Source: Obrimoposthia wandeli (Eukaryota). Taken from it: DNA of 64,000 nt. The stretch is taken from positions 124,001 to 188,000 of the forward strand of contig CDROCS010004085.1 in assembly GCA_977020255.1 (NCBI GenBank), written 5' to 3'. Shown in pieces: positions 1-64,000 of this stretch (position 1 is its first letter; each line of letters begins with the position of its first letter). Made by a program: the position numbers and the translations under genes. Below the pieces are notes generated by a model, which worked only from the letters and a program-made list of their open reading frames with translations, did no database searches and had not been told where the DNA came from.

Positions 1-513
1 GATGAAGGACCCGGACGGTTTGAAACTGGCACACAAAGTTTTGAGGCGTTAGCTGGATTTGTTGCTGCGGTGGATTATCTTGCGCAGTGGGGCGATCAAG
101 ATGCATCGTTACGTCAACGCTTATTAACGAGTTTTGTTCAATATCAAGAGCATGAAAAAGCCCTTAGTCATCATTTTTTAAGCAAGCTTGCAGAGTTTGG
201 TAACGTGAGTTTGTATGGAATTAATAGCCCAAACCGACTAAGTGAGCGCACACCAACTTTTGCGATACGGATTCATGATGTAATGCCATCAGATGTTGCG
301 GCACATCTTGGGCAAAAGAATATGTGTGTGTGGAATGGTCATTTTTACGCCCAAGGATTGTGTAAACAGTTAGGCGTAATGAATAACGGTGGCGTTATTC
401 GCATTGGTTTAATGCACTACAACACGATTGATGAAATTGATTCACTATTTACTGAGTTAGCGCCATTTCTAATAAAAAATAAGATAAATATAAAAACAAT
501 AAGATATAAATAG
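1..513 (+). CDS. Cysteine desulfurase-like protein (aminotransferase class V), 3' part; 5' end outside window
   Basis: Frame is open from base 1 (DEGPGRFETGTQSFEALAG...). Contains RFETGT, RTPTFA, GHFYA and IRIGLMHYNTIDEID motifs typical of this family. Confidence 0.85.
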   Translation, partial: DEGPGRFETGTQSFEALAGFVAAVDYLAQWGDQDASLRQRLLTSFVQYQEHEKALSHHFLSKLAEFGNVSLYGINSPNRLSERTPTFAIRIHDVMPSDVAAHLGQKNMCVWNGHFYAQGLCKQLGVMNNGGVIRIGLMHYNTIDEIDSLFTELAPFLIKNKINIKTIRYK

Positions 514-558
514 ATTCAAACAATGTCACAGGCTTGAAATTTCTAAAATAACGATAAA

Positions 559-605
559 GCCCTGCAAGTCTACCTCGTGAAGGTTTTACTTCAGGGCTGT
601 TTTTG
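559..605 (+). terminator. Probable intrinsic terminator after the desulfurase-like gene
   Basis: gccctg(c)aagt...acttcagggc stem followed by a T-rich run; the loop is large. Confidence 0.45.
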
Positions 606-824
606 TTAGCAATGAGTTTCCTTTCTCTTGCTATATAATGGCAACTAAGCAATCGATCAAATTGTGCCATTCGAGATATCACTAACACTTGATTTATTTG
701 AAAAATGTCAAAAAATCACACCATTAGTCTGCTCACGGTATAAAATTAACGGTAAGATGATTGAGAATATTATGTTGAAAGATACATAGACTCTATAAAT
801 AGAAAAATAAATGGTGAGTAGCAA

Positions 825-1016
825 ATGTTAAAATATATTGTATTGGCGTTAATTGGCTTTGGTATTTATATTGGTGTGACTTATCAAGACCAATTTTCAG
901 ATCTAACTAATTCCCGTTCATTCGAAGATGTTCAAGACGTCTATGAAGATGTTAAAGATCAAGCGATGGATGATTTTAGTAGCATTTCTGACAAGGTCGA
1001 AGACCTTCAGAATTAA
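825..1016 (+). CDS. Small hypothetical protein: N-terminal hydrophobic anchor and acidic tail
   Basis: 63-aa ORF with a TM-like N-terminus (YIVLALIGFGIYIGV), preceded by ggtgag and followed by a strong terminator. Confidence 0.7.
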   Translation: MLKYIVLALIGFGIYIGVTYQDQFSDLTNSRSFEDVQDVYEDVKDQAMDDFSSISDKVEDLQN

Positions 1017-1053
1017 TAGTAAACCTCGCTTGTAACTTGGGGCTGGATTCAAG

Positions 1054-1093
1054 AAAAAAGGTCGAGTCACTGAAAAGTGACTCGACCTTTTTT
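1054..1093. terminator. Bidirectional rho-independent terminator
   Basis: aaaaaaggtcgagtcact-gaaa-agtgactcgacctttttt, a perfect hairpin between convergent genes. Confidence 0.9.
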
Positions 1094-1153
1094 GTATTAT
1101 CTGAGGTATACGGTATTTTTATGTACCGTATTGTAAGAGACTGATTATGTAGT

Positions 1154-2485
1154 TTAGTGGCCGGCTACAATGTAGAAGTAGTAAATCATTGATGCAGCGA
1201 TAACATAAACAGACCAATGGTCTTCTTTATACCGACCTGTTGCGAGTTTTAGGAATGCGTACACTAACATTGCAGCGGCAATACCATTACCCGCATTAAA
1301 GCTAAATATACTCATGGCGACACAGACGAACGCAGGTAGGTATTCAGTAATATCGTCGTAGTTTACTTTCTTCATTGAACCCATCATTGAAATACCAATG
1401 TACATTAGAACGGGTGCCGTTGCGGCAGTAGGAATCATGCCAGCAAGTGGTGCTAAAAAGAGCGTTAAGGCAAAACAGCCAGCCGTTACAATGGCTGTGA
1501 GGCCTGTACGACCGCCAGCTTCAACACCAGCAGAACTTTCTACATAAGTGGTTAATACTGGGCATGAAAACAGTGCGCCAAATGTTGTTGCACAAGAATC
1601 GACATGGAAGTTTTTTTCTATACCCGGCAGATTCCCATCTTTATCTAAATATCCCGCTTGTGAGCCGACACCTAGAAGTGTGCCCAGTGTTGAGAAGAAA
1701 TCAGGAATAAAAAAAGCGAGCAAAAAAGGTAAATATACAGGGCTCAGTGCACCCATAACATCAAGCTGGAGGAACATACTATCGATAGAGCCTGGCATGC
1801 TAAAAAAGCTATCTGGAATACTGGTAATACCGAGAGGTAAACTAATTAATGTGGTGAGTAAGATAGCGATAATAATGCCACCCTGTATTTTTCGCGCCAC
1901 AAAAAAGAGTACTAAGAAAAAACCGAGCATGGCGACTAACGTATTCGTTGCTGCTAAATCACCAAAGATGAGCACATTCTTCTTTGGATCCGCAATAATA
2001 ACACCAGCTTGTTTAAAGCCCAACAACGCGATAAATAAACCAATTCCCACCCCTACAGACACTTTCACACTATGAGGAATAATACGCACAATAAAGTCTC
2101 TAACTCCTAGAAACGATACCAGCATAAAGAGCATGCCACTGATAAAGACAATGCCTGATGCAATACTCAAGGGGACATTGTTACCCAATAACGTGAATGA
2201 GAATATTGCCACACTGCCTAGACCAGGGCCAAGTACAAACGGTCGGTTGGTGTATATGCCCATCGCAACGGTTGTTAATACTGTCATTAGCACAGTGATT
2301 GTTAACGCTGTATCAAACGGTAAGCCACCTTTACTTAGCATACCTGGTACGACTGCAACCATGTAAGCCATGGTTGCAAAGGTAGTTAATCCGCCTATGA
2401 TTTCACTTTTTAAATTGGTTTTATTTCCTTTAAAGTCGAACCATTTGGCTAGACTAAACGTCGATTTCTTAACGACAGTTTCCAT
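1154..2485 (-). CDS. NCS2 (AzgA-like) purine nucleobase permease
   Basis: SEIIGGLTTFATMAY, PGLG, DFFSTLGTL and TTYVESSAGVEAGGRTGLTA motifs; many TM segments; start placed at the ATG after agaggga. Confidence 0.92.
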   Translation of the reverse strand: METVVKKSTFSLAKWFDFKGNKTNLKSEIIGGLTTFATMAYMVAVVPGMLSKGGLPFDTALTITVLMTVLTTVAMGIYTNRPFVLGPGLGSVAIFSFTLLGNNVPLSIASGIVFISGMLFMLVSFLGVRDFIVRIIPHSVKVSVGVGIGLFIALLGFKQAGVIIADPKKNVLIFGDLAATNTLVAMLGFFLVLFFVARKIQGGIIIAILLTTLISLPLGITSIPDSFFSMPGSIDSMFLQLDVMGALSPVYLPFLLAFFIPDFFSTLGTLLGVGSQAGYLDKDGNLPGIEKNFHVDSCATTFGALFSCPVLTTYVESSAGVEAGGRTGLTAIVTAGCFALTLFLAPLAGMIPTAATAPVLMYIGISMMGSMKKVNYDDITEYLPAFVCVAMSIFSFNAGNGIAAAMLVYAFLKLATGRYKEDHWSVYVIAASMIYYFYIVAGH

Positions 2486-2569
2486 GGTGTTCCCTCTGCA
2501 CATCGTGTTTATTGTGCTGTTTTAGGTTTGGTTGCAAATATTCAGTGCGACGAATGATTACTGCAAAAA

Positions 2570-3685
2570 TTAACGTCGGTATTGAATTAGCTGCTCTTGA
2601 GAGATAACGGGTTCTGCTATTAGTTTCGCCCGTAAATGATCAAACGTTTCTGACCATGAAATCCGCCATTGTTGTTTTTGTTGTTCTGTTACCCAGCTTG
2701 CCTCAATGCTGTTAAGCATCATTACGCGCAGGCTATCAAGGTCAAAACCGAAGTCTTCCACCATTACACGGTAGCAATTGGCGCTGGTGGTATTGTGAAT
2801 ATGCCAATCGTCAGTGCAAGGAATGATGTTTAAGCCCGCTTTTGCCATCGCACGAATAGGGTGTTTTTGACACCAATCTTTATGCTCTGGCCATTGTTTG
2901 AAGTAATAGGTATTTGACGGAATAACAGTAAATGGAACGCCTTTTTGCGCGTACTTTTTGGTTAATTCAGCATTATCTATGATGGTGTAACCGTGGTCGA
3001 TACGATCAACATTTATCAGTTCAATGCCCGTTTCAACATTTCGCCAATGTAAGCCGAATTCTGAGCAATGGGCAGTGAGTCGGTAATGATGTTGTTCTGC
3101 CAAGCGATACGCTTTCCAAAAATTTTCGACTGAAGCGTTATGTTCTTTATAGTCGATACCAATACCGAGCACATAAGGGTGAGGGTAGGCAATCATGTCG
3201 TTAACCATGTCGATTGCTGTCTCTGGTGATTTCTCTCGGTTAATCGACGGGATTAAACGAACAATTAGTCCCATGGTGTGTTCAACATGTTCAATGGCTT
3301 CTGCGAGCGCATCTGTCACTGTTTGGTAATTCATGTTTGAGTGCTCTGCAGGCAGGTCACTCGGGTTCCAGAATGTCTCTATATATTTTACACCGCAGGT
3401 ATGAGCATCTTCCGCTACTTCAACTAATACCTGAAAGTAATCTTCCGGCGTTCGCATTAAGCTATACAGCAATGTTAACGCTTCAATGCCACCTTTCATG
3501 TTACCAGTTTCATCTTGATGTGCGCGGTAATAGCACTTGGCATCCATTTCTGATAATTCAACATTGTATTTATCAGCCAATGCCAACATGGTGTTGAGTC
3601 GAACCCCGCCTAATAGATGGTAATGCAGATCTGCCTTAGGGAATTGATGATAAAAATCTGAAAGAGTGAGCGATTCTTGCTGCAT
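2570..3685 (-). CDS. Adenosine/adenine deaminase-family metallohydrolase (divergent)
   Basis: DLHYHL (HxH), TAHCSE (HxxE), RIDHG and CTDD metal/catalytic motifs. Confidence 0.88.
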   Translation of the reverse strand: MQQESLTLSDFYHQFPKADLHYHLLGGVRLNTMLALADKYNVELSEMDAKCYYRAHQDETGNMKGGIEALTLLYSLMRTPEDYFQVLVEVAEDAHTCGVKYIETFWNPSDLPAEHSNMNYQTVTDALAEAIEHVEHTMGLIVRLIPSINREKSPETAIDMVNDMIAYPHPYVLGIGIDYKEHNASVENFWKAYRLAEQHHYRLTAHCSEFGLHWRNVETGIELINVDRIDHGYTIIDNAELTKKYAQKGVPFTVIPSNTYYFKQWPEHKDWCQKHPIRAMAKAGLNIIPCTDDWHIHNTTSANCYRVMVEDFGFDLDSLRVMMLNSIEASWVTEQQKQQWRISWSETFDHLRAKLIAEPVISQEQLIQYRR

Positions 3686-3776
3686 TTTGAACCTTTTGAA
3701 TTGGGCGCAATCGTTTGCCTTTGATGTAAGTATCTATCGATAATTCCCTTCTGTGAAATGCAAATTTTGACATGTC

Positions 3777-3793
3777 AGTGCCGAAATGGCACT
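3777..3793. promoter_or_regulatory. Candidate LysR binding dyad (T-N11-A)
   Basis: AGTGCC-gaaat-GGCACT perfect dyad about 95 bp upstream of the deaminase start, next to a LysR gene. Confidence 0.5.
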
Positions 3794-3871
3794 AAGGCGG
3801 GAGATTAGAGCTGAAATCGTATTACTAATGATAAAGAACTTGTTGATTTGACGGCTATTCTACGTGCTCTG

Positions 3872-4795
3872 TTAGGGCGTATCCCATGGTGTTGTTAGCT
3901 GCCAATGCGTAAGAAGTTGCTCTTTTAATATATTCCATACTGCTTCGGCATCATTATGTAGTGGGGAGCCATTACGGTATAAGCGGATTTGGTATGGAAT
4001 ACGGTATTGTATGAGATCAATCGCAACGAGCTGACCATTGGCCAGTTCTTGCTGAATGAGCGTATCGGGTAACCAAGCAATGCCTTTGCCTCGGAGTGCC
4101 ATTTCTTTGTGTAATTGGCACATTGATGACTCAAACACAGGGTAGGTATTTAATGCCGTGAGTTCGGGCTGCTTTTGCTCGATTAACCGAGCGCTGTACG
4201 ATTCAGAGCTATAGCGTAAAATGGGTACACTGTCTGTTTGGGGTGAAAATTTCACTTCCCCATCTGAATTCGTGGCAGATACTAATAAGAAATCGCCTTG
4301 CCCCAAGCATAAGTTCTTAAAAGGGGGTTGCAGCAAAGAGAGAATCTCAAACCCCAGTAAAAAATCACAATCACCTTCACTCAGCGATTGCACTGCATAG
4401 TCTACACGTAAAATATCGACTGAAAATTGAGCGCTAACTTCACTCTCTTCTAAGTGATGAATCAGATCTAACAATGTTGGCGATGAAAGCGAATGGGGTG
4501 TCGCAATCCTAATAGGGTTAAGTAATGGTTTCTCTATGCCATTTAGTAATTTTAAACCGTCTTCCATTTGGGAAACGATGTTACGGGCAATAGTGCGGAA
4601 CTGACGCCCTACTGGCGTTAGGCTAATAGGCGTCGTCGAGCGATTTACTAAAGTTTGCCCTACTGCTTTTTCGAGTGCGCGAATGTGTCGACCAAATGCA
4701 GGCTGGGTGATATGACGCGCTTCAGCAGCGCGCGAGAAATGCTGCATCTCTGCTAATTGTAGAAAGTCTTCCAGCCATTTCGTATCTAAACTCAT
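3872..4795 (-). CDS. LysR-family regulator (HypT/YjiE-like N-terminus)
   Basis: DTKWLEDFLQLAEMQHFSRAAEARHITQPAFGRHIRALE helix-turn-helix; C-terminal substrate-binding domain. Confidence 0.92.
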   Translation of the reverse strand: MSLDTKWLEDFLQLAEMQHFSRAAEARHITQPAFGRHIRALEKAVGQTLVNRSTTPISLTPVGRQFRTIARNIVSQMEDGLKLLNGIEKPLLNPIRIATPHSLSSPTLLDLIHHLEESEVSAQFSVDILRVDYAVQSLSEGDCDFLLGFEILSLLQPPFKNLCLGQGDFLLVSATNSDGEVKFSPQTDSVPILRYSSESYSARLIEQKQPELTALNTYPVFESSMCQLHKEMALRGKGIAWLPDTLIQQELANGQLVAIDLIQYRIPYQIRLYRNGSPLHNDAEAVWNILKEQLLTHWQLTTPWDTP

Positions 4796-4840
4796 CAGTT
4801 TTATCTCTAATATGGGTATCAAGATTATAAAGAAACAAAA

Positions 4841-4870
4841 AAAAGCGGCAACCTAATGGTTACCGCTTTT
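4841..4870 (-). terminator. Terminator downstream of sstT
   Basis: aaaagcggcaacc-taat-ggttaccgctttt hairpin; the adjacent long A run reads as poly-U on the minus strand. Confidence 0.8.
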
Positions 4871-4899
4871 CATGTCGATTACGTTGTTACCTACGTTTA

Positions 4900-6135
4900 T
4901 TACGCAACGTGAGGTGATGCAACTTTCGCTTCAGCAGCTTTACAAGCAGCGGCGGTGAAAAGAACATCTGTTGAGCTGTTTAGTGCTGTTTCAGCTGAAT
5001 CTTGAATAACACCAATGATAAAGCCAACAGCGACAACTTGCATTGCCACTTCGTTTGGAATACCAAACAAGCTACATGCTAGTGGGATAAGTAGTAGAGA
5101 ACCACCTGCCACACCAGATGCTCCACAAGCAGAAACGGCTGCGACAACACTTAATAGTACTGCTGTTGCGATATCAACTTCCACGCCCATCGTGTGAACA
5201 GCAGCAAGCGTTAATACTGTAATCGTAATTGCAGCGCCCGCCATGTTGATTGTTGCACCTAGTGGGATAGATACAGAGTATGTATCTTCGTGCAGGTCTA
5301 AATCTTTACACAGCTGCATGTTTACCGGAATGTTTGCTGCAGAGCTACGTGTGAAGAAGGCTGTAATACCACTTTCACGGATACAACGGAAAACCAATGG
5401 GTATGGGTTTTCTTTTGTTTTAAAGAAAACAATCGCAGGGTTAACCACTAACGCAATAACTGCCATAGAGCCAAGCAGTACAGCAAGTAAGTGTGCGTAA
5501 CCTGCTAGTGCAGCAAAACCTGTTTCAGCAAATGTGTTAGCAACCAGACCGAAAATACCGATTGGTGCTAAGCGAATAACAAAACGAACAATCAATGTTA
5601 CGCCGTTAGACATGTCGTGGAACACTTGCTTAGTTGCATCACTTGCTTGGTGCAGTGCAAAACCAAGTGCAACAGCCCATGCAAGAATACCAATGAAGTT
5701 ACCTGTCATTAGTGCATTTACAGGGTTATCAACAACTTTAAATAAAAGCGTGTTAAGAACTTCAACAATACCTTCAGGTGGTGATGCAGTCGCGTTGCCA
5801 GCAACAAGCGTTAAAGTGGTTGGGAAAAGGAAGCTCATTACTACTGCTGTTAATGCTGCCATTAGTGTACCGAAGAGGTACAACATAATAATTGGCTTCA
5901 TGTTCGTGTGCGCACCTTTCTTTTGGTTTGCAATCGAAGACGCGACAAGAATGAAGACCAAAATAGGTGCTACAGCTTTAAGTGCACTAACAAATAAACC
6001 ACCAAGGAAACCAACACTGATTGCTGATTCTGGTGCTACAGACGCAAGGAGAATACCTGCGACGATACCAACGATAATTTGGATAACCAAACTTCCGCTA
6101 GCGACTCGGGCTAAAAATGGTTGTGTTTGACTCAT
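4900..6135 (-). CDS. sstT: Serine/threonine transporter SstT (DAACS family)
   Basis: [41 protein letters not shown] and [13 protein letters not shown] motifs. Confidence 0.95.
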
Positions 6136-6346
6136 AATATATCCTGCATATTTTATAGTTATATATCGGAGCGTTTTATTTCGCTCTCAGGCCAATTTTT
6201 AACAGGATCTGCGATAGATTACCAGCTATCTTTTTAGAAACTTTTGCATTACAAGCTTTTAACCTTATTTGTTGTGATGTAAGTAACCAATGGGTTTTAA
6301 ATGGGATAGATGATTTTTTTGAGACGTGACTTTAATGACTATTGTT

Positions 6347-6377
6347 AAAAAAGCTCATGTTTTTAGCATGAGCTTTT
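6347..6377 (-). terminator. Terminator after the moxR/bat operon
   Basis: aaaaaagctcatg-tttttag-catgagctttt hairpin. Confidence 0.8.
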
Positions 6378-6410
6378 GAGGGTAAACCTATCATTCGTTT
6401 GAATGATTAT

Positions 6411-8138
6411 TCAGGGTTTTGTTGGAACGAGTTCCTCCAGCGCCGAAGATTGCGATGATTGGGCTGAATGATTGCGTGCTTGTTGTAATAAAGACAGTAA
6501 TGTTGCGTTGTTCCATACTGCGCTGTTATTACCTTCTTGGCTGCGTTTACTATAAATAGCAGCCATCATATTCGCGACTTCCTGATCCATCTGAGTCACT
6601 AGACCATCAGGTAAAGAATGTTTAACCCACTGTTGATAATAGGTTTGCACTTTGAGTGCATCATTCGCAGTTACCGCTTGTACTAACCGGCTGTAACTAT
6701 CTGACGATATGGCCGTATTCTTAGGTGATGCGTTAGCAGCAGGCGCTACGTTTTTTCTCGCACGTAACCAAAGCAGTAGCGTTATTACCCATAGGGTGGC
6801 AAAGGTAGCCGTTAGCCAAGGCCACCAACCAGAATCGGTAACCACGGTTATTTCAGTAGGCTTTGCTTCAGTTGTGGGTTGGCTATCAGGTAAAGCTGGC
6901 ACCATAGGCGTACTGACTGTATTCGCGTTATCACCCGGCAATACCGTTAATGTTAGCCCATCCACTTTACTGGTTTCCTGGGTGCCTGTAATTGTATTCC
7001 ACCAGTTGATTGATAGTTTAGGTAGAACGAGCGAACCATCTTTACGCGGAATAATAACTTGTTTTACCGTCATGCTAGTGAAGCCATTGTTACTGCTGTA
7101 CACCGGTTTTTCGTCATACACTCTGACTGAGCTAGGGTAGGTTAATGCTAGATTCGGCATACTGCTTTGGGCGGTATTTTTAATGTGTAACGTGATGACG
7201 CGTGTGATTGGCTCACCCACATGAATGTTATTTAATTGCGATGATCCTTGTTGTGGCTGCCATTGCTGTTCAATTTTTAGCTCTGGGGTTGGTAACCACA
7301 AGCCTTGATAATCATCTGGCTTGCCTTTGATATTCAGTGTGATTTCTTTTGCTTTTTTATCAACAGGCACACTTAATGTTGAGCCAAAACCACGACTGCC
7401 TTTTACAACACTTCCTTTAAATTGCGCCCCCTCTAACGTAATTGTGCCTGCCTTGGTAGCACTAATTTGGTAATAGCGAGTAATCACTATATATCGGCGT
7501 CCGTTAAGCACCGTTTCTGCTTGTCTATCATCACCATCTTGCACAATATCAAGGCCGTCACCAAATGGCGCAACTAAAGCTGCTTGATCCATTTGCTCTC
7601 CGATTCGAATTTGAACTCGATAGCGTAAACTTTCACCTACGTATAGCTGACGTTTATCTATTTCAGCATCTACTTTAATGTCGGGCTCTGTCGATTTAGC
7701 GGCAGTATTTGCGTTACTACTTTTTAAGGACGTGATGGTAATGGGTTCGGTAGTGGAGCTGCCAATGCGAAAGCTCGGTATAGTCAATTCACCAATTGCC
7801 TTGGTTGCTATAGCCACTTTCCACTGTGTATTACGTGAAACCACCCCGTTATTGAATGAATTTATGCTGCTGACGCTAGGGCGTCCATAGGTGAAATCGG
7901 TTTCAAGCGGTGATAAATCCAGAGAGTTAGTGTTTATATTGGCATCGACAGAGACGACTAATTGAAATACTTCATTCACACCCACAATATTTTTAGACAC
8001 CGTTGCCACAGCTTGTGCGGCTGAAGCGGCTGTGGGTAGTGAGCCGATAACGAATAGCAGTACCCCTAAAAAACGGATAGTCGGGCGCTTTAACTGAAAA
8101 TAACGTTTCATCATTTTGTTCATTGTTTTTATCACCAT
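6411..8138 (-). CDS. BatD-family protein
   Basis: Signal peptide, repeated beta-rich BatD-like segments (WWNTITG), C-terminal TM segment; last gene of the MoxR-VWA operon. Confidence 0.85.
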   Translation of the reverse strand: MVIKTMNKMMKRYFQLKRPTIRFLGVLLFVIGSLPTAASAAQAVATVSKNIVGVNEVFQLVVSVDANINTNSLDLSPLETDFTYGRPSVSSINSFNNGVVSRNTQWKVAIATKAIGELTIPSFRIGSSTTEPITITSLKSSNANTAAKSTEPDIKVDAEIDKRQLYVGESLRYRVQIRIGEQMDQAALVAPFGDGLDIVQDGDDRQAETVLNGRRYIVITRYYQISATKAGTITLEGAQFKGSVVKGSRGFGSTLSVPVDKKAKEITLNIKGKPDDYQGLWLPTPELKIEQQWQPQQGSSQLNNIHVGEPITRVITLHIKNTAQSSMPNLALTYPSSVRVYDEKPVYSSNNGFTSMTVKQVIIPRKDGSLVLPKLSINWWNTITGTQETSKVDGLTLTVLPGDNANTVSTPMVPALPDSQPTTEAKPTEITVVTDSGWWPWLTATFATLWVITLLLWLRARKNVAPAANASPKNTAISSDSYSRLVQAVTANDALKVQTYYQQWVKHSLPDGLVTQMDQEVANMMAAIYSKRSQEGNNSAVWNNATLLSLLQQARNHSAQSSQSSALEELVPTKP

Positions 8139-10111
8139 GAATTTTCGGTAGCTTTAGGTGCTTGTTTTTGTCTGGCTTGCAGTAGCAGTTGAGCACGAAT
8201 AAGACCGCTCGTATTGTCGGGTACTTGCTCGAGTTTCTTTAGCACAGGATTGCTGGCTGATAAGGGATTAGCATTGTTGTTTTCTGGGCTATTTTTTATG
8301 TCGTTACTGTCTGCGGGCACAGCTTTTATCTTTTTGCCAGCATCATTTTTCTTACCATCTTTTGATGAACCTTGTTGCTGAGCAATGTTATCTTCGTCAC
8401 TTGGTTCATTGCTATTGGCTTCATTGGTTTGTTGATTTTGGCTTGGTGAGTCATTAGCGCTAGCATCTTGATCACTTTGTTTTTCGTTTTGTTGCTGGCT
8501 ATCTTGCTGTTGATCTTTCCCTTTTTGCTGTTTCTTTTGATCAGAATTTTGCTGGTCTTTATTTTGTTGACCGTTTTTTTGTTGATCTGCCCTTTCTTGC
8601 TTTTGATCGTTATCTTGCTGAGAGTCAGATTGATCTGATGGTGATTGCTGATTATTGCTGTCATCAGACTTACCTTGTTTTGAATCGGATTGTTGATTCT
8701 TTTGTTCCGACTTGTTTTTATCAGCCTTGTTTTTATCTGAGTTGCTCTTGTCTGAGTTGTTTTGCTCCGATTTTTGCTGCTGTTGCTGTTCTTGCGCTTT
8801 TTTCACTATTTCAAGATTCTTTTTTGCATCAGCGTCATTAGGATCATCTTTTAAGATTGATTCATAAATAGCTTCTGATTCCTCAAGCTTCCCTGTTTGT
8901 GCGTAAGCATTCGCTAAGTTATAACGTGATCTTTGATCGGTTAATGGCTTTAAGGTTTCAATGGCTTTTTCGTAGTCGCCTGACTTGTATTCAGCAATCC
9001 CTTTCCAAGCGGGAGAATTAAAGTTTCTTGCGGCTTCTGCAAAGTTACCTTGTTCATAAAGTTGATAACCGCGCAGATTACTGTTTACCCAAGGGGAAGC
9101 ATATGCATTATCGATGGGCATTAATACGAACATTGCAGCAATCACTACACCACGTCGAAATCCAAGTAGTGCTAATAAAACCAGTGGAAGTAACAGCCAA
9201 AAGCCATTGTTTACACGTTCTTCTAATTCTTTAGTTTTATCTAAATTGGCTTGTTCTCGCGGTTTAGCCGTTAATGCCACAATGGTGTCGACATCACGGT
9301 TATTGGCTTGAGATAACTGCAAGTTTCCCCCCGTTTCTTTTATTAGGGGGAGCAGAGTATCTACCTCTACGCGGGAAATAACAGGGTTACCATTACTGTT
9401 ACTTAATAATGTACCATCCGGTTGTTTGATGGGCGCGCCTTGCTGTGTACCTATGGCTAATATCGATAAGCGGTAAGCCTCATCTTTGACTAAAGCCATG
9501 GTCTGCTCGGATTCTTGTTGGCTCATACCATCGGTAATCATAATAATGTCACCGGCTTGATGCCCCGCTTGTTTTAATAGTGTAATGGCTTCTTGTACAC
9601 CGGCTGCTGCGTTACTGCCTTGAATTGGCATGATCTCTGGCGATAAATTTGGGATCAAATTCTTCAAGGTGCTGCTGTCTTCGGTGAGTGGGCTAACCAC
9701 ATACCCATCAGCAGCGTAAGCGACTAAACCTGTGCTACCTTCTTTCCAGCCCGGCAACATATCTAAGGCCTTAAACCGTGCCTGTGTTAAGCGGTTTGGA
9801 GCAATATCTGTTGCGTACATTGATGTCGACATGTCCATTACCAATACTCGCGCACCAGAAAGGCTATAAGCGGGTAGGGTATTTTTTTGCCAACTCGGTC
9901 CCGCTAATGCGAGTACTGCTATTAACCAACCCAGCGCTAAGATAGCGAAAGGAGTATTTTTCACCTTGCCTCGTTCAAGCCCTAAATGCTTAGCAAGGTG
10001 CGGTGCAATCAATCCTGAATGGTGTGCTTTACCTTTTAACCAAGGCAAGATTAGCCCTAAAGGAATTAGAGCGAAGAACCAATACGGATGCAGAAAAGTA
10101 AAATTAGCCAC
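8132..10111 (-). CDS. VWA + TPR domain protein (BatB/C-like) with long Q/N/D/K-rich linker
   Basis: DMSTSM MIDAS, PNRLTQAR, ITDG, TPR segment (YNLANAYAQTG..DAKKNLE) and a low-complexity tail. Confidence 0.9.
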   Translation of the reverse strand: MANFTFLHPYWFFALIPLGLILPWLKGKAHHSGLIAPHLAKHLGLERGKVKNTPFAILALGWLIAVLALAGPSWQKNTLPAYSLSGARVLVMDMSTSMYATDIAPNRLTQARFKALDMLPGWKEGSTGLVAYAADGYVVSPLTEDSSTLKNLIPNLSPEIMPIQGSNAAAGVQEAITLLKQAGHQAGDIIMITDGMSQQESEQTMALVKDEAYRLSILAIGTQQGAPIKQPDGTLLSNSNGNPVISRVEVDTLLPLIKETGGNLQLSQANNRDVDTIVALTAKPREQANLDKTKELEERVNNGFWLLLPLVLLALLGFRRGVVIAAMFVLMPIDNAYASPWVNSNLRGYQLYEQGNFAEAARNFNSPAWKGIAEYKSGDYEKAIETLKPLTDQRSRYNLANAYAQTGKLEESEAIYESILKDDPNDADAKKNLEIVKKAQEQQQQQKSEQNNSDKSNSDKNKADKNKSEQKNQQSDSKQGKSDDSNNQQSPSDQSDSQQDNDQKQERADQQKNGQQNKDQQNSDQKKQQKGKDQQQDSQQQNEKQSDQDASANDSPSQNQQTNEANSNEPSDEDNIAQQQGSSKDGKKNDAGKKIKAVPADSNDIKNSPENNNANPLSASNPVLKKLEQVPDNTSGLIRAQLLLQARQKQAPKATENSW

Positions 10112-11072
10112 GACGTTTCCTCATAAAAGCAATGATAATAGAGAGCATCAATGCGATGGCTAATGGATAGCGGAACAATTCGTCACGTGGACGCCATGTT
10201 TGCTGCGCAGTGTTTATCGGTTCCAGTTGGTCGATAAGCTGATAGATGTGTTCAAGTTCTTGCGGGTTGCGTGCTCGGAAGTATTGCCCTCCGGTCATAT
10301 CTGCAATCTTGGTCAGCATTCTTTCATCAAGGTCTTGTGAAGGGTTCACTTTACGATTGCCAAAGAAACTTTTTTGAATCATTTCTTCAGCGCCAACCCC
10401 GACGGTATAAATGGTGACATTACTTTCTGCGGCAAGTTTTGCTGCTTCTAATGGTTCAATAACACCAGCAGTATTTGCACCATCGCTGAGTAAGATAATC
10501 ACCCGTTGTGGCGCTTCGCTGTTGATGAAGGTTTTGGTAGCAATACCGAGCCCTTCACCAATGGCAGTGCTTTGCCCTATTAATCCTAATACCGTACGTT
10601 CGAGCTGTTGTTTTACGGTATTGCGGTCAAAGGTGAGGGGGGTTTGCAAGTAAGCATGCTGGGCAAATAAAACTAAACCTAAACGGTCGCCTTTACGTTG
10701 CTCAATAAATTCAGCCAGTACATCTTTAACTGCAGCGAGACGATCAATGTTTTCACCATTTTTGGTTATCATATCTTCGATCGACATCGATCCTGACAGA
10801 TCGACAGCCAGTAGCATATCACGATGATCCGGCTGTACTTCGATAGGATCGCCATACCAAACAGGGCGAGCTAACGCACCTACTAAGCATATCCAGAGTA
10901 AAGACATCATAACTTTACGCCAAATACTATTCGGCTGCTGTTGTCCTATGCCTTCTGGTAGTTTGGGTAAGGTTATTGCTGCGGGCTTCATTACAGGTTT
11001 ACTGAATCGATAGACCAGCCAAGCGAGGGGTAATAGTGCCCAAGCCCAAATCCATATGAATTCAAACATCAT
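10104..11072 (-). CDS. VWA domain protein (BatA-like)
   Basis: DLSGSM MIDAS, GDRLGLVLF, TAIGEGLG and LSDG motifs. Confidence 0.9.
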   Translation of the reverse strand: MMFEFIWIWAWALLPLAWLVYRFSKPVMKPAAITLPKLPEGIGQQQPNSIWRKVMMSLLWICLVGALARPVWYGDPIEVQPDHRDMLLAVDLSGSMSIEDMITKNGENIDRLAAVKDVLAEFIEQRKGDRLGLVLFAQHAYLQTPLTFDRNTVKQQLERTVLGLIGQSTAIGEGLGIATKTFINSEAPQRVIILLSDGANTAGVIEPLEAAKLAAESNVTIYTVGVGAEEMIQKSFFGNRKVNPSQDLDERMLTKIADMTGGQYFRARNPQELEHIYQLIDQLEPINTAQQTWRPRDELFRYPLAIALMLSIIIAFMRKRRG

Positions 11073-11634
11073 GTTGCTCCTGCTTAGAAGCCGAGGTGTT
11101 ATCGACAGAAGCATTATCTGTTGCGTGTTTATTTAGCTTTGGCGGCAATGCGTGGACGATCCAGTTTGATGCGAGCTTTTTACATTGCATTAATTCGTCT
11201 TCACTAAGGCCATTGGGAGAGAAAAGACCTTGTTGCCAAACATCAGAATAGGCTAAAAACCCTTGTTGTTTCGGTGGCAATTGTTGATCAAGAAAAGATA
11301 GCCAACGTTGACCCGTTAACCCTGCAACTTGTTGACGGGGAAAATAGCTAAGGGCAGCTTTACGGAGCAGTTCATTAATATCACCCAGTTGGGTTGTTTG
11401 TGCCATTACTTTGAGCTGTCGTTTTGCTTCGTGCTGAGCTTGTTTGGATGCACGATGTTGTGTGATCTTTCTGAATAACAATCTAGAAAGATAAGAAAGC
11501 GCAATTACGCCAATAATAATACATAGCCACCATCCCCAAGCGAGTGGCCAAGTGCCCGGTATATCTTGAAGATGTACATCGGCAAGTGGCAGCGTAGTGG
11601 TGGCTTTATTCATTGGGATTGTTGGATCAGCCAT
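11062..11634 (-). CDS. DUF4381-like membrane protein of the MoxR operon
   Basis: LADVHL..WPLAWGWW and LTGQRWLSFLD motifs; conserved position in the operon. Confidence 0.8.
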   Translation of the reverse strand: MADPTIPMNKATTTLPLADVHLQDIPGTWPLAWGWWLCIIIGVIALSYLSRLLFRKITQHRASKQAQHEAKRQLKVMAQTTQLGDINELLRKAALSYFPRQQVAGLTGQRWLSFLDQQLPPKQQGFLAYSDVWQQGLFSPNGLSEDELMQCKKLASNWIVHALPPKLNKHATDNASVDNTSASKQEQHDV

Positions 11635-12613
11635 GGTGAATGCGTTGACCTCCTAACTGTTGAAGCAAAGGTATAGCTGCTGATAAAGAATGCAAGGGTA
11701 TCGCTAAGGTTTGCGCCATGTCTTTAATGAAGAGTTGATGAGCTAGATATTGTTCACTCAATTTATCTTTGGTTTTTTTCGCCGAGAAGTCGAGCCACAA
11801 TGATTGCTTATTATCTGTGACACTTTCATAACCCGTAAAACTCGTTTGTCCTTGTTCTAAAGGATCATGGATCTGTACGAATTGAATTCGATTATGATGG
11901 CGCAGTTGACTTAAACGGCGTTTATCACTTAATGCTAATTGATAGAAGTCACTGATAATGACAATCTCACTGCCTTTCGGACATAGGTGGTGGAGATGCT
12001 TCAATGCACCTGAAAAAGGCACAGAATAGCTGTTCTCGCTAGATTGTTGATGGCGACTAGATTGTTCATTAGATGAAGAGGGTATTTGTACTTTGTGTGC
12101 TTCAATTAAAGCATTAATAACTCGTAATGGCCCTTGTTGGCGTGCCGTCGGCTTACATTCTGTTAATCGCTTACCGTCATAGATAATTGCACCAATACGA
12201 TCTTTTTCTCGTATCGCTAACCAGCTGAGTAAACTAGCAAAATGTGCCGCTTGTACTGATTTCAATAACAATTGTGAACCGAACTTCATGCTGTCACTAA
12301 TATCAATTAATAACATAACGGGTTGTTCGCGCTCTTCGGTAAATAGTTTGGTATGGGTTTTACCCGTTCGCGCGGTTACACGCCAATCAATGGCTCGAAT
12401 ATCATCACCCGCTTGGTACGGACGAACTTCTGAAAAGTTCATACCACGCCCTTTTTGACGGCTCATGTGCTGACCGTTTAACTGAGACCAAACACTTTGC
12501 GCGGGTGAAAGCCAGCGAACAGCTTGGTTTTTGTATTGCAGTAACTCAGCCAGACACAAATTCACACCATCGCTATGCGGGGGCAGAGTTGGTGATATCT
12601 GTGATTCTGTCAT
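11627..12613 (-). CDS. DUF58 protein
   Basis: GRGMNFSEVRPYQAGDDIRAIDWRVTART and DISDSM motifs; ATGA overlap with the moxR stop. Confidence 0.9.
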   Translation of the reverse strand: MTESQISPTLPPHSDGVNLCLAELLQYKNQAVRWLSPAQSVWSQLNGQHMSRQKGRGMNFSEVRPYQAGDDIRAIDWRVTARTGKTHTKLFTEEREQPVMLLIDISDSMKFGSQLLLKSVQAAHFASLLSWLAIREKDRIGAIIYDGKRLTECKPTARQQGPLRVINALIEAHKVQIPSSSNEQSSRHQQSSENSYSVPFSGALKHLHHLCPKGSEIVIISDFYQLALSDKRRLSQLRHHNRIQFVQIHDPLEQGQTSFTGYESVTDNKQSLWLDFSAKKTKDKLSEQYLAHQLFIKDMAQTLAIPLHSLSAAIPLLQQLGGQRIHHG

Positions 12614-13566
12614 GCGCAAGCAACCTGCTCGATTAAGTGGCTTACAATCGAATCAGCTGCAATGCCTTCTGCTTGTGCTTCATAGCTCAATAATAATCGG
12701 TGACGAAGTACCGGATAAGCCATTTTTTGTACATCTTCTGGCGTGACAAAATCACGACCATTCAACCATGCATTGGCGCGTGCACAGCGGTCGAGAGCCA
12801 ATGTTGCTCGCGGGCTAACGCCCATTTGTAACCAATTGGCCAATTGATCGCTGTAACGCTCTGGCTGGCGTGTTGCCATGGTTAAGCGAATAATATAACG
12901 CTCAACATCCTCTGCCATATGAATGCTTAATACTGCTTTACGTGCAGCAAAAATTGATTCTTGTGTAATGTGTACTGGATCTGCTTTCTCAATACCCAGT
13001 GCTTCACCGCGATTAAGGCGAAGAATTTCTAATTCGCTGGCTTCATCGGGGTAGTTGACATTCAACTGTAACAAGAAGCGGTCAAGTTGCGCTTCAGGTA
13101 ACGGATAGGTGCCTTCCTGTTCGATTGGGTTCTGTGTTGCCATTACTAAGAACAGTTCAGGCAATGGATAGGTTTTTCGCCCTGTAGTTATTTGTTTTTC
13201 AGCCATTGCTTCTAACATCGCGGCTTGTACTTTCGCAGGCGCACGGTTGATTTCATCGGCTAATAATAATGAATTGAAAATAGGACCCGGTTGAAAGGTA
13301 AATTCAGCGGTTTCCGGGCGAAATATATCCGTACCCGTTAAGTCTGCTGGCAATAAATCGGGGGTGAACTGTACACGATGAAAACTCCCTTCAATACAGT
13401 CAGATAATATTTTTACAGCACGTGTTTTCGCTAAACCAGGGGGGCCTTCTACCAAGATATGCCCATCTGCTAATAAGGCAATCAGTAACTGTTTTACAAG
13501 ATCGGGTTGTCCGATGACCTGAGTTTCGAGATAAGTTTTAAGGCGTTGAAATGTAGAGGCTAACAT
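12610..13566 (-). CDS. moxR: MoxR-family AAA+ ATPase
   Basis: GPPGLAKT Walker A, RVQFTPDLLPADLTG, LLADEINRA and ATQNPIEQEGTYPLPEAQLDRF motifs. Confidence 0.95.
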   Translation of the reverse strand: MLASTFQRLKTYLETQVIGQPDLVKQLLIALLADGHILVEGPPGLAKTRAVKILSDCIEGSFHRVQFTPDLLPADLTGTDIFRPETAEFTFQPGPIFNSLLLADEINRAPAKVQAAMLEAMAEKQITTGRKTYPLPELFLVMATQNPIEQEGTYPLPEAQLDRFLLQLNVNYPDEASELEILRLNRGEALGIEKADPVHITQESIFAARKAVLSIHMAEDVERYIIRLTMATRQPERYSDQLANWLQMGVSPRATLALDRCARANAWLNGRDFVTPEDVQKMAYPVLRHRLLLSYEAQAEGIAADSIVSHLIEQVACA

Positions 13567-14083
13567 CGAAATATATGTCCTTGAAATACAAACAGTCAAA
13601 CAGAAATGATGAAATTTAAGACTTGAAAATGACAATAAAGTTCATGAATTTTACCGTTTAAGTCTTTGAATCGTCATGTGTGTTCTTATTTAAGGGTAGT
13701 GTGAAAACGAAATAATTAACATTAATTATTTCTTATTCATAGACTTATAGATAATCAATGAACAGATGCGATTAATGTGACACAAGAAATGAATCTGTAC
13801 TTTCTTGGTGCTGAAAGGTTTATTTCGTGACGGCATAAAAATACCAGAGTGGTGCGTAGAACGTTGTATCTGCACAGCCTTGGAATCGCCAAAAGACATC
13901 GCTTGAATTTTGGTTACATCTTTGCAGGTTTATCTTTTTGATTTTAATCGCATTTACCAGCCTGAAAGTAGGTGAAGGGTTAGATACCATCATTGATTTT
14001 GTTATTACTCAAGGAATGTTGCGGCCAAAGCGTTGAACTAAAGTTAGCAAACACATTGTTATTGCTCAAAAGTATGTTTGTGG

Positions 14084-14115
14084 AAAAACCAGAGTTAAAT
14101 GCTCTGGTTTTTTTT
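14084..14115. terminator. Orphan intrinsic terminator inside the 1.1-kb divergent intergenic region
   Basis: aaaaaccagag-ttaaatg-ctctggtttttttt; no ORF of 60 aa or more ends here. Confidence 0.7.
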
Positions 14116-14671
14116 ACCCATAATATGTTCAAAAACTGAGGTATTTACACTTACCGGTATTTTTCGTTAACCATTATTTAACATTTATATTGAGCATTAT
14201 GAAAGTATAAATATATAAACATGCGTTTGAATGAATAATCAAGGTGCATTGGTGCACATATAAGATGCAAGAAAATAATAATTTATATCATTTTTTTATA
14301 TTTAGGTGTTCGGGTATGCCTATTTTGTATTCGTTTGTTTATTTATCCTAAATAGGCACAAAGATGTGTAAATTAAATGTTAAATAAGGTTTGTTTTGTA
14401 GTGTTAGATAAATATTCAATTCCACTCAAGGATATTGGTCCGACCATTAATGCCGTGTATTGATATTAATATGCGTGTATGTTCTTATAATGTTTATGCA
14501 ACATGTTTTTCATAATAGTGTCGCAATTTGTAATTAAGATATATTCAACTTAATTAGTTATTTGTAGTTAGCATTAATTTTTACAATGTTATTTTTGTAA
14601 TGTTGTTTTTTAAATTATTAATTATTTCATGGTGATAGTTCATCTTTGTGATGAACGCGGAGTCTTTTAAA

Positions 14672-15412
14672 ATGAACAAAAAAGCATTAGTTACTGGCGC
14701 TAAAGGTGGTATTGGTTCGTCGATTACAAAAGGGTTGGTTGAGGCTGGTTATCGAGTAATTGCCACATATTTTCCAAACGGAGAAGCTAAGGCTAAAGAA
14801 TGGTTTAAAGAGAATAACTATTCAGAACTGCAGGTTCGTTTATTCCCGTTAGATGTTACTGATACAAGCTTTTGCAAAGAGGCACTTGCAACATTGTTGA
14901 AGGAAGAAGGTAACATTGATGTGTTGGTGAATAATGCTGGAATTACTCGTGATTCAACATTTAAACGTATGTCAGCATCACAATGGAGTGAAGTGATTAA
15001 TACAAACCTTAATAGCTTGTTCAACGTTACTCATCCTTTGTTCGATTCTATGTGTCAGCATGGTAATGCACGAATCATTAACATTACTTCTGTAAACGGT
15101 TTGAAAGGTCAGTTTGGTCAAGCGAATTACTCGGCAGCAAAAGCTGGAATGATTGGCTTTACAAAAGCTTTAGCTGCAGAAGGTGCCCGATCGGGCGTAA
15201 CAGTTAATGCAATTGCACCTGGTTATACAGGTACACCAATGGTTGAAGCGATTAAGTCAGAAGTATTAGATTCAATCAAAGCTGAAATTCCAATGAAACG
15301 TCTAGCTATGCCACATGAAATTGCTGGCGCGGTCACTTTCTTAGCAAGTGATGCCGCAGCATATATTACAGGCGAAACGCTGTCGGTAAATGGCGGTTTG
15401 TACATGAACTAA
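14672..15412 (+). CDS. phaB: Acetoacetyl-CoA reductase
   Basis: TGAKGGIG, LVNNAGITRD and GQFGQANYSAAKAG SDR motifs; lies in the pha operon. Confidence 0.93.
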   Translation: MNKKALVTGAKGGIGSSITKGLVEAGYRVIATYFPNGEAKAKEWFKENNYSELQVRLFPLDVTDTSFCKEALATLLKEEGNIDVLVNNAGITRDSTFKRMSASQWSEVINTNLNSLFNVTHPLFDSMCQHGNARIINITSVNGLKGQFGQANYSAAKAGMIGFTKALAAEGARSGVTVNAIAPGYTGTPMVEAIKSEVLDSIKAEIPMKRLAMPHEIAGAVTFLASDAAAYITGETLSVNGGLYMN

Positions 15413-15471
15413 TCCATAAAATTCAAGAAAGAATGGTTGGATAAATTTGATTGGAAAAGGAAGTTAAGATC

Positions 15472-16677
15472 ATGACTAAAGTATTTATTGTTGCTGCTAA
15501 ACGTACACCTATTGGCAGTTTCAATGGCGTATTGAAAACAGTTTCAGCAGCACAACTGGCAGCTGTAGCAATTAAGGGCGCTTTAGCACAAGGGAACGTA
15601 CCTGTAGAAGCTATTGATGAAGTTGTTGTTGGTAATGTTATTGGCGCAGGTCAAGGGATGGGGCCTGGTCGTCAAGCAGCAATTTTTGCTGGGATACCAA
15701 ATGAAGTGCCTGCTTATAGCTTGAATATGGTTTGCGGCAGTGGCATGAAAGCGGTAATGGATGCAGCAGCTCACATCAAAGCAGGTGATGCTGAACTCGT
15801 GGTTGCAGCTGGCGCAGAGTGTATGTCACAGATTCCTTTCTGCGCATCATCAAAAATTCGTGATGGTCATAAAATGGGTAACTTAGAGTTAACTGATTTA
15901 CTTGTTGCTGATGGTTTAACTGATGCCTTCAATGATTACCACATGGGTGTAACTGCTGAAAATGTAGTTGCAAAAGTGGGTTTAAATCGTGAGCAACAAG
16001 ATAATTTTGCATTAGCAAGTCAACAGAAAGCGATAGCAGCGATCGAGCAAGGTAAGTTTGTCGATGAAATCACACCAGTTGAAGTGAAATCACGTCGTGA
16101 AACAAAAGTAATTGATACAGACGAATATCCAAAGTCAGACGCATCTTTTGAAGGATTAGCAAAGCTACGTCCTGCATTTAAAAAAGAAGGATCAGTTACT
16201 GCGGGTAATGCATCAGGTATTAACGATGGTGGTAGTGCCATTATTGTTGCATCTGAAGCTGCAGTGGCAAAATACGGTCTAACGCCATTAGCTGAAATTG
16301 AAAGCTATGCACAAGCGGGTGTTGCACCTGAATTGATGGGGTTAGGTCCTGTTCCTGCAGTTATTAAAGCGTTAACTAAAGCAGAGCTAAATATTGAGTC
16401 TGTTGGTTTATTTGAATTCAATGAAGCGTTCGCTGGTCAAGCTCTTGGTGTGCTACATGAAGTAGCAAAAGAGTTAGATACGTCAGTAGAAGATTTAGCT
16501 GAACGTTCAAACGTAAATGGTGGTGCCATTGCATTGGGCCACCCGCTAGGTGCTTCAGGTAACCGTATTATTGTTAGCCTGTTACATGAAATGCGTCGTC
16601 GCAATACTGAATACGGCTTAGCAACACTGTGTGTTGGTGGTGGTATGGGTACAGCGATTGTACTGAAAAGTGTTTAA
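15472..16677 (+). CDS. phaA: Acetyl-CoA acetyltransferase (beta-ketothiolase)
   Basis: VCGSG catalytic Cys, NEAF, GGAIALGHPLGASG and CVGGGMG motifs. Confidence 0.95.
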   Translation: MTKVFIVAAKRTPIGSFNGVLKTVSAAQLAAVAIKGALAQGNVPVEAIDEVVVGNVIGAGQGMGPGRQAAIFAGIPNEVPAYSLNMVCGSGMKAVMDAAAHIKAGDAELVVAAGAECMSQIPFCASSKIRDGHKMGNLELTDLLVADGLTDAFNDYHMGVTAENVVAKVGLNREQQDNFALASQQKAIAAIEQGKFVDEITPVEVKSRRETKVIDTDEYPKSDASFEGLAKLRPAFKKEGSVTAGNASGINDGGSAIIVASEAAVAKYGLTPLAEIESYAQAGVAPELMGLGPVPAVIKALTKAELNIESVGLFEFNEAFAGQALGVLHEVAKELDTSVEDLAERSNVNGGAIALGHPLGASGNRIIVSLLHEMRRRNTEYGLATLCVGGGMGTAIVLKSV

Positions 16678-16772
16678 GCCGTACCTGCTTTATTTTAATG
16701 CAGAATATTCACAAATTGTATCTAGATAAAATATGGCTAGGTACTTCAATTATACTTTTATATTAAGGAATC

Positions 16773-17126
16773 ATGACTATGTATACGGAAATGTTTAAAT
16801 CTTTCTCTGAGCAAACTGAAAAAACACTTGCACCTTACGCTAAGTTTAACAAGCTATTTTCTAAAAATGTTGAAGAGCTAACTGAACTTCAACTTACAGC
16901 TGTTCGCACTTACAGCGAGTTGGGTCTTTCTCAATTAAAAGCCATTGGTGAAGTAAAAGATATGGAATCATTGGCTGAGTTCAATGGTCAGCAGCTTGAA
17001 ACATTAACGACGTTTTCTCAGCAGTTAATGGAAGACAGCAAGAAGTTCTCATCAGTTGCACAAACATTTAAAACTGAAGTTGATGAACTAGTTGCAGAAA
17101 ATGTAAAAGAAGTAACACCAGCATAA
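16773..17126 (+). CDS. phaP: Phasin (PHA granule protein)
   Basis: 117-aa helical E/K/Q-rich protein between the thiolase and synthase genes; resembles gammaproteobacterial phasins. Confidence 0.85.
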   Translation: MTMYTEMFKSFSEQTEKTLAPYAKFNKLFSKNVEELTELQLTAVRTYSELGLSQLKAIGEVKDMESLAEFNGQQLETLTTFSQQLMEDSKKFSSVAQTFKTEVDELVAENVKEVTPA

Positions 17127-17192
17127 TTATATGACCATTCTGCCGCTCAACTCATGGGCGGCATTTTTAGTCCAAATACAGAGGTCATTGTA

Positions 17193-19010
17193 ATGAACGA
17201 CAACTTCTTCTCGGACTACTTTGCCAAGCTCCAAAATATGAACCAGCTATGGTGGAAGGAATTGGATTCCGGCAAGGCAGCTCTAAATACTCCCCTTAAT
17301 AAAGCGATGAATAAAATCAACTTGAAAGATACTGTTGAGTTGATTGATAAAGCCAGCGCTCAGCCAGAAGTACTTGTTAAAGTACAAATGGATTGGTGGG
17401 AAAGTCAGATGAAAATCTGGCAAAACGTTACTATGCCAAATAGTGATGAAGATAATAAAATTAAACCTGAAAAAGATGATAAGCGCTTTAATGATCCCGC
17501 TTGGGATGATGAGGCGTATTACAGCTATATAAAGCAGTCGTATTTACTCTTTAGCAATACAATGAAAGAAAGTATTGAATCTATTGAAGGGTTAGATGAA
17601 AAAGCGAAAGAACGAATTGGCTTTTTCTCTCGACAAGCGATTAATGCACTTTCTCCTACAAATTTTGTTATCACGAATCCTGAACTCGCTAAATTAACGG
17701 TTGAAACGAACGGTGCAAACTTAGTTAAAGGCATGGAACTGTATCAGGAAGACGTACAAGCAAGTGCCGATGTTCTTAAAATTCGAATGACAAATGATAG
17801 TGCATTTGAACTCGGAGAGAACATTGCAAATACAGCTGGTGATGTGGTTTTTAAAAATGATTTATTTGAGTTGATTCAATACAAGCCATTGACTGAAAAA
17901 GTAAATCAAACGCCGCTTCTTATCGTGCCTCCTTTCATTAATAAATACTACATCCTTGATCTTCGCGAGAAGAATTCAATGGTACGTTGGCTAGTAGAGC
18001 AAGGCCATACGGTATTTATGATGTCTTGGCGTAATCCTGATGCCACAATGGTAAATATTGATTTTGATGACTATGTGCTAGATGGCGTAGTTAAAGCCGT
18101 TGATGCTGTCGAAGACATTACTGGTGAGAAGCAAATTAACGCTGCAGGCTATTGCATTGGTGGAACGTTATTAGCGACGACTTTAGCTTACTACTCTGCT
18201 AAACGAATGCGTAATCGTATCAAGTCCGCTTCGTTTTTCACTACGTTGTTAGATTTTTCTCAACCAGGTGAGATAGGAGCGTATATTAACGATCCTATTA
18301 TCTCTGCAATTGAAGCCCAAAATGAAGCAAATGGTTATATGGATGGACGCTCACTTAGTGTCACGTTCAGTTTGTTGCGTGAAAATAGCCTTTATTGGAA
18401 TTATTACGTAAACAATTATCTAAAAGGCAATAGCCCAATAGATTTTGACCTGCTTTATTGGAATAGTGACAGTACTAATGTTGCCGTTGCATGTCATAGC
18501 ACTTTATTACGACAGTTCTATCTTGAGAATAAATTGGTCGATTCCAAGGGATATAAAGTGGGTGGAGTCTTTATTGATTTGTCGAAGATTAAAGTACCAA
18601 CATACTTTATTTCTACGCAAGAAGACCATATAGCCTTGTGGCAAGGCACATACCGTGGTGCACAGAACTTAAATAGTAAATCAACATTTGTGCTTGGTGA
18701 ATCCGGTCATATTGCGGGCATTGTTAACCACCCCGCTAAAAATAAATATGGGTACTGGATTAATGATGAAAAAATTGATGATCCAGAAGCATGGTTAAAT
18801 AATGCAAAGCGTGAAGAGGGGTCTTGGTGGAATCATTGGGACACATGGCTAGCTGACTTTAATCCAGAAGAACAAGTTGAGCCTCGTGAAGCAGGTAATG
18901 CTAATTACCCTTCTTTAATAACAGCACCTGGTAACTATGTTCGCCAAACTCTGCCAATAGAGGTTTCAAATGTAAAATCTCAGCAGTTAAAGTCTGTTGA
19001 AGATGTTTAA
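17193..19010 (+). CDS. phaC: Class I poly(3-hydroxyalkanoate) synthase
   Basis: PPFINKYYILDL, GYCIGGT lipase-box Cys, QEDHIA Asp and SGHIAG His. Confidence 0.95.
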   Translation: MNDNFFSDYFAKLQNMNQLWWKELDSGKAALNTPLNKAMNKINLKDTVELIDKASAQPEVLVKVQMDWWESQMKIWQNVTMPNSDEDNKIKPEKDDKRFNDPAWDDEAYYSYIKQSYLLFSNTMKESIESIEGLDEKAKERIGFFSRQAINALSPTNFVITNPELAKLTVETNGANLVKGMELYQEDVQASADVLKIRMTNDSAFELGENIANTAGDVVFKNDLFELIQYKPLTEKVNQTPLLIVPPFINKYYILDLREKNSMVRWLVEQGHTVFMMSWRNPDATMVNIDFDDYVLDGVVKAVDAVEDITGEKQINAAGYCIGGTLLATTLAYYSAKRMRNRIKSASFFTTLLDFSQPGEIGAYINDPIISAIEAQNEANGYMDGRSLSVTFSLLRENSLYWNYYVNNYLKGNSPIDFDLLYWNSDSTNVAVACHSTLLRQFYLENKLVDSKGYKVGGVFIDLSKIKVPTYFISTQEDHIALWQGTYRGAQNLNSKSTFVLGESGHIAGIVNHPAKNKYGYWINDEKIDDPEAWLNNAKREEGSWWNHWDTWLADFNPEEQVEPREAGNANYPSLITAPGNYVRQTLPIEVSNVKSQQLKSVEDV

Positions 19011-19038
19011 AATCTAAATGTTGCAGAATAAGATATAT

Positions 19039-19064
19039 AGCCGACGTTAAAACGTCGGTTTTTT
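19039..19064 (+). terminator. Terminator after phaC
   Basis: agccgacgt-taaa-acgtcggtttttt. Confidence 0.85.
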
Positions 19065-19166
19065 GCGTTTTGCTGCAGTCAAAAATACATTTCCGCCCTG
19101 AATCGCGGGCTAAAAAAACAGGTTGGTTGTTTATTGAGCGGTTGGTAAGTAAATTATTAAAAACTA

Positions 19167-19194
19167 TTGTCATGGCTGAATATCTCCCTATACT
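19167..19194 (+). promoter_or_regulatory. rrn promoter (-35 TTGTCA, 16 bp, -10 TATACT) with upstream AT-rich UP-like tract
   Basis: Read directly; 16-bp spacing is typical of rRNA promoters. Confidence 0.7.
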
Positions 19195-19244
19195 ACGACC
19201 TCACTGACACGGAGCACGGCGCTTAGCCAGCAACCTAGTCAGTA

Positions 19245-19256
19245 TGTTCTTTAACA
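19245..19256 (+). promoter_or_regulatory. rrn leader boxA antiterminator
   Basis: TGTTCTTTAACA; a second boxA (TGCTCTTTAACA) lies at 21543-21554 in the ITS. Confidence 0.8.
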
Positions 19257-19454
19257 ATTTGACCATGCAATCTGTGTGGGCACTCGTGAAATTTTAAGTC
19301 GAAAGATTTATCAATGAACTGAGTGACCTTAATCATCGCAAGATGACACAGTCAATTTATGCTTCATTCTTCGCAAGAAGATGAAACAAGAATATCAGTA
19401 AAAATCATTGAGCCGATTCGACACTTTTTATTAAGTAGAGAATCAACAGAACTT

Positions 19455-19697
19455 TAATTGAAGAGTTTGATCATGGCTCAGATTGAACGCTGGCGGCAGG
19501 CCTAACACATGCAAGTCGAGCGGTAACAGAAAGAAAGCTTGCTTTCTTTGCTGACGAGCGGCGGACGGGTGAGTAATGCCTGGGAATATGCCTTAGTGTG
19601 GGGGATAACTATTGGAAACGATAGCTAATACCGCATAACGTCTTCGGACCAAAGAGGGGGACCTTCGGGCCTCTCGCGCTAAGATTAGCCCAGGTGG

Positions 19698-19733
<36 letters not shown>

Positions 19734-19742
19734 AACGATCCC

Positions 19743-19825
<83 letters not shown>

Positions 19826-19953
19826 CACAATGGGGGAAACCCTGATGCAGCCATGCCGCGTGTATGAAGAAGGCCTTCGGGTTGTAAAGTACTTTCAGTC
19901 GTGAGGAAGGGTGTGTAGTTAATAGCTGCATGCCTTGACGTTAGCGACAGAAG

Positions 19954-20001
<48 letters not shown>

Positions 20002-20217
20002 GAGCGTTAATCGGAATTACTGGGCGTAAAGCGCATGCAGGCGGTCTGTTAAGCAAGATGTGAAAGCCCGGGGCTCAACCTCGGAACCGCATTTTGAACT
20101 GGCAGACTAGAGTCTTGTAGAGGGGGGTAGAATTTCAGGTGTAGCGGTGAAATGCGTAGAGATCTGAAGGAATACCGGTGGCGAAGGCGGCCCCCTGGAC
20201 AAAGACTGACGCTCAGA

Positions 20218-20277
<60 letters not shown>

Positions 20278-20372
20278 TCTACTTGAAGGTTGTGGCCTTG
20301 AGCCGTGGCTTTCGGAGCTAACGCGTTAAGTAGACCGCCTGGGGAGTACGGTCGCAAGATTAAAACTCAAAT

Positions 20373-20443
<71 letters not shown>

Positions 20444-20499
20444 CTCTTGACATCCAGAGAATTTAGCAGAGATGCTTTAGTGCCTTCGGGAACTCTGAG

Positions 20500-20531
<32 letters not shown>

Positions 20532-20537
20532 TGTGAA

Positions 20538-20573
<36 letters not shown>

Positions 20574-20610
20574 TCCTTGTTTGCCAGCACGTAATGGTGG
20601 GAACTCGGAG

Positions 20611-20663
<53 letters not shown>

Positions 20664-20821
20664 CTTACAGTAGGGAATACACACGTGCTACAATGGCGTA
20701 TACAGAGGGCTGCCAACCAGCGATGGTGAGCGAATCCCACAAAGTACGTCGTAGTCCGGATCGGAGTCTGCAACTCGACTCCGTGAAGTCGGAATCGCTA
20801 GTAATCGTGAATCAGAATGTC

Positions 20822-20875
<54 letters not shown>

Positions 20876-20996
20876 GGCTGCACCAGAAGTAGATAGCTTA
20901 ACCTTCGGGAGGGCGTTTACCACGGTGTGGTTCATGACTGGGGTGAAGTCGTAACAAGGTAGCCCTAGGGGAACCTGGGGCTGGATCACCTCCTTA
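19455..20996 (+). rRNA. rrs: 16S rRNA
   Basis: AGAGTTTGATCATGGCTCAG at the start and GGATCACCTCCTTA anti-SD at the end; a few lesions near 20600-20680. Confidence 0.98.
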
Positions 20997-21093
20997 CCTA
21001 AAGATTTATTGTTTGATGCAGTGTCCACACAGATTGCTTGGTCGAAATGTAAAAGAGAGCTAGCGTTGCCCAACAACGCTGGCAGAAAACTAA

Positions 21094-21169
21094 GTCCCGT
21101 TCGTCTAGAGGCCTAGGACACCGCCCTTTCACGGCGGTAACAGGGGTTCGACTCCCCTACGGGACGCCA
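21094..21169 (+). tRNA. tRNA-Glu(TTC)
   Basis: 76-nt cloverleaf, anticodon arm ccgcc-CTTTCAC-ggcgg, CCA end. Confidence 0.95.
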
Positions 21170-21205
21170 CTTCCCTTTAAGAATTAAATCTTAATTGGAA
21201 CATGT

Positions 21206-21281
21206 GGGCGATTAGCTCAGTTGGGAGAGCACCTCCCTTACAAGGAGGGGGTCACTGGTTCGAGCCCAGTATCGCCCACCA
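21206..21281 (+). tRNA. tRNA-Val(TAC)
   Basis: 76-nt cloverleaf, anticodon arm ctccc-TTACA-aggag, CCA end. Confidence 0.95.
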
Positions 21282-21356
21282 TTCTTTTTTAATACTTTTA
21301 ATTGGGTATTAAAGAGAATTACTATTTATATTGTAAATAGTGTGAAGAAATAAATT

Positions 21357-21432
21357 GGGGTTATAGCTCAGCTGGGAGAGCGCCTGCCTTGCACGCAGGA
21401 GGTCTGCGGTTCGATCCCGCATAGCTCCACCA
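21357..21432 (+). tRNA. tRNA-Ala(TGC)
   Basis: 76-nt cloverleaf, anticodon arm cctgc-cTTGCAc-gcagg, CCA end. Confidence 0.95.
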
Positions 21433-21797
21433 ATTTCTTTGTAATAAAGCTAAATGAATCAGTTTTTAAGCATATTTCTTTGTATTAAAGAATTTAATGT
21501 GATTAAAAAGTGGTTCATTTTTCGTCTGAAAAGTGAAATGCATGCTCTTTAACAATCTGGAAAGCTGACTAGTAAATTCAATCGAATGATTGAATTACAA
21601 ATGTATCTTGCTTCTTTTAATAAGAACGAGATACGAGTTCTCAAAACAAACACATTCAAGTGTCTTGTGTTTTTGTCTTCACTTTTTAAAGTGGAAACAA
21701 AAGAAGAGTCCGGCGAAAACAAACCTCTCTCGATCTTGAAAAAGAACTGGAGAGAGAAACCTTGGTTGTTGCCATACGAAACCTCTTGGGGTTGTAT

Positions 21798-22758
21798 GGT
21801 TAAGTGACTAAGCGTACACGGTGGATGCCTTGGCAGTCAGAGGCGATGAAGGACGTATTAACTTGCGATAAGCGTAGATTAGGCAGTAAAAGCCACTTGA
21901 GTCTACGATTTCCGAATGGGGAAACCCACGTGCATAAGCACGTATCGTTACGTGAATACATAGCGTAACGAGGCGAACGCGGAGAACTGAAACTTCTAAG
22001 TACCCGTAGGAAAAGAAATCAACCGAGATTCCGGCAGTAGCGGCGAGCAGGCCGGATTAGCCCTTAAGCAGCATTAGCGTTAGGTGAAGGTACTGGAAAG
22101 TACAGCGATACAGGGTGATAGCCCCGCGTAACCGACAACGCTTTTGCACAACGAAATCGAGTAGGACGGGACGTGATATCCTGTTTGAACATGGGGGACC
22201 ATCCTCCAAGGCTAAATACTCCTGACTGACCGATAGTGAACCAGTACCGTGAGGAAAGGCGAAAAGAACCCTGTGAAGTGAAATAGAACCTGAAACCGTG
22301 TACGTACAAGCAGTAGGAATCCACTTGTTGGGTGACTGCGTACCTTTTGTATCAATGGGTCAGCGACTTAATTTTAGTAGCAAGGTTAACCGTTTAGGGG
22401 AGCCGGAGGGAAACCGAGTCTTAACTGGGCGTACAGTTGCTAGAAGTTAGACCCGAAACCGAGTGATCTAGCTATGAGCAGGTTGAAGGTGAGGTAACAC
22501 TTACTGGAGGACCGAGACCGACTAATGTTGAAAAATTAGCGGATGACTTGTGGATAGGGGTGAAAGGCCAATCAAATCTGGAGATAGCTGGTTCTCCCCG
22601 AAAGCTATTTAGGTAGCGCCTCGGACGAGAGTACTACTGGGGTAGAGGCACTGTTAAGGCTAGGGGGTCATCCCGACTTACCAACCCTTTGCAAACTCCG
22701 AATACCAGTAAGTACTATCCGGGAGACACACGGCGGGTGCTAACGTCCGTCGTGAAGA

Positions 22759-22789
<31 letters not shown>

Positions 22790-22862
22790 AAAGTTATAGC
22801 TAAGTGGGAAACGATGTGGAAAGGCTCAGACAACCAGGATGTTGGCTTAGAAGCAGCCACCA

Positions 22863-22895
<33 letters not shown>

Positions 22896-23696
22896 CGGTC
22901 TGCGCGGAAGATTAACGCAGGGCTAAGCTATACACCGAAGCTGCGGCAATATAACTTGTTATATTGGGTAGGGGAGCGTTCTGTAAGCCGTTGAAGGTCA
23001 ATCGTAAGGTTGGCTGGAGGTATCAAGTGCGAATGCTGACATGAGTAACGATAAAGGGAGTGAAAAACTCCTCGCCGGAAGATCAAGGGTTCCTGTCCAG
23101 CATTAATCGGGGCAGGAGTAAGTCGACCCTAAGGCGAGGCCAGGCGTAGTCGATGGGAAACGAGGTTAACTCTATTCCCGTACTGCTTATAACTGCGATG
23201 GGGGGACGGAGAAGGCTAGGTGGGCTTGACGGTTGACCGAGATTCAAAGGCATGGAAGCACAACATTCTTAGGCAAATCCGGGAATACTTCTTTAAGTAA
23301 GAGAAGGCTGAGACGTGTCGAGTCACTTTACAGTGATGAAGCCATTGATGCCATGCTTCGGGAGAAAAGCCTCTAAGCGATGAGTTATAAATGATAGTAC
23401 TCCAACCGACACGAAGGTGATCAGGTAGAGAATACCAAGGCGCTTGAGAGAACTCGGGTGAAGGAACTAGGCAAAATGGTACCGTAACTTCGGGAGAAAG
23501 AGTACGCTCCCTGGCGGTGATGAGACTTGCTCTCTAAGCTGCTGGGAGTCGCAGATACCAGGTGGCTGCAACTGTTTATTAAAACACAACACTGGCAAAA
23601 TCGAAAGGCTGACGTATACACGGTGTGAGCGCCTGCCCGGTGCCGGAAGGTTAATTGATGGGGTGAGCACGCAAGTCGAGAAGCTCTTCGACTCGG

Positions 23697-23729
<33 letters not shown>

Positions 23730-24189
23730 CTAAGGTAGCGAAATTCCTTGTCGGAGTAAGTTCCGACCTGCACAATCAGCGTAATGGCGCCACCCGGGCT
23801 GGTGGTGAAATCACCAGTGATGTGCTGCTTGCCCGCGGCTAGACGGAAAGGCCCCGTAGACACTGGCTTGGCACTGAACATTGACCCTACATGTGTAGGA
23901 TAGGTGGGGAGACTATGAAATGCGGGCGCTAGTTCGTATGGAGTCGTCATAAAAAATACCACCCTTGTATGCTTGATGTTCTAACGTTGTGGCCCCTTAG
24001 CCGGGGGTTGCGGACGGTACCTGGTGGGTAGTTTGACTGGGGCAGTCTCCTCCCAAAGAGTAACGGAGGAGCACGAAGGTGGGCTAATCACGGTCCGGAC
24101 ATCGTGAGGTTAGTGCAATGGCATAAGCCCGCTTGACTGCGAATGACAATTCGAGCAGGTGCAGCAGGTCATAGTGATCCGGTGGTTCT

Positions 24190-24245
<56 letters not shown>

Positions 24246-24517
24246 ACCGCCCAGAGTTCATATCGACGGCGGTGTTTGGCACCTCGATGTCGACTCATCA
24301 CATCCTGGGTAGATTTTAAGGGGTATGGCTGTTCGCCATTTAAAGAATGACGTTACGCGAGCTGGGTTTAGAACGTCGTGAGACAGTTCGGTCCCCTATC
24401 TGCCGTGGGCGTTGGATGATTGAAGGGGCTGCTCCTAGTACGAGAGGACCGGGTGGACGAACCTCACAGTGTTCGGGTTGTTGCATGATAGCATTGCCGG
24501 TAGCTAAGTTCGGGATC

Positions 24518-24548
<31 letters not shown>

Positions 24549-24689
24549 AGCGAGCCTGAGATGAGTCATCCCTGATACTATAAGTATCTGAGGACTGTTG
24601 AAGACTACGACGTTGATAGGCAGGGTGTGTAAAGTGCTGCGAGGGGGCATTGAGCTAACTTGTACTAATTACCCGTGAGGCTTAACCAT
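21798..24689 (+). rRNA. rrl: 23S rRNA (many indels/substitutions at conserved positions)
   Basis: Starts GGTTAAGTGACTAAGCGTACACGG and ends GGCTTAACCAT; recognisable throughout. Confidence 0.95.
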
Positions 24690-24822
24690 ACAACACCCAA
24701 GGGGTTTTACGGACTCACGAACACTTGAATGTTTTGGACATTGTTTTTGTTATCGAAAAGATAGACTAGTTAGATTTCCAGATTGCTATTGTTAGCATTG
24801 CTAACAATAAAAGAGAATTTAA

Positions 24823-24940
24823 TGCAGGCGACAATAGCGCTGTGGTACCACCTGATCCCTTTCCGAACTCAGAAGTGAAACGCAGTTGCGCCGATGGTAG
24901 TGTGGGGTTTCCCCATGTGAGAGTAGGTCATCGCCAAGCG
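24823..24940 (+). rRNA. rrf: 5S rRNA
   Basis: CCGAACTCAGAAGTGAAAC and GATGGTAGTGTGGGG..CCCCATGTGAGAGTAGG core. Confidence 0.93.
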
Positions 24941-25039
24941 CCTAATTCGTTTCATTTTTTCTTTAGAAAATATGAAGACAAAAATAAAACGGTGAACCGT
25001 TTTTATTGTAAGTAATAGCATTATGCTGAATAGACACTG

Positions 25040-25115
25040 CGGGTGGTAGTTCGGTTGGTTAGAATACCGGCCTGTCACGCCGGGGGTCGCGTTGAAGTCC
25101 CCGTCCACTCCGCCA
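25040..25115 (+). tRNA. tRNA-Asp(GTC); T-arm and acceptor stem damaged in this sequence
   Basis: ccggc-CTGTCAC-gccgg anticodon arm and CCA end; T-loop reads gttgaag. Confidence 0.75.
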
Positions 25116-25151
25116 TTTATTAAGACAAAGTTAAGTCTTTAAAATAACTAC

Positions 25152-25164
25152 AGGGGTGTAGCTC

Positions 25165-25195
<31 letters not shown>

Positions 25196-25228
25196 GTGTT
25201 GGGAGTTCGAATCTCTCCACCCCTGCCA
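25152..25228 (+). tRNA. tRNA-Trp(CCA)
   Basis: gcgga-TTCCAAA-tccgc anticodon arm, intact T-loop, CCA end. Confidence 0.95.
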
Positions 25229-25423
25229 TATTAAATAAAAATATGAGCCTCATAAATCCAGCTGAGGCCGATTTTGGATGAGGTCTGCCTTTTACATATG
25301 CTAAGAAATACCTACAGGAATTAACCTATTGAGCTCAGCACTGAATTTCACCACAGCCCTACCTGACAAATAAAAAAAGCCTCAGAAATTTGGTGTCCCT
25401 TCCTTTTAAGATCTACTAAATAT

Positions 25424-26027
25424 CTGAGAAACGGACTTAAATTCACACATGAGGAGCACTGAGCGTTTCAAGCTACCTGCCGCTTGTTTCAACCGCAGTT
25501 ACCGCATGATACGCCACCTTCTGTGAAACAGGATCCCGACATCCACACGATTATATCCCCCTTACTCCTCTCTTGAGAGTAATACCTGAAGCCGTTGTTT
25601 TACCACTGCTAATTTTTCAGGTCAGTGTAGCAAATCTTGAGCTTTGACGCTGTCTATGTCCATATGAAGCTGGGAACAGCTTGGGCAGATGTTGCCATGG
25701 ATCAGCCAACAGCGTGCAACGCGGTTAGGAAGCCAAAGAAAGGAAGCATCGGACGTGATCGATTGTCTTGGTAGAAATAAAGGCGGATTCAACTTATGCC
25801 AATTTGCCTGGCTATCGATTGGCATCGATAAGGCGATTTGCTTAACAGACCAGTGTGGATTTACCTGGTATCAAGAAACATCGATATATGGTGGTGAACA
25901 AGCTATTGCTGCCACGATATGCACAAACATCAATTTTAATGAGGAAGAACAAGCCAACGGTGATTAGTCACGATATGAAAGAGGCTTCTTTAACAGACTC
26001 TGTTTCCTTGAGGTCTGTTTCCCTCAG
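25424..26027 (+). mobile_element. Degenerate IS5-family remnant (transposase pseudogene with imperfect terminal inverted repeats)
   Basis: Fragments across frames resemble IS5-family transposase: WADVAMD, LGRNKGGF, ICLAID and IAxRYxxT. Left ctgagaaacggac is an imperfect inverted repeat of right gtctgtttccctcag. Confidence 0.6.
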
Positions 26028-26188
26028 AACTGATTTTTTGGATGCAGAAGTTATTGCAATGGAACGAGATAAATTAACGATTATGCTCAAGAGAACACTT
26101 ACACCAACACTACCTGTAGGTTGTACATTTACCGTGCAAATCCATAGACAAAACATGATGGTGAGAACATTCACTCAGAGTTGATCTT

Positions 26189-26207
26189 GGTGATAATAAT
26201 TCTTATT
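26189..26207. promoter_or_regulatory. Candidate Fur box upstream of the MFS gene
   Basis: TGATAAT-A-ATTCTTA matches the 7-1-7 Fur motif at 12 of 14 positions. Confidence 0.55.
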
Positions 26208-26268
26208 CATTGTTTTGGTGGCAATGAATGGTTACACTCAGCGTTCCTTCTCTTTAGAATGCCTTGTC

Positions 26269-27492
26269 ATGGACGATCACTTAAAAACAAAATCTCGTGT
26301 TTTGCACCTTGCACTACTTATTAATATGTTATCAATTGGTACATTAATGATGGTTATGCCATTAGGTGCAGATTTTGTGAAACACCTGAATATGCAACCT
26401 GAACATATTGGTTATATTAGTGGGGGTGCAACATTTGCTTCTGCATTAGTAGGTTTTTTTCTAGCTCCTTATTTAGATCGATATGATCGTAAGTCTGCAT
26501 TAATATTATTCTTACTGGTTCGTTCTGTCATTATTATTATATGTGGCTTCTCAACAACGCAGAATGAATTATTATTTTGGTTTGTTTTAGCAGGATGCTT
26601 TGCTGGGCCAATAAGTGGTTTAACGATGGCGTCTGTTATTGATATTACAGAAGTAAAAGAACGAGGAAAATCCATTGCGTTTGTTGCCAGTGGTTTTTCA
26701 TTGGCTGCCATTATAATTGTGCCAATTTCGTTAGAATTATCTGCCCATTTCTCATGGCAAGTTACTTTCTTTCTTTTTGGTAGTATAGGAGCCGGCTTTT
26801 CTCTACTTAGTCATTGGTATTTTCCATCGATGGTAGGGCATAAGGCCGTGGGTGATAAGCAACAATCTTCCTCAGGCGGAATGGCTGAAATGATCACAAG
26901 CCCTGTCTTTATGTCTGCATTGAGTATTGTCGGTATTAGCATGTTTGGCCATTTCTTACTGGTTCCAAATCTTTCCACTTTCTTCCAATTCAATCTTCAT
27001 TTTCCACGAGAACAAATCAGTGTGTTGTATTTACTTGGTGGTGTAGCGAGTATTTTTTCGATGCAGTTTTGTGGGCAGATGCTGGATAAGGGCTGGGTAA
27101 CGCAGACAGTATGGGTAACTAGTCTTTTGGTGGCACTAGTAACGTTCATAGGGTTCTTATGGCAAGGAACTTGGCCGTTATATGTTGTGTTTACCTTGTT
27201 CATGGCATCGAGTTCAGCCAGGAGTGCATCTGTTTCAGCAATAACATCGCGTGTTCCATTGCCTCACCAACGAGCGGCCTTTATGTCTTACCAAGGAACG
27301 TTTTCGAACGTGGCGGCAGGTCTTGCGAGTGCCGTTTCATCTCTTTATTTAATATCAGATCCTGCTGGGCGTTTAATTGGGATTGAAACCTTAGCCATGG
27401 TTACTATTGGCTGTGCGCTGATGGTGCCATTTGTGGTAAGCATTTTAATGAGCTTGCTTGTACGACGCCAACAGACAGCCCTTCAATTATAA
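26269..27492 (+). CDS. MFS transporter, probable siderophore exporter
   Basis: About 12 TM segments, motif-A-like LDRYDRK and ERGK loop; first gene of the siderophore locus. Confidence 0.85.
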   Translation: MDDHLKTKSRVLHLALLINMLSIGTLMMVMPLGADFVKHLNMQPEHIGYISGGATFASALVGFFLAPYLDRYDRKSALILFLLVRSVIIIICGFSTTQNELLFWFVLAGCFAGPISGLTMASVIDITEVKERGKSIAFVASGFSLAAIIIVPISLELSAHFSWQVTFFLFGSIGAGFSLLSHWYFPSMVGHKAVGDKQQSSSGGMAEMITSPVFMSALSIVGISMFGHFLLVPNLSTFFQFNLHFPREQISVLYLLGGVASIFSMQFCGQMLDKGWVTQTVWVTSLLVALVTFIGFLWQGTWPLYVVFTLFMASSSARSASVSAITSRVPLPHQRAAFMSYQGTFSNVAAGLASAVSSLYLISDPAGRLIGIETLAMVTIGCALMVPFVVSILMSLLVRRQQTALQL

Positions 27493-27631
27493 TGACGGTT
27501 ATAAGCTATTGTTTTTAATATCACAGGAAAATTTACAGTTGATTAATAGCTTATGAAAAAGAAATAATAAGTCCTTAATTCATAACTGCGATCAATATCT
27601 TGTTTTTAATCATAATGTTCAGAATGCACCA

Positions 27632-27664
27632 TTGACGATGCGAATGATAATGACTATCATTCAC
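27632..27664 (+). promoter_or_regulatory. Sigma70 promoter (TTGACG-N17-TATCAT) overlapped by tandem Fur boxes
   Basis: gcgaatgataatgactatc and gataatgactatcattcac each match GATAATGATAATCATTATC at 15/19. Confidence 0.85.
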
Positions 27665-27683
27665 CAAATTATCGTAATGGAGT

Positions 27684-29633
27684 ATGAACATGTTTCAGCA
27701 TCAGGGAGATAGCCGTTTTGCGCTAACTCAGTTAAATAAAGCGTTTATGGCTATTGGTCTATTATCTTCTTCAATGGTAATGGCAGATACTGCAACTACT
27801 GATGATGTTATGGTCATTACCGCGTCACAAACTAAGCATCCAGAACTTACTGCTCCTGCATCAGTTTCTTATATTACGCGTGAGGAATTGGACAAATTAG
27901 TGGTTAATGATGTGGCAGAAGCCGTGAAGAAGTTACCGGGAATTAATATTAATCCAGGTACACCTTATGGCCGTAATGAGATTAAAATCCGTGGCTTGGA
28001 TTCTGATTACACTCTTCTTTTGATCAACGGCAAACGTACGAGTTCCCGCGATGCGCTGACATCGTCGTACGGTAATGACTTTGATCTTTCAAGTATCCCA
28101 ATGTCTGCGGTTGAGCGTATTGAAGTCATTCGTGGCCCCATGTCATCACTTTATGGTGCTGATGCTCTGGGTGGTGTAGTGAACGTGATTCTCCGCCAAC
28201 CGACAGAACAAACAGAAGGTGCGGTGGGTTATCAATACGAAGGCCCTACGGAAGGTAGCGGTGGTGATGTACACAAATGGAATGTGTATGCTGGCGGTTC
28301 TCTGATACCGGATACATTGCTGGGCAATATTATTATCGAACAGAGTTCTCGTGATGCGTGGCGTACTGACCAATCGTTAAATCCCGATTCTGACGTTCTG
28401 GAAGAGCGTGATGAACTGAATATCTTCTCTAGCTTAAAATGGCTGGCAACTGATCAGCAAGATATTGATCTTGACGTTATTTATAGTAAAGACGATCGTG
28501 ATGCTGATTGGAACAACTGGGGAACGGCGGTGAATAACGTTCAGAAACTTGAACGTATTAATGCCACATTAACCCATAACGGTTACTGGTCAAAGTTTGA
28601 TTCACGAGTGCGTTATAACTACGAAAATTCTGATTTAAAAGATGACTCAGGCCTGAATAAGGGTGTGGGTGATATTACACAGACTAATAATACACTTGAT
28701 GGTCAGCTGTCTGGTTATGTGGGTTCACACATGCTGACGGGCGGTGCGGAGTACCGTGTTACCGATCTGAAGAATAATCTAACACTTTCTAAAGGGTCGG
28801 AAGGTTACAACCAATCCGCGATTTATCTGCAAGATGAGTTTGAAATTGGTGATTTGGCCGTTACTTTAGGCGGCCGATTTGATGACCACGAAGTTTACGG
28901 TGGTGAGTTTAGCCCACGTGCTTATGCGGTTTATAGCATTACAGATAACTGGGTTGTGAAAGGGGGCGTGGGTAAAGCCTTTAAAGCACCGAGCTTGAAT
29001 CAATACAGTGATTCATACGCTGTGCTTGCCTGCCGTGGTGCGTGTTCCGTCGTGGGTAATCCTGACTTGAAAGCTGAAACAGCAATTAGTTATGAGCTTT
29101 CAACGGGCTATAAAGCAGATAGCTGGGGCGCTACAGTAACAGCGTTTAATAACGACATTGATGACATGATCCAAGCAGAGACTTGGGACCGTGTTAAAAA
29201 AGAACTTACGTACTTTAATGTAAAAGAAGCACAGGTGCGTGGTGCTGAGCTGTCAGGTTGGTTTGATGTTACGGATACCGTGAGCCTATCGGCGAACTAT
29301 ATGTATACCGATGCCAAAGACAAGACGACAGACAAAGAGCTGACATTGACGCCGAAAAATACGGCAAATGTTCAAGTTGATTGGCAAATGCTAGAAAATG
29401 TATACACCTATGTGTCTTACCAATACACCGGTGAGCAGTATGTGCGAACTGATGAAAAGTCGGATGGTTATGGCACATTTGATCTAGGCGCACAGTATGA
29501 AGCGGTTAAAAACCTAAACCTGAAATTAGGGGTAACTAATCTTACTGATGAAAAGCGTGATGATGCGGCAGTGAAACATGATTATATCATGAAGAGCCGT
29601 ACGATTTATGCGGGTGCATCTTACGCTTTCTAA
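27684..29633 (+). CDS. TonB-dependent catecholate-siderophore receptor (IrgA/CirA-like)
   Basis: Signal peptide, TonB-box-like DVMVITAS, IERIEVIRGPMSSLYG-type plug motif, GNPDLKAET and C-terminal Phe. Confidence 0.93.
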   Translation: MNMFQHQGDSRFALTQLNKAFMAIGLLSSSMVMADTATTDDVMVITASQTKHPELTAPASVSYITREELDKLVVNDVAEAVKKLPGININPGTPYGRNEIKIRGLDSDYTLLLINGKRTSSRDALTSSYGNDFDLSSIPMSAVERIEVIRGPMSSLYGADALGGVVNVILRQPTEQTEGAVGYQYEGPTEGSGGDVHKWNVYAGGSLIPDTLLGNIIIEQSSRDAWRTDQSLNPDSDVLEERDELNIFSSLKWLATDQQDIDLDVIYSKDDRDADWNNWGTAVNNVQKLERINATLTHNGYWSKFDSRVRYNYENSDLKDDSGLNKGVGDITQTNNTLDGQLSGYVGSHMLTGGAEYRVTDLKNNLTLSKGSEGYNQSAIYLQDEFEIGDLAVTLGGRFDDHEVYGGEFSPRAYAVYSITDNWVVKGGVGKAFKAPSLNQYSDSYAVLACRGACSVVGNPDLKAETAISYELSTGYKADSWGATVTAFNNDIDDMIQAETWDRVKKELTYFNVKEAQVRGAELSGWFDVTDTVSLSANYMYTDAKDKTTDKELTLTPKNTANVQVDWQMLENVYTYVSYQYTGEQYVRTDEKSDGYGTFDLGAQYEAVKNLNLKLGVTNLTDEKRDDAAVKHDYIMKSRTIYAGASYAF

Positions 29634-29660
29634 TAACCATCGTTAACCATGCTTATATAT

Positions 29661-29693
29661 AATAATAAGGGCTGATGTCTAGCCCTTGTTATT
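29661..29693 (+). terminator. Hairpin/terminator after the receptor gene
   Basis: aataataagggct-gatgtct-agcccttgttatt. Confidence 0.7.
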
Positions 29694-29861
29694 TATGGTG
29701 TATATAAAGGCCATAAATAATACCAATCATAATAATAAAAACACTAGTGGCTATGTGATGCATAATCAGCTTTTACGGCTGGATAAATAAAGATATTAAC
29801 TATGTGAAATATTGTCATAGCGAATTATTTTATACCATTTGCGTAAATAGGGAGTTGTGTC

Positions 29862-31061
29862 ATGCAACGAACGCAAAGTGAGAAGTTAACGTTTAGTTTT
29901 GCATCATTCTCACCAAAAACAGAATTTATATTTACATCTGAACACCGTAGTTTAATTGCATCTGGTATAAATCAAACGATTATACAACCTGCTATTGATG
30001 GTGATGAGAATAACAGTTTATTTCAGCGGGCAATTCAACGAGCTTTTTTATTAGAAAAACAAAAAGGAATTAATAACCCGATAATTATCGGTTCTATTCC
30101 TTTTGATGTGAACCAACCATCTTGTTTGTATGTACCGACGGCTTTTGAGTTTATTGACAGACATGCTTTTCAACATGCGACACCAGCTATTTCATTTACA
30201 CCTCCTGCGGTTGAAGTGCTTTCTGCTCGGAGTGTTCCTAATGAACATTCGTTTAAATCTGCTGTCGCTCAAGCAGTGGAGAAGTTTCAGTCTACTAGCC
30301 TTGAAAAAGCCGTGTTATCGCGAGTGTTAAATCTTGAATTGGATGGCAATATTTCTCCTGAGTATGTGCTAAGACGTTTGATGGCACAAAATCCCACGGG
30401 TTATCACTTTTCCATTCCACAAGCGGACGGTTCGATTTTATTAGGGGCCAGCCCTGAATTACTTATTCGTAAGCAGGGGCAACAGTTGTCGTCAAATCCT
30501 TTAGCTGGATCGGCTAAACGTCAACAAACTGAAGCCGATGAATTACGCGTGAGTCAGGCTTTGTTGGCATCCACAAAAGATCGCTATGAACACCGTTTGG
30601 TTATTGATGAAATTCAACGACTCTTGGCTCCTCATTGTGTTGAGTTGCATGTGCCTGATGACCCATCGTTGATTAATACTCCTGCTATGTGGCACTTATC
30701 GACTAAGATTTCAGGCACATTAAAATCGCCTTCTACCAGCGCATTGCAGCTTGCCTGCTTGTTGCATCCAACACCCGCGGTGTGCGGCTTTCCGTTTGAT
30801 TTATCACGCTGTGCAATTAATGAACTGGAGTCGTTTGAACGCGGTATGTTCAGCGGCATGGTGGGTTGGTGTGATGCAGAGGGTAATGGGGAATGGGCAG
30901 TGACCATTCGGTGCGGAAAAGTATTGAATAACACAGTGAGCTTATTTGCAGGTGCTGGCATTGTCGATGCATCGTGTCCGCAATCGGAATGGGCGGAAAC
31001 GGAGGCCAAACTGGGTACCATGCTTAATGCTTTTGGACTGAAAAGTAAGGAATCAGCATGA
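29862..31061 (+). CDS. entC: Isochorismate synthase (EntC/AmoC-like)
   Basis: [27 protein letters not shown] and FAGAGIV chorismate-binding motifs. Confidence 0.93.
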
Positions 31062-32701
31062 CTATTCCGTTTACCCCTTGGCCTGCTGAATTTACTGAAC
31101 GATACATTGAAAAAGGGTATTGGATTGACTTACCGTTGACCGATATTGTGACGCGCCATTGCGTTGATTCAACGTCTGCATCACGCACTGCACTAATTTG
31201 CCACCAGCGTCAGTTTAGCTATGACGAGCTTCATCGCTTGTCGGATACGCTTGCTCATCACTTGCATGATCAAGGTTTTCAAGCGGGTGAAACTGCTGTG
31301 GTGCAGTTACCGAATGTAGCTGAATTTTATATCGTTTTTCTTGCACTATTGAAAGTGGGCATAGTTCCTGTTAATGCGCTATTTAATCATAAACAGCTTG
31401 AACTACGTGCTTATATAGAACAAGTACAGCCTGCTTTGATGGTGGTTTCTAACAGCCATCAACTGTTTCATGACGATAGTTTTGTTACTGAATTAAATGC
31501 CAATACGCCGACGATCCGTCATTGGTTAGTTGAAGGTGAAGCAACATTTGGTACGTCAATAACCGAACTCTTGATGGCTCAGCAGGAAGATCCAAACGAG
31601 GAGGTAGTGGAATTCACATCTACCTCCACTTCTGAAGTGGCTTTCTTTCAGCTCTCCGGTGGCAGTACAGGTACTCCAAAATTGATTCCGCGAACGCACA
31701 ATGATTACTACTATAGTGTCCGTGCCAGCGCTGAAATTTGTCAATTAGATAGCAATACTGTGTATTTGTGCGCATTGCCTGCACCGCATAATTTCTCGCT
31801 TAGCTCGCCAGGGGCATTTGGTGTGTTTTATGTAGGCGGTACTGTGGTGTTGGCTACAGATCCTAGCGCCATGAGCTGTTTTCCATTGATCCATAAGCAT
31901 CGCGTCACTATGACTGCCTTGGTTCCCCCTGCAGTAACATTGTGGTTGCAAGCGGCGAGTGATTATAAACGTCACCTTGTTAGCTTGAATGTGTTGCAAG
32001 TGGGCGGAGCACGTTTGAGCGAATCGTTAGCGAAGCAGATTACTCCCGTTTTAGGGTGCCAGTTACAGCAAGTATTTGGTATGGCCGAAGGCTTGGTGAA
32101 TTACACCCGATTCGATGATGACACCTGGCACGTTTTCAATACCCAAGGTCGTCCAATCAGTAACGATGATGAAGTTAAAATTGTTGATGAACATGGTAAT
32201 GAAGTGCCTGACGGCATAGCGGGAGCGTTACTTACTCGTGGTCCGTATACCTTCCGCGGCTACTTCAATAGCCCAGCCCACAATGCAAATGCTTTTGATG
32301 CCGACGGTTTTTACCGTTCTGGCGATATCGTGAAACGTACTACTACGGGCTACTTGATTGTGGTGGGGCGCGATAAAGATCAGATCAACCGTGGTGGCGA
32401 AAAAATTGCGGCTGAAGAAGTCGAAAATCAATTATTAATCCACGAGGCGGTTACTAACGCAGCCTTGGTTTCGATGCCAGATACCGTAATGGGAGAAAAA
32501 AGCTGTGCCTTTGTGATTACGACTAATCCGGCATTAAAAGCCATCACCCTTCGTAAACATCTTCGCGCCCAAGGCGTTGCAGAATATAAGTTGCCCGACC
32601 GTGTTGAGTTTGTTGCTCACTTACCAATGACCCCAGTCGGGAAAGTCGATAAAAAAAAGTTACGTCAGACCATTCAACAGACATTAATAATTAAAAAATA
32701 A
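31058..32701 (+). CDS. entE: 2,3-dihydroxybenzoate-AMP ligase (EntE/AmoE-like)
   Basis: [48 protein letters not shown] and QINRGGEKI motifs. Confidence 0.95.
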
Positions 32702-32715
32702 AAGGACGTTTAATC

Positions 32716-33588
32716 ATGGCTATTCCATCTTTGTCTTCATATTCCATGCCTTCAGCTGAACAATTCCCAACCAATAAAGTGACATGGGCGTTTGAACCAG
32801 AAAAAGCAGCACTCCTAATTCATGATATGCAGGAATACTTTGTCAGCTTTTACGATAAAGACAGCGCGTTAATTCAAGCATTGCTTAACAAGATAGTCGC
32901 CCTTAAACAGTTTTGTGAAACACAAGGTATCCCCGTGATTTACACCGCGCAGCCAAAAGAGCAAAACATGGCAGATCGTGCGTTGCTCAATGATATGTGG
33001 GGACCTGGATTAAACCGCTCGCCAGAGTTGCAAAAAGTCGTTGCTGAGCTAACCCCAAAAAGTAATGACACGGTGTTGGACAAATGGCGTTATTCAGCAT
33101 TTCAACGTTCACCGCTGGAACACATGCTTAAAGAATTGGGTAAAGATCAGCTCGTTATTTGTGGTATTTACGGTCATATCGGGTGCTTGATGACGGCTGT
33201 CGATGCCTTCATGCGGGATATCAAGCCATTTATGGTCGGGGATGCAATTGCTGACTTCTCGCTAGAAGATCATGAAATGGCGTTGAAATATGTGGCGACT
33301 CGCAGCGGAAAAGTGGTCAGTACTGCTGAGATTATTGGATCTGTAGCCACGCTGCCAACGTTAACAAAGGCTGGTCTTTTAAGTCAGTTGCTTACTTTCA
33401 TTGATGAGGAAGAAGATGCATTCGATCCGGATGAAAATCTGATTGATTACGGACTAGATTCTGTGCATATCATGTCACTGATCACGGAATGGCGTAAGTA
33501 CGGTATTGAATTTACCTTTATTGATTTAGCGGATGAACCGAGTTTAAACCGTTGGTGGTCGCTGATCGAAACAAAAATGGGGGCGTGA
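32716..33588 (+). CDS. entB: Isochorismatase / aryl carrier protein (EntB/AmoB-like)
   Basis: LLIHDMQEYF, KWRYSAF and GIYGHIGC; C-terminal ArCP YGLDS. Confidence 0.95.
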   Translation: MAIPSLSSYSMPSAEQFPTNKVTWAFEPEKAALLIHDMQEYFVSFYDKDSALIQALLNKIVALKQFCETQGIPVIYTAQPKEQNMADRALLNDMWGPGLNRSPELQKVVAELTPKSNDTVLDKWRYSAFQRSPLEHMLKELGKDQLVICGIYGHIGCLMTAVDAFMRDIKPFMVGDAIADFSLEDHEMALKYVATRSGKVVSTAEIIGSVATLPTLTKAGLLSQLLTFIDEEEDAFDPDENLIDYGLDSVHIMSLITEWRKYGIEFTFIDLADEPSLNRWWSLIETKMGA

Positions 33589-33590
33589 AC

Positions 33591-36500
33591 ATGACTGTAA
33601 AACCAATGATGATGCCGTTGAATACCGCGCAGCAAGGGTTGTGGCTCGGCCATACACTGAATGAGAACAAAGCGCTTTTTAATACAGCAGAATGCATTGC
33701 GTTTAAAGGGCGGGTCGATAGTGAGCAACTGGTGTTTGCTATCGAACAGGCAGTGAAAGAAAGTGAATGTTTATACTGCCATTTTGTAGAAGGTGAAGAT
33801 CAAACCCCTTACATACACCCAGCTCAATGTGAAGTTCCTATTACTACACACGTACTAACATCAAAAATCATAGATATAGATGAAGAACAAAAAGAAGTGA
33901 AAGCATGGACAAAGCTCGATATTGCACTGCCCTTAGATTTATCCCATGGATTACCTTGTCGATTTACGATTCTGCATGGTGCCACGAATGACTATTTATA
34001 TAACTGTGTACACCACATTGCTTTAGATGGTTTTGGTACTACCTTGATGTTCCAACGGATTGCTGAAATTTATACCGCTCGAATCGCAGAAAAGGTCGTG
34101 TCCCCAAATCCTTTTGGTGCGTTTGATGCAGTGTTAGACGAAGACGTGAAAAGAGTGACGTCGGGCACTTATGCAAAAGCAAAAAATTTCTGGCTAGAAA
34201 CTCTTGAAGCGTATCCGCAGCCATCATCATATAGTGACAAAGTTGCACCTATTACTGCTGATTTTCATCGAACATCGACAGGCATCAATGCCACGGTATG
34301 GGAATCGCTGACAGCGATATGCGAGGCCAATAAGCTGACGTGGGTTGATGTGTTTTTAGCTGTGTTATGCGCCCACTTGAAACAACAAACTGGCGATAAT
34401 GCGATCATGCTAGGCATGATGGTGATGAACCGTTTGGGGTCAAAATCGCTAACCGTTCCAAGTATGCAGATGAACATCGTTCCGCTTGTAATGACTTTCG
34501 AACCGCAAGATGATCTGATCAGTAGCGCAAAGAAAATTGCGCAGCACAAAAAAACAATGCGCCGTTTTCAGCATTATCGCTATGAAGATCTTCGCCGTGA
34601 TTTACACCGTATTGGCGGAGAACAACGCTTATTTGGCGCCCTCGTCAATATCATGCCGTTCGATCACCCTTTACATTATGGAAACCTGGCCGCACAAACA
34701 CTGAACCTCAGTGCTGGGCCCGTGGAAGATATCACTATTGAATTGCACAGTAAGACGGAAGGACTGCCAAGCATTGATTTTGATGCGAACCCTGATGTCT
34801 ATTCTTTGGATCAACTGTCTACTTTACAAAGTGGTTTGTTGACCTTAATCGCGCAATGGGTGATGGAGCCGTCACTCACCGTTGATAGTCTTTTGGATCG
34901 ACAGCATGCTAATGCTCGCTTAACGGCATTAATTTCGGGGGCAGAGCTGCCTTCAATGAGCAGTCAGGTGATAGAACGTATTAACGAGCAAGCGCTGCTA
35001 TACCCGAATAATGTGGCTATTGAGCAGCAAACTCTTACGGGTTTACAGCAAACCACGTATCAGCAATTGATATTGTTATCGCAACAAGCGGCATGGGCGT
35101 TGAAGCAACAAGGTGTTCAGCGTGGTGATCGTGTAGCCGTTGCGATGTCGCGTTCAGTACAGCAGGTTATTGCACAATTGGCAGTAATGTATTGCGGTGC
35201 GGTGTATGTACCGTTGGACCCAGAACAACCGATGGAGCGTCAACAGAGTATTGTAAAACAAGCCAACATTCAGACATTGATTACTGAAGCTGAATACCAA
35301 CATGCACTGACCCCTTTGGCTATCCCAACCATGTTGTTAGCAGGTCACCTCCTTAGTGACGGCTTACATTATGAATCTATGCAGCATGAATCGATGCAAC
35401 ATGAACCAATACATTATAAATCAATGCATTGTGAACCAGTGTTTGCCGATGATGTGGCATATGTGATGTTTACCTCAGGATCGACGGGTGAGCCGAAAGG
35501 GGTCGAAATTAGCCATGGAGCGTTGAACCACTTTTCTGCTGCTGGAGCGAAGACCTATGGCATAACCACTGAAGATCGTGTGTTGCAATTCGCGCCCTTT
35601 AATTTTGATGCAAGTATCGAAGAAGTGTTTGTTACTTTAACGCAAGGGGCGACGTTAATACTGCGGACTGATGCCATGCTTGAATCGATGCCAGCTTTTA
35701 TTGATGCTATTGAACAGGCTGACATCACGGTCTTGGATTTACCTACCGCTTTCTGGAATGAGTGGGTCGTGAGCTTACATGCTGGCGTGGCATCTATCCC
35801 CACAATGCTTCAGCACGTCATTATCGGTGGAGAAGCCGTGTATCCAGAGCAACTGGCACAATGGCAAACAGCGGTTACTCAAGCTATACCTGCACGTACT
35901 ATTTCACTGTTTAATACTTACGGACCTACCGAAAGTACCGTTGTTGCGACGTCGTGCGACCTTCAAGCACAATCGAGTTACACCACGGCGCTACCTATAG
36001 GCTTGCCTTTACCCGGAGTGAACGCCTTGATCCTCGATTATGCCAATCAACCAGCCAATATTGGTGAATTGGTATTGTTGGGGCCCACACTGGCGCAAGG
36101 ATATATCGGATTAACGCATCCAGCGTTCACCACAATGTTGATAGGTGAAGCGCCGTGTCGTGCTTATCGAACAGGCGATCGGGTGAGTTTCCTTGATGGG
36201 CAAATTGTTTATCTGGGACGCATCGATAATGAATTTAAAATCAGTGGTTATCGCATTCAGCCGGGAGAAGTGGAATCACACTTACTGGCGCTCAATACGG
36301 TAACAGAAGCCTGTGTACAGGGTGTTGTTTACTCAAATGGTATTCGACGTTTGATTGCATTCATTGCGGTACCAGAAAATGTTGAGTTAGATGTAAAACA
36401 CATTAAGCAACAGCTGAGTAAACACTTACCTCTCGCCATGATCCCAACGGATTATCGTTTCTTTAACACCTTACCTAAAACCACCAGTAATAAAGTTGAC

Positions 36501-36809
36501 CGCAAGGCGCTGCTAGCTAGCTATGACAATGTAAGCACGGAAGTCGCATTAGCGACAGAGACCGAGCAGCGTGTCAGCACTATTTGGCAACAGGTTTTGG
36601 GTGTGAGTGGGTTGCACTCTCAAGCCAACTTTTTTGAACTTGGCGGACAATCTTTGCAAACTATTCAAATAGTAAACCGCTTCGCGGCAGAATTTGGCGT
36701 GACGGTAAAAGTGTCTGATGTGTTTGATCATCCTGTTCTCAGCGAGTTCTGTCAGTACTTGGATGTGATGCAAGTGCAAAGTGAAGATGAAGTGGAGATG
36801 GTGTGGTAA
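33591..36809 (+). CDS. NRPS C-A-T module, predicted Lys-activating (AmoF-like)
   Basis: HHIALDG C domain; A3 FTSGSTGEPKG; hand-aligned code DAEDIGTVVK; T domain LGGQSL; no TE. Confidence 0.9.
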   Translation: MTVKPMMMPLNTAQQGLWLGHTLNENKALFNTAECIAFKGRVDSEQLVFAIEQAVKESECLYCHFVEGEDQTPYIHPAQCEVPITTHVLTSKIIDIDEEQKEVKAWTKLDIALPLDLSHGLPCRFTILHGATNDYLYNCVHHIALDGFGTTLMFQRIAEIYTARIAEKVVSPNPFGAFDAVLDEDVKRVTSGTYAKAKNFWLETLEAYPQPSSYSDKVAPITADFHRTSTGINATVWESLTAICEANKLTWVDVFLAVLCAHLKQQTGDNAIMLGMMVMNRLGSKSLTVPSMQMNIVPLVMTFEPQDDLISSAKKIAQHKKTMRRFQHYRYEDLRRDLHRIGGEQRLFGALVNIMPFDHPLHYGNLAAQTLNLSAGPVEDITIELHSKTEGLPSIDFDANPDVYSLDQLSTLQSGLLTLIAQWVMEPSLTVDSLLDRQHANARLTALISGAELPSMSSQVIERINEQALLYPNNVAIEQQTLTGLQQTTYQQLILLSQQAAWALKQQGVQRGDRVAVAMSRSVQQVIAQLAVMYCGAVYVPLDPEQPMERQQSIVKQANIQTLITEAEYQHALTPLAIPTMLLAGHLLSDGLHYESMQHESMQHEPIHYKSMHCEPVFADDVAYVMFTSGSTGEPKGVEISHGALNHFSAAGAKTYGITTEDRVLQFAPFNFDASIEEVFVTLTQGATLILRTDAMLESMPAFIDAIEQADITVLDLPTAFWNEWVVSLHAGVASIPTMLQHVIIGGEAVYPEQLAQWQTAVTQAIPARTISLFNTYGPTESTVVATSCDLQAQSSYTTALPIGLPLPGVNALILDYANQPANIGELVLLGPTLAQGYIGLTHPAFTTMLIGEAPCRAYRTGDRVSFLDGQIVYLGRIDNEFKISGYRIQPGEVESHLLALNTVTEACVQGVVYSNGIRRLIAFIAVPENVELDVKHIKQQLSKHLPLAMIPTDYRFFNTLPKTTSNKVDRKALLASYDNVSTEVALATETEQRVSTIWQQVLGVSGLHSQANFFELGGQSLQTIQIVNRFAAEFGVTVKVSDVFDHPVLSEFCQYLDVMQVQSEDEVEMVW
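35367..35444 (+). repeat. Imperfect 15-bp tandem repeat (about 5 units) inside the A domain
   Basis: tatgaatctatgcag / catgaatcgatgcaa / catgaaccaatacat / tataaatcaatgcat / tgtgaaccagtgttt, encoding HYESMQHESMQHEPIHYKSMHCEPV. Confidence 0.8.
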
Positions 36810-37585
36810 TGAAACAGAATCCAGTAGCAAGCATGATGCAGTTTTACAATAAGTACGTATGGGTTACGGGTGCCGCGCAAGGTATCGGTTATCAAGTGGC
36901 GTTACAGTTTGTTGATTTGGGCGCCACCGTGATAGGGCTCGATGTGGCATTTAATGGTAACGAACATTATCCGTTTGAGACTATGACGGTCGACATCAGT
37001 GATTCGGTGGCAGTAAAGGCGACAGCACAAGCTATTTTACAGCGTTATCCTACTGTTGATGTACTGGTGAATGTGGCCGGAATTTTGATATTAGGCGCGA
37101 CGGAGGAGCTGTCGGTTGATGATTGGCATGCTTGTTTGAACGTTAATGCGTCAGGGCCGTTTTATCTTTTGCAGCAGCTGATCCCAGTATTCAAACGCCA
37201 AGCCTCGGGGGCGGTGGTAACGGTTAGTTCGAATGCAGCACATGTTCCTCGTCAACAGATGACTGCGTATTGTGCCTCTAAAGCTGCATTAACCAGTTTG
37301 TCGCATTGTATTGGGCTAGAACTCGCGCCATATGGTGTTCGTTGTAACGTGGTATCGCCGGGTTCTACCGATACCCAAATGCAGCGGGTACTGTGGCATT
37401 CGTCTGATGCTGAACAGCGCACAATTGCTGGCTTCCCTGAACAATTTAAGCTCGGGATCCCGCTTGGGAAAATTGCCCAGCCGAATGACATTGCCCATGT
37501 GGTGACTTTCCTCGCGTCTGATTTAGCGGGACACGTCACGATGCAAGATATTGTAGTCGATGGCGGCGCCACACTTAATGCATAA
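36809..37585 (+). CDS. entA: 2,3-dihydro-2,3-dihydroxybenzoate dehydrogenase (EntA/AmoA-like)
   Basis: TGAAQGIG, SSNAAHVPR, YCASK and LGIPLGKIA motifs; TAATG overlap with the upstream NRPS. Confidence 0.95.
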   Translation: MKQNPVASMMQFYNKYVWVTGAAQGIGYQVALQFVDLGATVIGLDVAFNGNEHYPFETMTVDISDSVAVKATAQAILQRYPTVDVLVNVAGILILGATEELSVDDWHACLNVNASGPFYLLQQLIPVFKRQASGAVVTVSSNAAHVPRQQMTAYCASKAALTSLSHCIGLELAPYGVRCNVVSPGSTDTQMQRVLWHSSDAEQRTIAGFPEQFKLGIPLGKIAQPNDIAHVVTFLASDLAGHVTMQDIVVDGGATLNA

Positions 37586-37597
37586 GTAGGATCGATC

Positions 37598-40500
37598 ATG
37601 ACAGATATTATTACCTTACTCATGGCGCTAGAGCGTAAAGGGGTAAGGCTGACGTTGAATCGTCAATTTCAGCTGGTGTCTCAAGCGAATAAACAGGCGA
37701 TGACGCCAGATGTAGTCGCTCAAATTAAAGCGAATAAAGATGCCATTGTGCGCTGTTTGAAAGCCCAGCAAGCATTTGACCAGCCCATTCCTGTGACAAG
37801 GGAAACGGTGGGGCCATTATCTTATTCACAAAGTGGTTTATGGTTTATCGAGCAATATGAAGAAAACTCTCACTTGTACAATATGCCTGTGCATTTCCGT
37901 GTTACGGGAGTATTGGATTATGAGGCACTTGCTTATGCTTTTGATGTACTTGCACAAAAACATGCCAGTATGCGAACCCGTTTTGCGATCAATACGGAAG
38001 GTAAAGGGGAGCAACATATTGATGCGCATACGCCGTTTACGGTTAAGCACAAAGATTTGTCATATTTACCAGAAGGTGAGCGAGAAGCTGTCCTATTGCA
38101 GTGGATCATTGATGATGTGAATCGTCCATTTGATCTGAACCAAGGACAACTTACACGTGTCGATGTGGTAAAGCTGGATAGTGAACTGCATATATTGATG
38201 CTGACTCAACATCACATAATTTCGGATGGTTGGTCGGTGAAGAATATGTTTGCCGATTTTAAACAGGCGTTTTTGTCGTATCAAAACCAACAGCTGATGC
38301 CAGTGATACCGACTGTACGGACGTATATCGATTATGCCAATTGGTTTAATTCACCTGCGTTTCAGGATTATCATGCTGAATTTAAACCGTTTTGGGTTGA
38401 GCGCTTAGCGGGTATTCCTGAAGTGCACAGTCTGCCGTTAGATAAACCGCGTCCCGTCGCTCATGATAACGATGGAGAGCTAGTCTTCTCGCGCATTGAT
38501 AATGCGCTATGGGATAAATTTAAGCGTTTGTGTCAGCAACATAATACGTCTAATTTTATTGGTTTGCATACGGTGTTCTCTTTATTGATGGCACGCCTCA
38601 GCGATGAAAACGACATTGTTATTGGTACTCCGCTGGCGTACCGAGAGCGGCATGATATTGAAGATGTCGTCGGATTCTTTGTTAACACAATTGTACTGCG
38701 CACCCAGTTGGGAGAAAACCAGCCATTCATCGACTATTTACAGTACTGCCGTGAACAAGATTTGTCGGCGTTTGACCATCAGATTTACCGCTTTGAATCC
38801 TTGAGTGAAGCCATTGGCACCGACCGTACTACAGCTATTAATCCGATTTTTCAAATTATGTTGGTTTACCAAGCCAAAGTGGATTTTAATGATTTGATCC
38901 CAGGTTGTGGTGCAGTGGAAGAGCCATCACCGATTTTGCCGGCTAAAACGGATATCTCGTTGAAGGTGACTGAATTGGTTGAGGGTGTGCGGCTGGACTG
39001 GCTGTTTAGTAAAGGGATCTTCGAAAAAACCACCATTGAACGTTATGCCGAGCATTTCCTAAGACTATTAACGGCTGCGGTTGAAAATCCAGAATCCGAT
39101 GTGCAGCAATTGCCGATTATTGCGCATAATGAAGAGGCTGAGATGGCTGCCAAATTGGCACAATTGCCAACCGTGTATCCAGAAACCGTATTAACCCATC
39201 AAATGTTCGAAGTGGCAATGGCATCGCACCCAGAGAAACAGGCTGTGATCCATGGTGCTCAGTCATTGACCTATGCAGAGCTAGAATCCCGTGCCAACCG
39301 CCTGGCAAACTGGCTAATTGAACGAGGGCTGCGTTCTGAAAGCTTAGTCGGCATAGTTGCAGAGCGGGGTATCGAATTTGTGGTATCAGCACTGGCTGTG
39401 TGGAAAGCGGGTGGGGCGTATGTGCCGTTGGATCCGACTTATCCACTAAAGCGATTACAGCATGTGATTGATGATGCTGAGTTGTCATTGATTATTGCGC
39501 CTTCCAGTGCATTTGCGGAACAGATTCAGCAAGCTGATGGCGGTAAGCATTGTGTAACTGGGGTTGAAGTGGTGAATATCGCAGCGCCTTCATTTGTTGC
39601 ACAATTGGCTCAGTTTACTCGTACTCGTCCAGTATTAGCCCAATGCTCACCTAAGCAGCTGGCTTATGTTATTTACACCTCGGGCTCGACTGGTTTGCCA
39701 AAAGGCGTGATGGTCGAGCACGGTTCGTTTGTCAATTTGGTTCAGGATCATTGCCAGCGTTTAGAATTTAGCTCTGACAGCGTGATGTTTAATTGCATGT
39801 CACTGGCATTTGATGCCGGCAACATGACAGCAATGTTGCCACTAGCATCGGGTATTACCTTGACCTTTGGTGAGCCGAATGATCAAGTAATTGCTCAAGC
39901 TGAACAATATCGTGCCACCCATATGATTTGTTCAACCGCTTTGTTTGCTGCACTCCCCCCTCAATCTGTACAGTATTTACAAACGGTGGCGATTGGTGGT
40001 GAAGCTTGCCCAGCACAAATTGTTGAGCATTGGGCGGATAAGGTTGCACTGTTTAACATGTACGGCCCAACCGAATTTACCGTGACAGCTTTAGTGCAGC
40101 AACTTGAAACAGATCAACCTGTGAGCATTGGTACCAATGTGACTAACACACAGGCATTGATCCTCGATCAGTCTGGAAATTTATGTCCAAATGGCGTGCC
40201 GGGTGAGTTGTGTTTAACTGGGCTAGGACTAGCACGGGGGTATTTGAATCAACCACAATTAACCGCACAAGCTTTTACTCAATGGCAGTGTTTGGATCAC
40301 GCGGTGCGCATGTATAGAACGGGTGATAAGGCGCGCGTGAATCATGATGGTCGTGTTGAATACATGGGAAGAATTGATGAACAAGTGAAACTGCGTGGTT
40401 ACCGTATTGAGCTGGGGGAAATTGAAGCCCAGTTAGTTTTAGCACATGAGAATATTCATCAAGTAAAAGTCATTGTGGCGGAACAGGGAGCGCAAAAAGT

Positions 40501-43500
40501 ACTGGTAGCCTATGCCACCTTACGTGAAAGTGCATTGGCTGTTACTGCATCCACAATATTGAATCTCGCCGCGCGTACCTTGCCGGAATATATGGTACCT
40601 GCCCAGCTATTCTTCATCGATGACATGCCACTGACAGTGAATGGCAAACTCGATATACGACAATTGCCTAAAGTTGATTTGAATGCCGTTATATCTACTG
40701 CGCCGACGAATGATTTGGAATCTGCGGTGTTGGCTATTTGGCAGTCGACATTAAATACCTCTTGTGGCGTTGAAGAGGATTTTTTCCGTTTAGGCGGAGA
40801 TTCTATTCTGAGTATTCAGCTCACTACCAAGTTACGTGATGCAGGATATGCGTGTACGGTGAAAGATGTATTTGAAGCGAAAACTGTGCGTCGATTATGT
40901 CGCACCTTGGCTTCAAATATCTTAGCAGCAAGTACCACGATTCCCCCTAAAATAGAGGCTGAGCAAGGATTGTTAACGGGGGCATTCCCGTTATTGCCGA
41001 TTCAATCTTGGTTTACTGAACAAGGATTTAGTAAGCCGCAACATTGGAATCAAGCGGCAATATTGCAGATCCCAGTGTTGAGCGAAACACAACTAATCCA
41101 TGCAATGACACAGCTGTTCACACATCATGATGCATTGCGATTGTCATTACCTGAATTGCAATCTGGTGTGGCATTTGAGCGAGTCTCAGCTCAACAGTAC
41201 AACGCAGATATTTCCCTTCCTCCATTGATTGAGTTAGATGCGACTTCGTTGAGTGAACAAGAACTGTATCATGCATTTACCGAGCTACAAGCCAACTTTG
41301 ACTTGAGTGCTGGACAGACGATGGCATGGGCATTAGTTCGCAATCATCCACAGGCGGAAATAGCGCTGTTTCTTGCGTTTAATCACTGGGTAATTGATGC
41401 GGTGTCATGGCGTATTTTGACTGATGATTTTGCCAAGTTATGCCATGCTGAAGCTCTGGGTAGTAAAACAAGTAATAAAACATTGGGCAGGAAAACCACC
41501 AGTTACCGCCAGTGGGGTAAGGTATTAGCCGATTACACTCAGCGATACTCAACGCAATTTGACTACTGGTTACAGCAATCGCAAGGGAGCGATAATAGTC
41601 TGTTACGCGATGATCAGCATCCTGAAGGACTAGCCAGTTCAGCGATGATGCAGTTGCCTGTTGCATTGACTCAACGCTTAGTGTCGCAAGCCCATAATGC
41701 TTTCAACACGGAAGTGAACGACATTCTATTGGCTGCTTTAGTGAAAACGTTGGCTGATATGGGATGGGGCGATGAACATACTATTATGCTGGAAGGCCAT
41801 GGTCGTGAAGCTATTTCGCCAAGCCATGATGTTAGTCAGACGGTTGGGTGGTTTACCAGTACTTATCCATTATTACTCCGTACTGCTAATGCAGCGAGTA
41901 TAGAAGATGAACTTACAACGCTAATTCAACATACCAAAGAATGTCGCCGTGTAATTCCTGATAAAGGTATTGGCTTTGCGGCGTTTAAGCAGCACCATGC
42001 GGAAGGCCGCCGCTTATCACTTTCGCCGATCGTGTTTAATTATTTAGGATTACAGACGCATACAGCCGGTGAGTGGCGACCAATAGGCATTGAGCCGGGT
42101 CAGGTGATGTCGCCGTTGAACAAGCCAGCAGAATTGATCAGCTTACATGGTGGCATTATTGAAGGGTCGCTTACATTCAGACAAGTAGGCTGTTTAACTC
42201 AAACATTGAGTGAGCAATTTATGGCTAGTCTGGCAGTTAACATTGAAAAGCTAATTGATTTCTGTGAACAGACCTATGCCAAGGCAGGATGCCAACCGAC
42301 ACCCAGTGATTATCCACTCGTTAAGCTATCGCAGGTGGAACTGAATCATTTACAACACAGCTTAGATGTTGAAGCCATTGTGCCAGCCTCTTCGTTGCAA
42401 GCAAGTATGTTTGTGCATCAACAATGTTGCCCGCAAGATGATGCGTTCCATTTGCAAACTCCGATTCATTATCCACATACTCTTAATGTTATCGCCTATA
42501 AACAAGCTTGGCAGCATGCTACTGAACGTTTCCCTGCGCTTCGAGTTGCTTTGCGTCATTGCCAAGAACTAGTGCAAGTCATTCAAGGCAATATTGAATT
42601 GGCATTTGATATTGTTGATCTCTCCGATCCTGCATCACCGGATCATGCAGATCCACAGGCTGCACTGATCCGCTATCAAGAAGCCGATCGTCAGCGTTCG
42701 TTTGTGTTGAATGAGACTACCGAACCATTGTTTAGATTGCTGTGCATGAAAGTGTCAGAGTCGAATTATCACGTGTTGTTCAGTTGCCATCACGCGATCA
42801 TTGACGGATGGAGTGGGCCACGATTATTTGGCGCAGTGCATGAGTGTTATCAGCGTCTTTTAGATGAGGCTGAGGCACCCATTACCGCTGAAAAAAATAC
42901 AGCAGCTGTTCCTATTATCGTCCACCAGTATGATAACGCCTATCTTGAGCATGCGACCTATGCGGTGAAACAACGTGAAGTTGTTTCTGCTTATTGGCAA
43001 GAAAAGTGGCCCACGATGCAACAACGAAATGATTTGTCTTCTTTGTTTGGAGCCGATCTTTCACTGGCTAACATGCAACAAACACCGGCGGTGGTACGTT
43101 TACGCTTGACGGGTCATGAGCAGAAAAAGCTGGTGGATTTCGCCCAAGCAATAGGTGTAACCAATAGCGTTGTTGTGCAATATGCTTGGCACCGACTAGT
43201 GGCAAAAATAACGGGTGATGCAGTAACGATAGTGGGAAATGTAACATCGGGACGAGATGCGCCTGTTGATGATATAGCTGCCAGTGTTGGTTTATATATT
43301 AACTCGCTGCCATTGATGATGCAGTGGAACACAGGGCTAACATTAGGAGAGCACATTGTCACACTGCAACGTGAGTTGATGGGGCTCAATGAGTACGCGA
43401 CTCAGTCTTTAATTACATTGCAAAACGGGCTCCCCCGTTGTTTTGATAGCTTGTTTGTGTTTGAAAATTACCCTAGACCGACAGCACGCCCTCCACAAAC

Positions 43501-44134
43501 TGAATCAACAGTCCCATTGGCTCCTGTCTTTGGGCAAGCATATGAGAAAGTCGAGTTTCCGCTTAATGTGGTTGTGACTGAAGTGGCTAACCGAACCTCT
43601 ATTCGTTTTGAGTTTGATGCTGCACAGGTCGGTACTGACAGCGCGGATGATGTCTTGGCACAGTGGCTAGCAGAGTTACTGGAAATCATTCGATTACCTA
43701 TCGACAGTGATGCCCACATTCAATTACGAACTTGTCAGTCTTTGGTTGAAATAGACGTACCAAAAGCAAATGAAGAAACGCTTACGTTGACTGATCCTAG
43801 ACTTTCAACCTTGATTGAAAGGGAAAGCTTAGCAACTATCGTGTGTACGGCTTGGTTATCTGTGGCGATGCCTGTATCAGGGAAGGATGAGGATGTTTGG
43901 CAAGCGACGCTGTCTGATTTGGCAATCAACTCGTTGGCTGTAATTACCTTGTCGGCAACCTTATCTGATGTATTAGGTCAACCTGTAACTCCTGCCATGG
44001 TATATCAATCGCCAAGTCCAGCTGCATTTGTGCAGTCTTATTACAAAGAGCAGCAACGTCAGTGCGAGGGCTGTGTTTCGAAATTGCCTGAAATAACTCA
44101 AGCAGGAGTTTCGGAGGCAAATAATGCAGGCTGA
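37598..44134 (+). CDS. NRPS: N-terminal docking domain-C-A-T-E-C-T (AmoG-like)
   Basis: HHIISDG; YTSGSTGLPKG; T domain LGGDSI; E domain NHWVIDAVSW/EGHGRE/VGWFT; HHAIIDG; C-terminal T-like LAINSL; no TE. Confidence 0.9.
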   Translation: MTDIITLLMALERKGVRLTLNRQFQLVSQANKQAMTPDVVAQIKANKDAIVRCLKAQQAFDQPIPVTRETVGPLSYSQSGLWFIEQYEENSHLYNMPVHFRVTGVLDYEALAYAFDVLAQKHASMRTRFAINTEGKGEQHIDAHTPFTVKHKDLSYLPEGEREAVLLQWIIDDVNRPFDLNQGQLTRVDVVKLDSELHILMLTQHHIISDGWSVKNMFADFKQAFLSYQNQQLMPVIPTVRTYIDYANWFNSPAFQDYHAEFKPFWVERLAGIPEVHSLPLDKPRPVAHDNDGELVFSRIDNALWDKFKRLCQQHNTSNFIGLHTVFSLLMARLSDENDIVIGTPLAYRERHDIEDVVGFFVNTIVLRTQLGENQPFIDYLQYCREQDLSAFDHQIYRFESLSEAIGTDRTTAINPIFQIMLVYQAKVDFNDLIPGCGAVEEPSPILPAKTDISLKVTELVEGVRLDWLFSKGIFEKTTIERYAEHFLRLLTAAVENPESDVQQLPIIAHNEEAEMAAKLAQLPTVYPETVLTHQMFEVAMASHPEKQAVIHGAQSLTYAELESRANRLANWLIERGLRSESLVGIVAERGIEFVVSALAVWKAGGAYVPLDPTYPLKRLQHVIDDAELSLIIAPSSAFAEQIQQADGGKHCVTGVEVVNIAAPSFVAQLAQFTRTRPVLAQCSPKQLAYVIYTSGSTGLPKGVMVEHGSFVNLVQDHCQRLEFSSDSVMFNCMSLAFDAGNMTAMLPLASGITLTFGEPNDQVIAQAEQYRATHMICSTALFAALPPQSVQYLQTVAIGGEACPAQIVEHWADKVALFNMYGPTEFTVTALVQQLETDQPVSIGTNVTNTQALILDQSGNLCPNGVPGELCLTGLGLARGYLNQPQLTAQAFTQWQCLDHAVRMYRTGDKARVNHDGRVEYMGRIDEQVKLRGYRIELGEIEAQLVLAHENIHQVKVIVAEQGAQKVLVAYATLRESALAVTASTILNLAARTLPEYMVPAQLFFIDDMPLTVNGKLDIRQLPKVDLNAVISTAPTNDLESAVLAIWQSTLNTSCGVEEDFFRLGGDSILSIQLTTKLRDAGYACTVKDVFEAKTVRRLCRTLASNILAASTTIPPKIEAEQGLLTGAFPLLPIQSWFTEQGFSKPQHWNQAAILQIPVLSETQLIHAMTQLFTHHDALRLSLPELQSGVAFERVSAQQYNADISLPPLIELDATSLSEQELYHAFTELQANFDLSAGQTMAWALVRNHPQAEIALFLAFNHWVIDAVSWRILTDDFAKLCHAEALGSKTSNKTLGRKTTSYRQWGKVLADYTQRYSTQFDYWLQQSQGSDNSLLRDDQHPEGLASSAMMQLPVALTQRLVSQAHNAFNTEVNDILLAALVKTLADMGWGDEHTIMLEGHGREAISPSHDVSQTVGWFTSTYPLLLRTANAASIEDELTTLIQHTKECRRVIPDKGIGFAAFKQHHAEGRRLSLSPIVFNYLGLQTHTAGEWRPIGIEPGQVMSPLNKPAELISLHGGIIEGSLTFRQVGCLTQTLSEQFMASLAVNIEKLIDFCEQTYAKAGCQPTPSDYPLVKLSQVELNHLQHSLDVEAIVPASSLQASMFVHQQCCPQDDAFHLQTPIHYPHTLNVIAYKQAWQHATERFPALRVALRHCQELVQVIQGNIELAFDIVDLSDPASPDHADPQAALIRYQEADRQRSFVLNETTEPLFRLLCMKVSESNYHVLFSCHHAIIDGWSGPRLFGAVHECYQRLLDEAEAPITAEKNTAAVPIIVHQYDNAYLEHATYAVKQREVVSAYWQEKWPTMQQRNDLSSLFGADLSLANMQQTPAVVRLRLTGHEQKKLVDFAQAIGVTNSVVVQYAWHRLVAKITGDAVTIVGNVTSGRDAPVDDIAASVGLYINSLPLMMQWNTGLTLGEHIVTLQRELMGLNEYATQSLITLQNGLPRCFDSLFVFENYPRPTARPPQTESTVPLAPVFGQAYEKVEFPLNVVVTEVANRTSIRFEFDAAQVGTDSADDVLAQWLAELLEIIRLPIDSDAHIQLRTCQSLVEIDVPKANEETLTLTDPRLSTLIERESLATIVCTAWLSVAMPVSGKDEDVWQATLSDLAINSLAVITLSATLSDVLGQPVTPAMVYQSPSPAAFVQSYYKEQQRQCEGCVSKLPEITQAGVSEANNAG

Positions 44135-46463
44135 TTGTTTTGATGGTTGTCTTGATACTACGTACTGGAAGACGTTATTCGATGGTGTAACTGAGCCGAC
44201 GCATTTTAGTGCGAATAAGGCTGGTACTGCTCCTCTAGAACAACGTGTTGCTAATACAGACACCTTCACGCAGCTACTTACGCACAACCTATCGCCAGAG
44301 TGGGTGGCGATGTTCAATGTTTTTTGTGTCGACGTTGATGTGGATTGCTCAACTTTATTCAGTGCAAGCTGGAATTGGATGTTGTACCAATATAGCGGTG
44401 AATCTGTAGTGACAAGTGGGATGTGCGATATGCCCTGCAAGACGGTGATCCCTACGGTACAGTCATTTTCCGATCGTTCGTTAACAGTGGCGGCATGGTT
44501 GTGTGACGCTCAAGCACAATTGTCGTTATCAAAACAGATGTTATTCCATACGCGTCTGAATCCGACGGCTGATTTGCAGCCACTTAACTGGCTGACCAGC
44601 GTTGTCTCGGTTAAGCATTTAGTGCCACCGTTAGATAATGATGATTGTCCTAATGATGGTGCGAACGACGTTGTTGATAATAATGGCACCTTGATGCCGG
44701 GGACTATTGCTTCAGTATATATTGATAACCAAGATTCATTCACTGGATGGCGGGTACAACTTGCTTATTCGGAGGTGCACTTTTCTGTCGAACAAGCTTC
44801 GTCTTTGCTAGAAGACTGGATAGCGCTATTGACGGGGATCTGTCAGCAGCGATGGTCGACGGTCAATGAATTGTGTGTTGGGCAATGGCAGCCGTCAAAG
44901 GATGCTTCTATTGGGCCAACATCAGATTTACCATCATCTTATAATACATTTTCTGATGAACTGGCATCTGTATTATTAACTGCACTACAGCACGCCGCGC
45001 AAGATGAACGCCCTGCGATTGAATGGCAAGGGGGGACGCTAAGTTACACGGCATTGTTACAGCGTGTCGCGGAGATCCAGAATTTACTGCATCAGCATAA
45101 TATTGAGTGTGGTGATAGGGTTGGGCTACACGTATACCGGCAACCAGACATGATCTCGGCGATGATCGCGTGTCTATTGTCGGGAGTGACATTTGTACCA
45201 TTAGAGCCGACGTTTCCTGCTGATCGTCTGGTAACTATTGAGCAAGAGGCTGGGCTTAAAGCGATTCTCCAAGATACGGCGTTGTCGAGAGCTATTCCTA
45301 TGGTGCCATTTAAGGGGGCTAATGTAGTGTTGTTAGCGGCTGAAAATGTAATGCCTAAGTCGGGGTTAATGCCGAGAGTGTGTGATGGGTTATCATCTGA
45401 TACGCCTGCCTACATTATGTTTACCTCGGGCTCAACAGGGAAACCGAAAGGAGTCGTGATTACTCATCGTGCCTTGTTAATGTTTTTGCAGGGCAGCACT
45501 GATCGTTTGGAATTAGATACGACTACTCGCTGGTTATTGATTACCACCATGGCGTTTGATATAGCCTTATTAGAAATATTCGGACCTTTATGGGTAGGTG
45601 GTTGTGCTGTTTTGATGTCGAGTGATGAGTATCGTGATCCCCATGCGATTAGTGATTACTTAACGGAAGATAATGCCATCACGGTAATGCAAGCAACGCC
45701 TGCATTTTGGCGAATGTTATTGAATACAGGATGGCAGGGTAATCAACAGCTGGTGGCGTTGTGTGGTGGGGAAGCATTAGATAAACCGCTGGCAGAGCAA
45801 TTGGTATTACGAACTCAACGTTTGTGGAATTGTTATGGGCCAACGGAAGCCACGGTATGGTCTTTGATGGCAGAAATTACTGCAGATGCTTTGAACTTGC
45901 CGAGTATCACTTTGCAGCATAGCCTGATTGGTTATACCCATCAGGTGGTAGATGCTGACTTACAGCCTGTTTCGGTGAATATGGTTGGGGAGCTATGTAT
46001 TCAAGGTGAGGCATTGAGTCATGGTTATTGGCAGCGTGATGAGCTAACGGCTCAGCAATTCGTCACTTTGTCGTCGCATCAGGTTCGAAGCTATCGTACG
46101 GGTGATAAAGTGCGGGTGTTAGGGGATGATTGCTATCAATACTTGGGACGGTTTGATGACCAAGTAAAATTGCGTGGTTTTCGGATTGAGCTGGGTGAAA
46201 TTGAAGCTCAGCTTAAGTACCTGACGATGGTCAAAGATGCTGCGGTAAAATTGATCGGAACAGGGGATGAAGCGCAGTTAGTGGCGTTCATAGAAATGAC
46301 AAAAGATACTAGGTTGTCAAAATTAGCGGTGCGCAAAGAACTGCTGAAAACCTTACCCAGTTATATGGTGCCAAACCGTTTCGTGGTGCTTGAACTGTTA
46401 CCAAAAACAGGAAGTGGTAAAGTTGATCGCAAGCAACTTTATATCAAGAAATCTTATATCTAG
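44124..46463 (+). CDS. NRPS-like protein: partial C domain + Gly-type A domain, no carrier domain (AmoH-like)
   Basis: N-terminal part lacks HHxxxDG; A3 FTSGSTGKPKG; code DILQLGCVWK; ORF ends just after A10 (GKVDRK). Confidence 0.85.
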   Translation: MQADCFDGCLDTTYWKTLFDGVTEPTHFSANKAGTAPLEQRVANTDTFTQLLTHNLSPEWVAMFNVFCVDVDVDCSTLFSASWNWMLYQYSGESVVTSGMCDMPCKTVIPTVQSFSDRSLTVAAWLCDAQAQLSLSKQMLFHTRLNPTADLQPLNWLTSVVSVKHLVPPLDNDDCPNDGANDVVDNNGTLMPGTIASVYIDNQDSFTGWRVQLAYSEVHFSVEQASSLLEDWIALLTGICQQRWSTVNELCVGQWQPSKDASIGPTSDLPSSYNTFSDELASVLLTALQHAAQDERPAIEWQGGTLSYTALLQRVAEIQNLLHQHNIECGDRVGLHVYRQPDMISAMIACLLSGVTFVPLEPTFPADRLVTIEQEAGLKAILQDTALSRAIPMVPFKGANVVLLAAENVMPKSGLMPRVCDGLSSDTPAYIMFTSGSTGKPKGVVITHRALLMFLQGSTDRLELDTTTRWLLITTMAFDIALLEIFGPLWVGGCAVLMSSDEYRDPHAISDYLTEDNAITVMQATPAFWRMLLNTGWQGNQQLVALCGGEALDKPLAEQLVLRTQRLWNCYGPTEATVWSLMAEITADALNLPSITLQHSLIGYTHQVVDADLQPVSVNMVGELCIQGEALSHGYWQRDELTAQQFVTLSSHQVRSYRTGDKVRVLGDDCYQYLGRFDDQVKLRGFRIELGEIEAQLKYLTMVKDAAVKLIGTGDEAQLVAFIEMTKDTRLSKLAVRKELLKTLPSYMVPNRFVVLELLPKTGSGKVDRKQLYIKKSYI

Positions 46464-46518
46464 GTATCTAGTATGATGTAACGTTAAAGATCGATGATGA
46501 TAGATGCGCATCATAATG

Positions 46519-46551
46519 AAAAGCCGATTTTTTAATAACAATCGGCTTTTT
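46519..46551. terminator. Bidirectional terminator between convergent genes
   Basis: aaaagccgatt...aatcggcttttt. Confidence 0.85.
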
Positions 46552-46607
46552 ATCGCGTTATATATCACGTTATATTGTGCTCTAGAATCAAATTCTACTT
46601 GAGAACA

Positions 46608-47564
46608 TTATGGCGAAAGTGGTTCTGCATCCGGTTTATTAACCAGCTTGACGATGTCTTGCATTACGCTCAATGCGGCGAGAGGTCCACCTACAGAGGT
46701 CCACAATGACCCATCAACAGCCTCAAAACGTTTAGTTTGGATAGAACTGAGTTGTTTAAATGCAGGGCTTGATTCAGCTTGTTTCATCGCATCGACCGCA
46801 TCGCCTGATGTACTGAGTGTACCTATGACCATCCAATCACCATCTAAGACATTTAATGCTTCTAAACTCAATGATAGCGAATGTGTGTGCCCAGGATCTT
46901 GCTGGTTGGCAGGACGTGTCATACCGAGATCTGCGATGACTTGGCTGGCAAAAGCATCTTTGAACATGTAGGCCGGTCCTTTCGGATTCCAGCGTACGAT
47001 ACTGATGGTTTGCCCGGCTTTATCACCTATGTCAGCTTTTGATTGCTGCACGGCCTGCTGGTAACGCGCCATGAATGCCGTGGCTTCTTTTTGACGATTG
47101 AGAATATCGGCTGTGCGGTGAAAAGTGTCTTTCCACGGTTCGCCTCGCTTAAATGTAACAACTGTTGGTGCAATTTCATTCAATAATGCCAATACCTCTG
47201 GTCGGTTAGGCGTTGTTAGAATGAGGTCTGGTTCGAGTTCTAGAATGGTTTCCATATTGGGACGACTAAGGTCACCGACAATCTTAATGTCTTGTTGAAT
47301 AGCTGATTGGAGGTAGCGCGGTAATGTTTGCTGCCCACGACCATTCACCGTGCCGATAGGTGTAAGTCCCAATGCCAAGGTGCTATCGAGATCGATTTCA
47401 CTCAAGGTGATCACCCGCTTGGGCGCGGCGGGTATTTCAATCATTTTACCGTAGACATCATGAATGCTACGCATGGCTTCATTGCTCACAGTTTGGCTGT
47501 GGGCGGTAAAAGCGGCAGTAATACATAACACCGAGAGTGCGACCTTACGAAGAAACATCATCAT
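46608..47564 (-). CDS. Iron-siderophore ABC transporter periplasmic binding protein
   Basis: Signal peptide; PKRVITL, ALGLTPIG and PNMETILELEPDLIL class III SBP motifs. Confidence 0.92.
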   Translation of the reverse strand: MMMFLRKVALSVLCITAAFTAHSQTVSNEAMRSIHDVYGKMIEIPAAPKRVITLSEIDLDSTLALGLTPIGTVNGRGQQTLPRYLQSAIQQDIKIVGDLSRPNMETILELEPDLILTTPNRPEVLALLNEIAPTVVTFKRGEPWKDTFHRTADILNRQKEATAFMARYQQAVQQSKADIGDKAGQTISIVRWNPKGPAYMFKDAFASQVIADLGMTRPANQQDPGHTHSLSLSLEALNVLDGDWMVIGTLSTSGDAVDAMKQAESSPAFKQLSSIQTKRFEAVDGSLWTSVGGPLAALSVMQDIVKLVNKPDAEPLSP

Positions 47565-47604
47565 CCCTTATATTAATCGATAGATTTGGATAATATATGA
47601 GAAA

Positions 47605-47662
47605 GAGATTGATAACTATTTTTATTTAGATCTATTCATAGGTTAGGCTCATTGTTATCATG
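47605..47662. promoter_or_regulatory. Candidate Fur boxes in the divergent SBP/permease promoter
   Basis: gagattgataactattttt (13/19 to consensus) and a weaker ctcattgttatcatg. Confidence 0.55.
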
Positions 47663-47727
47663 CGTCCTTACAAGGATTACACGTGTCATTAGCACGTGAG
47701 TAAAATTGATTAAAGGGAGTTAACGTT

Positions 47728-48744
47728 GTGACAAAATCGCACCTTATTGGCCTCGGAAGTTGCTTGGCAGCAGTCTTCTTTTTAGTGTTGTTGTCGTTGT
47801 CGGTTGGGGCTGGTATCTATGGGTTTAGTGATGCATTCGGTTATCTAACAGGCTCTCCATTACTGGTATCAGACGCGCAACTGGCCATGGTGATGGATAC
47901 TTTACGCATTCCACGCACCTTGTGTGCTGTTATTGTCGGAGTTAGTTTAGCGTTGGCAGCTTCATTACTGCAAAGTGCAACGCGTAACCCACTGGCAGAG
48001 CCGGGTCTGCTTGGTGTTAATGCAGGTGCAGTTCTGGGTTTAGTTATCGGGCTTACTTATTTTGATGTGGAATCGACCCAAGGCTATTTAGTGTGGTCTG
48101 GGCTAGGTGCGCTGGCAGGTAATACTGTGGTGTTGATCATCGGCCACCTTGTGGGGAAATCGCATCCATTAAAATTGATTCTCGTTGGTGTTGCTCTTAG
48201 TGCTACGTTTGGCGGCCTATCGAATTATGTGTTGTTGTCGAACCAAGTGGTACTTGATCAATTTCGCTTTTGGAATCTAGGTTCATTGGCTGCTGCTGAA
48301 ATGGGGACGATGCTGATGATCTTGCCATTCTTAGTGGTGGCCGTGGTATTAACTTTTGCTTTAACTCGTCAATTAACCTTAATGCAATTAGGTGAACAGC
48401 AAGCCAAATCATTGGGTATTAATACCAATGTGGTGCGTATTGGGGTGCTGATTGCTTCTACCTTATTTACAGCTTGTGCCATCTCGGTAGCGGGCCCTAT
48501 CAGTTTTGTCGGATTTCTTTCTGCTTATTGTGCACGTATGGTTGAACCTGTCGCTTTGTCATTACAAGTGGTTTTTTCGGCACTTTTTGGTGTTATTTTT
48601 CTCTTTATTGCCGATATTCTTGCACGTTGGTTAATTCAACCGTTTGAAATGCCGAATGGGGTGATCTTAGCCTTGATCGGGGCGCCCGTCTTAATTGCAG
48701 TGGTGCACCGCGGTGGTTTCCGCACTTTGTTAGCTGTGAAATAG
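47728..48744 (+). CDS. Iron-siderophore ABC permease (FecCD family)
   Basis: RIPRTL, QSATRNPLAEPGLLG and LGEQQAKSLG (EAA-like) motifs. Confidence 0.93.
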   Translation: MTKSHLIGLGSCLAAVFFLVLLSLSVGAGIYGFSDAFGYLTGSPLLVSDAQLAMVMDTLRIPRTLCAVIVGVSLALAASLLQSATRNPLAEPGLLGVNAGAVLGLVIGLTYFDVESTQGYLVWSGLGALAGNTVVLIIGHLVGKSHPLKLILVGVALSATFGGLSNYVLLSNQVVLDQFRFWNLGSLAAAEMGTMLMILPFLVVAVVLTFALTRQLTLMQLGEQQAKSLGINTNVVRIGVLIASTLFTACAISVAGPISFVGFLSAYCARMVEPVALSLQVVFSALFGVIFLFIADILARWLIQPFEMPNGVILALIGAPVLIAVVHRGGFRTLLAVK

Positions 48745-48754
48745 GAGCGCTTTC

Positions 48755-49870
48755 ATGTCACACGAACATTCACTTGCTACTGAGCAAGCAGCACCGCCTT
48801 TATCTTCGTTAACATTATCTTCAACCTCACCTGTAATAACGCCTACGGGGAAGTGGCGGTTACAGTGTGGGCAATATAACCTTTTGGTTGAAAAGCGTGC
48901 GGTTATCGTCGGTGTCATATTAATGGTCATGTTGCTGGTGGGCATCGTGATTGCGGTTAGCGTTGGCTCTGCAAAATTAACGCCGTTGTCGGCATTGCAA
49001 GCTTTCCTTGGCGATGCATCGCGCATGGTTAATATCATGGTATTTAAAATCCGATTACCACGTGTGGTTGCGGTCGTGGTTGCAGGTGCAGCACTCGGGC
49101 TATCCGGTTGCTTAATTCAAACTTTGGTGCGTAACCGTTTGGCGACACCCGATATGATAGGGGTTAACGAAGGGGCCACACTCGCCATTACCTTCTTTAC
49201 CTTGTATATCACCGTAGGTGCATGGCCATGGTGGGCTGCGCCTATTGGTGCCATGTTCGCAGCCGTGATTTTGTTTTTGTTGTGTAAGAACCCTGGTGAG
49301 CAAGGGTATATGTTCGTTGTTATTGGTATCGGGGTGTCCGAGTTGATGCGAGCGGTCGGCGAATTCATAATGTCGACAGAATCTATTGTGCATGTCAGCA
49401 GTGTGTATATGTGGAGTATGGGAAATTTTGTCGGGCAAGGCTATACGACAAGCTTACCTGTAGTCATGCTTTTGTTGTTGTTATGCCCCTTTATTGTTTA
49501 CTTTTCTCGGCAACTCAATGTGTTGCGATTAGGTGTTAGTACGGCGCAAAGCTTGGGTATTAATGTGAATCGAGTGCAGCTTAGCATTTTGATGCTTGCC
49601 ATCATGGTGGCGGCACTTGGTACGGCTATTGGCGGGCCGATTGTCTTTATTGCGATGGCTGCCCCGATCTTGGCGTCGTATTGCGTCAAGAATCGCATTG
49701 TTCCACTGTGGAGTGCTGCGCTGCTAGGGGCGCTGTTATTGTTATTCAGTGATACCTTAGTAAGAGTATTGGCGGATCCGCATGAAGTTGCCACGGGGAT
49801 TATGACCCGTATTTTAGGCGGTATTATGCTATTAGTTTTCTTATTACGTGACAAAGGAAGTGCGGACTAA
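48755..49870 (+). CDS. Iron-siderophore ABC permease (FecCD family)
   Basis: RLPRVV, QTLVRNRLATPDMIG and AQSLGINV motifs. Confidence 0.93.
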   Translation: MSHEHSLATEQAAPPLSSLTLSSTSPVITPTGKWRLQCGQYNLLVEKRAVIVGVILMVMLLVGIVIAVSVGSAKLTPLSALQAFLGDASRMVNIMVFKIRLPRVVAVVVAGAALGLSGCLIQTLVRNRLATPDMIGVNEGATLAITFFTLYITVGAWPWWAAPIGAMFAAVILFLLCKNPGEQGYMFVVIGIGVSELMRAVGEFIMSTESIVHVSSVYMWSMGNFVGQGYTTSLPVVMLLLLLCPFIVYFSRQLNVLRLGVSTAQSLGINVNRVQLSILMLAIMVAALGTAIGGPIVFIAMAAPILASYCVKNRIVPLWSAALLGALLLLFSDTLVRVLADPHEVATGIMTRILGGIMLLVFLLRDKGSAD

Positions 49871-50661
49871 TGACTTTATTAACGATGAGCAATATTGGTT
49901 TTTCTTATGATGAAAAGTCCGTGTTCCATAATGTATCTATACAGCTCAATAGAGGGAAGTTGGTAGGGATTGTTGGGCCCAATGGTGGTGGAAAATCGAC
50001 CTTACTGAAATTGATTGCCAAACAAATGGAACCCCATAGTGGTGATATTATCCTTGATGGAAAGCCGTTGTCGCAGTATTCGATGAAAGCGCTAGCCAAG
50101 CAGGTTGCTTATTTGCCGCAACACCCACTAAGCCCTGCGGGTATTACAGTAGAACAGTTGGTGCAATATGGACGTCACCCTCATCAAAGTTGGTTTAATC
50201 AATGGAACGACAAAGATGCCGAGCAAGTAAACCAAGCCATTGAGTTGATGCAGTTGTCAGACATTTTGCAACAACCAGTAACTAGCCTGTCTGGCGGTCA
50301 ACGGCAGCGTGCTTGGCTAGCAATGATACTGGCACAAGACACCGATTTAATTTTATTAGATGAACCGACCAGCGCGTTAGATATTGGTCACCAAATTGAG
50401 GTGATGGAAAGTATTAGCCATATGGTAGTGTCTGGTAAAACAGTGGTATTGGTGATTCATGATTTAGCCGCGGCAGCTCGTTATTGCGATGAACTAATTG
50501 CCATTGGTAATAATACGGTGGTGGCATCGGGTAGCGTGAATGAGGTGGTAACGAAGACCTTGATTGATGAATTATACGATACAAATGTAGATATATTATA
50601 TGCCCCGTTTGATCAGGCGCCTGTGATTGTGCCGCGTCGTAAGGTGCATACGAAGCAGTAG
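49870..50661 (+). CDS. Iron-siderophore ABC ATPase (FepC-like)
   Basis: GPNGGGKST, LSGGQRQR and LLDEPTSALD motifs. Confidence 0.95.
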   Translation: MTLLTMSNIGFSYDEKSVFHNVSIQLNRGKLVGIVGPNGGGKSTLLKLIAKQMEPHSGDIILDGKPLSQYSMKALAKQVAYLPQHPLSPAGITVEQLVQYGRHPHQSWFNQWNDKDAEQVNQAIELMQLSDILQQPVTSLSGGQRQRAWLAMILAQDTDLILLDEPTSALDIGHQIEVMESISHMVVSGKTVVLVIHDLAAAARYCDELIAIGNNTVVASGSVNEVVTKTLIDELYDTNVDILYAPFDQAPVIVPRRKVHTKQ

Positions 50662-50795
50662 TAATATCGATATGTCGCTATTGTTACTCGCAATCTTGAT
50701 CTTGTTGTTTATCCAGAATAAAAACCTTACCCACATAACCGATATAATCTTGAAAAGTTATGCGAGCAAGGTCTTTTCTATGATGTTTCTAGAGC

Positions 50796-51878
50796 TTAGC
50801 CGTGCATGCTGATTGGCGAGAGCGATTGATACAATGTGCGGCGAGTCGCAATGGCAGCGGAAAATTGATTAAGTAATATTTCTGTATCGCTCCAGTTGAT
50901 ACAGGCATCCGTTACCGATTGTCCGTAAGTCATATTGGCACTTATTGCTTGATTACCTTCCTCAAAGAAACTTTCCACCATAATTGACGTTATTGCTTGT
51001 TCGCCCTGAGACAATTGTTCACATAACGATTGTGCGACAACAAGTTGGTTTTTATGGCGCTTTTGGCTGTTTCCATGGCTGCAATCTACCATAATACTTA
51101 CTGGTAACTTGGCTTGGTATAGCGCTTTGCTGGCAGCTTGAATATGGCTAGGGCTGTAGTTAGGTTCTTGCCCACCACGTAGGATGATATGACAATCGGC
51201 ATTACCTGAACTTTCCACTGCATATAAATGTCCATCGTGTCCTGTAATGGTATACAAGTGAGGGGATTGGCTAGAAAGAATGGCATCTGTCGCAATACGA
51301 ATGTTACCATCGGTGCCGTTTTTGAAACCGACGGGGCAGGGTAAGCCCGAGGTTAACTGTCGGTGAACTTGTGATTCTGTAGTGCGGGCGCCAATGGCTC
51401 CCCAGCTCATGAGGTCGGCCAAATATAGAAAGCTGGTATTATCCAAAAATTCGGTTGAAGTTGGTACACCAAGTTCATTGATAGCGAGTACTAACTGACG
51501 CGCTGTTGTTAACCCAGTAATAAGGTCATTACTGTTGTCGAGATGCGGATCGAATATTAAGCCTTTCCAGCCTGTTGTTGTTCGGGGTTTTTCGAAATAC
51601 GTTCGCATCACAATATGTAAGTGTTCACTATACTGTTCGACCAGTGGCTTAAGCTGCTTTGCGTATGCCAGTGCTGCATCTGGGTCATGAATTGAGCATG
51701 GACCAATTACGACCAGAAGCCGATCATCTTTGCCATGTAAAATATCCCTCACATTATTACGTGATTCCATTATGTGGTGTTCAGTGCCGGCCGTACACGG
51801 GTAGTCACTGAGCAGTTCTGCCGGTGAAGGAAGCCGACGGCATGTTGTCGTTCTCATCACTGATGGGTGAATAGCCAT
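50796..51878 (-). CDS. Class I-alpha DAHP synthase, cluster-associated
   Basis: IGPCSIHD, YFEKPRT, IGARTTESQ, GFKNGTDG, LRGG and DCSHGNS motifs. Confidence 0.95.
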   Translation of the reverse strand: MAIHPSVMRTTTCRRLPSPAELLSDYPCTAGTEHHIMESRNNVRDILHGKDDRLLVVIGPCSIHDPDAALAYAKQLKPLVEQYSEHLHIVMRTYFEKPRTTTGWKGLIFDPHLDNSNDLITGLTTARQLVLAINELGVPTSTEFLDNTSFLYLADLMSWGAIGARTTESQVHRQLTSGLPCPVGFKNGTDGNIRIATDAILSSQSPHLYTITGHDGHLYAVESSGNADCHIILRGGQEPNYSPSHIQAASKALYQAKLPVSIMVDCSHGNSQKRHKNQLVVAQSLCEQLSQGEQAITSIMVESFFEEGNQAISANMTYGQSVTDACINWSDTEILLNQFSAAIATRRTLYQSLSPISMHG

Positions 51879-51949
51879 GTTAAATTCCTTTTTGATCATT
51901 AGTATAATGACATCACTCTCACGTCTTAGTACGTAGTGTTTTTGTTGTG

Positions 51950-52771
51950 TTAGCTATCCATAACGGTATGACGGTTCTGATGGTATGCATCTTCATCTTT
52001 GCCATCGCGCCAATAAGGCACGGCATAAATAGCGGTTCGATCAACCTCCATGTTACGGCGAACGTGATTACGCAATGGCACTACGATATTTTCTTCGCCG
52101 CCAAACCAAAAATAACTATTGATGTTTTCCATACCACGTTGCAAAAAAGGCACTGTAAGTTTGTCACTGTCGGCAGAGTTACCGATCACCCATGTGAGTG
52201 TTACCTTATCAGGTACCGGCAGATCTTGAATGGCATCAGAGGTGGGCACTAAAAGTGCAATATGACCGCCACTATCAGCTGGCATGTCTTCAATCATTGC
52301 ACTGATGGCGGGCAAGGCAGTTAGATCGCCAGCCATGTAATAATGCCGCGCTGGTTGAAGCATCGGATGCGGACCTCCGGGGCCAGAAATTGCGAGTACA
52401 TCACCTTCTTGTGCCTGTTGAGCAAAACGAGTTGCAGGGCCGCTGTCTGCATGTAGAGCAAAATCAATGTCGATTTCACAAGCGTTGCGACGAAAAGCTC
52501 GTACACTGAATGTACGAATCAGTGGTTTGTCTTCTGGGACTAACCAGCGCGGCCCTTTGTCGGTTAATGTAGGAAGCACTGGTACCGTTTGTTCACCATG
52601 CGGCATCATTATTTTGATGTGAGCGCCTCCACTTACATCTGGGTAATCAGCTAATAAAGGGCTGGTAAAGCAAATACGGCGCAGTGCGGGCGTAATATCG
52701 ATAACGTGTTTGACCGATACTAAGAAAGGACGAACGGGTTGACGGGGTAAAGGTGTACCTGACTGTGACAT
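51950..52771 (-). CDS. Siderophore-interacting protein (ViuB-like FAD reductase)
   Basis: RTFSVR, IDIDFALH, GPATRFA, GDLTALPAI and YWRDG motifs. Confidence 0.93.
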   Translation of the reverse strand: MSQSGTPLPRQPVRPFLVSVKHVIDITPALRRICFTSPLLADYPDVSGGAHIKIMMPHGEQTVPVLPTLTDKGPRWLVPEDKPLIRTFSVRAFRRNACEIDIDFALHADSGPATRFAQQAQEGDVLAISGPGGPHPMLQPARHYYMAGDLTALPAISAMIEDMPADSGGHIALLVPTSDAIQDLPVPDKVTLTWVIGNSADSDKLTVPFLQRGMENINSYFWFGGEENIVVPLRNHVRRNMEVDRTAIYAVPYWRDGKDEDAYHQNRHTVMDS

Positions 52772-52799
52772 GAGTATACTTGCTCTCGCTAATCTTAAT

Positions 52800-52824
52800 A
52801 AAAACCATTATCATTTGCATTATA
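52800..52824. promoter_or_regulatory. Fur box upstream of the SIP-DAHP synthase unit
   Basis: Minus strand gcaaatgataatggttttt and overlapping tataatgcaaatgataatg, each 13/19 to consensus. Confidence 0.7.
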
Positions 52825-52982
52825 CATAAGAACGATAAAGCGCAAAGAATAATCACGCGTAATTATTGTTAACTTGATTCCATTTGTACGGTGGATGTTT
52901 GTATAGTGGGTTTACGCTTAATAGCGAGTCGCGTTGTAATATTGTTTTTCGTTAGAATTTAAATAAATAGATGGAAATATAG

Positions 52983-53603
52983 ATGGATACTATTTTAGAT
53001 AAACGAACGTGCGCTTGGGCATTAAATCACCCTATCGAGCGTGAATATCATGACAAAGAGTGGGGTAGGCCTAATTTTAATGATAAGTACTTATTTGAAT
53101 TTATTACTTTAGAAGGTGCGCAAGCTGGCTTGAGTTGGTACACCATATTAAAACGTCGAGAGGCATACCGAGAAGCATTTAAGCAATATGATTTAAAAAC
53201 ATTAATTGCCGCTAAGCAACAAGCAGAAAATCTAGATGATGAGTCCCATATCGATGAGATTATTAATCAGTATGACGTCATTAAGCATCGTAATAAGATT
53301 CGCTCGGTATTCAGTAATGCAGAAGCAGCACTTGCATTACAACAAGAATACGGCAGTTTATCAGCGGCATTGTGGCAGTTTGTGGATGGCAGCCCGGTAG
53401 TCAATACATGGACAACACCAGAGCAAGTACCTGCGATAACAGAGCAATCGAAAGCTATGAGCAAGTTCTTGAAGAAAAAAGGCTTTAAGTTTATTGGTGA
53501 GACTATCTGTTATGCGTTAATGCAAGCAACCGGTATGGTTAACGATCATTTAATTTCATGCGATTGTTATGAAACATCAAAGCGTATTCTCAACGAGAAA
53601 TAA
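52983..53603 (+). CDS. tag: DNA-3-methyladenine glycosylase I
   Basis: CAWA..YHDKEWG, LEGAQAGLSW and GMVNDHLISC motifs. Confidence 0.93.
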   Translation: MDTILDKRTCAWALNHPIEREYHDKEWGRPNFNDKYLFEFITLEGAQAGLSWYTILKRREAYREAFKQYDLKTLIAAKQQAENLDDESHIDEIINQYDVIKHRNKIRSVFSNAEAALALQQEYGSLSAALWQFVDGSPVVNTWTTPEQVPAITEQSKAMSKFLKKKGFKFIGETICYALMQATGMVNDHLISCDCYETSKRILNEK

Positions 53604-53725
53604 ATTTGTAAATCAGATATGATAAATTTATGTATTCCCTAATTATCTCAATATTCTCGCTGAAACGAGTACCTTGAAGTAATTAGGGTATAGGCCTTTT
53701 ATATAAGCAGTTTTGAGTTAATAGT

Positions 53726-54667
53726 ATGTCTGATGTGCCACTAAAATTGATCCGTAAAGCCACATGGGTCGGATCGATAGCTAACGTTGCGTTAGCTTTG
53801 TTAAAAATCACTATAGGTAAGATTACAGGTAGCCAAGCTTTGATTGCCGATGGTGTTCATAGTTTTTCTGATTTGGTAACAGATACCGCTATCTTAATTG
53901 GTTCAAGGTATTGGACTGCTCCGGCAGACAAAGAACACCCTTATGGGCATGGGCGCTTTGAAACCCTAACCAATATTTTCATTGGTGTTATTCTCGCTAT
54001 TGTTGGTATCGGTATAGGTTGGGATTCAATTAACTCTATCGGAAACGAGGCAAAAACTAATCCAGGCATGCTTGCTTTTGGTGCTGCTATTGCTTCTATT
54101 TTAGTTAAAGAAATACTGTACCGCTGGACAGTTATTCAAGCGAAAAAAATTAACAGTCGTGCTCTGCATGCCAATGCTTGGCATCACCGTTCAGATGCAT
54201 TGAGTTCGCTTCCTGTTGCTATCGCCGTTATTGCAAACTACTTTGTGCCTGATTTGCATTATCTTGATCAAGTCGCCGCTTTATTAGTGACGGCAATGAT
54301 TTTAAAAGCGGCTTTTGAAATCTTATGGCCTGCGATTATGGAAATCACAGAAGCTGAAGCGGATAGTGATATTGAAAATAAAATTCAACAATACGCATCT
54401 GAAAACAGCGATATCCGTGAAGTTCATGCTATTAGAAGCCGTCGTACTGGTAGCAGTATTTTGCTTGATTTTCATCTGTTAGTTGATCCAGATATGAGTG
54501 TCGATAAGGCTCATGAAATTACGGAAGGTTTTAAAAGTAATATTCTTCAACAGCTTGATGAAGTTGTTGATGTGATTATTCACATTGAACCATATAACTG
54601 TGCTGAAAGGGTGGTTAACCCGTGTTGTGGTGAAGATGAATGCCACGATGAAAAACCTAAAAATTAG
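53726..54667 (+). CDS. Cation diffusion facilitator (FieF-like) transporter
   Basis: DGVHSFSD and WHHRSD metal sites, HPYGHGRFE, and C-terminal domain (IHIEP). Confidence 0.92.
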   Translation: MSDVPLKLIRKATWVGSIANVALALLKITIGKITGSQALIADGVHSFSDLVTDTAILIGSRYWTAPADKEHPYGHGRFETLTNIFIGVILAIVGIGIGWDSINSIGNEAKTNPGMLAFGAAIASILVKEILYRWTVIQAKKINSRALHANAWHHRSDALSSLPVAIAVIANYFVPDLHYLDQVAALLVTAMILKAAFEILWPAIMEITEAEADSDIENKIQQYASENSDIREVHAIRSRRTGSSILLDFHLLVDPDMSVDKAHEITEGFKSNILQQLDEVVDVIIHIEPYNCAERVVNPCCGEDECHDEKPKN

Positions 54668-54703
54668 AATGTTAATGACTCAATTATTATAGTGTATTGT
54701 GTG

Positions 54704-54739
54704 AAAAGCCCATCTAGATCTAAGCTAGATGGGCTTTTT
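54704..54739 (+). terminator. Terminator after the CDF gene
   Basis: aaaagcccatctag-atctaag-ctagatgggcttttt. Confidence 0.9.
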
Positions 54740-54882
54740 GCTATTAATGTTTTTATATTGCACTTATTTATTATTGTCTCGTTCTTGATACAGCAAAAAA
54801 AGATAAGCTTTTCTGATGCTTCACTATAATTAACCTTGTAATTAAGTGCGTATTAAAACGGTATACAAGAGGGGAGAGTTAT

Positions 54883-55269
54883 ATGCCATTGATTAGAATA
54901 AAATCGTTACCCTTTGAGGGCGATGTTGATATTTCACTGACTGTGTGTAATTTATCGCAAGCAGTGGCTGATGCAACTGGTATAGATAATCATCATATTA
55001 TGGTGTCGTGGGAGTACTTATCGAAAGGGCATTACTCACATGCAGGAAAAGTTGCAGAGGTTCAAGGAATCAATACGCATCCATTATTAGTGGATTTAAT
55101 TGCCCCGAACTTCAACACCGAACAACAAATAATGGCAATGCTGGAACTCATTGCTAATACCATTTCAGAACATGTTCCCGTTGCAAAAAATAATATCTTT
55201 ATTAACTATACGCCGGCATACAGTGATGGTGTTTATGATGAAGGCCATGTAGTCGAATGGGAGATGTAA
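54883..55269 (+). CDS. Hypothetical protein, possible tautomerase/MIF superfamily
   Basis: Strong SD (gaggggag); starts M-P-L-I-R-I; two similar beta-alpha-beta-like halves. Confidence 0.65.
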   Translation: MPLIRIKSLPFEGDVDISLTVCNLSQAVADATGIDNHHIMVSWEYLSKGHYSHAGKVAEVQGINTHPLLVDLIAPNFNTEQQIMAMLELIANTISEHVPVAKNNIFINYTPAYSDGVYDEGHVVEWEM

Positions 55270-55350
55270 CTTCCCCAAGATCACTCAAGATACAGGCCTA
55301 AGACTGAAACAAGCATCTAGAGGTCGCTAGGGTATACTTGGTTTTGATAC

Positions 55351-56367
55351 TTACGCAATAGCGTTTGTAAGCCATGCTTGCAGTTCAGCTAACTCATTGG
55401 CGTCTGTTGGGAAAGCTTCTGCTGTTTCGTTAATCACTTTGTTAAAGGCACCAATATTATACGGCTGGTCGATAAGCGCCTCGGTCAACGCTTCTAATGG
55501 GGTAGGGTTAAGACTATCTGTGAATATTTTGGCTTTGACTATGTGTGCTTTTTTTATATCGAGGTGTAATTCAATCCCACCCCATGTAAAGCGTTCACTT
55601 AACGTATGCATGAATTCTGGTGTGTTACCAAAATTCCATTGCCAGCTACTTTGATGTTCAAATTTCTCTGTAAAACCGGGTAATTCTGGTAATGACTCTG
55701 GTGAGATATATTCAGGCTCTACCGTTTCACCATAATGCTGAAAGAAAGCATCTATTATGGCTGTGCATACATTATCGTGGTTAATTTCAGGGTTAATCTC
55801 GTTTAAATTAGCTACGCGAGAACGTACAGATTGGATGCCTTTTGCTTGAAGCTTTTTAGGATCAGGGCGTAAATAGTTGGCGAGACGTCCTAAATCTGCA
55901 TTCAATAATAACGTGCCATGGTGGAAGCCTCTATCCATCGTTTCACGGTATGCTGAACCAGAAAACTTCCGTTCCCCTTTGCTATCTTCAATAACCAGAT
56001 CATTTCGTCCGGTTGATTTACCCTTCACATGCAACGTCTTCAACGCATTTAATACAATGTTTGTAGACACCGTTTTATCATATTCTGGTTTTCCGGCCAT
56101 GAACGTAAAATTGGTATTGCCTAAGTCATGAAAAACGGCACCTCCACCACTTTGACGGCGCGCAAGGGTAATGCCATTTTGTTCCATCTTTCGTGTATTA
56201 CATTCTTTCCAAGGGTTTTGAGCTCGCCCTATCACCACGCTATCAGCATTTCGCCATAAAAAGAGAACACGTTGCTTGTTAGACATAGATCGGAAGATGC
56301 TATCTTCAACGGCTAAGTTAAACCAAGGGTTCGTTGAGGTAGAAAGTAATACTCGGATGGTCGACAT
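55351..56367 (-). CDS. lplA: Lipoate-protein ligase A
   Basis: [37 protein letters not shown] and SVRSRVANL motifs. Confidence 0.95.
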
Positions 56368-56511
56368 AATAATAACCCTAACCAAATTTGTATGATGATT
56401 ATACTCATATCATTTATAAATGCACATAATTCTCATTTGGATGTGAGGCTGAGAATTTGAATCAAAGGGGCTAGAACGTAATTTAAGAAGTAAAAGAAGA
56501 AAGTGAAAAAA

Positions 56512-56551
56512 CCAAATCACATACGTTATACACTGGAGGTATGTGATTTGG
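56512..56551 (-). terminator. Minus-strand terminator with no ORF-track gene upstream
   Basis: 13-bp inverted repeat ccaaatcacatac / gtatgtgatttgg, followed on the minus strand by T6. Confidence 0.65.
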
Positions 56552-56780
56552 AAGAAGTTTTCAATACAGCGAGTATTATAAATTTGATTTTAGAATCATT
56601 TCTTGAATATAGCGTACCACTATCAATGTGCTACAGGTATGGACAAAATTGAAACGTAAGATTGTCCATGTGATGCAGAGTTATTAAGAGTTTGTAATTC
56701 TGCATGTAGTCAAGAGTTATTATTTGTTGCTATTTATTGAGTTCTTATTTCGTTTTTCAATTCATAATTGACGGAAAATA

Positions 56781-56918
56781 TTACTGTTCTGTACTTTGTG
56801 ATGCTGAAATCGTTGTTTGCGTGTTAGATACATTCTTATCCATTGGATCAATAACATCATAATAAAAGAAGTAACTAACAAGCATAATCAGAGGGATGAA
56901 CTTGAACCAAGGTTTCAT
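56781..56918 (-). CDS. Candidate 45-aa small membrane-anchored protein (below ORF-track cutoff)
   Basis: Hand translation MKPWFKFIPLIMLVSYFFYYDVIDPMDKNVSNTQTTISASQSTEQ*; agg upstream of the ATG. Confidence 0.45.
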   Translation of the reverse strand: MKPWFKFIPLIMLVSYFFYYDVIDPMDKNVSNTQTTISASQSTEQ

Positions 56919-57279
56919 GGTATGGCCTAATCGAATGGATAACTAATGTGCGTACAGTATCAGGCAATGATTGGCGTGAAAAACAGCAATAATGCAAAGT
57001 TAGGTTGAATGAATATGCTGTTATATTCCAACCTTGTTTAAGGTAGCTCTGAGTGCCATATCGTAAGGTTGCTTGGTATGTGACTATTCGTCTTCTTAAT
57101 AAGTGAATATTGCCTAAAGACCTTAACTTTATCTTCTACGTTATTGAACATGGCGATAGTGAAATGACCAATAAATAAAACTAAGGTAAGTGAATATAAA
57201 AAATAATTACTTTTTATATTGTTTCTTCATAGAGAATACGTAAACTGCGCGCCTCATATTAGATGTTTCGAGTTCTGCT

Positions 57280-57633
57280 ATGCTTCAAATGTTAACAGCT
57301 ATACCGCCGATGTCTGCATTGGTGATTGCCATTTTATGTGAGGTCGTAGCGACATCGTTATTGCCTAAAACAGAACAGTTTACTCAACCTATACCAACAA
57401 TCTTTGTACTTATGGGTTATGCAGTAGCTTTTTATCTATTAGCAATCACCGTTAAGGTGGTACCTATTGGTATCGCGTATGCTATTTGGTGCGGGGCTGG
57501 CATTGTGTTGGTTTCGATGGTTAGCTGGCTCTGGCATGGTCAACAATTAGATATGTTTGCTGTTTTGGGCATATCTTTGATTCTAGCGGGTACTGTTATT
57601 ATCAATGTATTTTCAAATACGACAGTACATTGA
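57280..57633 (+). CDS. SMR-family small multidrug transporter (EmrE/QacE-like)
   Basis: Membrane Glu in ILCEVVAT, PIGIAYAIWCG motif, 4 TM segments. Confidence 0.9.
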   Translation: MLQMLTAIPPMSALVIAILCEVVATSLLPKTEQFTQPIPTIFVLMGYAVAFYLLAITVKVVPIGIAYAIWCGAGIVLVSMVSWLWHGQQLDMFAVLGISLILAGTVIINVFSNTTVH

Positions 57634-57791
57634 ATATTAAACGAAGATTAATTTATTAAGCCGCTCTATATTAAGCAGTTCTATATTAAGTTACCGATAC
57701 AGGCTCATTGAGCTATAAGCATGTGGTTGGTAACTTAGTGTCACATTCCTTTCTTTGTATTGTAACGACCCTGTCATGTATATGAATTACT

Positions 57792-58697
57792 TTGCTTCTT
57801 TCTTTATTAAAAAGGCAGAGAATGTTACCTCCGTTACGTGCATTAGTCGCATTTGAAACCGTTGCTCGAGTTGGATCTATCGGTGCTGCCGCTCGTGAAC
57901 TGCATGTTACGCCAGCAGCGGTTAGTCAGCAGCTTAAAAGCCTTGAACAGTTTTTAAATTGCGCTTTATTTGAACGCAGCCAACGAGGTGTAACCCTTAC
58001 ACTTGCGGCCCAACAATATTTACCTATCGTAACGGGCTCATTGCGCCATTTAAAATTACAAACACAGATATTATTTGGTGAGCAGCAATCAGATGTGCTG
58101 CGTATCAAAGTGAATCACTCAATTGGGCATAATTGGTTGATTCCCCAACTGTCTGATTTTGCAACTCGCTTTCCCTTTATTCGACTCGATCTGACATTGA
58201 TTGATTGGCCATCGCGTGAGCCGTGTATTGATACCGATGTTGAAATTACAAATGGCTTTGTTGCAAGTGAAAACACGCGTGCAGAACGTTTGTTTCAAGA
58301 GCATTGGTTAATGGTATGCAGCCCTGCATTTAAATTAAATAACCAAGAAGCACTGTCTAATCAAAATTTGTCATCGTTGCCTGCTATTCAAGTGAAAGGT
58401 TATGAAGAGAGCTGGATGCAATGGCTTTGTCACAATCAGTATCCAGCGTCGTTACCCAATATACAGCTAGAGATAAGCAACTCATTACATGGCTTAGAAG
58501 CCGTAAAGCATGGTGTTGGCGTTATGCTTGTTCGTTCGTTAGTTGCCAAGCAATTGTTATTGGATGGCAAGATTGTTCTGGCATTAGAAGGGTCTATGCC
58601 TTCTGAGTCAGGACACTTTTTAATTACTTCAAATCAGCGAAGTGCCAAAGTGAATTTCTTTTGTGATTGGTTGCACCACCAATCAATCGAAGTATAA
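57792..58697 (+). CDS. LysR-family regulator (GcvA-like)
   Basis: LPPLRALVAFETVAR..AARELHVTPAAVSQQLKSLE helix-turn-helix. Confidence 0.92.
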   Translation: MLLSLLKRQRMLPPLRALVAFETVARVGSIGAAARELHVTPAAVSQQLKSLEQFLNCALFERSQRGVTLTLAAQQYLPIVTGSLRHLKLQTQILFGEQQSDVLRIKVNHSIGHNWLIPQLSDFATRFPFIRLDLTLIDWPSREPCIDTDVEITNGFVASENTRAERLFQEHWLMVCSPAFKLNNQEALSNQNLSSLPAIQVKGYEESWMQWLCHNQYPASLPNIQLEISNSLHGLEAVKHGVGVMLVRSLVAKQLLLDGKIVLALEGSMPSESGHFLITSNQRSAKVNFFCDWLHHQSIEV

Positions 58698-58833
58698 ATA
58701 TTTTCTAGTAGTAATGATTCAGTGCAATAACATTTTCTTGTGTTAAACCGTGGAAAATTTGACGTTGACTCAAATAAGTCTGTCACAGAGTACCTTTAAG
58801 CTAGCGTTGTATTGTTAAGGAAGCAGTTGAAAC

Positions 58834-59799
58834 ATGAAGACTCAAACAGTGAAGGCTATGGTAAATGTTACCCGTGATAAGCAGAGTGCCGAAAGTACTT
58901 ATACCAATAGTTCAACGTTACTCAGTAGATGGAATATGAAAGAAAAGGCTAAAGTCTTATTTTTTATTACGCCTTTAATGGTTCCATTGCTGACATTTTG
59001 GATTATTCCTTTTGGGTGGAGCATTTATATTAGTTTTACTGATTGGGATTATATTTCACCTGATTATAGCTATGTTGGCATTGAAAATTATCAATATATG
59101 TTGGAAGACTACGCGTTTATTCAAGCGCTAATGAATACATTTATCTTTTCTCTTGGTGTGGTAATTCCAACTGTAATGTTAGGGCTAGGTTTTGCCTTGT
59201 TATTGCATAAGAACTTTCGAGGAAGCCAGTTTTACCGTGCGGTGATTTTCTCACCGTGGATTACGCCCACAGTGGCTATTTCTATTGTTTGGTCTTGGGT
59301 ATTTGAATCAAAATCTGGCTTGGTTAATTTACTACTTGCGAAGATAGGCATTGCACCTGTTCCATGGCTTGAAAGTGGTGATACAGCAATGATTGCCGTA
59401 ATGGTTGTGACTGTTTGGCAAGCTGTCGGTTGGACAATGCTGTTCTACATTAGCGCATTAAATAAGATACCAACGTCTTTATATGAAGCCTCTCTTATTG
59501 ATGGCTGCAGCCCATTAACGCGCTTTTTTAAAATTACGCTGCCGTTGATTTCACCCACCACATTCTTTCTTGTCATCGTCAATATGATTACGGCTATTCA
59601 AGCCTTTGACCAATTCCAAATTTTAACGCAAGGCGGTCCAAGTGGAAGTACTCGTACCTTGTTGTATTTGTTCTATCAACAGGCGTTTGAGCAATATGAC
59701 ATGGGGCCAGCAGCGGCAACATCGATGATTATTTTAGTGATTACTGGGGTGCTAACAATCATCAACACTGTAATGGGTAAACGCTGGGTATATTACTAA
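58834..59799 (+). CDS. Carbohydrate/Ugp-type ABC permease (UgpA-like)
   Basis: YEASLIDG EAA loop, ITLPLISPT and QGGPSGST motifs. Confidence 0.92.
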   Translation: MKTQTVKAMVNVTRDKQSAESTYTNSSTLLSRWNMKEKAKVLFFITPLMVPLLTFWIIPFGWSIYISFTDWDYISPDYSYVGIENYQYMLEDYAFIQALMNTFIFSLGVVIPTVMLGLGFALLLHKNFRGSQFYRAVIFSPWITPTVAISIVWSWVFESKSGLVNLLLAKIGIAPVPWLESGDTAMIAVMVVTVWQAVGWTMLFYISALNKIPTSLYEASLIDGCSPLTRFFKITLPLISPTTFFLVIVNMITAIQAFDQFQILTQGGPSGSTRTLLYLFYQQAFEQYDMGPAAATSMIILVITGVLTIINTVMGKRWVYY

Positions 59800-59810
59800 G
59801 GGAATATGTT

Positions 59811-60728
59811 ATGAACTCAACACAAACGCTTGAGATACCGTTCAATACAGAGACATCGAGCCTCTCAGGTGAAAATCTGTTTCAACGAGGAATTCGAAAT
59901 AAACCGGGATTAACCATTATTTCTAAGCATGCTTTTTTAGTTTTATCCGGCTTATTAATGGTATTTCCATTTATTTGGATGCTGTCTGGATCATTGAAGT
60001 CTAATGATGAAATCTTTAGTAATCCTCTTAATTTAATGCCACAAACTGTTCGTTGGGAAACGTTTATCGATACGTTTAACAGTGCGCCATTTGGCTTGTA
60101 CATATTTAACAGTTTTAGCGTGGCGTTATTTACAACGCTATTGGTGATTATTAACTCAGCTATGTTTGCTTATGCGTTAACGCAACTGAAGTTTCGCTCT
60201 AAAACGGTGCTCTATTTTGTTGTGATGGGGTGTTACATGTTGCCCGGCGCAGTGACTTATATACCGTCTTACATCACATTGGCAAATTTGGGTTTATTAG
60301 ATAGCCATACCGGGTTAGTTGTTTCAAATGCAGCCAGTGTTTTTGGTGTGTTTTACTTACGTCAGGTGTTTTTAAAAATTCATCCGTCATTAATAGAAGC
60401 TGCACGAATTGATGGGGCAGGGGAAATGAAAATTCTCTGGGCCATTGTATTACCACAATGCCGTTCGGCATTAGCAACACTGTTCTTGATTACGTTTATT
60501 ACTAACTACAACAGCTACATGTGGCCAAGTTTGGTTATTACTACTCAAGAGCTAAATCTTATTGCAACAGGTATTCGACAGTTCTTTATTGCTGAAGGAA
60601 ATTATGGATTGAACTGGTCTGAAATTATGGCAGCGAGCACGATAGCTGTACTGCCATTACTTATATTATTCGTTGTTTGTCAAAAAACGATTTTGTCCGG
60701 CATAGCCGATAACGGTGTTAAAGAGTAG
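59811..60728 (+). CDS. Carbohydrate/Ugp-type ABC permease (UgpE-like)
   Basis: LIEAARIDGAGE EAA loop and YNSYMWP motif. Confidence 0.92.
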   Translation: MNSTQTLEIPFNTETSSLSGENLFQRGIRNKPGLTIISKHAFLVLSGLLMVFPFIWMLSGSLKSNDEIFSNPLNLMPQTVRWETFIDTFNSAPFGLYIFNSFSVALFTTLLVIINSAMFAYALTQLKFRSKTVLYFVVMGCYMLPGAVTYIPSYITLANLGLLDSHTGLVVSNAASVFGVFYLRQVFLKIHPSLIEAARIDGAGEMKILWAIVLPQCRSALATLFLITFITNYNSYMWPSLVITTQELNLIATGIRQFFIAEGNYGLNWSEIMAASTIAVLPLLILFVVCQKTILSGIADNGVKE

Positions 60729-62018
60729 ATGGATATGAAACTGAAAACACTCGCAATTTTATGTTCGACCACAGTTTTAGGTAATATGGCTTTCGTTGGT
60801 TCTTCGATGGCTGCTACTGAAGTTAATTTTTGGTATTCAGGTGGCACAAAGCCGCAGCAAATGATGATCAAAATGATGGACGAATTTAATAACAGCCAAG
60901 ATGAGTATGTTATTAAAGGCGCGCTTCAAGGCAATTATCAAGAGACATTCCAGAAACTGCAAGCGGGAATGGCTTCAAGAACTGCACCTGAAGTCGTATT
61001 ACTGGACTCGACACAAGCAGAATCGATGGCTGGACGTAAGTTGGTGCGTGATTTACGCACTTTTATGGATGATGACTTTAATTTCAACGATTTCTTAAGT
61101 GCATTTCGCCAGCAAGTTACATATCCAAATGGCACCGTTTATGGCTTACCAGCTTACGGTACGACACAGATCTTTTATTATAATAAACAAGTGCTAGCCG
61201 ATAATGGTTTTACCGAAAACGATCTGAAAACGTGGCAAGGCGTAGCCAAAGTATCGCAAGCTGTTACTCAAAAAGATGCAAAGGGCAATACTACCTATTA
61301 TGGCTGGGAGCCAATGTGGGGCAGAAATAACTTAATGGATGCCGCATTATCTAACGGCGCCAAATTTATTAGTGATGATGGTAAAACGGTCTTAATTGAT
61401 TCCCCTGAGTGGGTTGAAGTATGGGATAGCTTTCGCCAGTGGATACATGAAGATAAAATTATGCGTATTCACCATGGCGGTCAAGGTTGGGAATATTGGT
61501 ACAAAACCATTGATGATGTCGTGAAAAATCGTGCTTTAGGTTATACCGGTTCATCGGGTGATCAGGGCGATTTAGATTTCACACAACTGGCTGCAACAAC
61601 CCAACCAGGTTGGGGAGATCATGCTGCAGCACCACAAGCTGGTGCCCAGATTTTTGTGATGCCAACAGGAACAGACGAAGCCGCTGCAAAAGGTGCATTT
61701 GAATTCATGGAATTCTATACTAGTGCAGAAAATACAGCGCGTTGGTCGATGTTTACTGGCTACATTCCTGTACGTGAAAGTGTGAAAAATGTTGCTGACT
61801 ATCAGGCATATACAAAAGCTAACCCGCAAGCATTGATACCACTGTTGCAAGCGGCTACTGCAAGTAAAGATTTCTTAGACCCAACGAATGGCAAAATTAG
61901 CGATGCATTAGCAATTGCTGCGGATCAAGTTCAAATTGAAAATATTCCAGCAGAGAAAGCGCTAAAGCAAGCAGCTAAAAAAGCTCAACGAGCACTGGAC
62001 CGCGCTAACCGTTCATAA
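60729..62018 (+). CDS. ABC solute-binding protein, family 1 (UgpB-like)
   Basis: Signal peptide; EFNNSQ..QGNYQET, YGLPAYGTTQIFYYNK and WSMFTGYIPVR motifs. Confidence 0.9.
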   Translation: MDMKLKTLAILCSTTVLGNMAFVGSSMAATEVNFWYSGGTKPQQMMIKMMDEFNNSQDEYVIKGALQGNYQETFQKLQAGMASRTAPEVVLLDSTQAESMAGRKLVRDLRTFMDDDFNFNDFLSAFRQQVTYPNGTVYGLPAYGTTQIFYYNKQVLADNGFTENDLKTWQGVAKVSQAVTQKDAKGNTTYYGWEPMWGRNNLMDAALSNGAKFISDDGKTVLIDSPEWVEVWDSFRQWIHEDKIMRIHHGGQGWEYWYKTIDDVVKNRALGYTGSSGDQGDLDFTQLAATTQPGWGDHAAAPQAGAQIFVMPTGTDEAAAKGAFEFMEFYTSAENTARWSMFTGYIPVRESVKNVADYQAYTKANPQALIPLLQAATASKDFLDPTNGKISDALAIAADQVQIENIPAEKALKQAAKKAQRALDRANRS

Positions 62019-62040
62019 TAACCCCGATATATCATTCTTT

Positions 62041-62068
62041 AAAAGGCGAGTTAATTACTCGCCTATTT
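62041..62068 (+). terminator. Intercistronic stem-loop after the SBP gene
   Basis: aaaaggcgagt-taatt-actcgcct with a weak U-tail. Confidence 0.55.
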
Positions 62069-62101
62069 CTCTTGCTGATTAAAACAATAAATGGACATGC
62101 C

Positions 62102-63628
62102 ATGTTGAAATTTGATGGTGAGTTGAGCTTTGGACATCAGATATTAAGCTTTGATGTACCTATTGGTACAACTGCGATATCAATTACTGGTACAACTATT
62201 AAAACAGGTTTTCTTTACGGTTATCTATACGATGCAGAGCAGCAGTTACGCGGCAATGTATTGTGGGTGAAAGAGCATAAAAAGTTAGTCATTACCGCTG
62301 ATAGCGCATCTCTTGGCGGTATTGCTGGTAATGTGATGGCTGGTCAGTGGCAACTTCATTTATACAACCTTGAAGGCGAAAATCGCGCACCGAAAGTGAT
62401 GCAATATCAGGTTGATGTTACTTTTGAGTGCGTATCAAAAGCTGATGAGCACGCTAACTTGTTAGGCGTTGCAACCGCGAAGAACCTGATTGCGGATAAT
62501 TCGATTATCTTCGATTACAGCAACATTAAAAACTCAGCATCAAAATGGTATCGGGGCGACCTACATGCTCATACTTTATTGTCTGATGGGCATAATACGT
62601 TAGAAGCAGCAACGCATATTGTTGAGCAGCAAAAGCTAGATTTTTTCTTTCTGACTGAGCACAATATTTGTCACCCTGCTTTGCCTATTTCTGATGAAAC
62701 CCTTATTTTACCGGGTATTGAAGTAACAACTGACCAAGGGCATTTTAATGTTCATGGCCCACGTTGTGGCTTGAATATGTTTAATGCCGCTTACTCGAGT
62801 GACGCATTGATTAAACAAGGTCTTTCACTGGTGGGTGAGCAACAACAAGGCAGTATCAGCATTAATCATCCGATGATGAAACCTTGGCATTGGCATTTTG
62901 ATAGCCTGCAATTATCTGATGTAAATACCATGGAAATTTGTTGCGATCCTACTTGGTCTTCATCGCCAATGGCGACTGAAAAGGCTTTAACAACATTAAG
63001 TGCAATGTGGAATGCTGGGTACCGTATTGCAGGTGTTGGCGGCAGTGATTCCCACCTTGAACCTCATGAGCGCAATCCTAAAGCAACGGAACCATCTATT
63101 TATGGTGATCCTTCTACCTTTGTTTTTTCACATGGCTTAAGTGGTGAAGGAATACTTGCTGGGCTACAGCAAGGGCAGGTGTATATCGAAAGACGCTGCG
63201 GATTATCTTTTAGTTTGAACCAAGGGAATGTATTGCCAGGCCAAAATGTCGGTGAGCAATTTGTTGATTACCACTTAGCAGTAGCAGATGAAGATAACCA
63301 TTATTACGCCGAATGTATTGCCGATGGCGTGGTTATTTCGACACTGCCCATTACCAGTGAAGGCATAGATGTTCATATAAACATGGCTCAGTACATGTGG
63401 GTAAGATTTGATATTCGACGCGGTGTTTTCAGCGATTATGATATCAGCGATTGTGATGCCAGTGAAACTGAAATAGAGACAGAATCTACACATCGGCAGC
63501 AGATACAAAAAGGCGAATTTGAGGGAATGATCAACCCCGTATACAACGGCAATCACCCTCATTATTCTTCGCCAACACTGGCAACATGGGGTGAGCTAAT
63601 GAAGGAAGTCGAACACAATGGAAATTAA
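62102..63628 (+). CDS. PHP-domain metallohydrolase (CehA/McbA-like)
   Basis: GDLHAHT..SDG, TEHN, GIEVTT..GHFN, INHP and GGSDSH motifs. Confidence 0.85.
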   Translation: MLKFDGELSFGHQILSFDVPIGTTAISITGTTIKTGFLYGYLYDAEQQLRGNVLWVKEHKKLVITADSASLGGIAGNVMAGQWQLHLYNLEGENRAPKVMQYQVDVTFECVSKADEHANLLGVATAKNLIADNSIIFDYSNIKNSASKWYRGDLHAHTLLSDGHNTLEAATHIVEQQKLDFFFLTEHNICHPALPISDETLILPGIEVTTDQGHFNVHGPRCGLNMFNAAYSSDALIKQGLSLVGEQQQGSISINHPMMKPWHWHFDSLQLSDVNTMEICCDPTWSSSPMATEKALTTLSAMWNAGYRIAGVGGSDSHLEPHERNPKATEPSIYGDPSTFVFSHGLSGEGILAGLQQGQVYIERRCGLSFSLNQGNVLPGQNVGEQFVDYHLAVADEDNHYYAECIADGVVISTLPITSEGIDVHINMAQYMWVRFDIRRGVFSDYDISDCDASETEIETESTHRQQIQKGEFEGMINPVYNGNHPHYSSPTLATWGELMKEVEHNGN

Positions 63629-64000
63629 AGGATTATTGTTCGATAAAGATGGCACGTTATTAGAGTTTCATCAGATGTGGCTGCGTGTCGCACAGGGCGT
63701 CGCCGCTGATATTAAAGCGATGTATGTGGTCAATAAAATGGTTCATACCACTGAAGTTCAGTTACTTGAAGAGATTGGTGTTTTTGGTGAATACGTCGAT
63801 AATCATGGCTTATTGGCTTCGAACCCCGTTGAAGATACAGCATTGGCTTGGTATGAAATGCTTCAGCTTCAATGTGATTTAAGTGAGTTTACAGCTGTTG
63901 TTAAATCTCGCTTTAACGCACAAGTTGAAGATAACCCCGAGTTAGTACAAACCTTACCGGGCGTAAAAGATAAGCTCATAAAACTGAAACAAAAAGGCTT
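63618..64000 (+). CDS. HAD-family hydrolase, 5' part (runs off window; absent from the ORF track)
   Basis: Hand translation MEIKGLLFDKDGTLLEF... (DxD motif I); open to the window end; start overlaps the PHP gene stop. Confidence 0.88.
   Translation, partial: MEIKGLLFDKDGTLLEFHQMWLRVAQGVAADIKAMYVVNKMVHTTEVQLLEEIGVFGEYVDNHGLLASNPVEDTALAWYEMLQLQCDLSEFTAVVKSRFNAQVEDNPELVQTLPGVKDKLIKLKQKG

What the first reader, a model, noticed from the sequence alone, without database searches (positions are those of the whole stretch)
26189..52824. Complete amonabactin-type (amoCEBFAGH-like) siderophore locus in a Photobacterium-like genome
Seen: the gene order is isochorismate synthase, DHB ligase, isochorismatase-ArCP, C-A-T NRPS, entA, C-A-T-E-C-T NRPS, then a C*-A protein. 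Hand-read A-domain codes are DAEDIGTVVK (Lys type), a hydrophobic code in the epimerising module, and DILQLGCVWK (Gly type). Established: Aeromonas amonabactins are bis-catecholates of DHB, two L-Lys, a D-Phe/D-Trp and an optional Gly, made by amoCEBFAGH. Inference: this strain makes amonabactin or a close analogue and has its own exporter, receptor, ABC importer, reductase and precursor enzyme. I know of no such system in Photobacterium, but I cannot search.
Basis: partly seen in the sequence, partly recalled or inferred. Interest (0 to 1): 0.88.

Follow-up and report, generated by a model that had tools for sequence, protein, structure and literature searches.

The report
Amonabactin-type siderophore locus in Photobacterium
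This is a real iron-scavenging (catechol siderophore) gene cluster of the amonabactin type known from Aeromonas, sitting in a Photobacterium contig; it is an ordinary new member of a known kind, already visible in other Photobacterium genomes, and in this assembly the enzyme gene that should switch the synthetases on is broken.

Summary
Window 26215-52771 carries 15 intact genes: an MFS exporter, a TonB receptor, amoC-E-B-F-A-G-H, an ABC importer, a DAHP synthase and a SIP reductase.

The seven biosynthetic genes are collinear with Aeromonas hydrophila amoCEBFAGH at 48-63% identity. Domain order is the same. The A-domain codes of AmoF (Lys) and AmoH (Gly) are identical to Aeromonas, and AmoG matches at 9 of 10 positions. 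The receptor is 53% identical to the one inside the A. salmonicida amonabactin cluster (FstC).

The novelty claim fails. The same cluster is in P. frigidiphilum (92-99%), P. indicum, P. kasasachensis and strain OFAV2-7, and a second lineage is in P. halotolerans and P. ganghwense. An antiSMASH amonabactin hit was published for P. arenosum. No chemical proof in the genus was found.

- AmoH's extra N-terminus is a half condensation domain without the catalytic motif.
- The Sfp/EntD-type PPTase gene that precedes the exporter in every relative is reduced here to its last ~50 codons. No public run listed holds the replacing 685 bases, so this is either strain-specific loss or an assembly fault.

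The contig lies in a 1.35 Gb mixed assembly. Earlier scan notes covered only this window.

The parts
25346..26030 (+). 685-nt segment that replaces the intergenic region and 5' ~540 nt of the PPTase gene found in relatives; weak PPTase-like patch at 25828-25955; stops in every frame
26032..26181 (+). 3' remnant (last ~50 codons) of the Sfp/EntD/PfaE-type phosphopantetheinyl transferase gene
   Evidence: 90% aa identity to P. frigidiphilum PPTase residues 181-230; all comparators lose homology upstream of 26031
26215..27492 (+). MFS exporter (MxcK/EntS-like)
   Evidence: PF07690 E 4.9e-36; best NCBIfam hit MxcK at 153 bits, below its cut-off; 45-52% identical to the MFS gene in Aeromonas and Pectobacterium clusters
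27640..27664 (.). two overlapping Fur-box-like sites upstream of the receptor gene (15/19 and 16/19 to the 19-bp consensus; the 16/19 site is the best match in the 64-kb window)
27684..29633 (+). TonB-dependent catecholate siderophore receptor, probable FstC orthologue
   Evidence: Plug + barrel; closest NCBIfam model CirA; 53% identity over 98% of its length to the receptor inside the A. salmonicida amonabactin cluster (PMC2556355)
29862..31061 (+). amoC-like isochorismate synthase
   Evidence: PF00425; TIGR00543 at 301.9 bits, above its cut-off; 48% to A. hydrophila AmoC
31058..32701 (+). amoE-like 2,3-DHB-AMP ligase
   Evidence: NF008192 905.6 bits (cut-off 783) and TIGR02275 827.9 bits (cut-off 723.55); 60% to AmoE
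32716..33588 (+). amoB-like isochorismatase fused to an aryl carrier protein
   Evidence: PF00857 + PF00550; carrier Ser motif present; 62% to AmoB
33552..36809 (+). amoF-like NRPS, C-A(Lys)-T
   Evidence: Pfam C, A, T; code DAEDIGTVVK identical to Aeromonas and Pectobacterium; 52% to AmoF; best NCBIfam hit MxcG at 970 bits, below its cut-off of 2300
36803..37585 (+). amoA-like 2,3-dihydro-2,3-DHB dehydrogenase
   Evidence: NF006074 399.5 bits (cut-off 312); 63% to AmoA
37598..44134 (+). amoG-like NRPS, docking-C-A-T-E-C-T, no TE
   Evidence: Pfam; motif positions; 49% over the full length to A. hydrophila AmoG; tree
44124..46463 (+). amoH-like protein: ~300-aa C-terminal half of a condensation domain without HHxxxDG, then A(Gly), no carrier
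   Evidence: Pfam; code DILQLGCVWK = Aeromonas AmoH; residues 306-776 are 52% identical to AmoH; model and Foldseek; dN/dS 0.24 for the extension against 0.10 for the A domain
46608..47564 (-). periplasmic siderophore-binding protein
   Evidence: PF01497; 56-59% to the Aeromonas cluster gene
47728..48744 (+). FecCD-type permease 1
   Evidence: PF01032; ~72% to Aeromonas
48755..49870 (+). FecCD-type permease 2
   Evidence: PF01032; ~67% to Aeromonas
49870..50661 (+). ABC transporter ATPase
   Evidence: PF00005; 65-68% to Aeromonas
50796..51899 (-). cluster-linked DAHP synthase (AroH-like)
   Evidence: TIGR00034 482.7 bits and NF009396 481.2 bits, both above cut-off; conserved at this place in P. 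frigidiphilum, P. indicum and P. kasasachensis, and next to amoC in A. schubertii
51950..52771 (-). siderophore-interacting (ViuB/SIP-type) ferric reductase
   Evidence: PF08021 + PF04954
52794..52824 (.). Fur-box-like sites (14/19, 13/19, 13/19) in the promoter region of the SIP gene

Best explanation
The locus is a member of the amonabactin (amoCEBFAGH) family of catecholate siderophore systems, on a Vibrionaceae branch of that family. It sits in a Photobacterium about 94% identical in DNA to P. frigidiphilum.

Pathway (inferred from family knowledge unless marked shown):
- The DAHP synthase feeds chorismate.
- AmoC, the AmoB isochorismatase and AmoA make 2,3-DHB.
- AmoE loads DHB on the AmoB aryl carrier.
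- AmoF (C-A-T, Lys code, MxcG-like) acylates lysine with DHB and is used twice.
- AmoG module 1 (C-A-T-E) adds an aromatic residue and epimerises it.
- AmoG module 2 (C-T) has no A domain. It is charged in trans with glycine by AmoH.
- There is no thioesterase, as in Aeromonas.

The expected products are amonabactin-like bis-catecholate peptides (2 DHB, 2 Lys, optional Gly, D-Phe/Trp).

Export is by the MFS pump. Uptake is by an FstC-like receptor and the ABC importer. Iron release is by the SIP reductase. Expression is probably Fur-controlled.

Shown here: gene content, orthology, domain order, catalytic motifs, A-domain codes and purifying selection.

Open: whether this strain can make holo-synthetases, because the adjacent Sfp/EntD/PfaE-type PPTase gene is only a remnant in the assembly.
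For: Gene order and domains.

The A. hydrophila amoCEBFAGH locus was fetched. Pairwise identities are C 48, E 60, B 62, F 52, A 63, G 49 (full length) and H 52% (A domain).

Stachelhaus codes: AmoF DAEDIGTVVK and AmoH DILQLGCVWK are identical to Aeromonas. AmoG is DAMMAGMVTK against DAMMGGMVTK.

Catalytic His motifs and carrier serines are present in all domains.

dN/dS is 0.04-0.24 in every domain against P. indicum.

The AmoG tree places the window inside a fully supported Vibrionaceae + Motilimonas clade. Its sister is Pectobacterium/Brenneria + Halopseudomonas + Aeromonas proteins, which NCBI names AmoG.

The transport genes are orthologous to those of the A. salmonicida cluster that holds FstC (PMC2556355).

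The best Fur-box match of the whole window lies upstream of the receptor gene.

An AmoG mutant of A. hydrophila makes no amonabactin (PMC11861348 citing Esmaeel 2016).
Against: No chemistry exists for any Photobacterium in the searched literature.

Identity to the characterised Aeromonas enzymes is only about 50%.

AmoG position 299 differs (Ala for Gly). The E domain reads NHxxxD instead of HHxxxD. The second carrier reads LAINSL instead of GVDS.

AmoH has an extra half C domain that Aeromonas lacks.

The PPTase gene is degraded in this assembly. The only 4PPT_N-type PPTase in the whole 1.35 Gb assembly lies on a contig of another organism.
Confidence: 0.82

Rival explanations
1. The cluster is of the amonabactin type but inactive in this particular strain. 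Its Sfp/EntD/PfaE-type PPTase has been lost, so the aryl and peptidyl carriers stay in the apo form.
For: Only the last ~50 codons of the PPTase survive (26032-26181). The 685 nt upstream are 59% identical to the P. frigidiphilum equivalent (shuffled 52%). They carry stops in all frames and give no Pfam hit. Eight comparator sequences carry an intact 230-aa PPTase gene at this place, and all eight lose homology with the window at exactly 26031. P. frigidiphilum has only this one Sfp-type PPTase besides AcpS. The one 4PPT_N hit in the assembly lies on a Colwellia/Psychromonas-like contig.
Against: All 15 other genes are intact, including 1085-aa and 2178-aa ORFs. The same organism also keeps an intact 2585-aa pfaA, which needs the same kind of PPTase. 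That combination is hard to square with such heavy decay of the PPTase. Run X1 holds 98% of the amoG words. It has a contig identical to 26031-26147 that then runs 641 nt unlike the window, which is the length expected for an intact gene. No run was listed that holds the window's 685-nt segment. Other ACPS-family hits in the assembly were not assigned to organisms.
Confidence: 0.3
2. The break in the PPTase gene at 26031 is an assembly fault: a chimeric join or a bad consensus next to the rRNA/tRNA repeats. The real organism would then have an intact, fully functional cluster.
For: The X1 contig diverges from the window at exactly 26031 and bridges to the tRNA region with 641 nt, against 642 nt in P. 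frigidiphilum. The window's segment was found in no listed run, while the adjacent amoG was found in 20. The segment has nearly the canonical length and is weakly collinear with the canonical sequence. The contig belongs to a 1.35 Gb mixed assembly. X1 shows two co-occurring variants a few percent apart.
Against: 59% identity is far below ordinary read noise. The rest of the contig is clean, with long ORFs intact. It is not known whether X1 is the source sample. The tool warns that holes in contig coverage prove nothing.
Confidence: 0.4
3. The Photobacterium branch makes a distinct analogue rather than the four canonical amonabactins, for example with a different preference among aromatic or hydrophobic D-residues, or a different use of glycine.
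For: Clade-specific changes are conserved across the four 74-94% identical orthologues. They are AmoG code position 299 Ala instead of Gly, ICST instead of ILPT at the 278 region, E-domain NHWVID, carrier 2 LAINSL, and the half-C extension on AmoH. About 50% overall divergence from Aeromonas.
Against: Nine of ten AmoG code positions and all ten in AmoF and AmoH are unchanged. The catalytic second His and the carrier Ser are kept. Pectobacterium also differs at one position.
Confidence: 0.2
4. It belongs to another characterised DHB-lysine pathway (myxochelin, azotochelin/protochelin, or chrysobactin type) rather than amonabactin.
For: The best NCBIfam model for AmoF is MxcG (970 bits) and for the exporter MxcK.
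Against: Both scores are far below the curated cut-offs (2300 and 525). AmoF lacks the MxcG reductase domain: it matches model positions 4-1049 of 1442. AmoG and AmoH have full-length orthologues only in amo clusters. There is no TE-ending two-module synthetase of the chrysobactin type.
Confidence: 0.03

Closest known systems
Aeromonas amonabactin system amoCEBFAGH with FstC and its ABC importer (A. hydrophila AHA_2473-2479; A. salmonicida ASA_1838-1851)
   Same: Same seven genes in the same order. Same domain architecture (C-A-T; C-A-T-E-C-T; trans-acting A). No TE. Identical Lys and Gly codes and 9/10 of the aromatic code. Orthologous MFS, receptor, binding protein, two permeases and ATPase.
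   Different: 48-63% identity only. AmoH is 779 aa here against 514 aa, because of an N-terminal half C domain. E motif is NH instead of HH. Carrier 2 motif is AINS instead of VDS. The transport genes are arranged on both sides of the synthetase genes. DAHP synthase and SIP reductase are inside the locus, as in A. schubertii but not A. hydrophila.
Unstudied orthologous clusters in P. frigidiphilum JCM 12947, P. indicum ATCC 19614, P. kasasachensis and Photobacterium sp. OFAV2-7
   Same: Same genes in the same order, with the half-C AmoH. P. frigidiphilum and P. indicum also share the downstream flank (tag, CDF). Identities are 92-99% (P. frigidiphilum), 77-97% (P. indicum) and 61-90% (P. kasasachensis).
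   Different: They have an intact 230-aa PPTase gene directly upstream of the exporter; the window has a remnant.
Pectobacterium/Brenneria 'amonabactin P 750' clusters reported by antiSMASH (PMC10991766)
   Same: Same seven genes plus MFS and receptor. AmoH is also extended (700-704 aa). Codes are DAEDIGTVVK, DAMLGGMVTK and DILQLGCIWK.
   Different: No ABC importer, DAHP synthase or SIP next to it. The extension is shorter and barely alignable.
Myxochelin synthetase MxcG
   Same: The C-A(Lys)-T core of AmoF is its best curated match; both attach DHB to lysine.
   Different: AmoF has no terminal reductase and scores below the cut-off. The rest of the pathway differs.

Membership tests
Amonabactin (amoCEBFAGH) biosynthetic gene cluster | Seven genes in the order isochorismate synthase, DHB-AMP ligase, isochorismatase-ArCP, NRPS, DHB dehydrogenase, NRPS, A-domain protein | tested here: met
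   against the A. hydrophila locus L001
Amonabactin (amoCEBFAGH) biosynthetic gene cluster | Full-length orthology of each protein to AmoC/E/B/F/A/G/H | tested here: met
   48-63% identity over 93-100% of length, with AmoH matching over its A domain. The AmoG tree places the window within the family that includes the NCBI-named AmoG proteins.
Amonabactin (amoCEBFAGH) biosynthetic gene cluster | Domain architecture AmoF C-A-T; AmoG C-A-T-E-C-T with an A-less last module; AmoH free-standing A; no TE | tested here: met
   One variation: AmoH carries an added non-catalytic half C domain.
Amonabactin (amoCEBFAGH) biosynthetic gene cluster | A-domain specificity codes for Lys, aromatic (Phe/Trp) and Gly as in Aeromonas | tested here: met
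   AmoF 10/10, AmoH 10/10, AmoG 9/10. Codes were read by motif anchoring, not with NRPSpredictor.
Amonabactin (amoCEBFAGH) biosynthetic gene cluster | Product is amonabactin P693/P750/T732/T789 | not testable with these tools
   Needs LC-MS. No report for Photobacterium was found.
Amonabactin uptake (FstC receptor) | Orthologue of the receptor encoded in the A. salmonicida amonabactin cluster | tested here: met
   53% identity over 98% of length to the receptor in L011. That receptor is taken to be FstC from its location, as stated in PMC2556355. Ligand specificity was not tested.
Functional NRPS system (any) | An Sfp/EntD-type PPTase available to convert carriers to the holo form | tested here: not met
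   The adjacent PPTase is a remnant. No other 4PPT_N-type gene is attributable to this organism. This may be an assembly fault. Other ACPS hits were not assigned.
Myxochelin (MxcG) pathway | C-A-T-Reductase synthetase passing the NF038078 cut-off | tested here: not met
   970 bits against a cut-off of 2300. The match ends at model position 1049 of 1442, so there is no reductase.
Enterobactin (EntF) pathway | C-A(Ser)-T-TE synthetase passing the NF007605 cut-off | tested here: not met
   397 bits against a cut-off of 2400. There is no TE and the code is Lys.

The most novel reading that the evidence does not exclude
The cold-water Photobacterium branch (P. frigidiphilum, P. indicum, P. kasasachensis and this contig) may make a new amonabactin congener. 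Its half-C/A form of AmoH may preserve an intermediate step in how the glycine A domain was split out of the last module. The half C domain would then serve as the docking platform that lets the free A domain find the orphan carrier on AmoG.
Probability: 0.2. Interest if true: 0.45.

Novelty: new member of a known kind. Interest (0 to 1): 0.3.

Why it matters
It extends a siderophore family studied only in Aeromonas, where it is a virulence-linked system and a target for Trojan-horse conjugates, to cold and deep-sea Vibrionaceae. It also shows that the family is old and widespread in Gammaproteobacteria rather than an Aeromonas speciality.

Practical value:
- The cultivable type strains P. frigidiphilum JCM 12947 and P. 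indicum ATCC 19614 are ready test organisms for the first chemical proof in the genus.
- The extended AmoH offers a natural case for studying how a trans-acting A domain recognises an A-less module.
- The broken PPTase warns against reading 'complete cluster' as 'producer' from a contaminant contig in a large mixed assembly.

Tried and rejected
- NCBIfam has no Amo-specific models. The NRPSs match only generic, MxcG or EntF models below their cut-offs, so membership had to rest on a fetched Aeromonas locus.
- The Esmaeel 2016 paper with the biosynthetic model is not held. The statement that amoH deletion leaves only the two glycine-free forms is from my memory of its abstract.
- BLASTP of the AmoH extension against AmoG's second C domain found nothing, so there is no evidence that it is a recent copy of that domain.
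- I asked whether the 685-nt segment is plain read noise of the canonical sequence. Global identity is 59% against 52% for shuffles, which is too low for ordinary noise.
- I looked for the missing PPTase 5' half or a substitute elsewhere in the assembly. The only hit is a Colwellia/Psychromonas-like contig (C5092) that carries a second catecholate cluster.
- A broad literature search with five loose terms returned mostly irrelevant papers.
- I did not run complex prediction, because no binding claim is made.


Full report
**What is there.**

The window carries an rRNA operon with tRNAs at 19455-25225. After it come 15 intact genes between 26215 and 52771. Pfam and NCBIfam identify them as follows.

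| Coordinates | Strand | Gene product |
|---|---|---|
| 26215-27492 | + | MFS exporter |
| 27684-29633 | + | TonB-dependent receptor, closest to CirA |
| 29862-31061 | + | isochorismate synthase |
| 31058-32701 | + | 2,3-DHB-AMP ligase (above two equivalog cut-offs) |
| 32716-33588 | + | isochorismatase-ArCP |
| 33552-36809 | + | C-A-T NRPS |
| 36803-37585 | + | 2,3-dihydro-DHB dehydrogenase (above cut-off) |
| 37598-44134 | + | 2178-aa NRPS: three condensation-family domains, one A domain, two carriers |
| 44124-46463 | + | 779-aa protein: weak partial condensation hit, then an A domain |
| 46608-47564 | - | periplasmic binding protein |
| 47728-48744, 48755-49870 | + | two FecCD permeases |
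| 49870-50661 | + | ABC ATPase |
| 50796-51899 | - | DAHP synthase (above the aroFGH and AroH cut-offs) |
| 51950-52771 | - | SIP-type reductase |

**Is it the amonabactin type?**

I fetched the A. hydrophila locus through a protein that NCBI names AmoG. Its seven genes have the same order and sizes. Pairwise identities to the window are AmoC 48, AmoE 60, AmoB 62, AmoF 52, AmoA 63, AmoG 49 (end to end) and AmoH 52% (A domain only).

I read the Stachelhaus positions by anchoring on the A4, A5 and A10 motifs and checked them in an alignment of nine AmoG orthologues.

| Protein | Window | Aeromonas | Pectobacterium |
|---|---|---|---|
| AmoF | DAEDIGTVVK | same | same |
| AmoH | DILQLGCVWK | same | DILQLGCIWK |
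| AmoG | DAMMAGMVTK | DAMMGGMVTK | DAMLGGMVTK |

The condensation and epimerisation His motifs and the carrier serines are all present. None of the loci has a thioesterase.

The transport genes are orthologous too. A. salmonicida ATCC 33658 carries, next to amoH, the binding protein (56%), ATPase (67%), permeases (67% and 72%), receptor (53% over 98% of its length) and MFS (46%). The A449 genome paper states that the FstC receptor gene lies within this cluster, ASA_1838-1851 (PMC2556355). FstC is the amonabactin transporter (PMC10253897 and PMC8840927). A. schubertii even has the DAHP synthase and SIP genes next to amoC.

**Rival pathways.**

Curated rival families fail. MxcG scores 970 bits against a cut-off of 2300 and the reductase is missing. 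EntF scores 397 against 2400.

**How it most likely works.**

This part rests on established knowledge of the family. From my own recollection, the Aeromonas products contain two DHB, two Lys, an optional Gly and a C-terminal D-Phe or D-Trp. The arithmetic agrees: 2 DHB + 2 Lys + Phe minus 4 water gives 693.7, and adding Gly gives 750.8.

- DHB is made by AmoC, AmoB and AmoA, and loaded by AmoE on the AmoB carrier.
- AmoF loads lysine and acylates it with DHB, and is used twice.
- AmoG module 1 activates the aromatic residue and epimerises it.
- AmoG's last module is C-T without an A domain. AmoH supplies glycine to it in trans.

An AmoG mutant of A. hydrophila makes no amonabactin (PMC11861348 citing Esmaeel 2016). 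That an amoH deletion leaves only the two glycine-free forms is my recollection of that abstract; the paper is not held.

The best match to the 19-bp Fur consensus in the whole 64-kb window (16/19, with an overlapping 15/19) lies just upstream of the receptor gene. Weaker ones lie upstream of the SIP, MFS and amoC genes and in the divergent importer promoter.

**What differs from Aeromonas.**

The AmoH of the window has about 300 extra N-terminal residues. Pfam gives a sub-threshold condensation hit covering model positions 194-276 of 456 (23.6 bits, cut-off 30.6). The extension has no HHxxxDG motif.

An AlphaFold model built on 13 homologues has modest confidence (pLDDT 60.5, pTM 0.67). Its 50 best PDB matches are nevertheless all condensation-family domains, at E about 1e-8 and probability 1.0.

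The extension is present in P. frigidiphilum (94%), P. indicum (69%) and P. kasasachensis (42%). A shorter form occurs in Motilimonas and Pectobacterium. It is absent in Aeromonas.

It evolves faster than the A domain but is still constrained: dN/dS is 0.24 against 0.10 versus P. indicum. That fits a structural or docking role.

The Photobacterium branch also shares three changes, all conserved across orthologues 74-94% identical and under purifying selection:
- E-domain motif FNHWVID in place of FHHLVID; the second His, which I recall to be the catalytic one, is kept.
- Carrier-2 motif LAINSL in place of GVDS (the serine is kept).
- Ala for Gly at AmoG code position 299.

These changes leave room for an analogue but do not argue strongly for one.

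**Who else has it.**

A scan of species-representative genomes and two protein searches find the cluster in:
- P. frigidiphilum JCM 12947 (AmoG 93%), P. indicum ATCC 19614 (87%), P. kasasachensis and strain OFAV2-7 (74%);
- Motilimonas (56%) and many Pectobacterium species and Brenneria (52-54%);
- P. halotolerans, P. ganghwense, strain Hal280 and Salinivibrio (52-54%);
- Halopseudomonas, Stutzerimonas and Pseudomonas, and essentially all Aeromonas.

In a maximum-likelihood tree of AmoG, the window sits in a fully supported Photobacterium group. That group lies inside a Vibrionaceae + Motilimonas clade (100/99). Its sister is Pectobacterium/Brenneria + Halopseudomonas + Aeromonas. So this is not a recent transfer from Aeromonas.

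P. frigidiphilum and P. indicum share the downstream flank (tag, CDF transporter), so the chromosomal place is conserved.

**Published record.**

The cluster type has been reported by antiSMASH for P. arenosum WH24 ('amonabactin P 750', 85%; PMC9200695), Pectobacterium betavasculorum (PMC10991766) and Stutzerimonas (PMC10165715). I found no chemical identification of amonabactin from any Photobacterium. The novelty claim therefore falls to 'new member of a known kind'.

**The organism.**

The window is part of a 550-kb contig (C4085) in a 1.35 Gb, 6912-contig assembly. That is far too large for a bacterium, so the Photobacterium was co-assembled with a much larger genome.
- Ten kb upstream of the window matches P. 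frigidiphilum at 94% and P. indicum at 91% DNA identity.
- Other bacterial contigs are present. One is a Colwellia/Psychromonas-like contig with a second catecholate cluster. Several others carry PUFA synthase genes.
- DNA nearly identical or related to amoG occurs in runs labelled food, seawater, cold seep, invertebrate gut and sediment metagenomes.

**The PPTase problem.**

In P. frigidiphilum the only Sfp-type PPTase, besides AcpS, lies directly upstream of the exporter gene. It has 230 aa with 4PPT_N and ACPS domains. The same holds for P. indicum, P. kasasachensis, OFAV2-7 and four metagenome contigs. Its 90% cluster includes P. profundum proteins and one that a source names PfaE, the activator of the PUFA synthase.

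In the window only residues ~181-230 survive (26032-26181, 90% identical). All eight comparators lose DNA homology at exactly 26031.

The 685 nt upstream have these properties:
- They are single-copy in the assembly.
- They are 59% identical to the canonical 642 nt in a global alignment, against 52% for shuffles. One 128-nt patch reaches 72-74%.
- They have stops in every frame and no Pfam hit.

The whole assembly has a single 4PPT_N match, on the contig of the other organism.

Yet the same Photobacterium keeps an intact 2585-aa pfaA (93% to P. frigidiphilum) and all amo genes. That is odd if its only activating PPTase had decayed this far.

Run X1 holds 98% of the amoG words. It has an 874-nt contig identical to 26031-26147 that then continues for 641 nt unlike the window before reaching the tRNA region. 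This is the length expected for an intact gene. No run was listed for the 685-nt segment itself.

I cannot tell whether X1 is the source sample. So the lesion is either a real strain-specific replacement or a local assembly fault, and I rate the two about equally. This changes 'complete locus, this strain makes amonabactin' into 'complete except for its activating enzyme, activity in this strain open'.

**Verdict.**

The family assignment is well supported. The product is probably amonabactin or a near analogue. The claim of novelty in the genus is not supported. The feature is an ordinary, if neat, new member of a known siderophore family, with two small points of interest: the half-C AmoH and the broken PPTase.

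Noticed in passing
window 25346-26181: The Sfp/EntD/PfaE-type PPTase gene that precedes the cluster in all relatives is reduced to its last ~50 codons. The replacing 685 nt occur in no listed public run. A near-identical run has a contig with 641 different bases there.
   Followed up: yes
whole assembly (G000); window = C4085:124001-188000: The 'genome' is a 1.35 Gb, 6912-contig mixed assembly. The window's 550-kb contig is a Photobacterium about 94% identical to P. frigidiphilum. At least one other marine bacterium (Colwellia/Psychromonas-like, contig C5092) is present. Several other contigs carry PUFA synthase genes, among them C253, which is at least 2.98 Mb long.
   Followed up: partly
L093/L099 (G000:C5092:50000-70414): A second catecholate siderophore cluster (amoB-like, entA-like, EntD-type PPTase and a large NRPS ORF over 1397 aa) lies on a contig of another organism in the same assembly.
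   Followed up: partly
L018 (Stutzerimonas), L044 (Pseudomonas peli), L042 (A. schubertii), L048 (A. diversa): In these lineages AmoG is only about 1520-1530 aa (C-A-T-E) and lacks the terminal C-T. The Gly-type AmoH A domain is still present, and it is unclear which carrier it charges there.
   Followed up: no
window 25173-25344; L089 (reverse strand) 1-382: A tRNA-derived module downstream of the last tRNA gene is present in three partial or complete copies in P. frigidiphilum at the equivalent place (72-97% identity to the window copy). It resembles the tRNA-linked module noted elsewhere on this contig by the first stage.
   Followed up: no
L109 (G000:C5581:10749-18359): An intact pfaA (omega-3 PUFA synthase, 2585 aa, 4752 bits to TIGR02813) lies on another contig of the same Photobacterium (93% DNA identity to P. 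frigidiphilum).
   Followed up: partly
window 37598-37765 (AmoG residues 4-55): A TubC_N-type docking domain sits at the N-terminus of AmoG (25 bits, just under the cut-off of 26). It is also flagged in the Aeromonas and Pectobacterium orthologues and suggests a docking contact with AmoF.
   Followed up: no
window 43830-44134 and AmoG residue ~1270: Motif changes specific to the Photobacterium clade: carrier 2 reads LAINSL instead of GVDS, and the E domain reads FNHWVID instead of FHHLVID. Both are conserved in four orthologues.
   Followed up: yes
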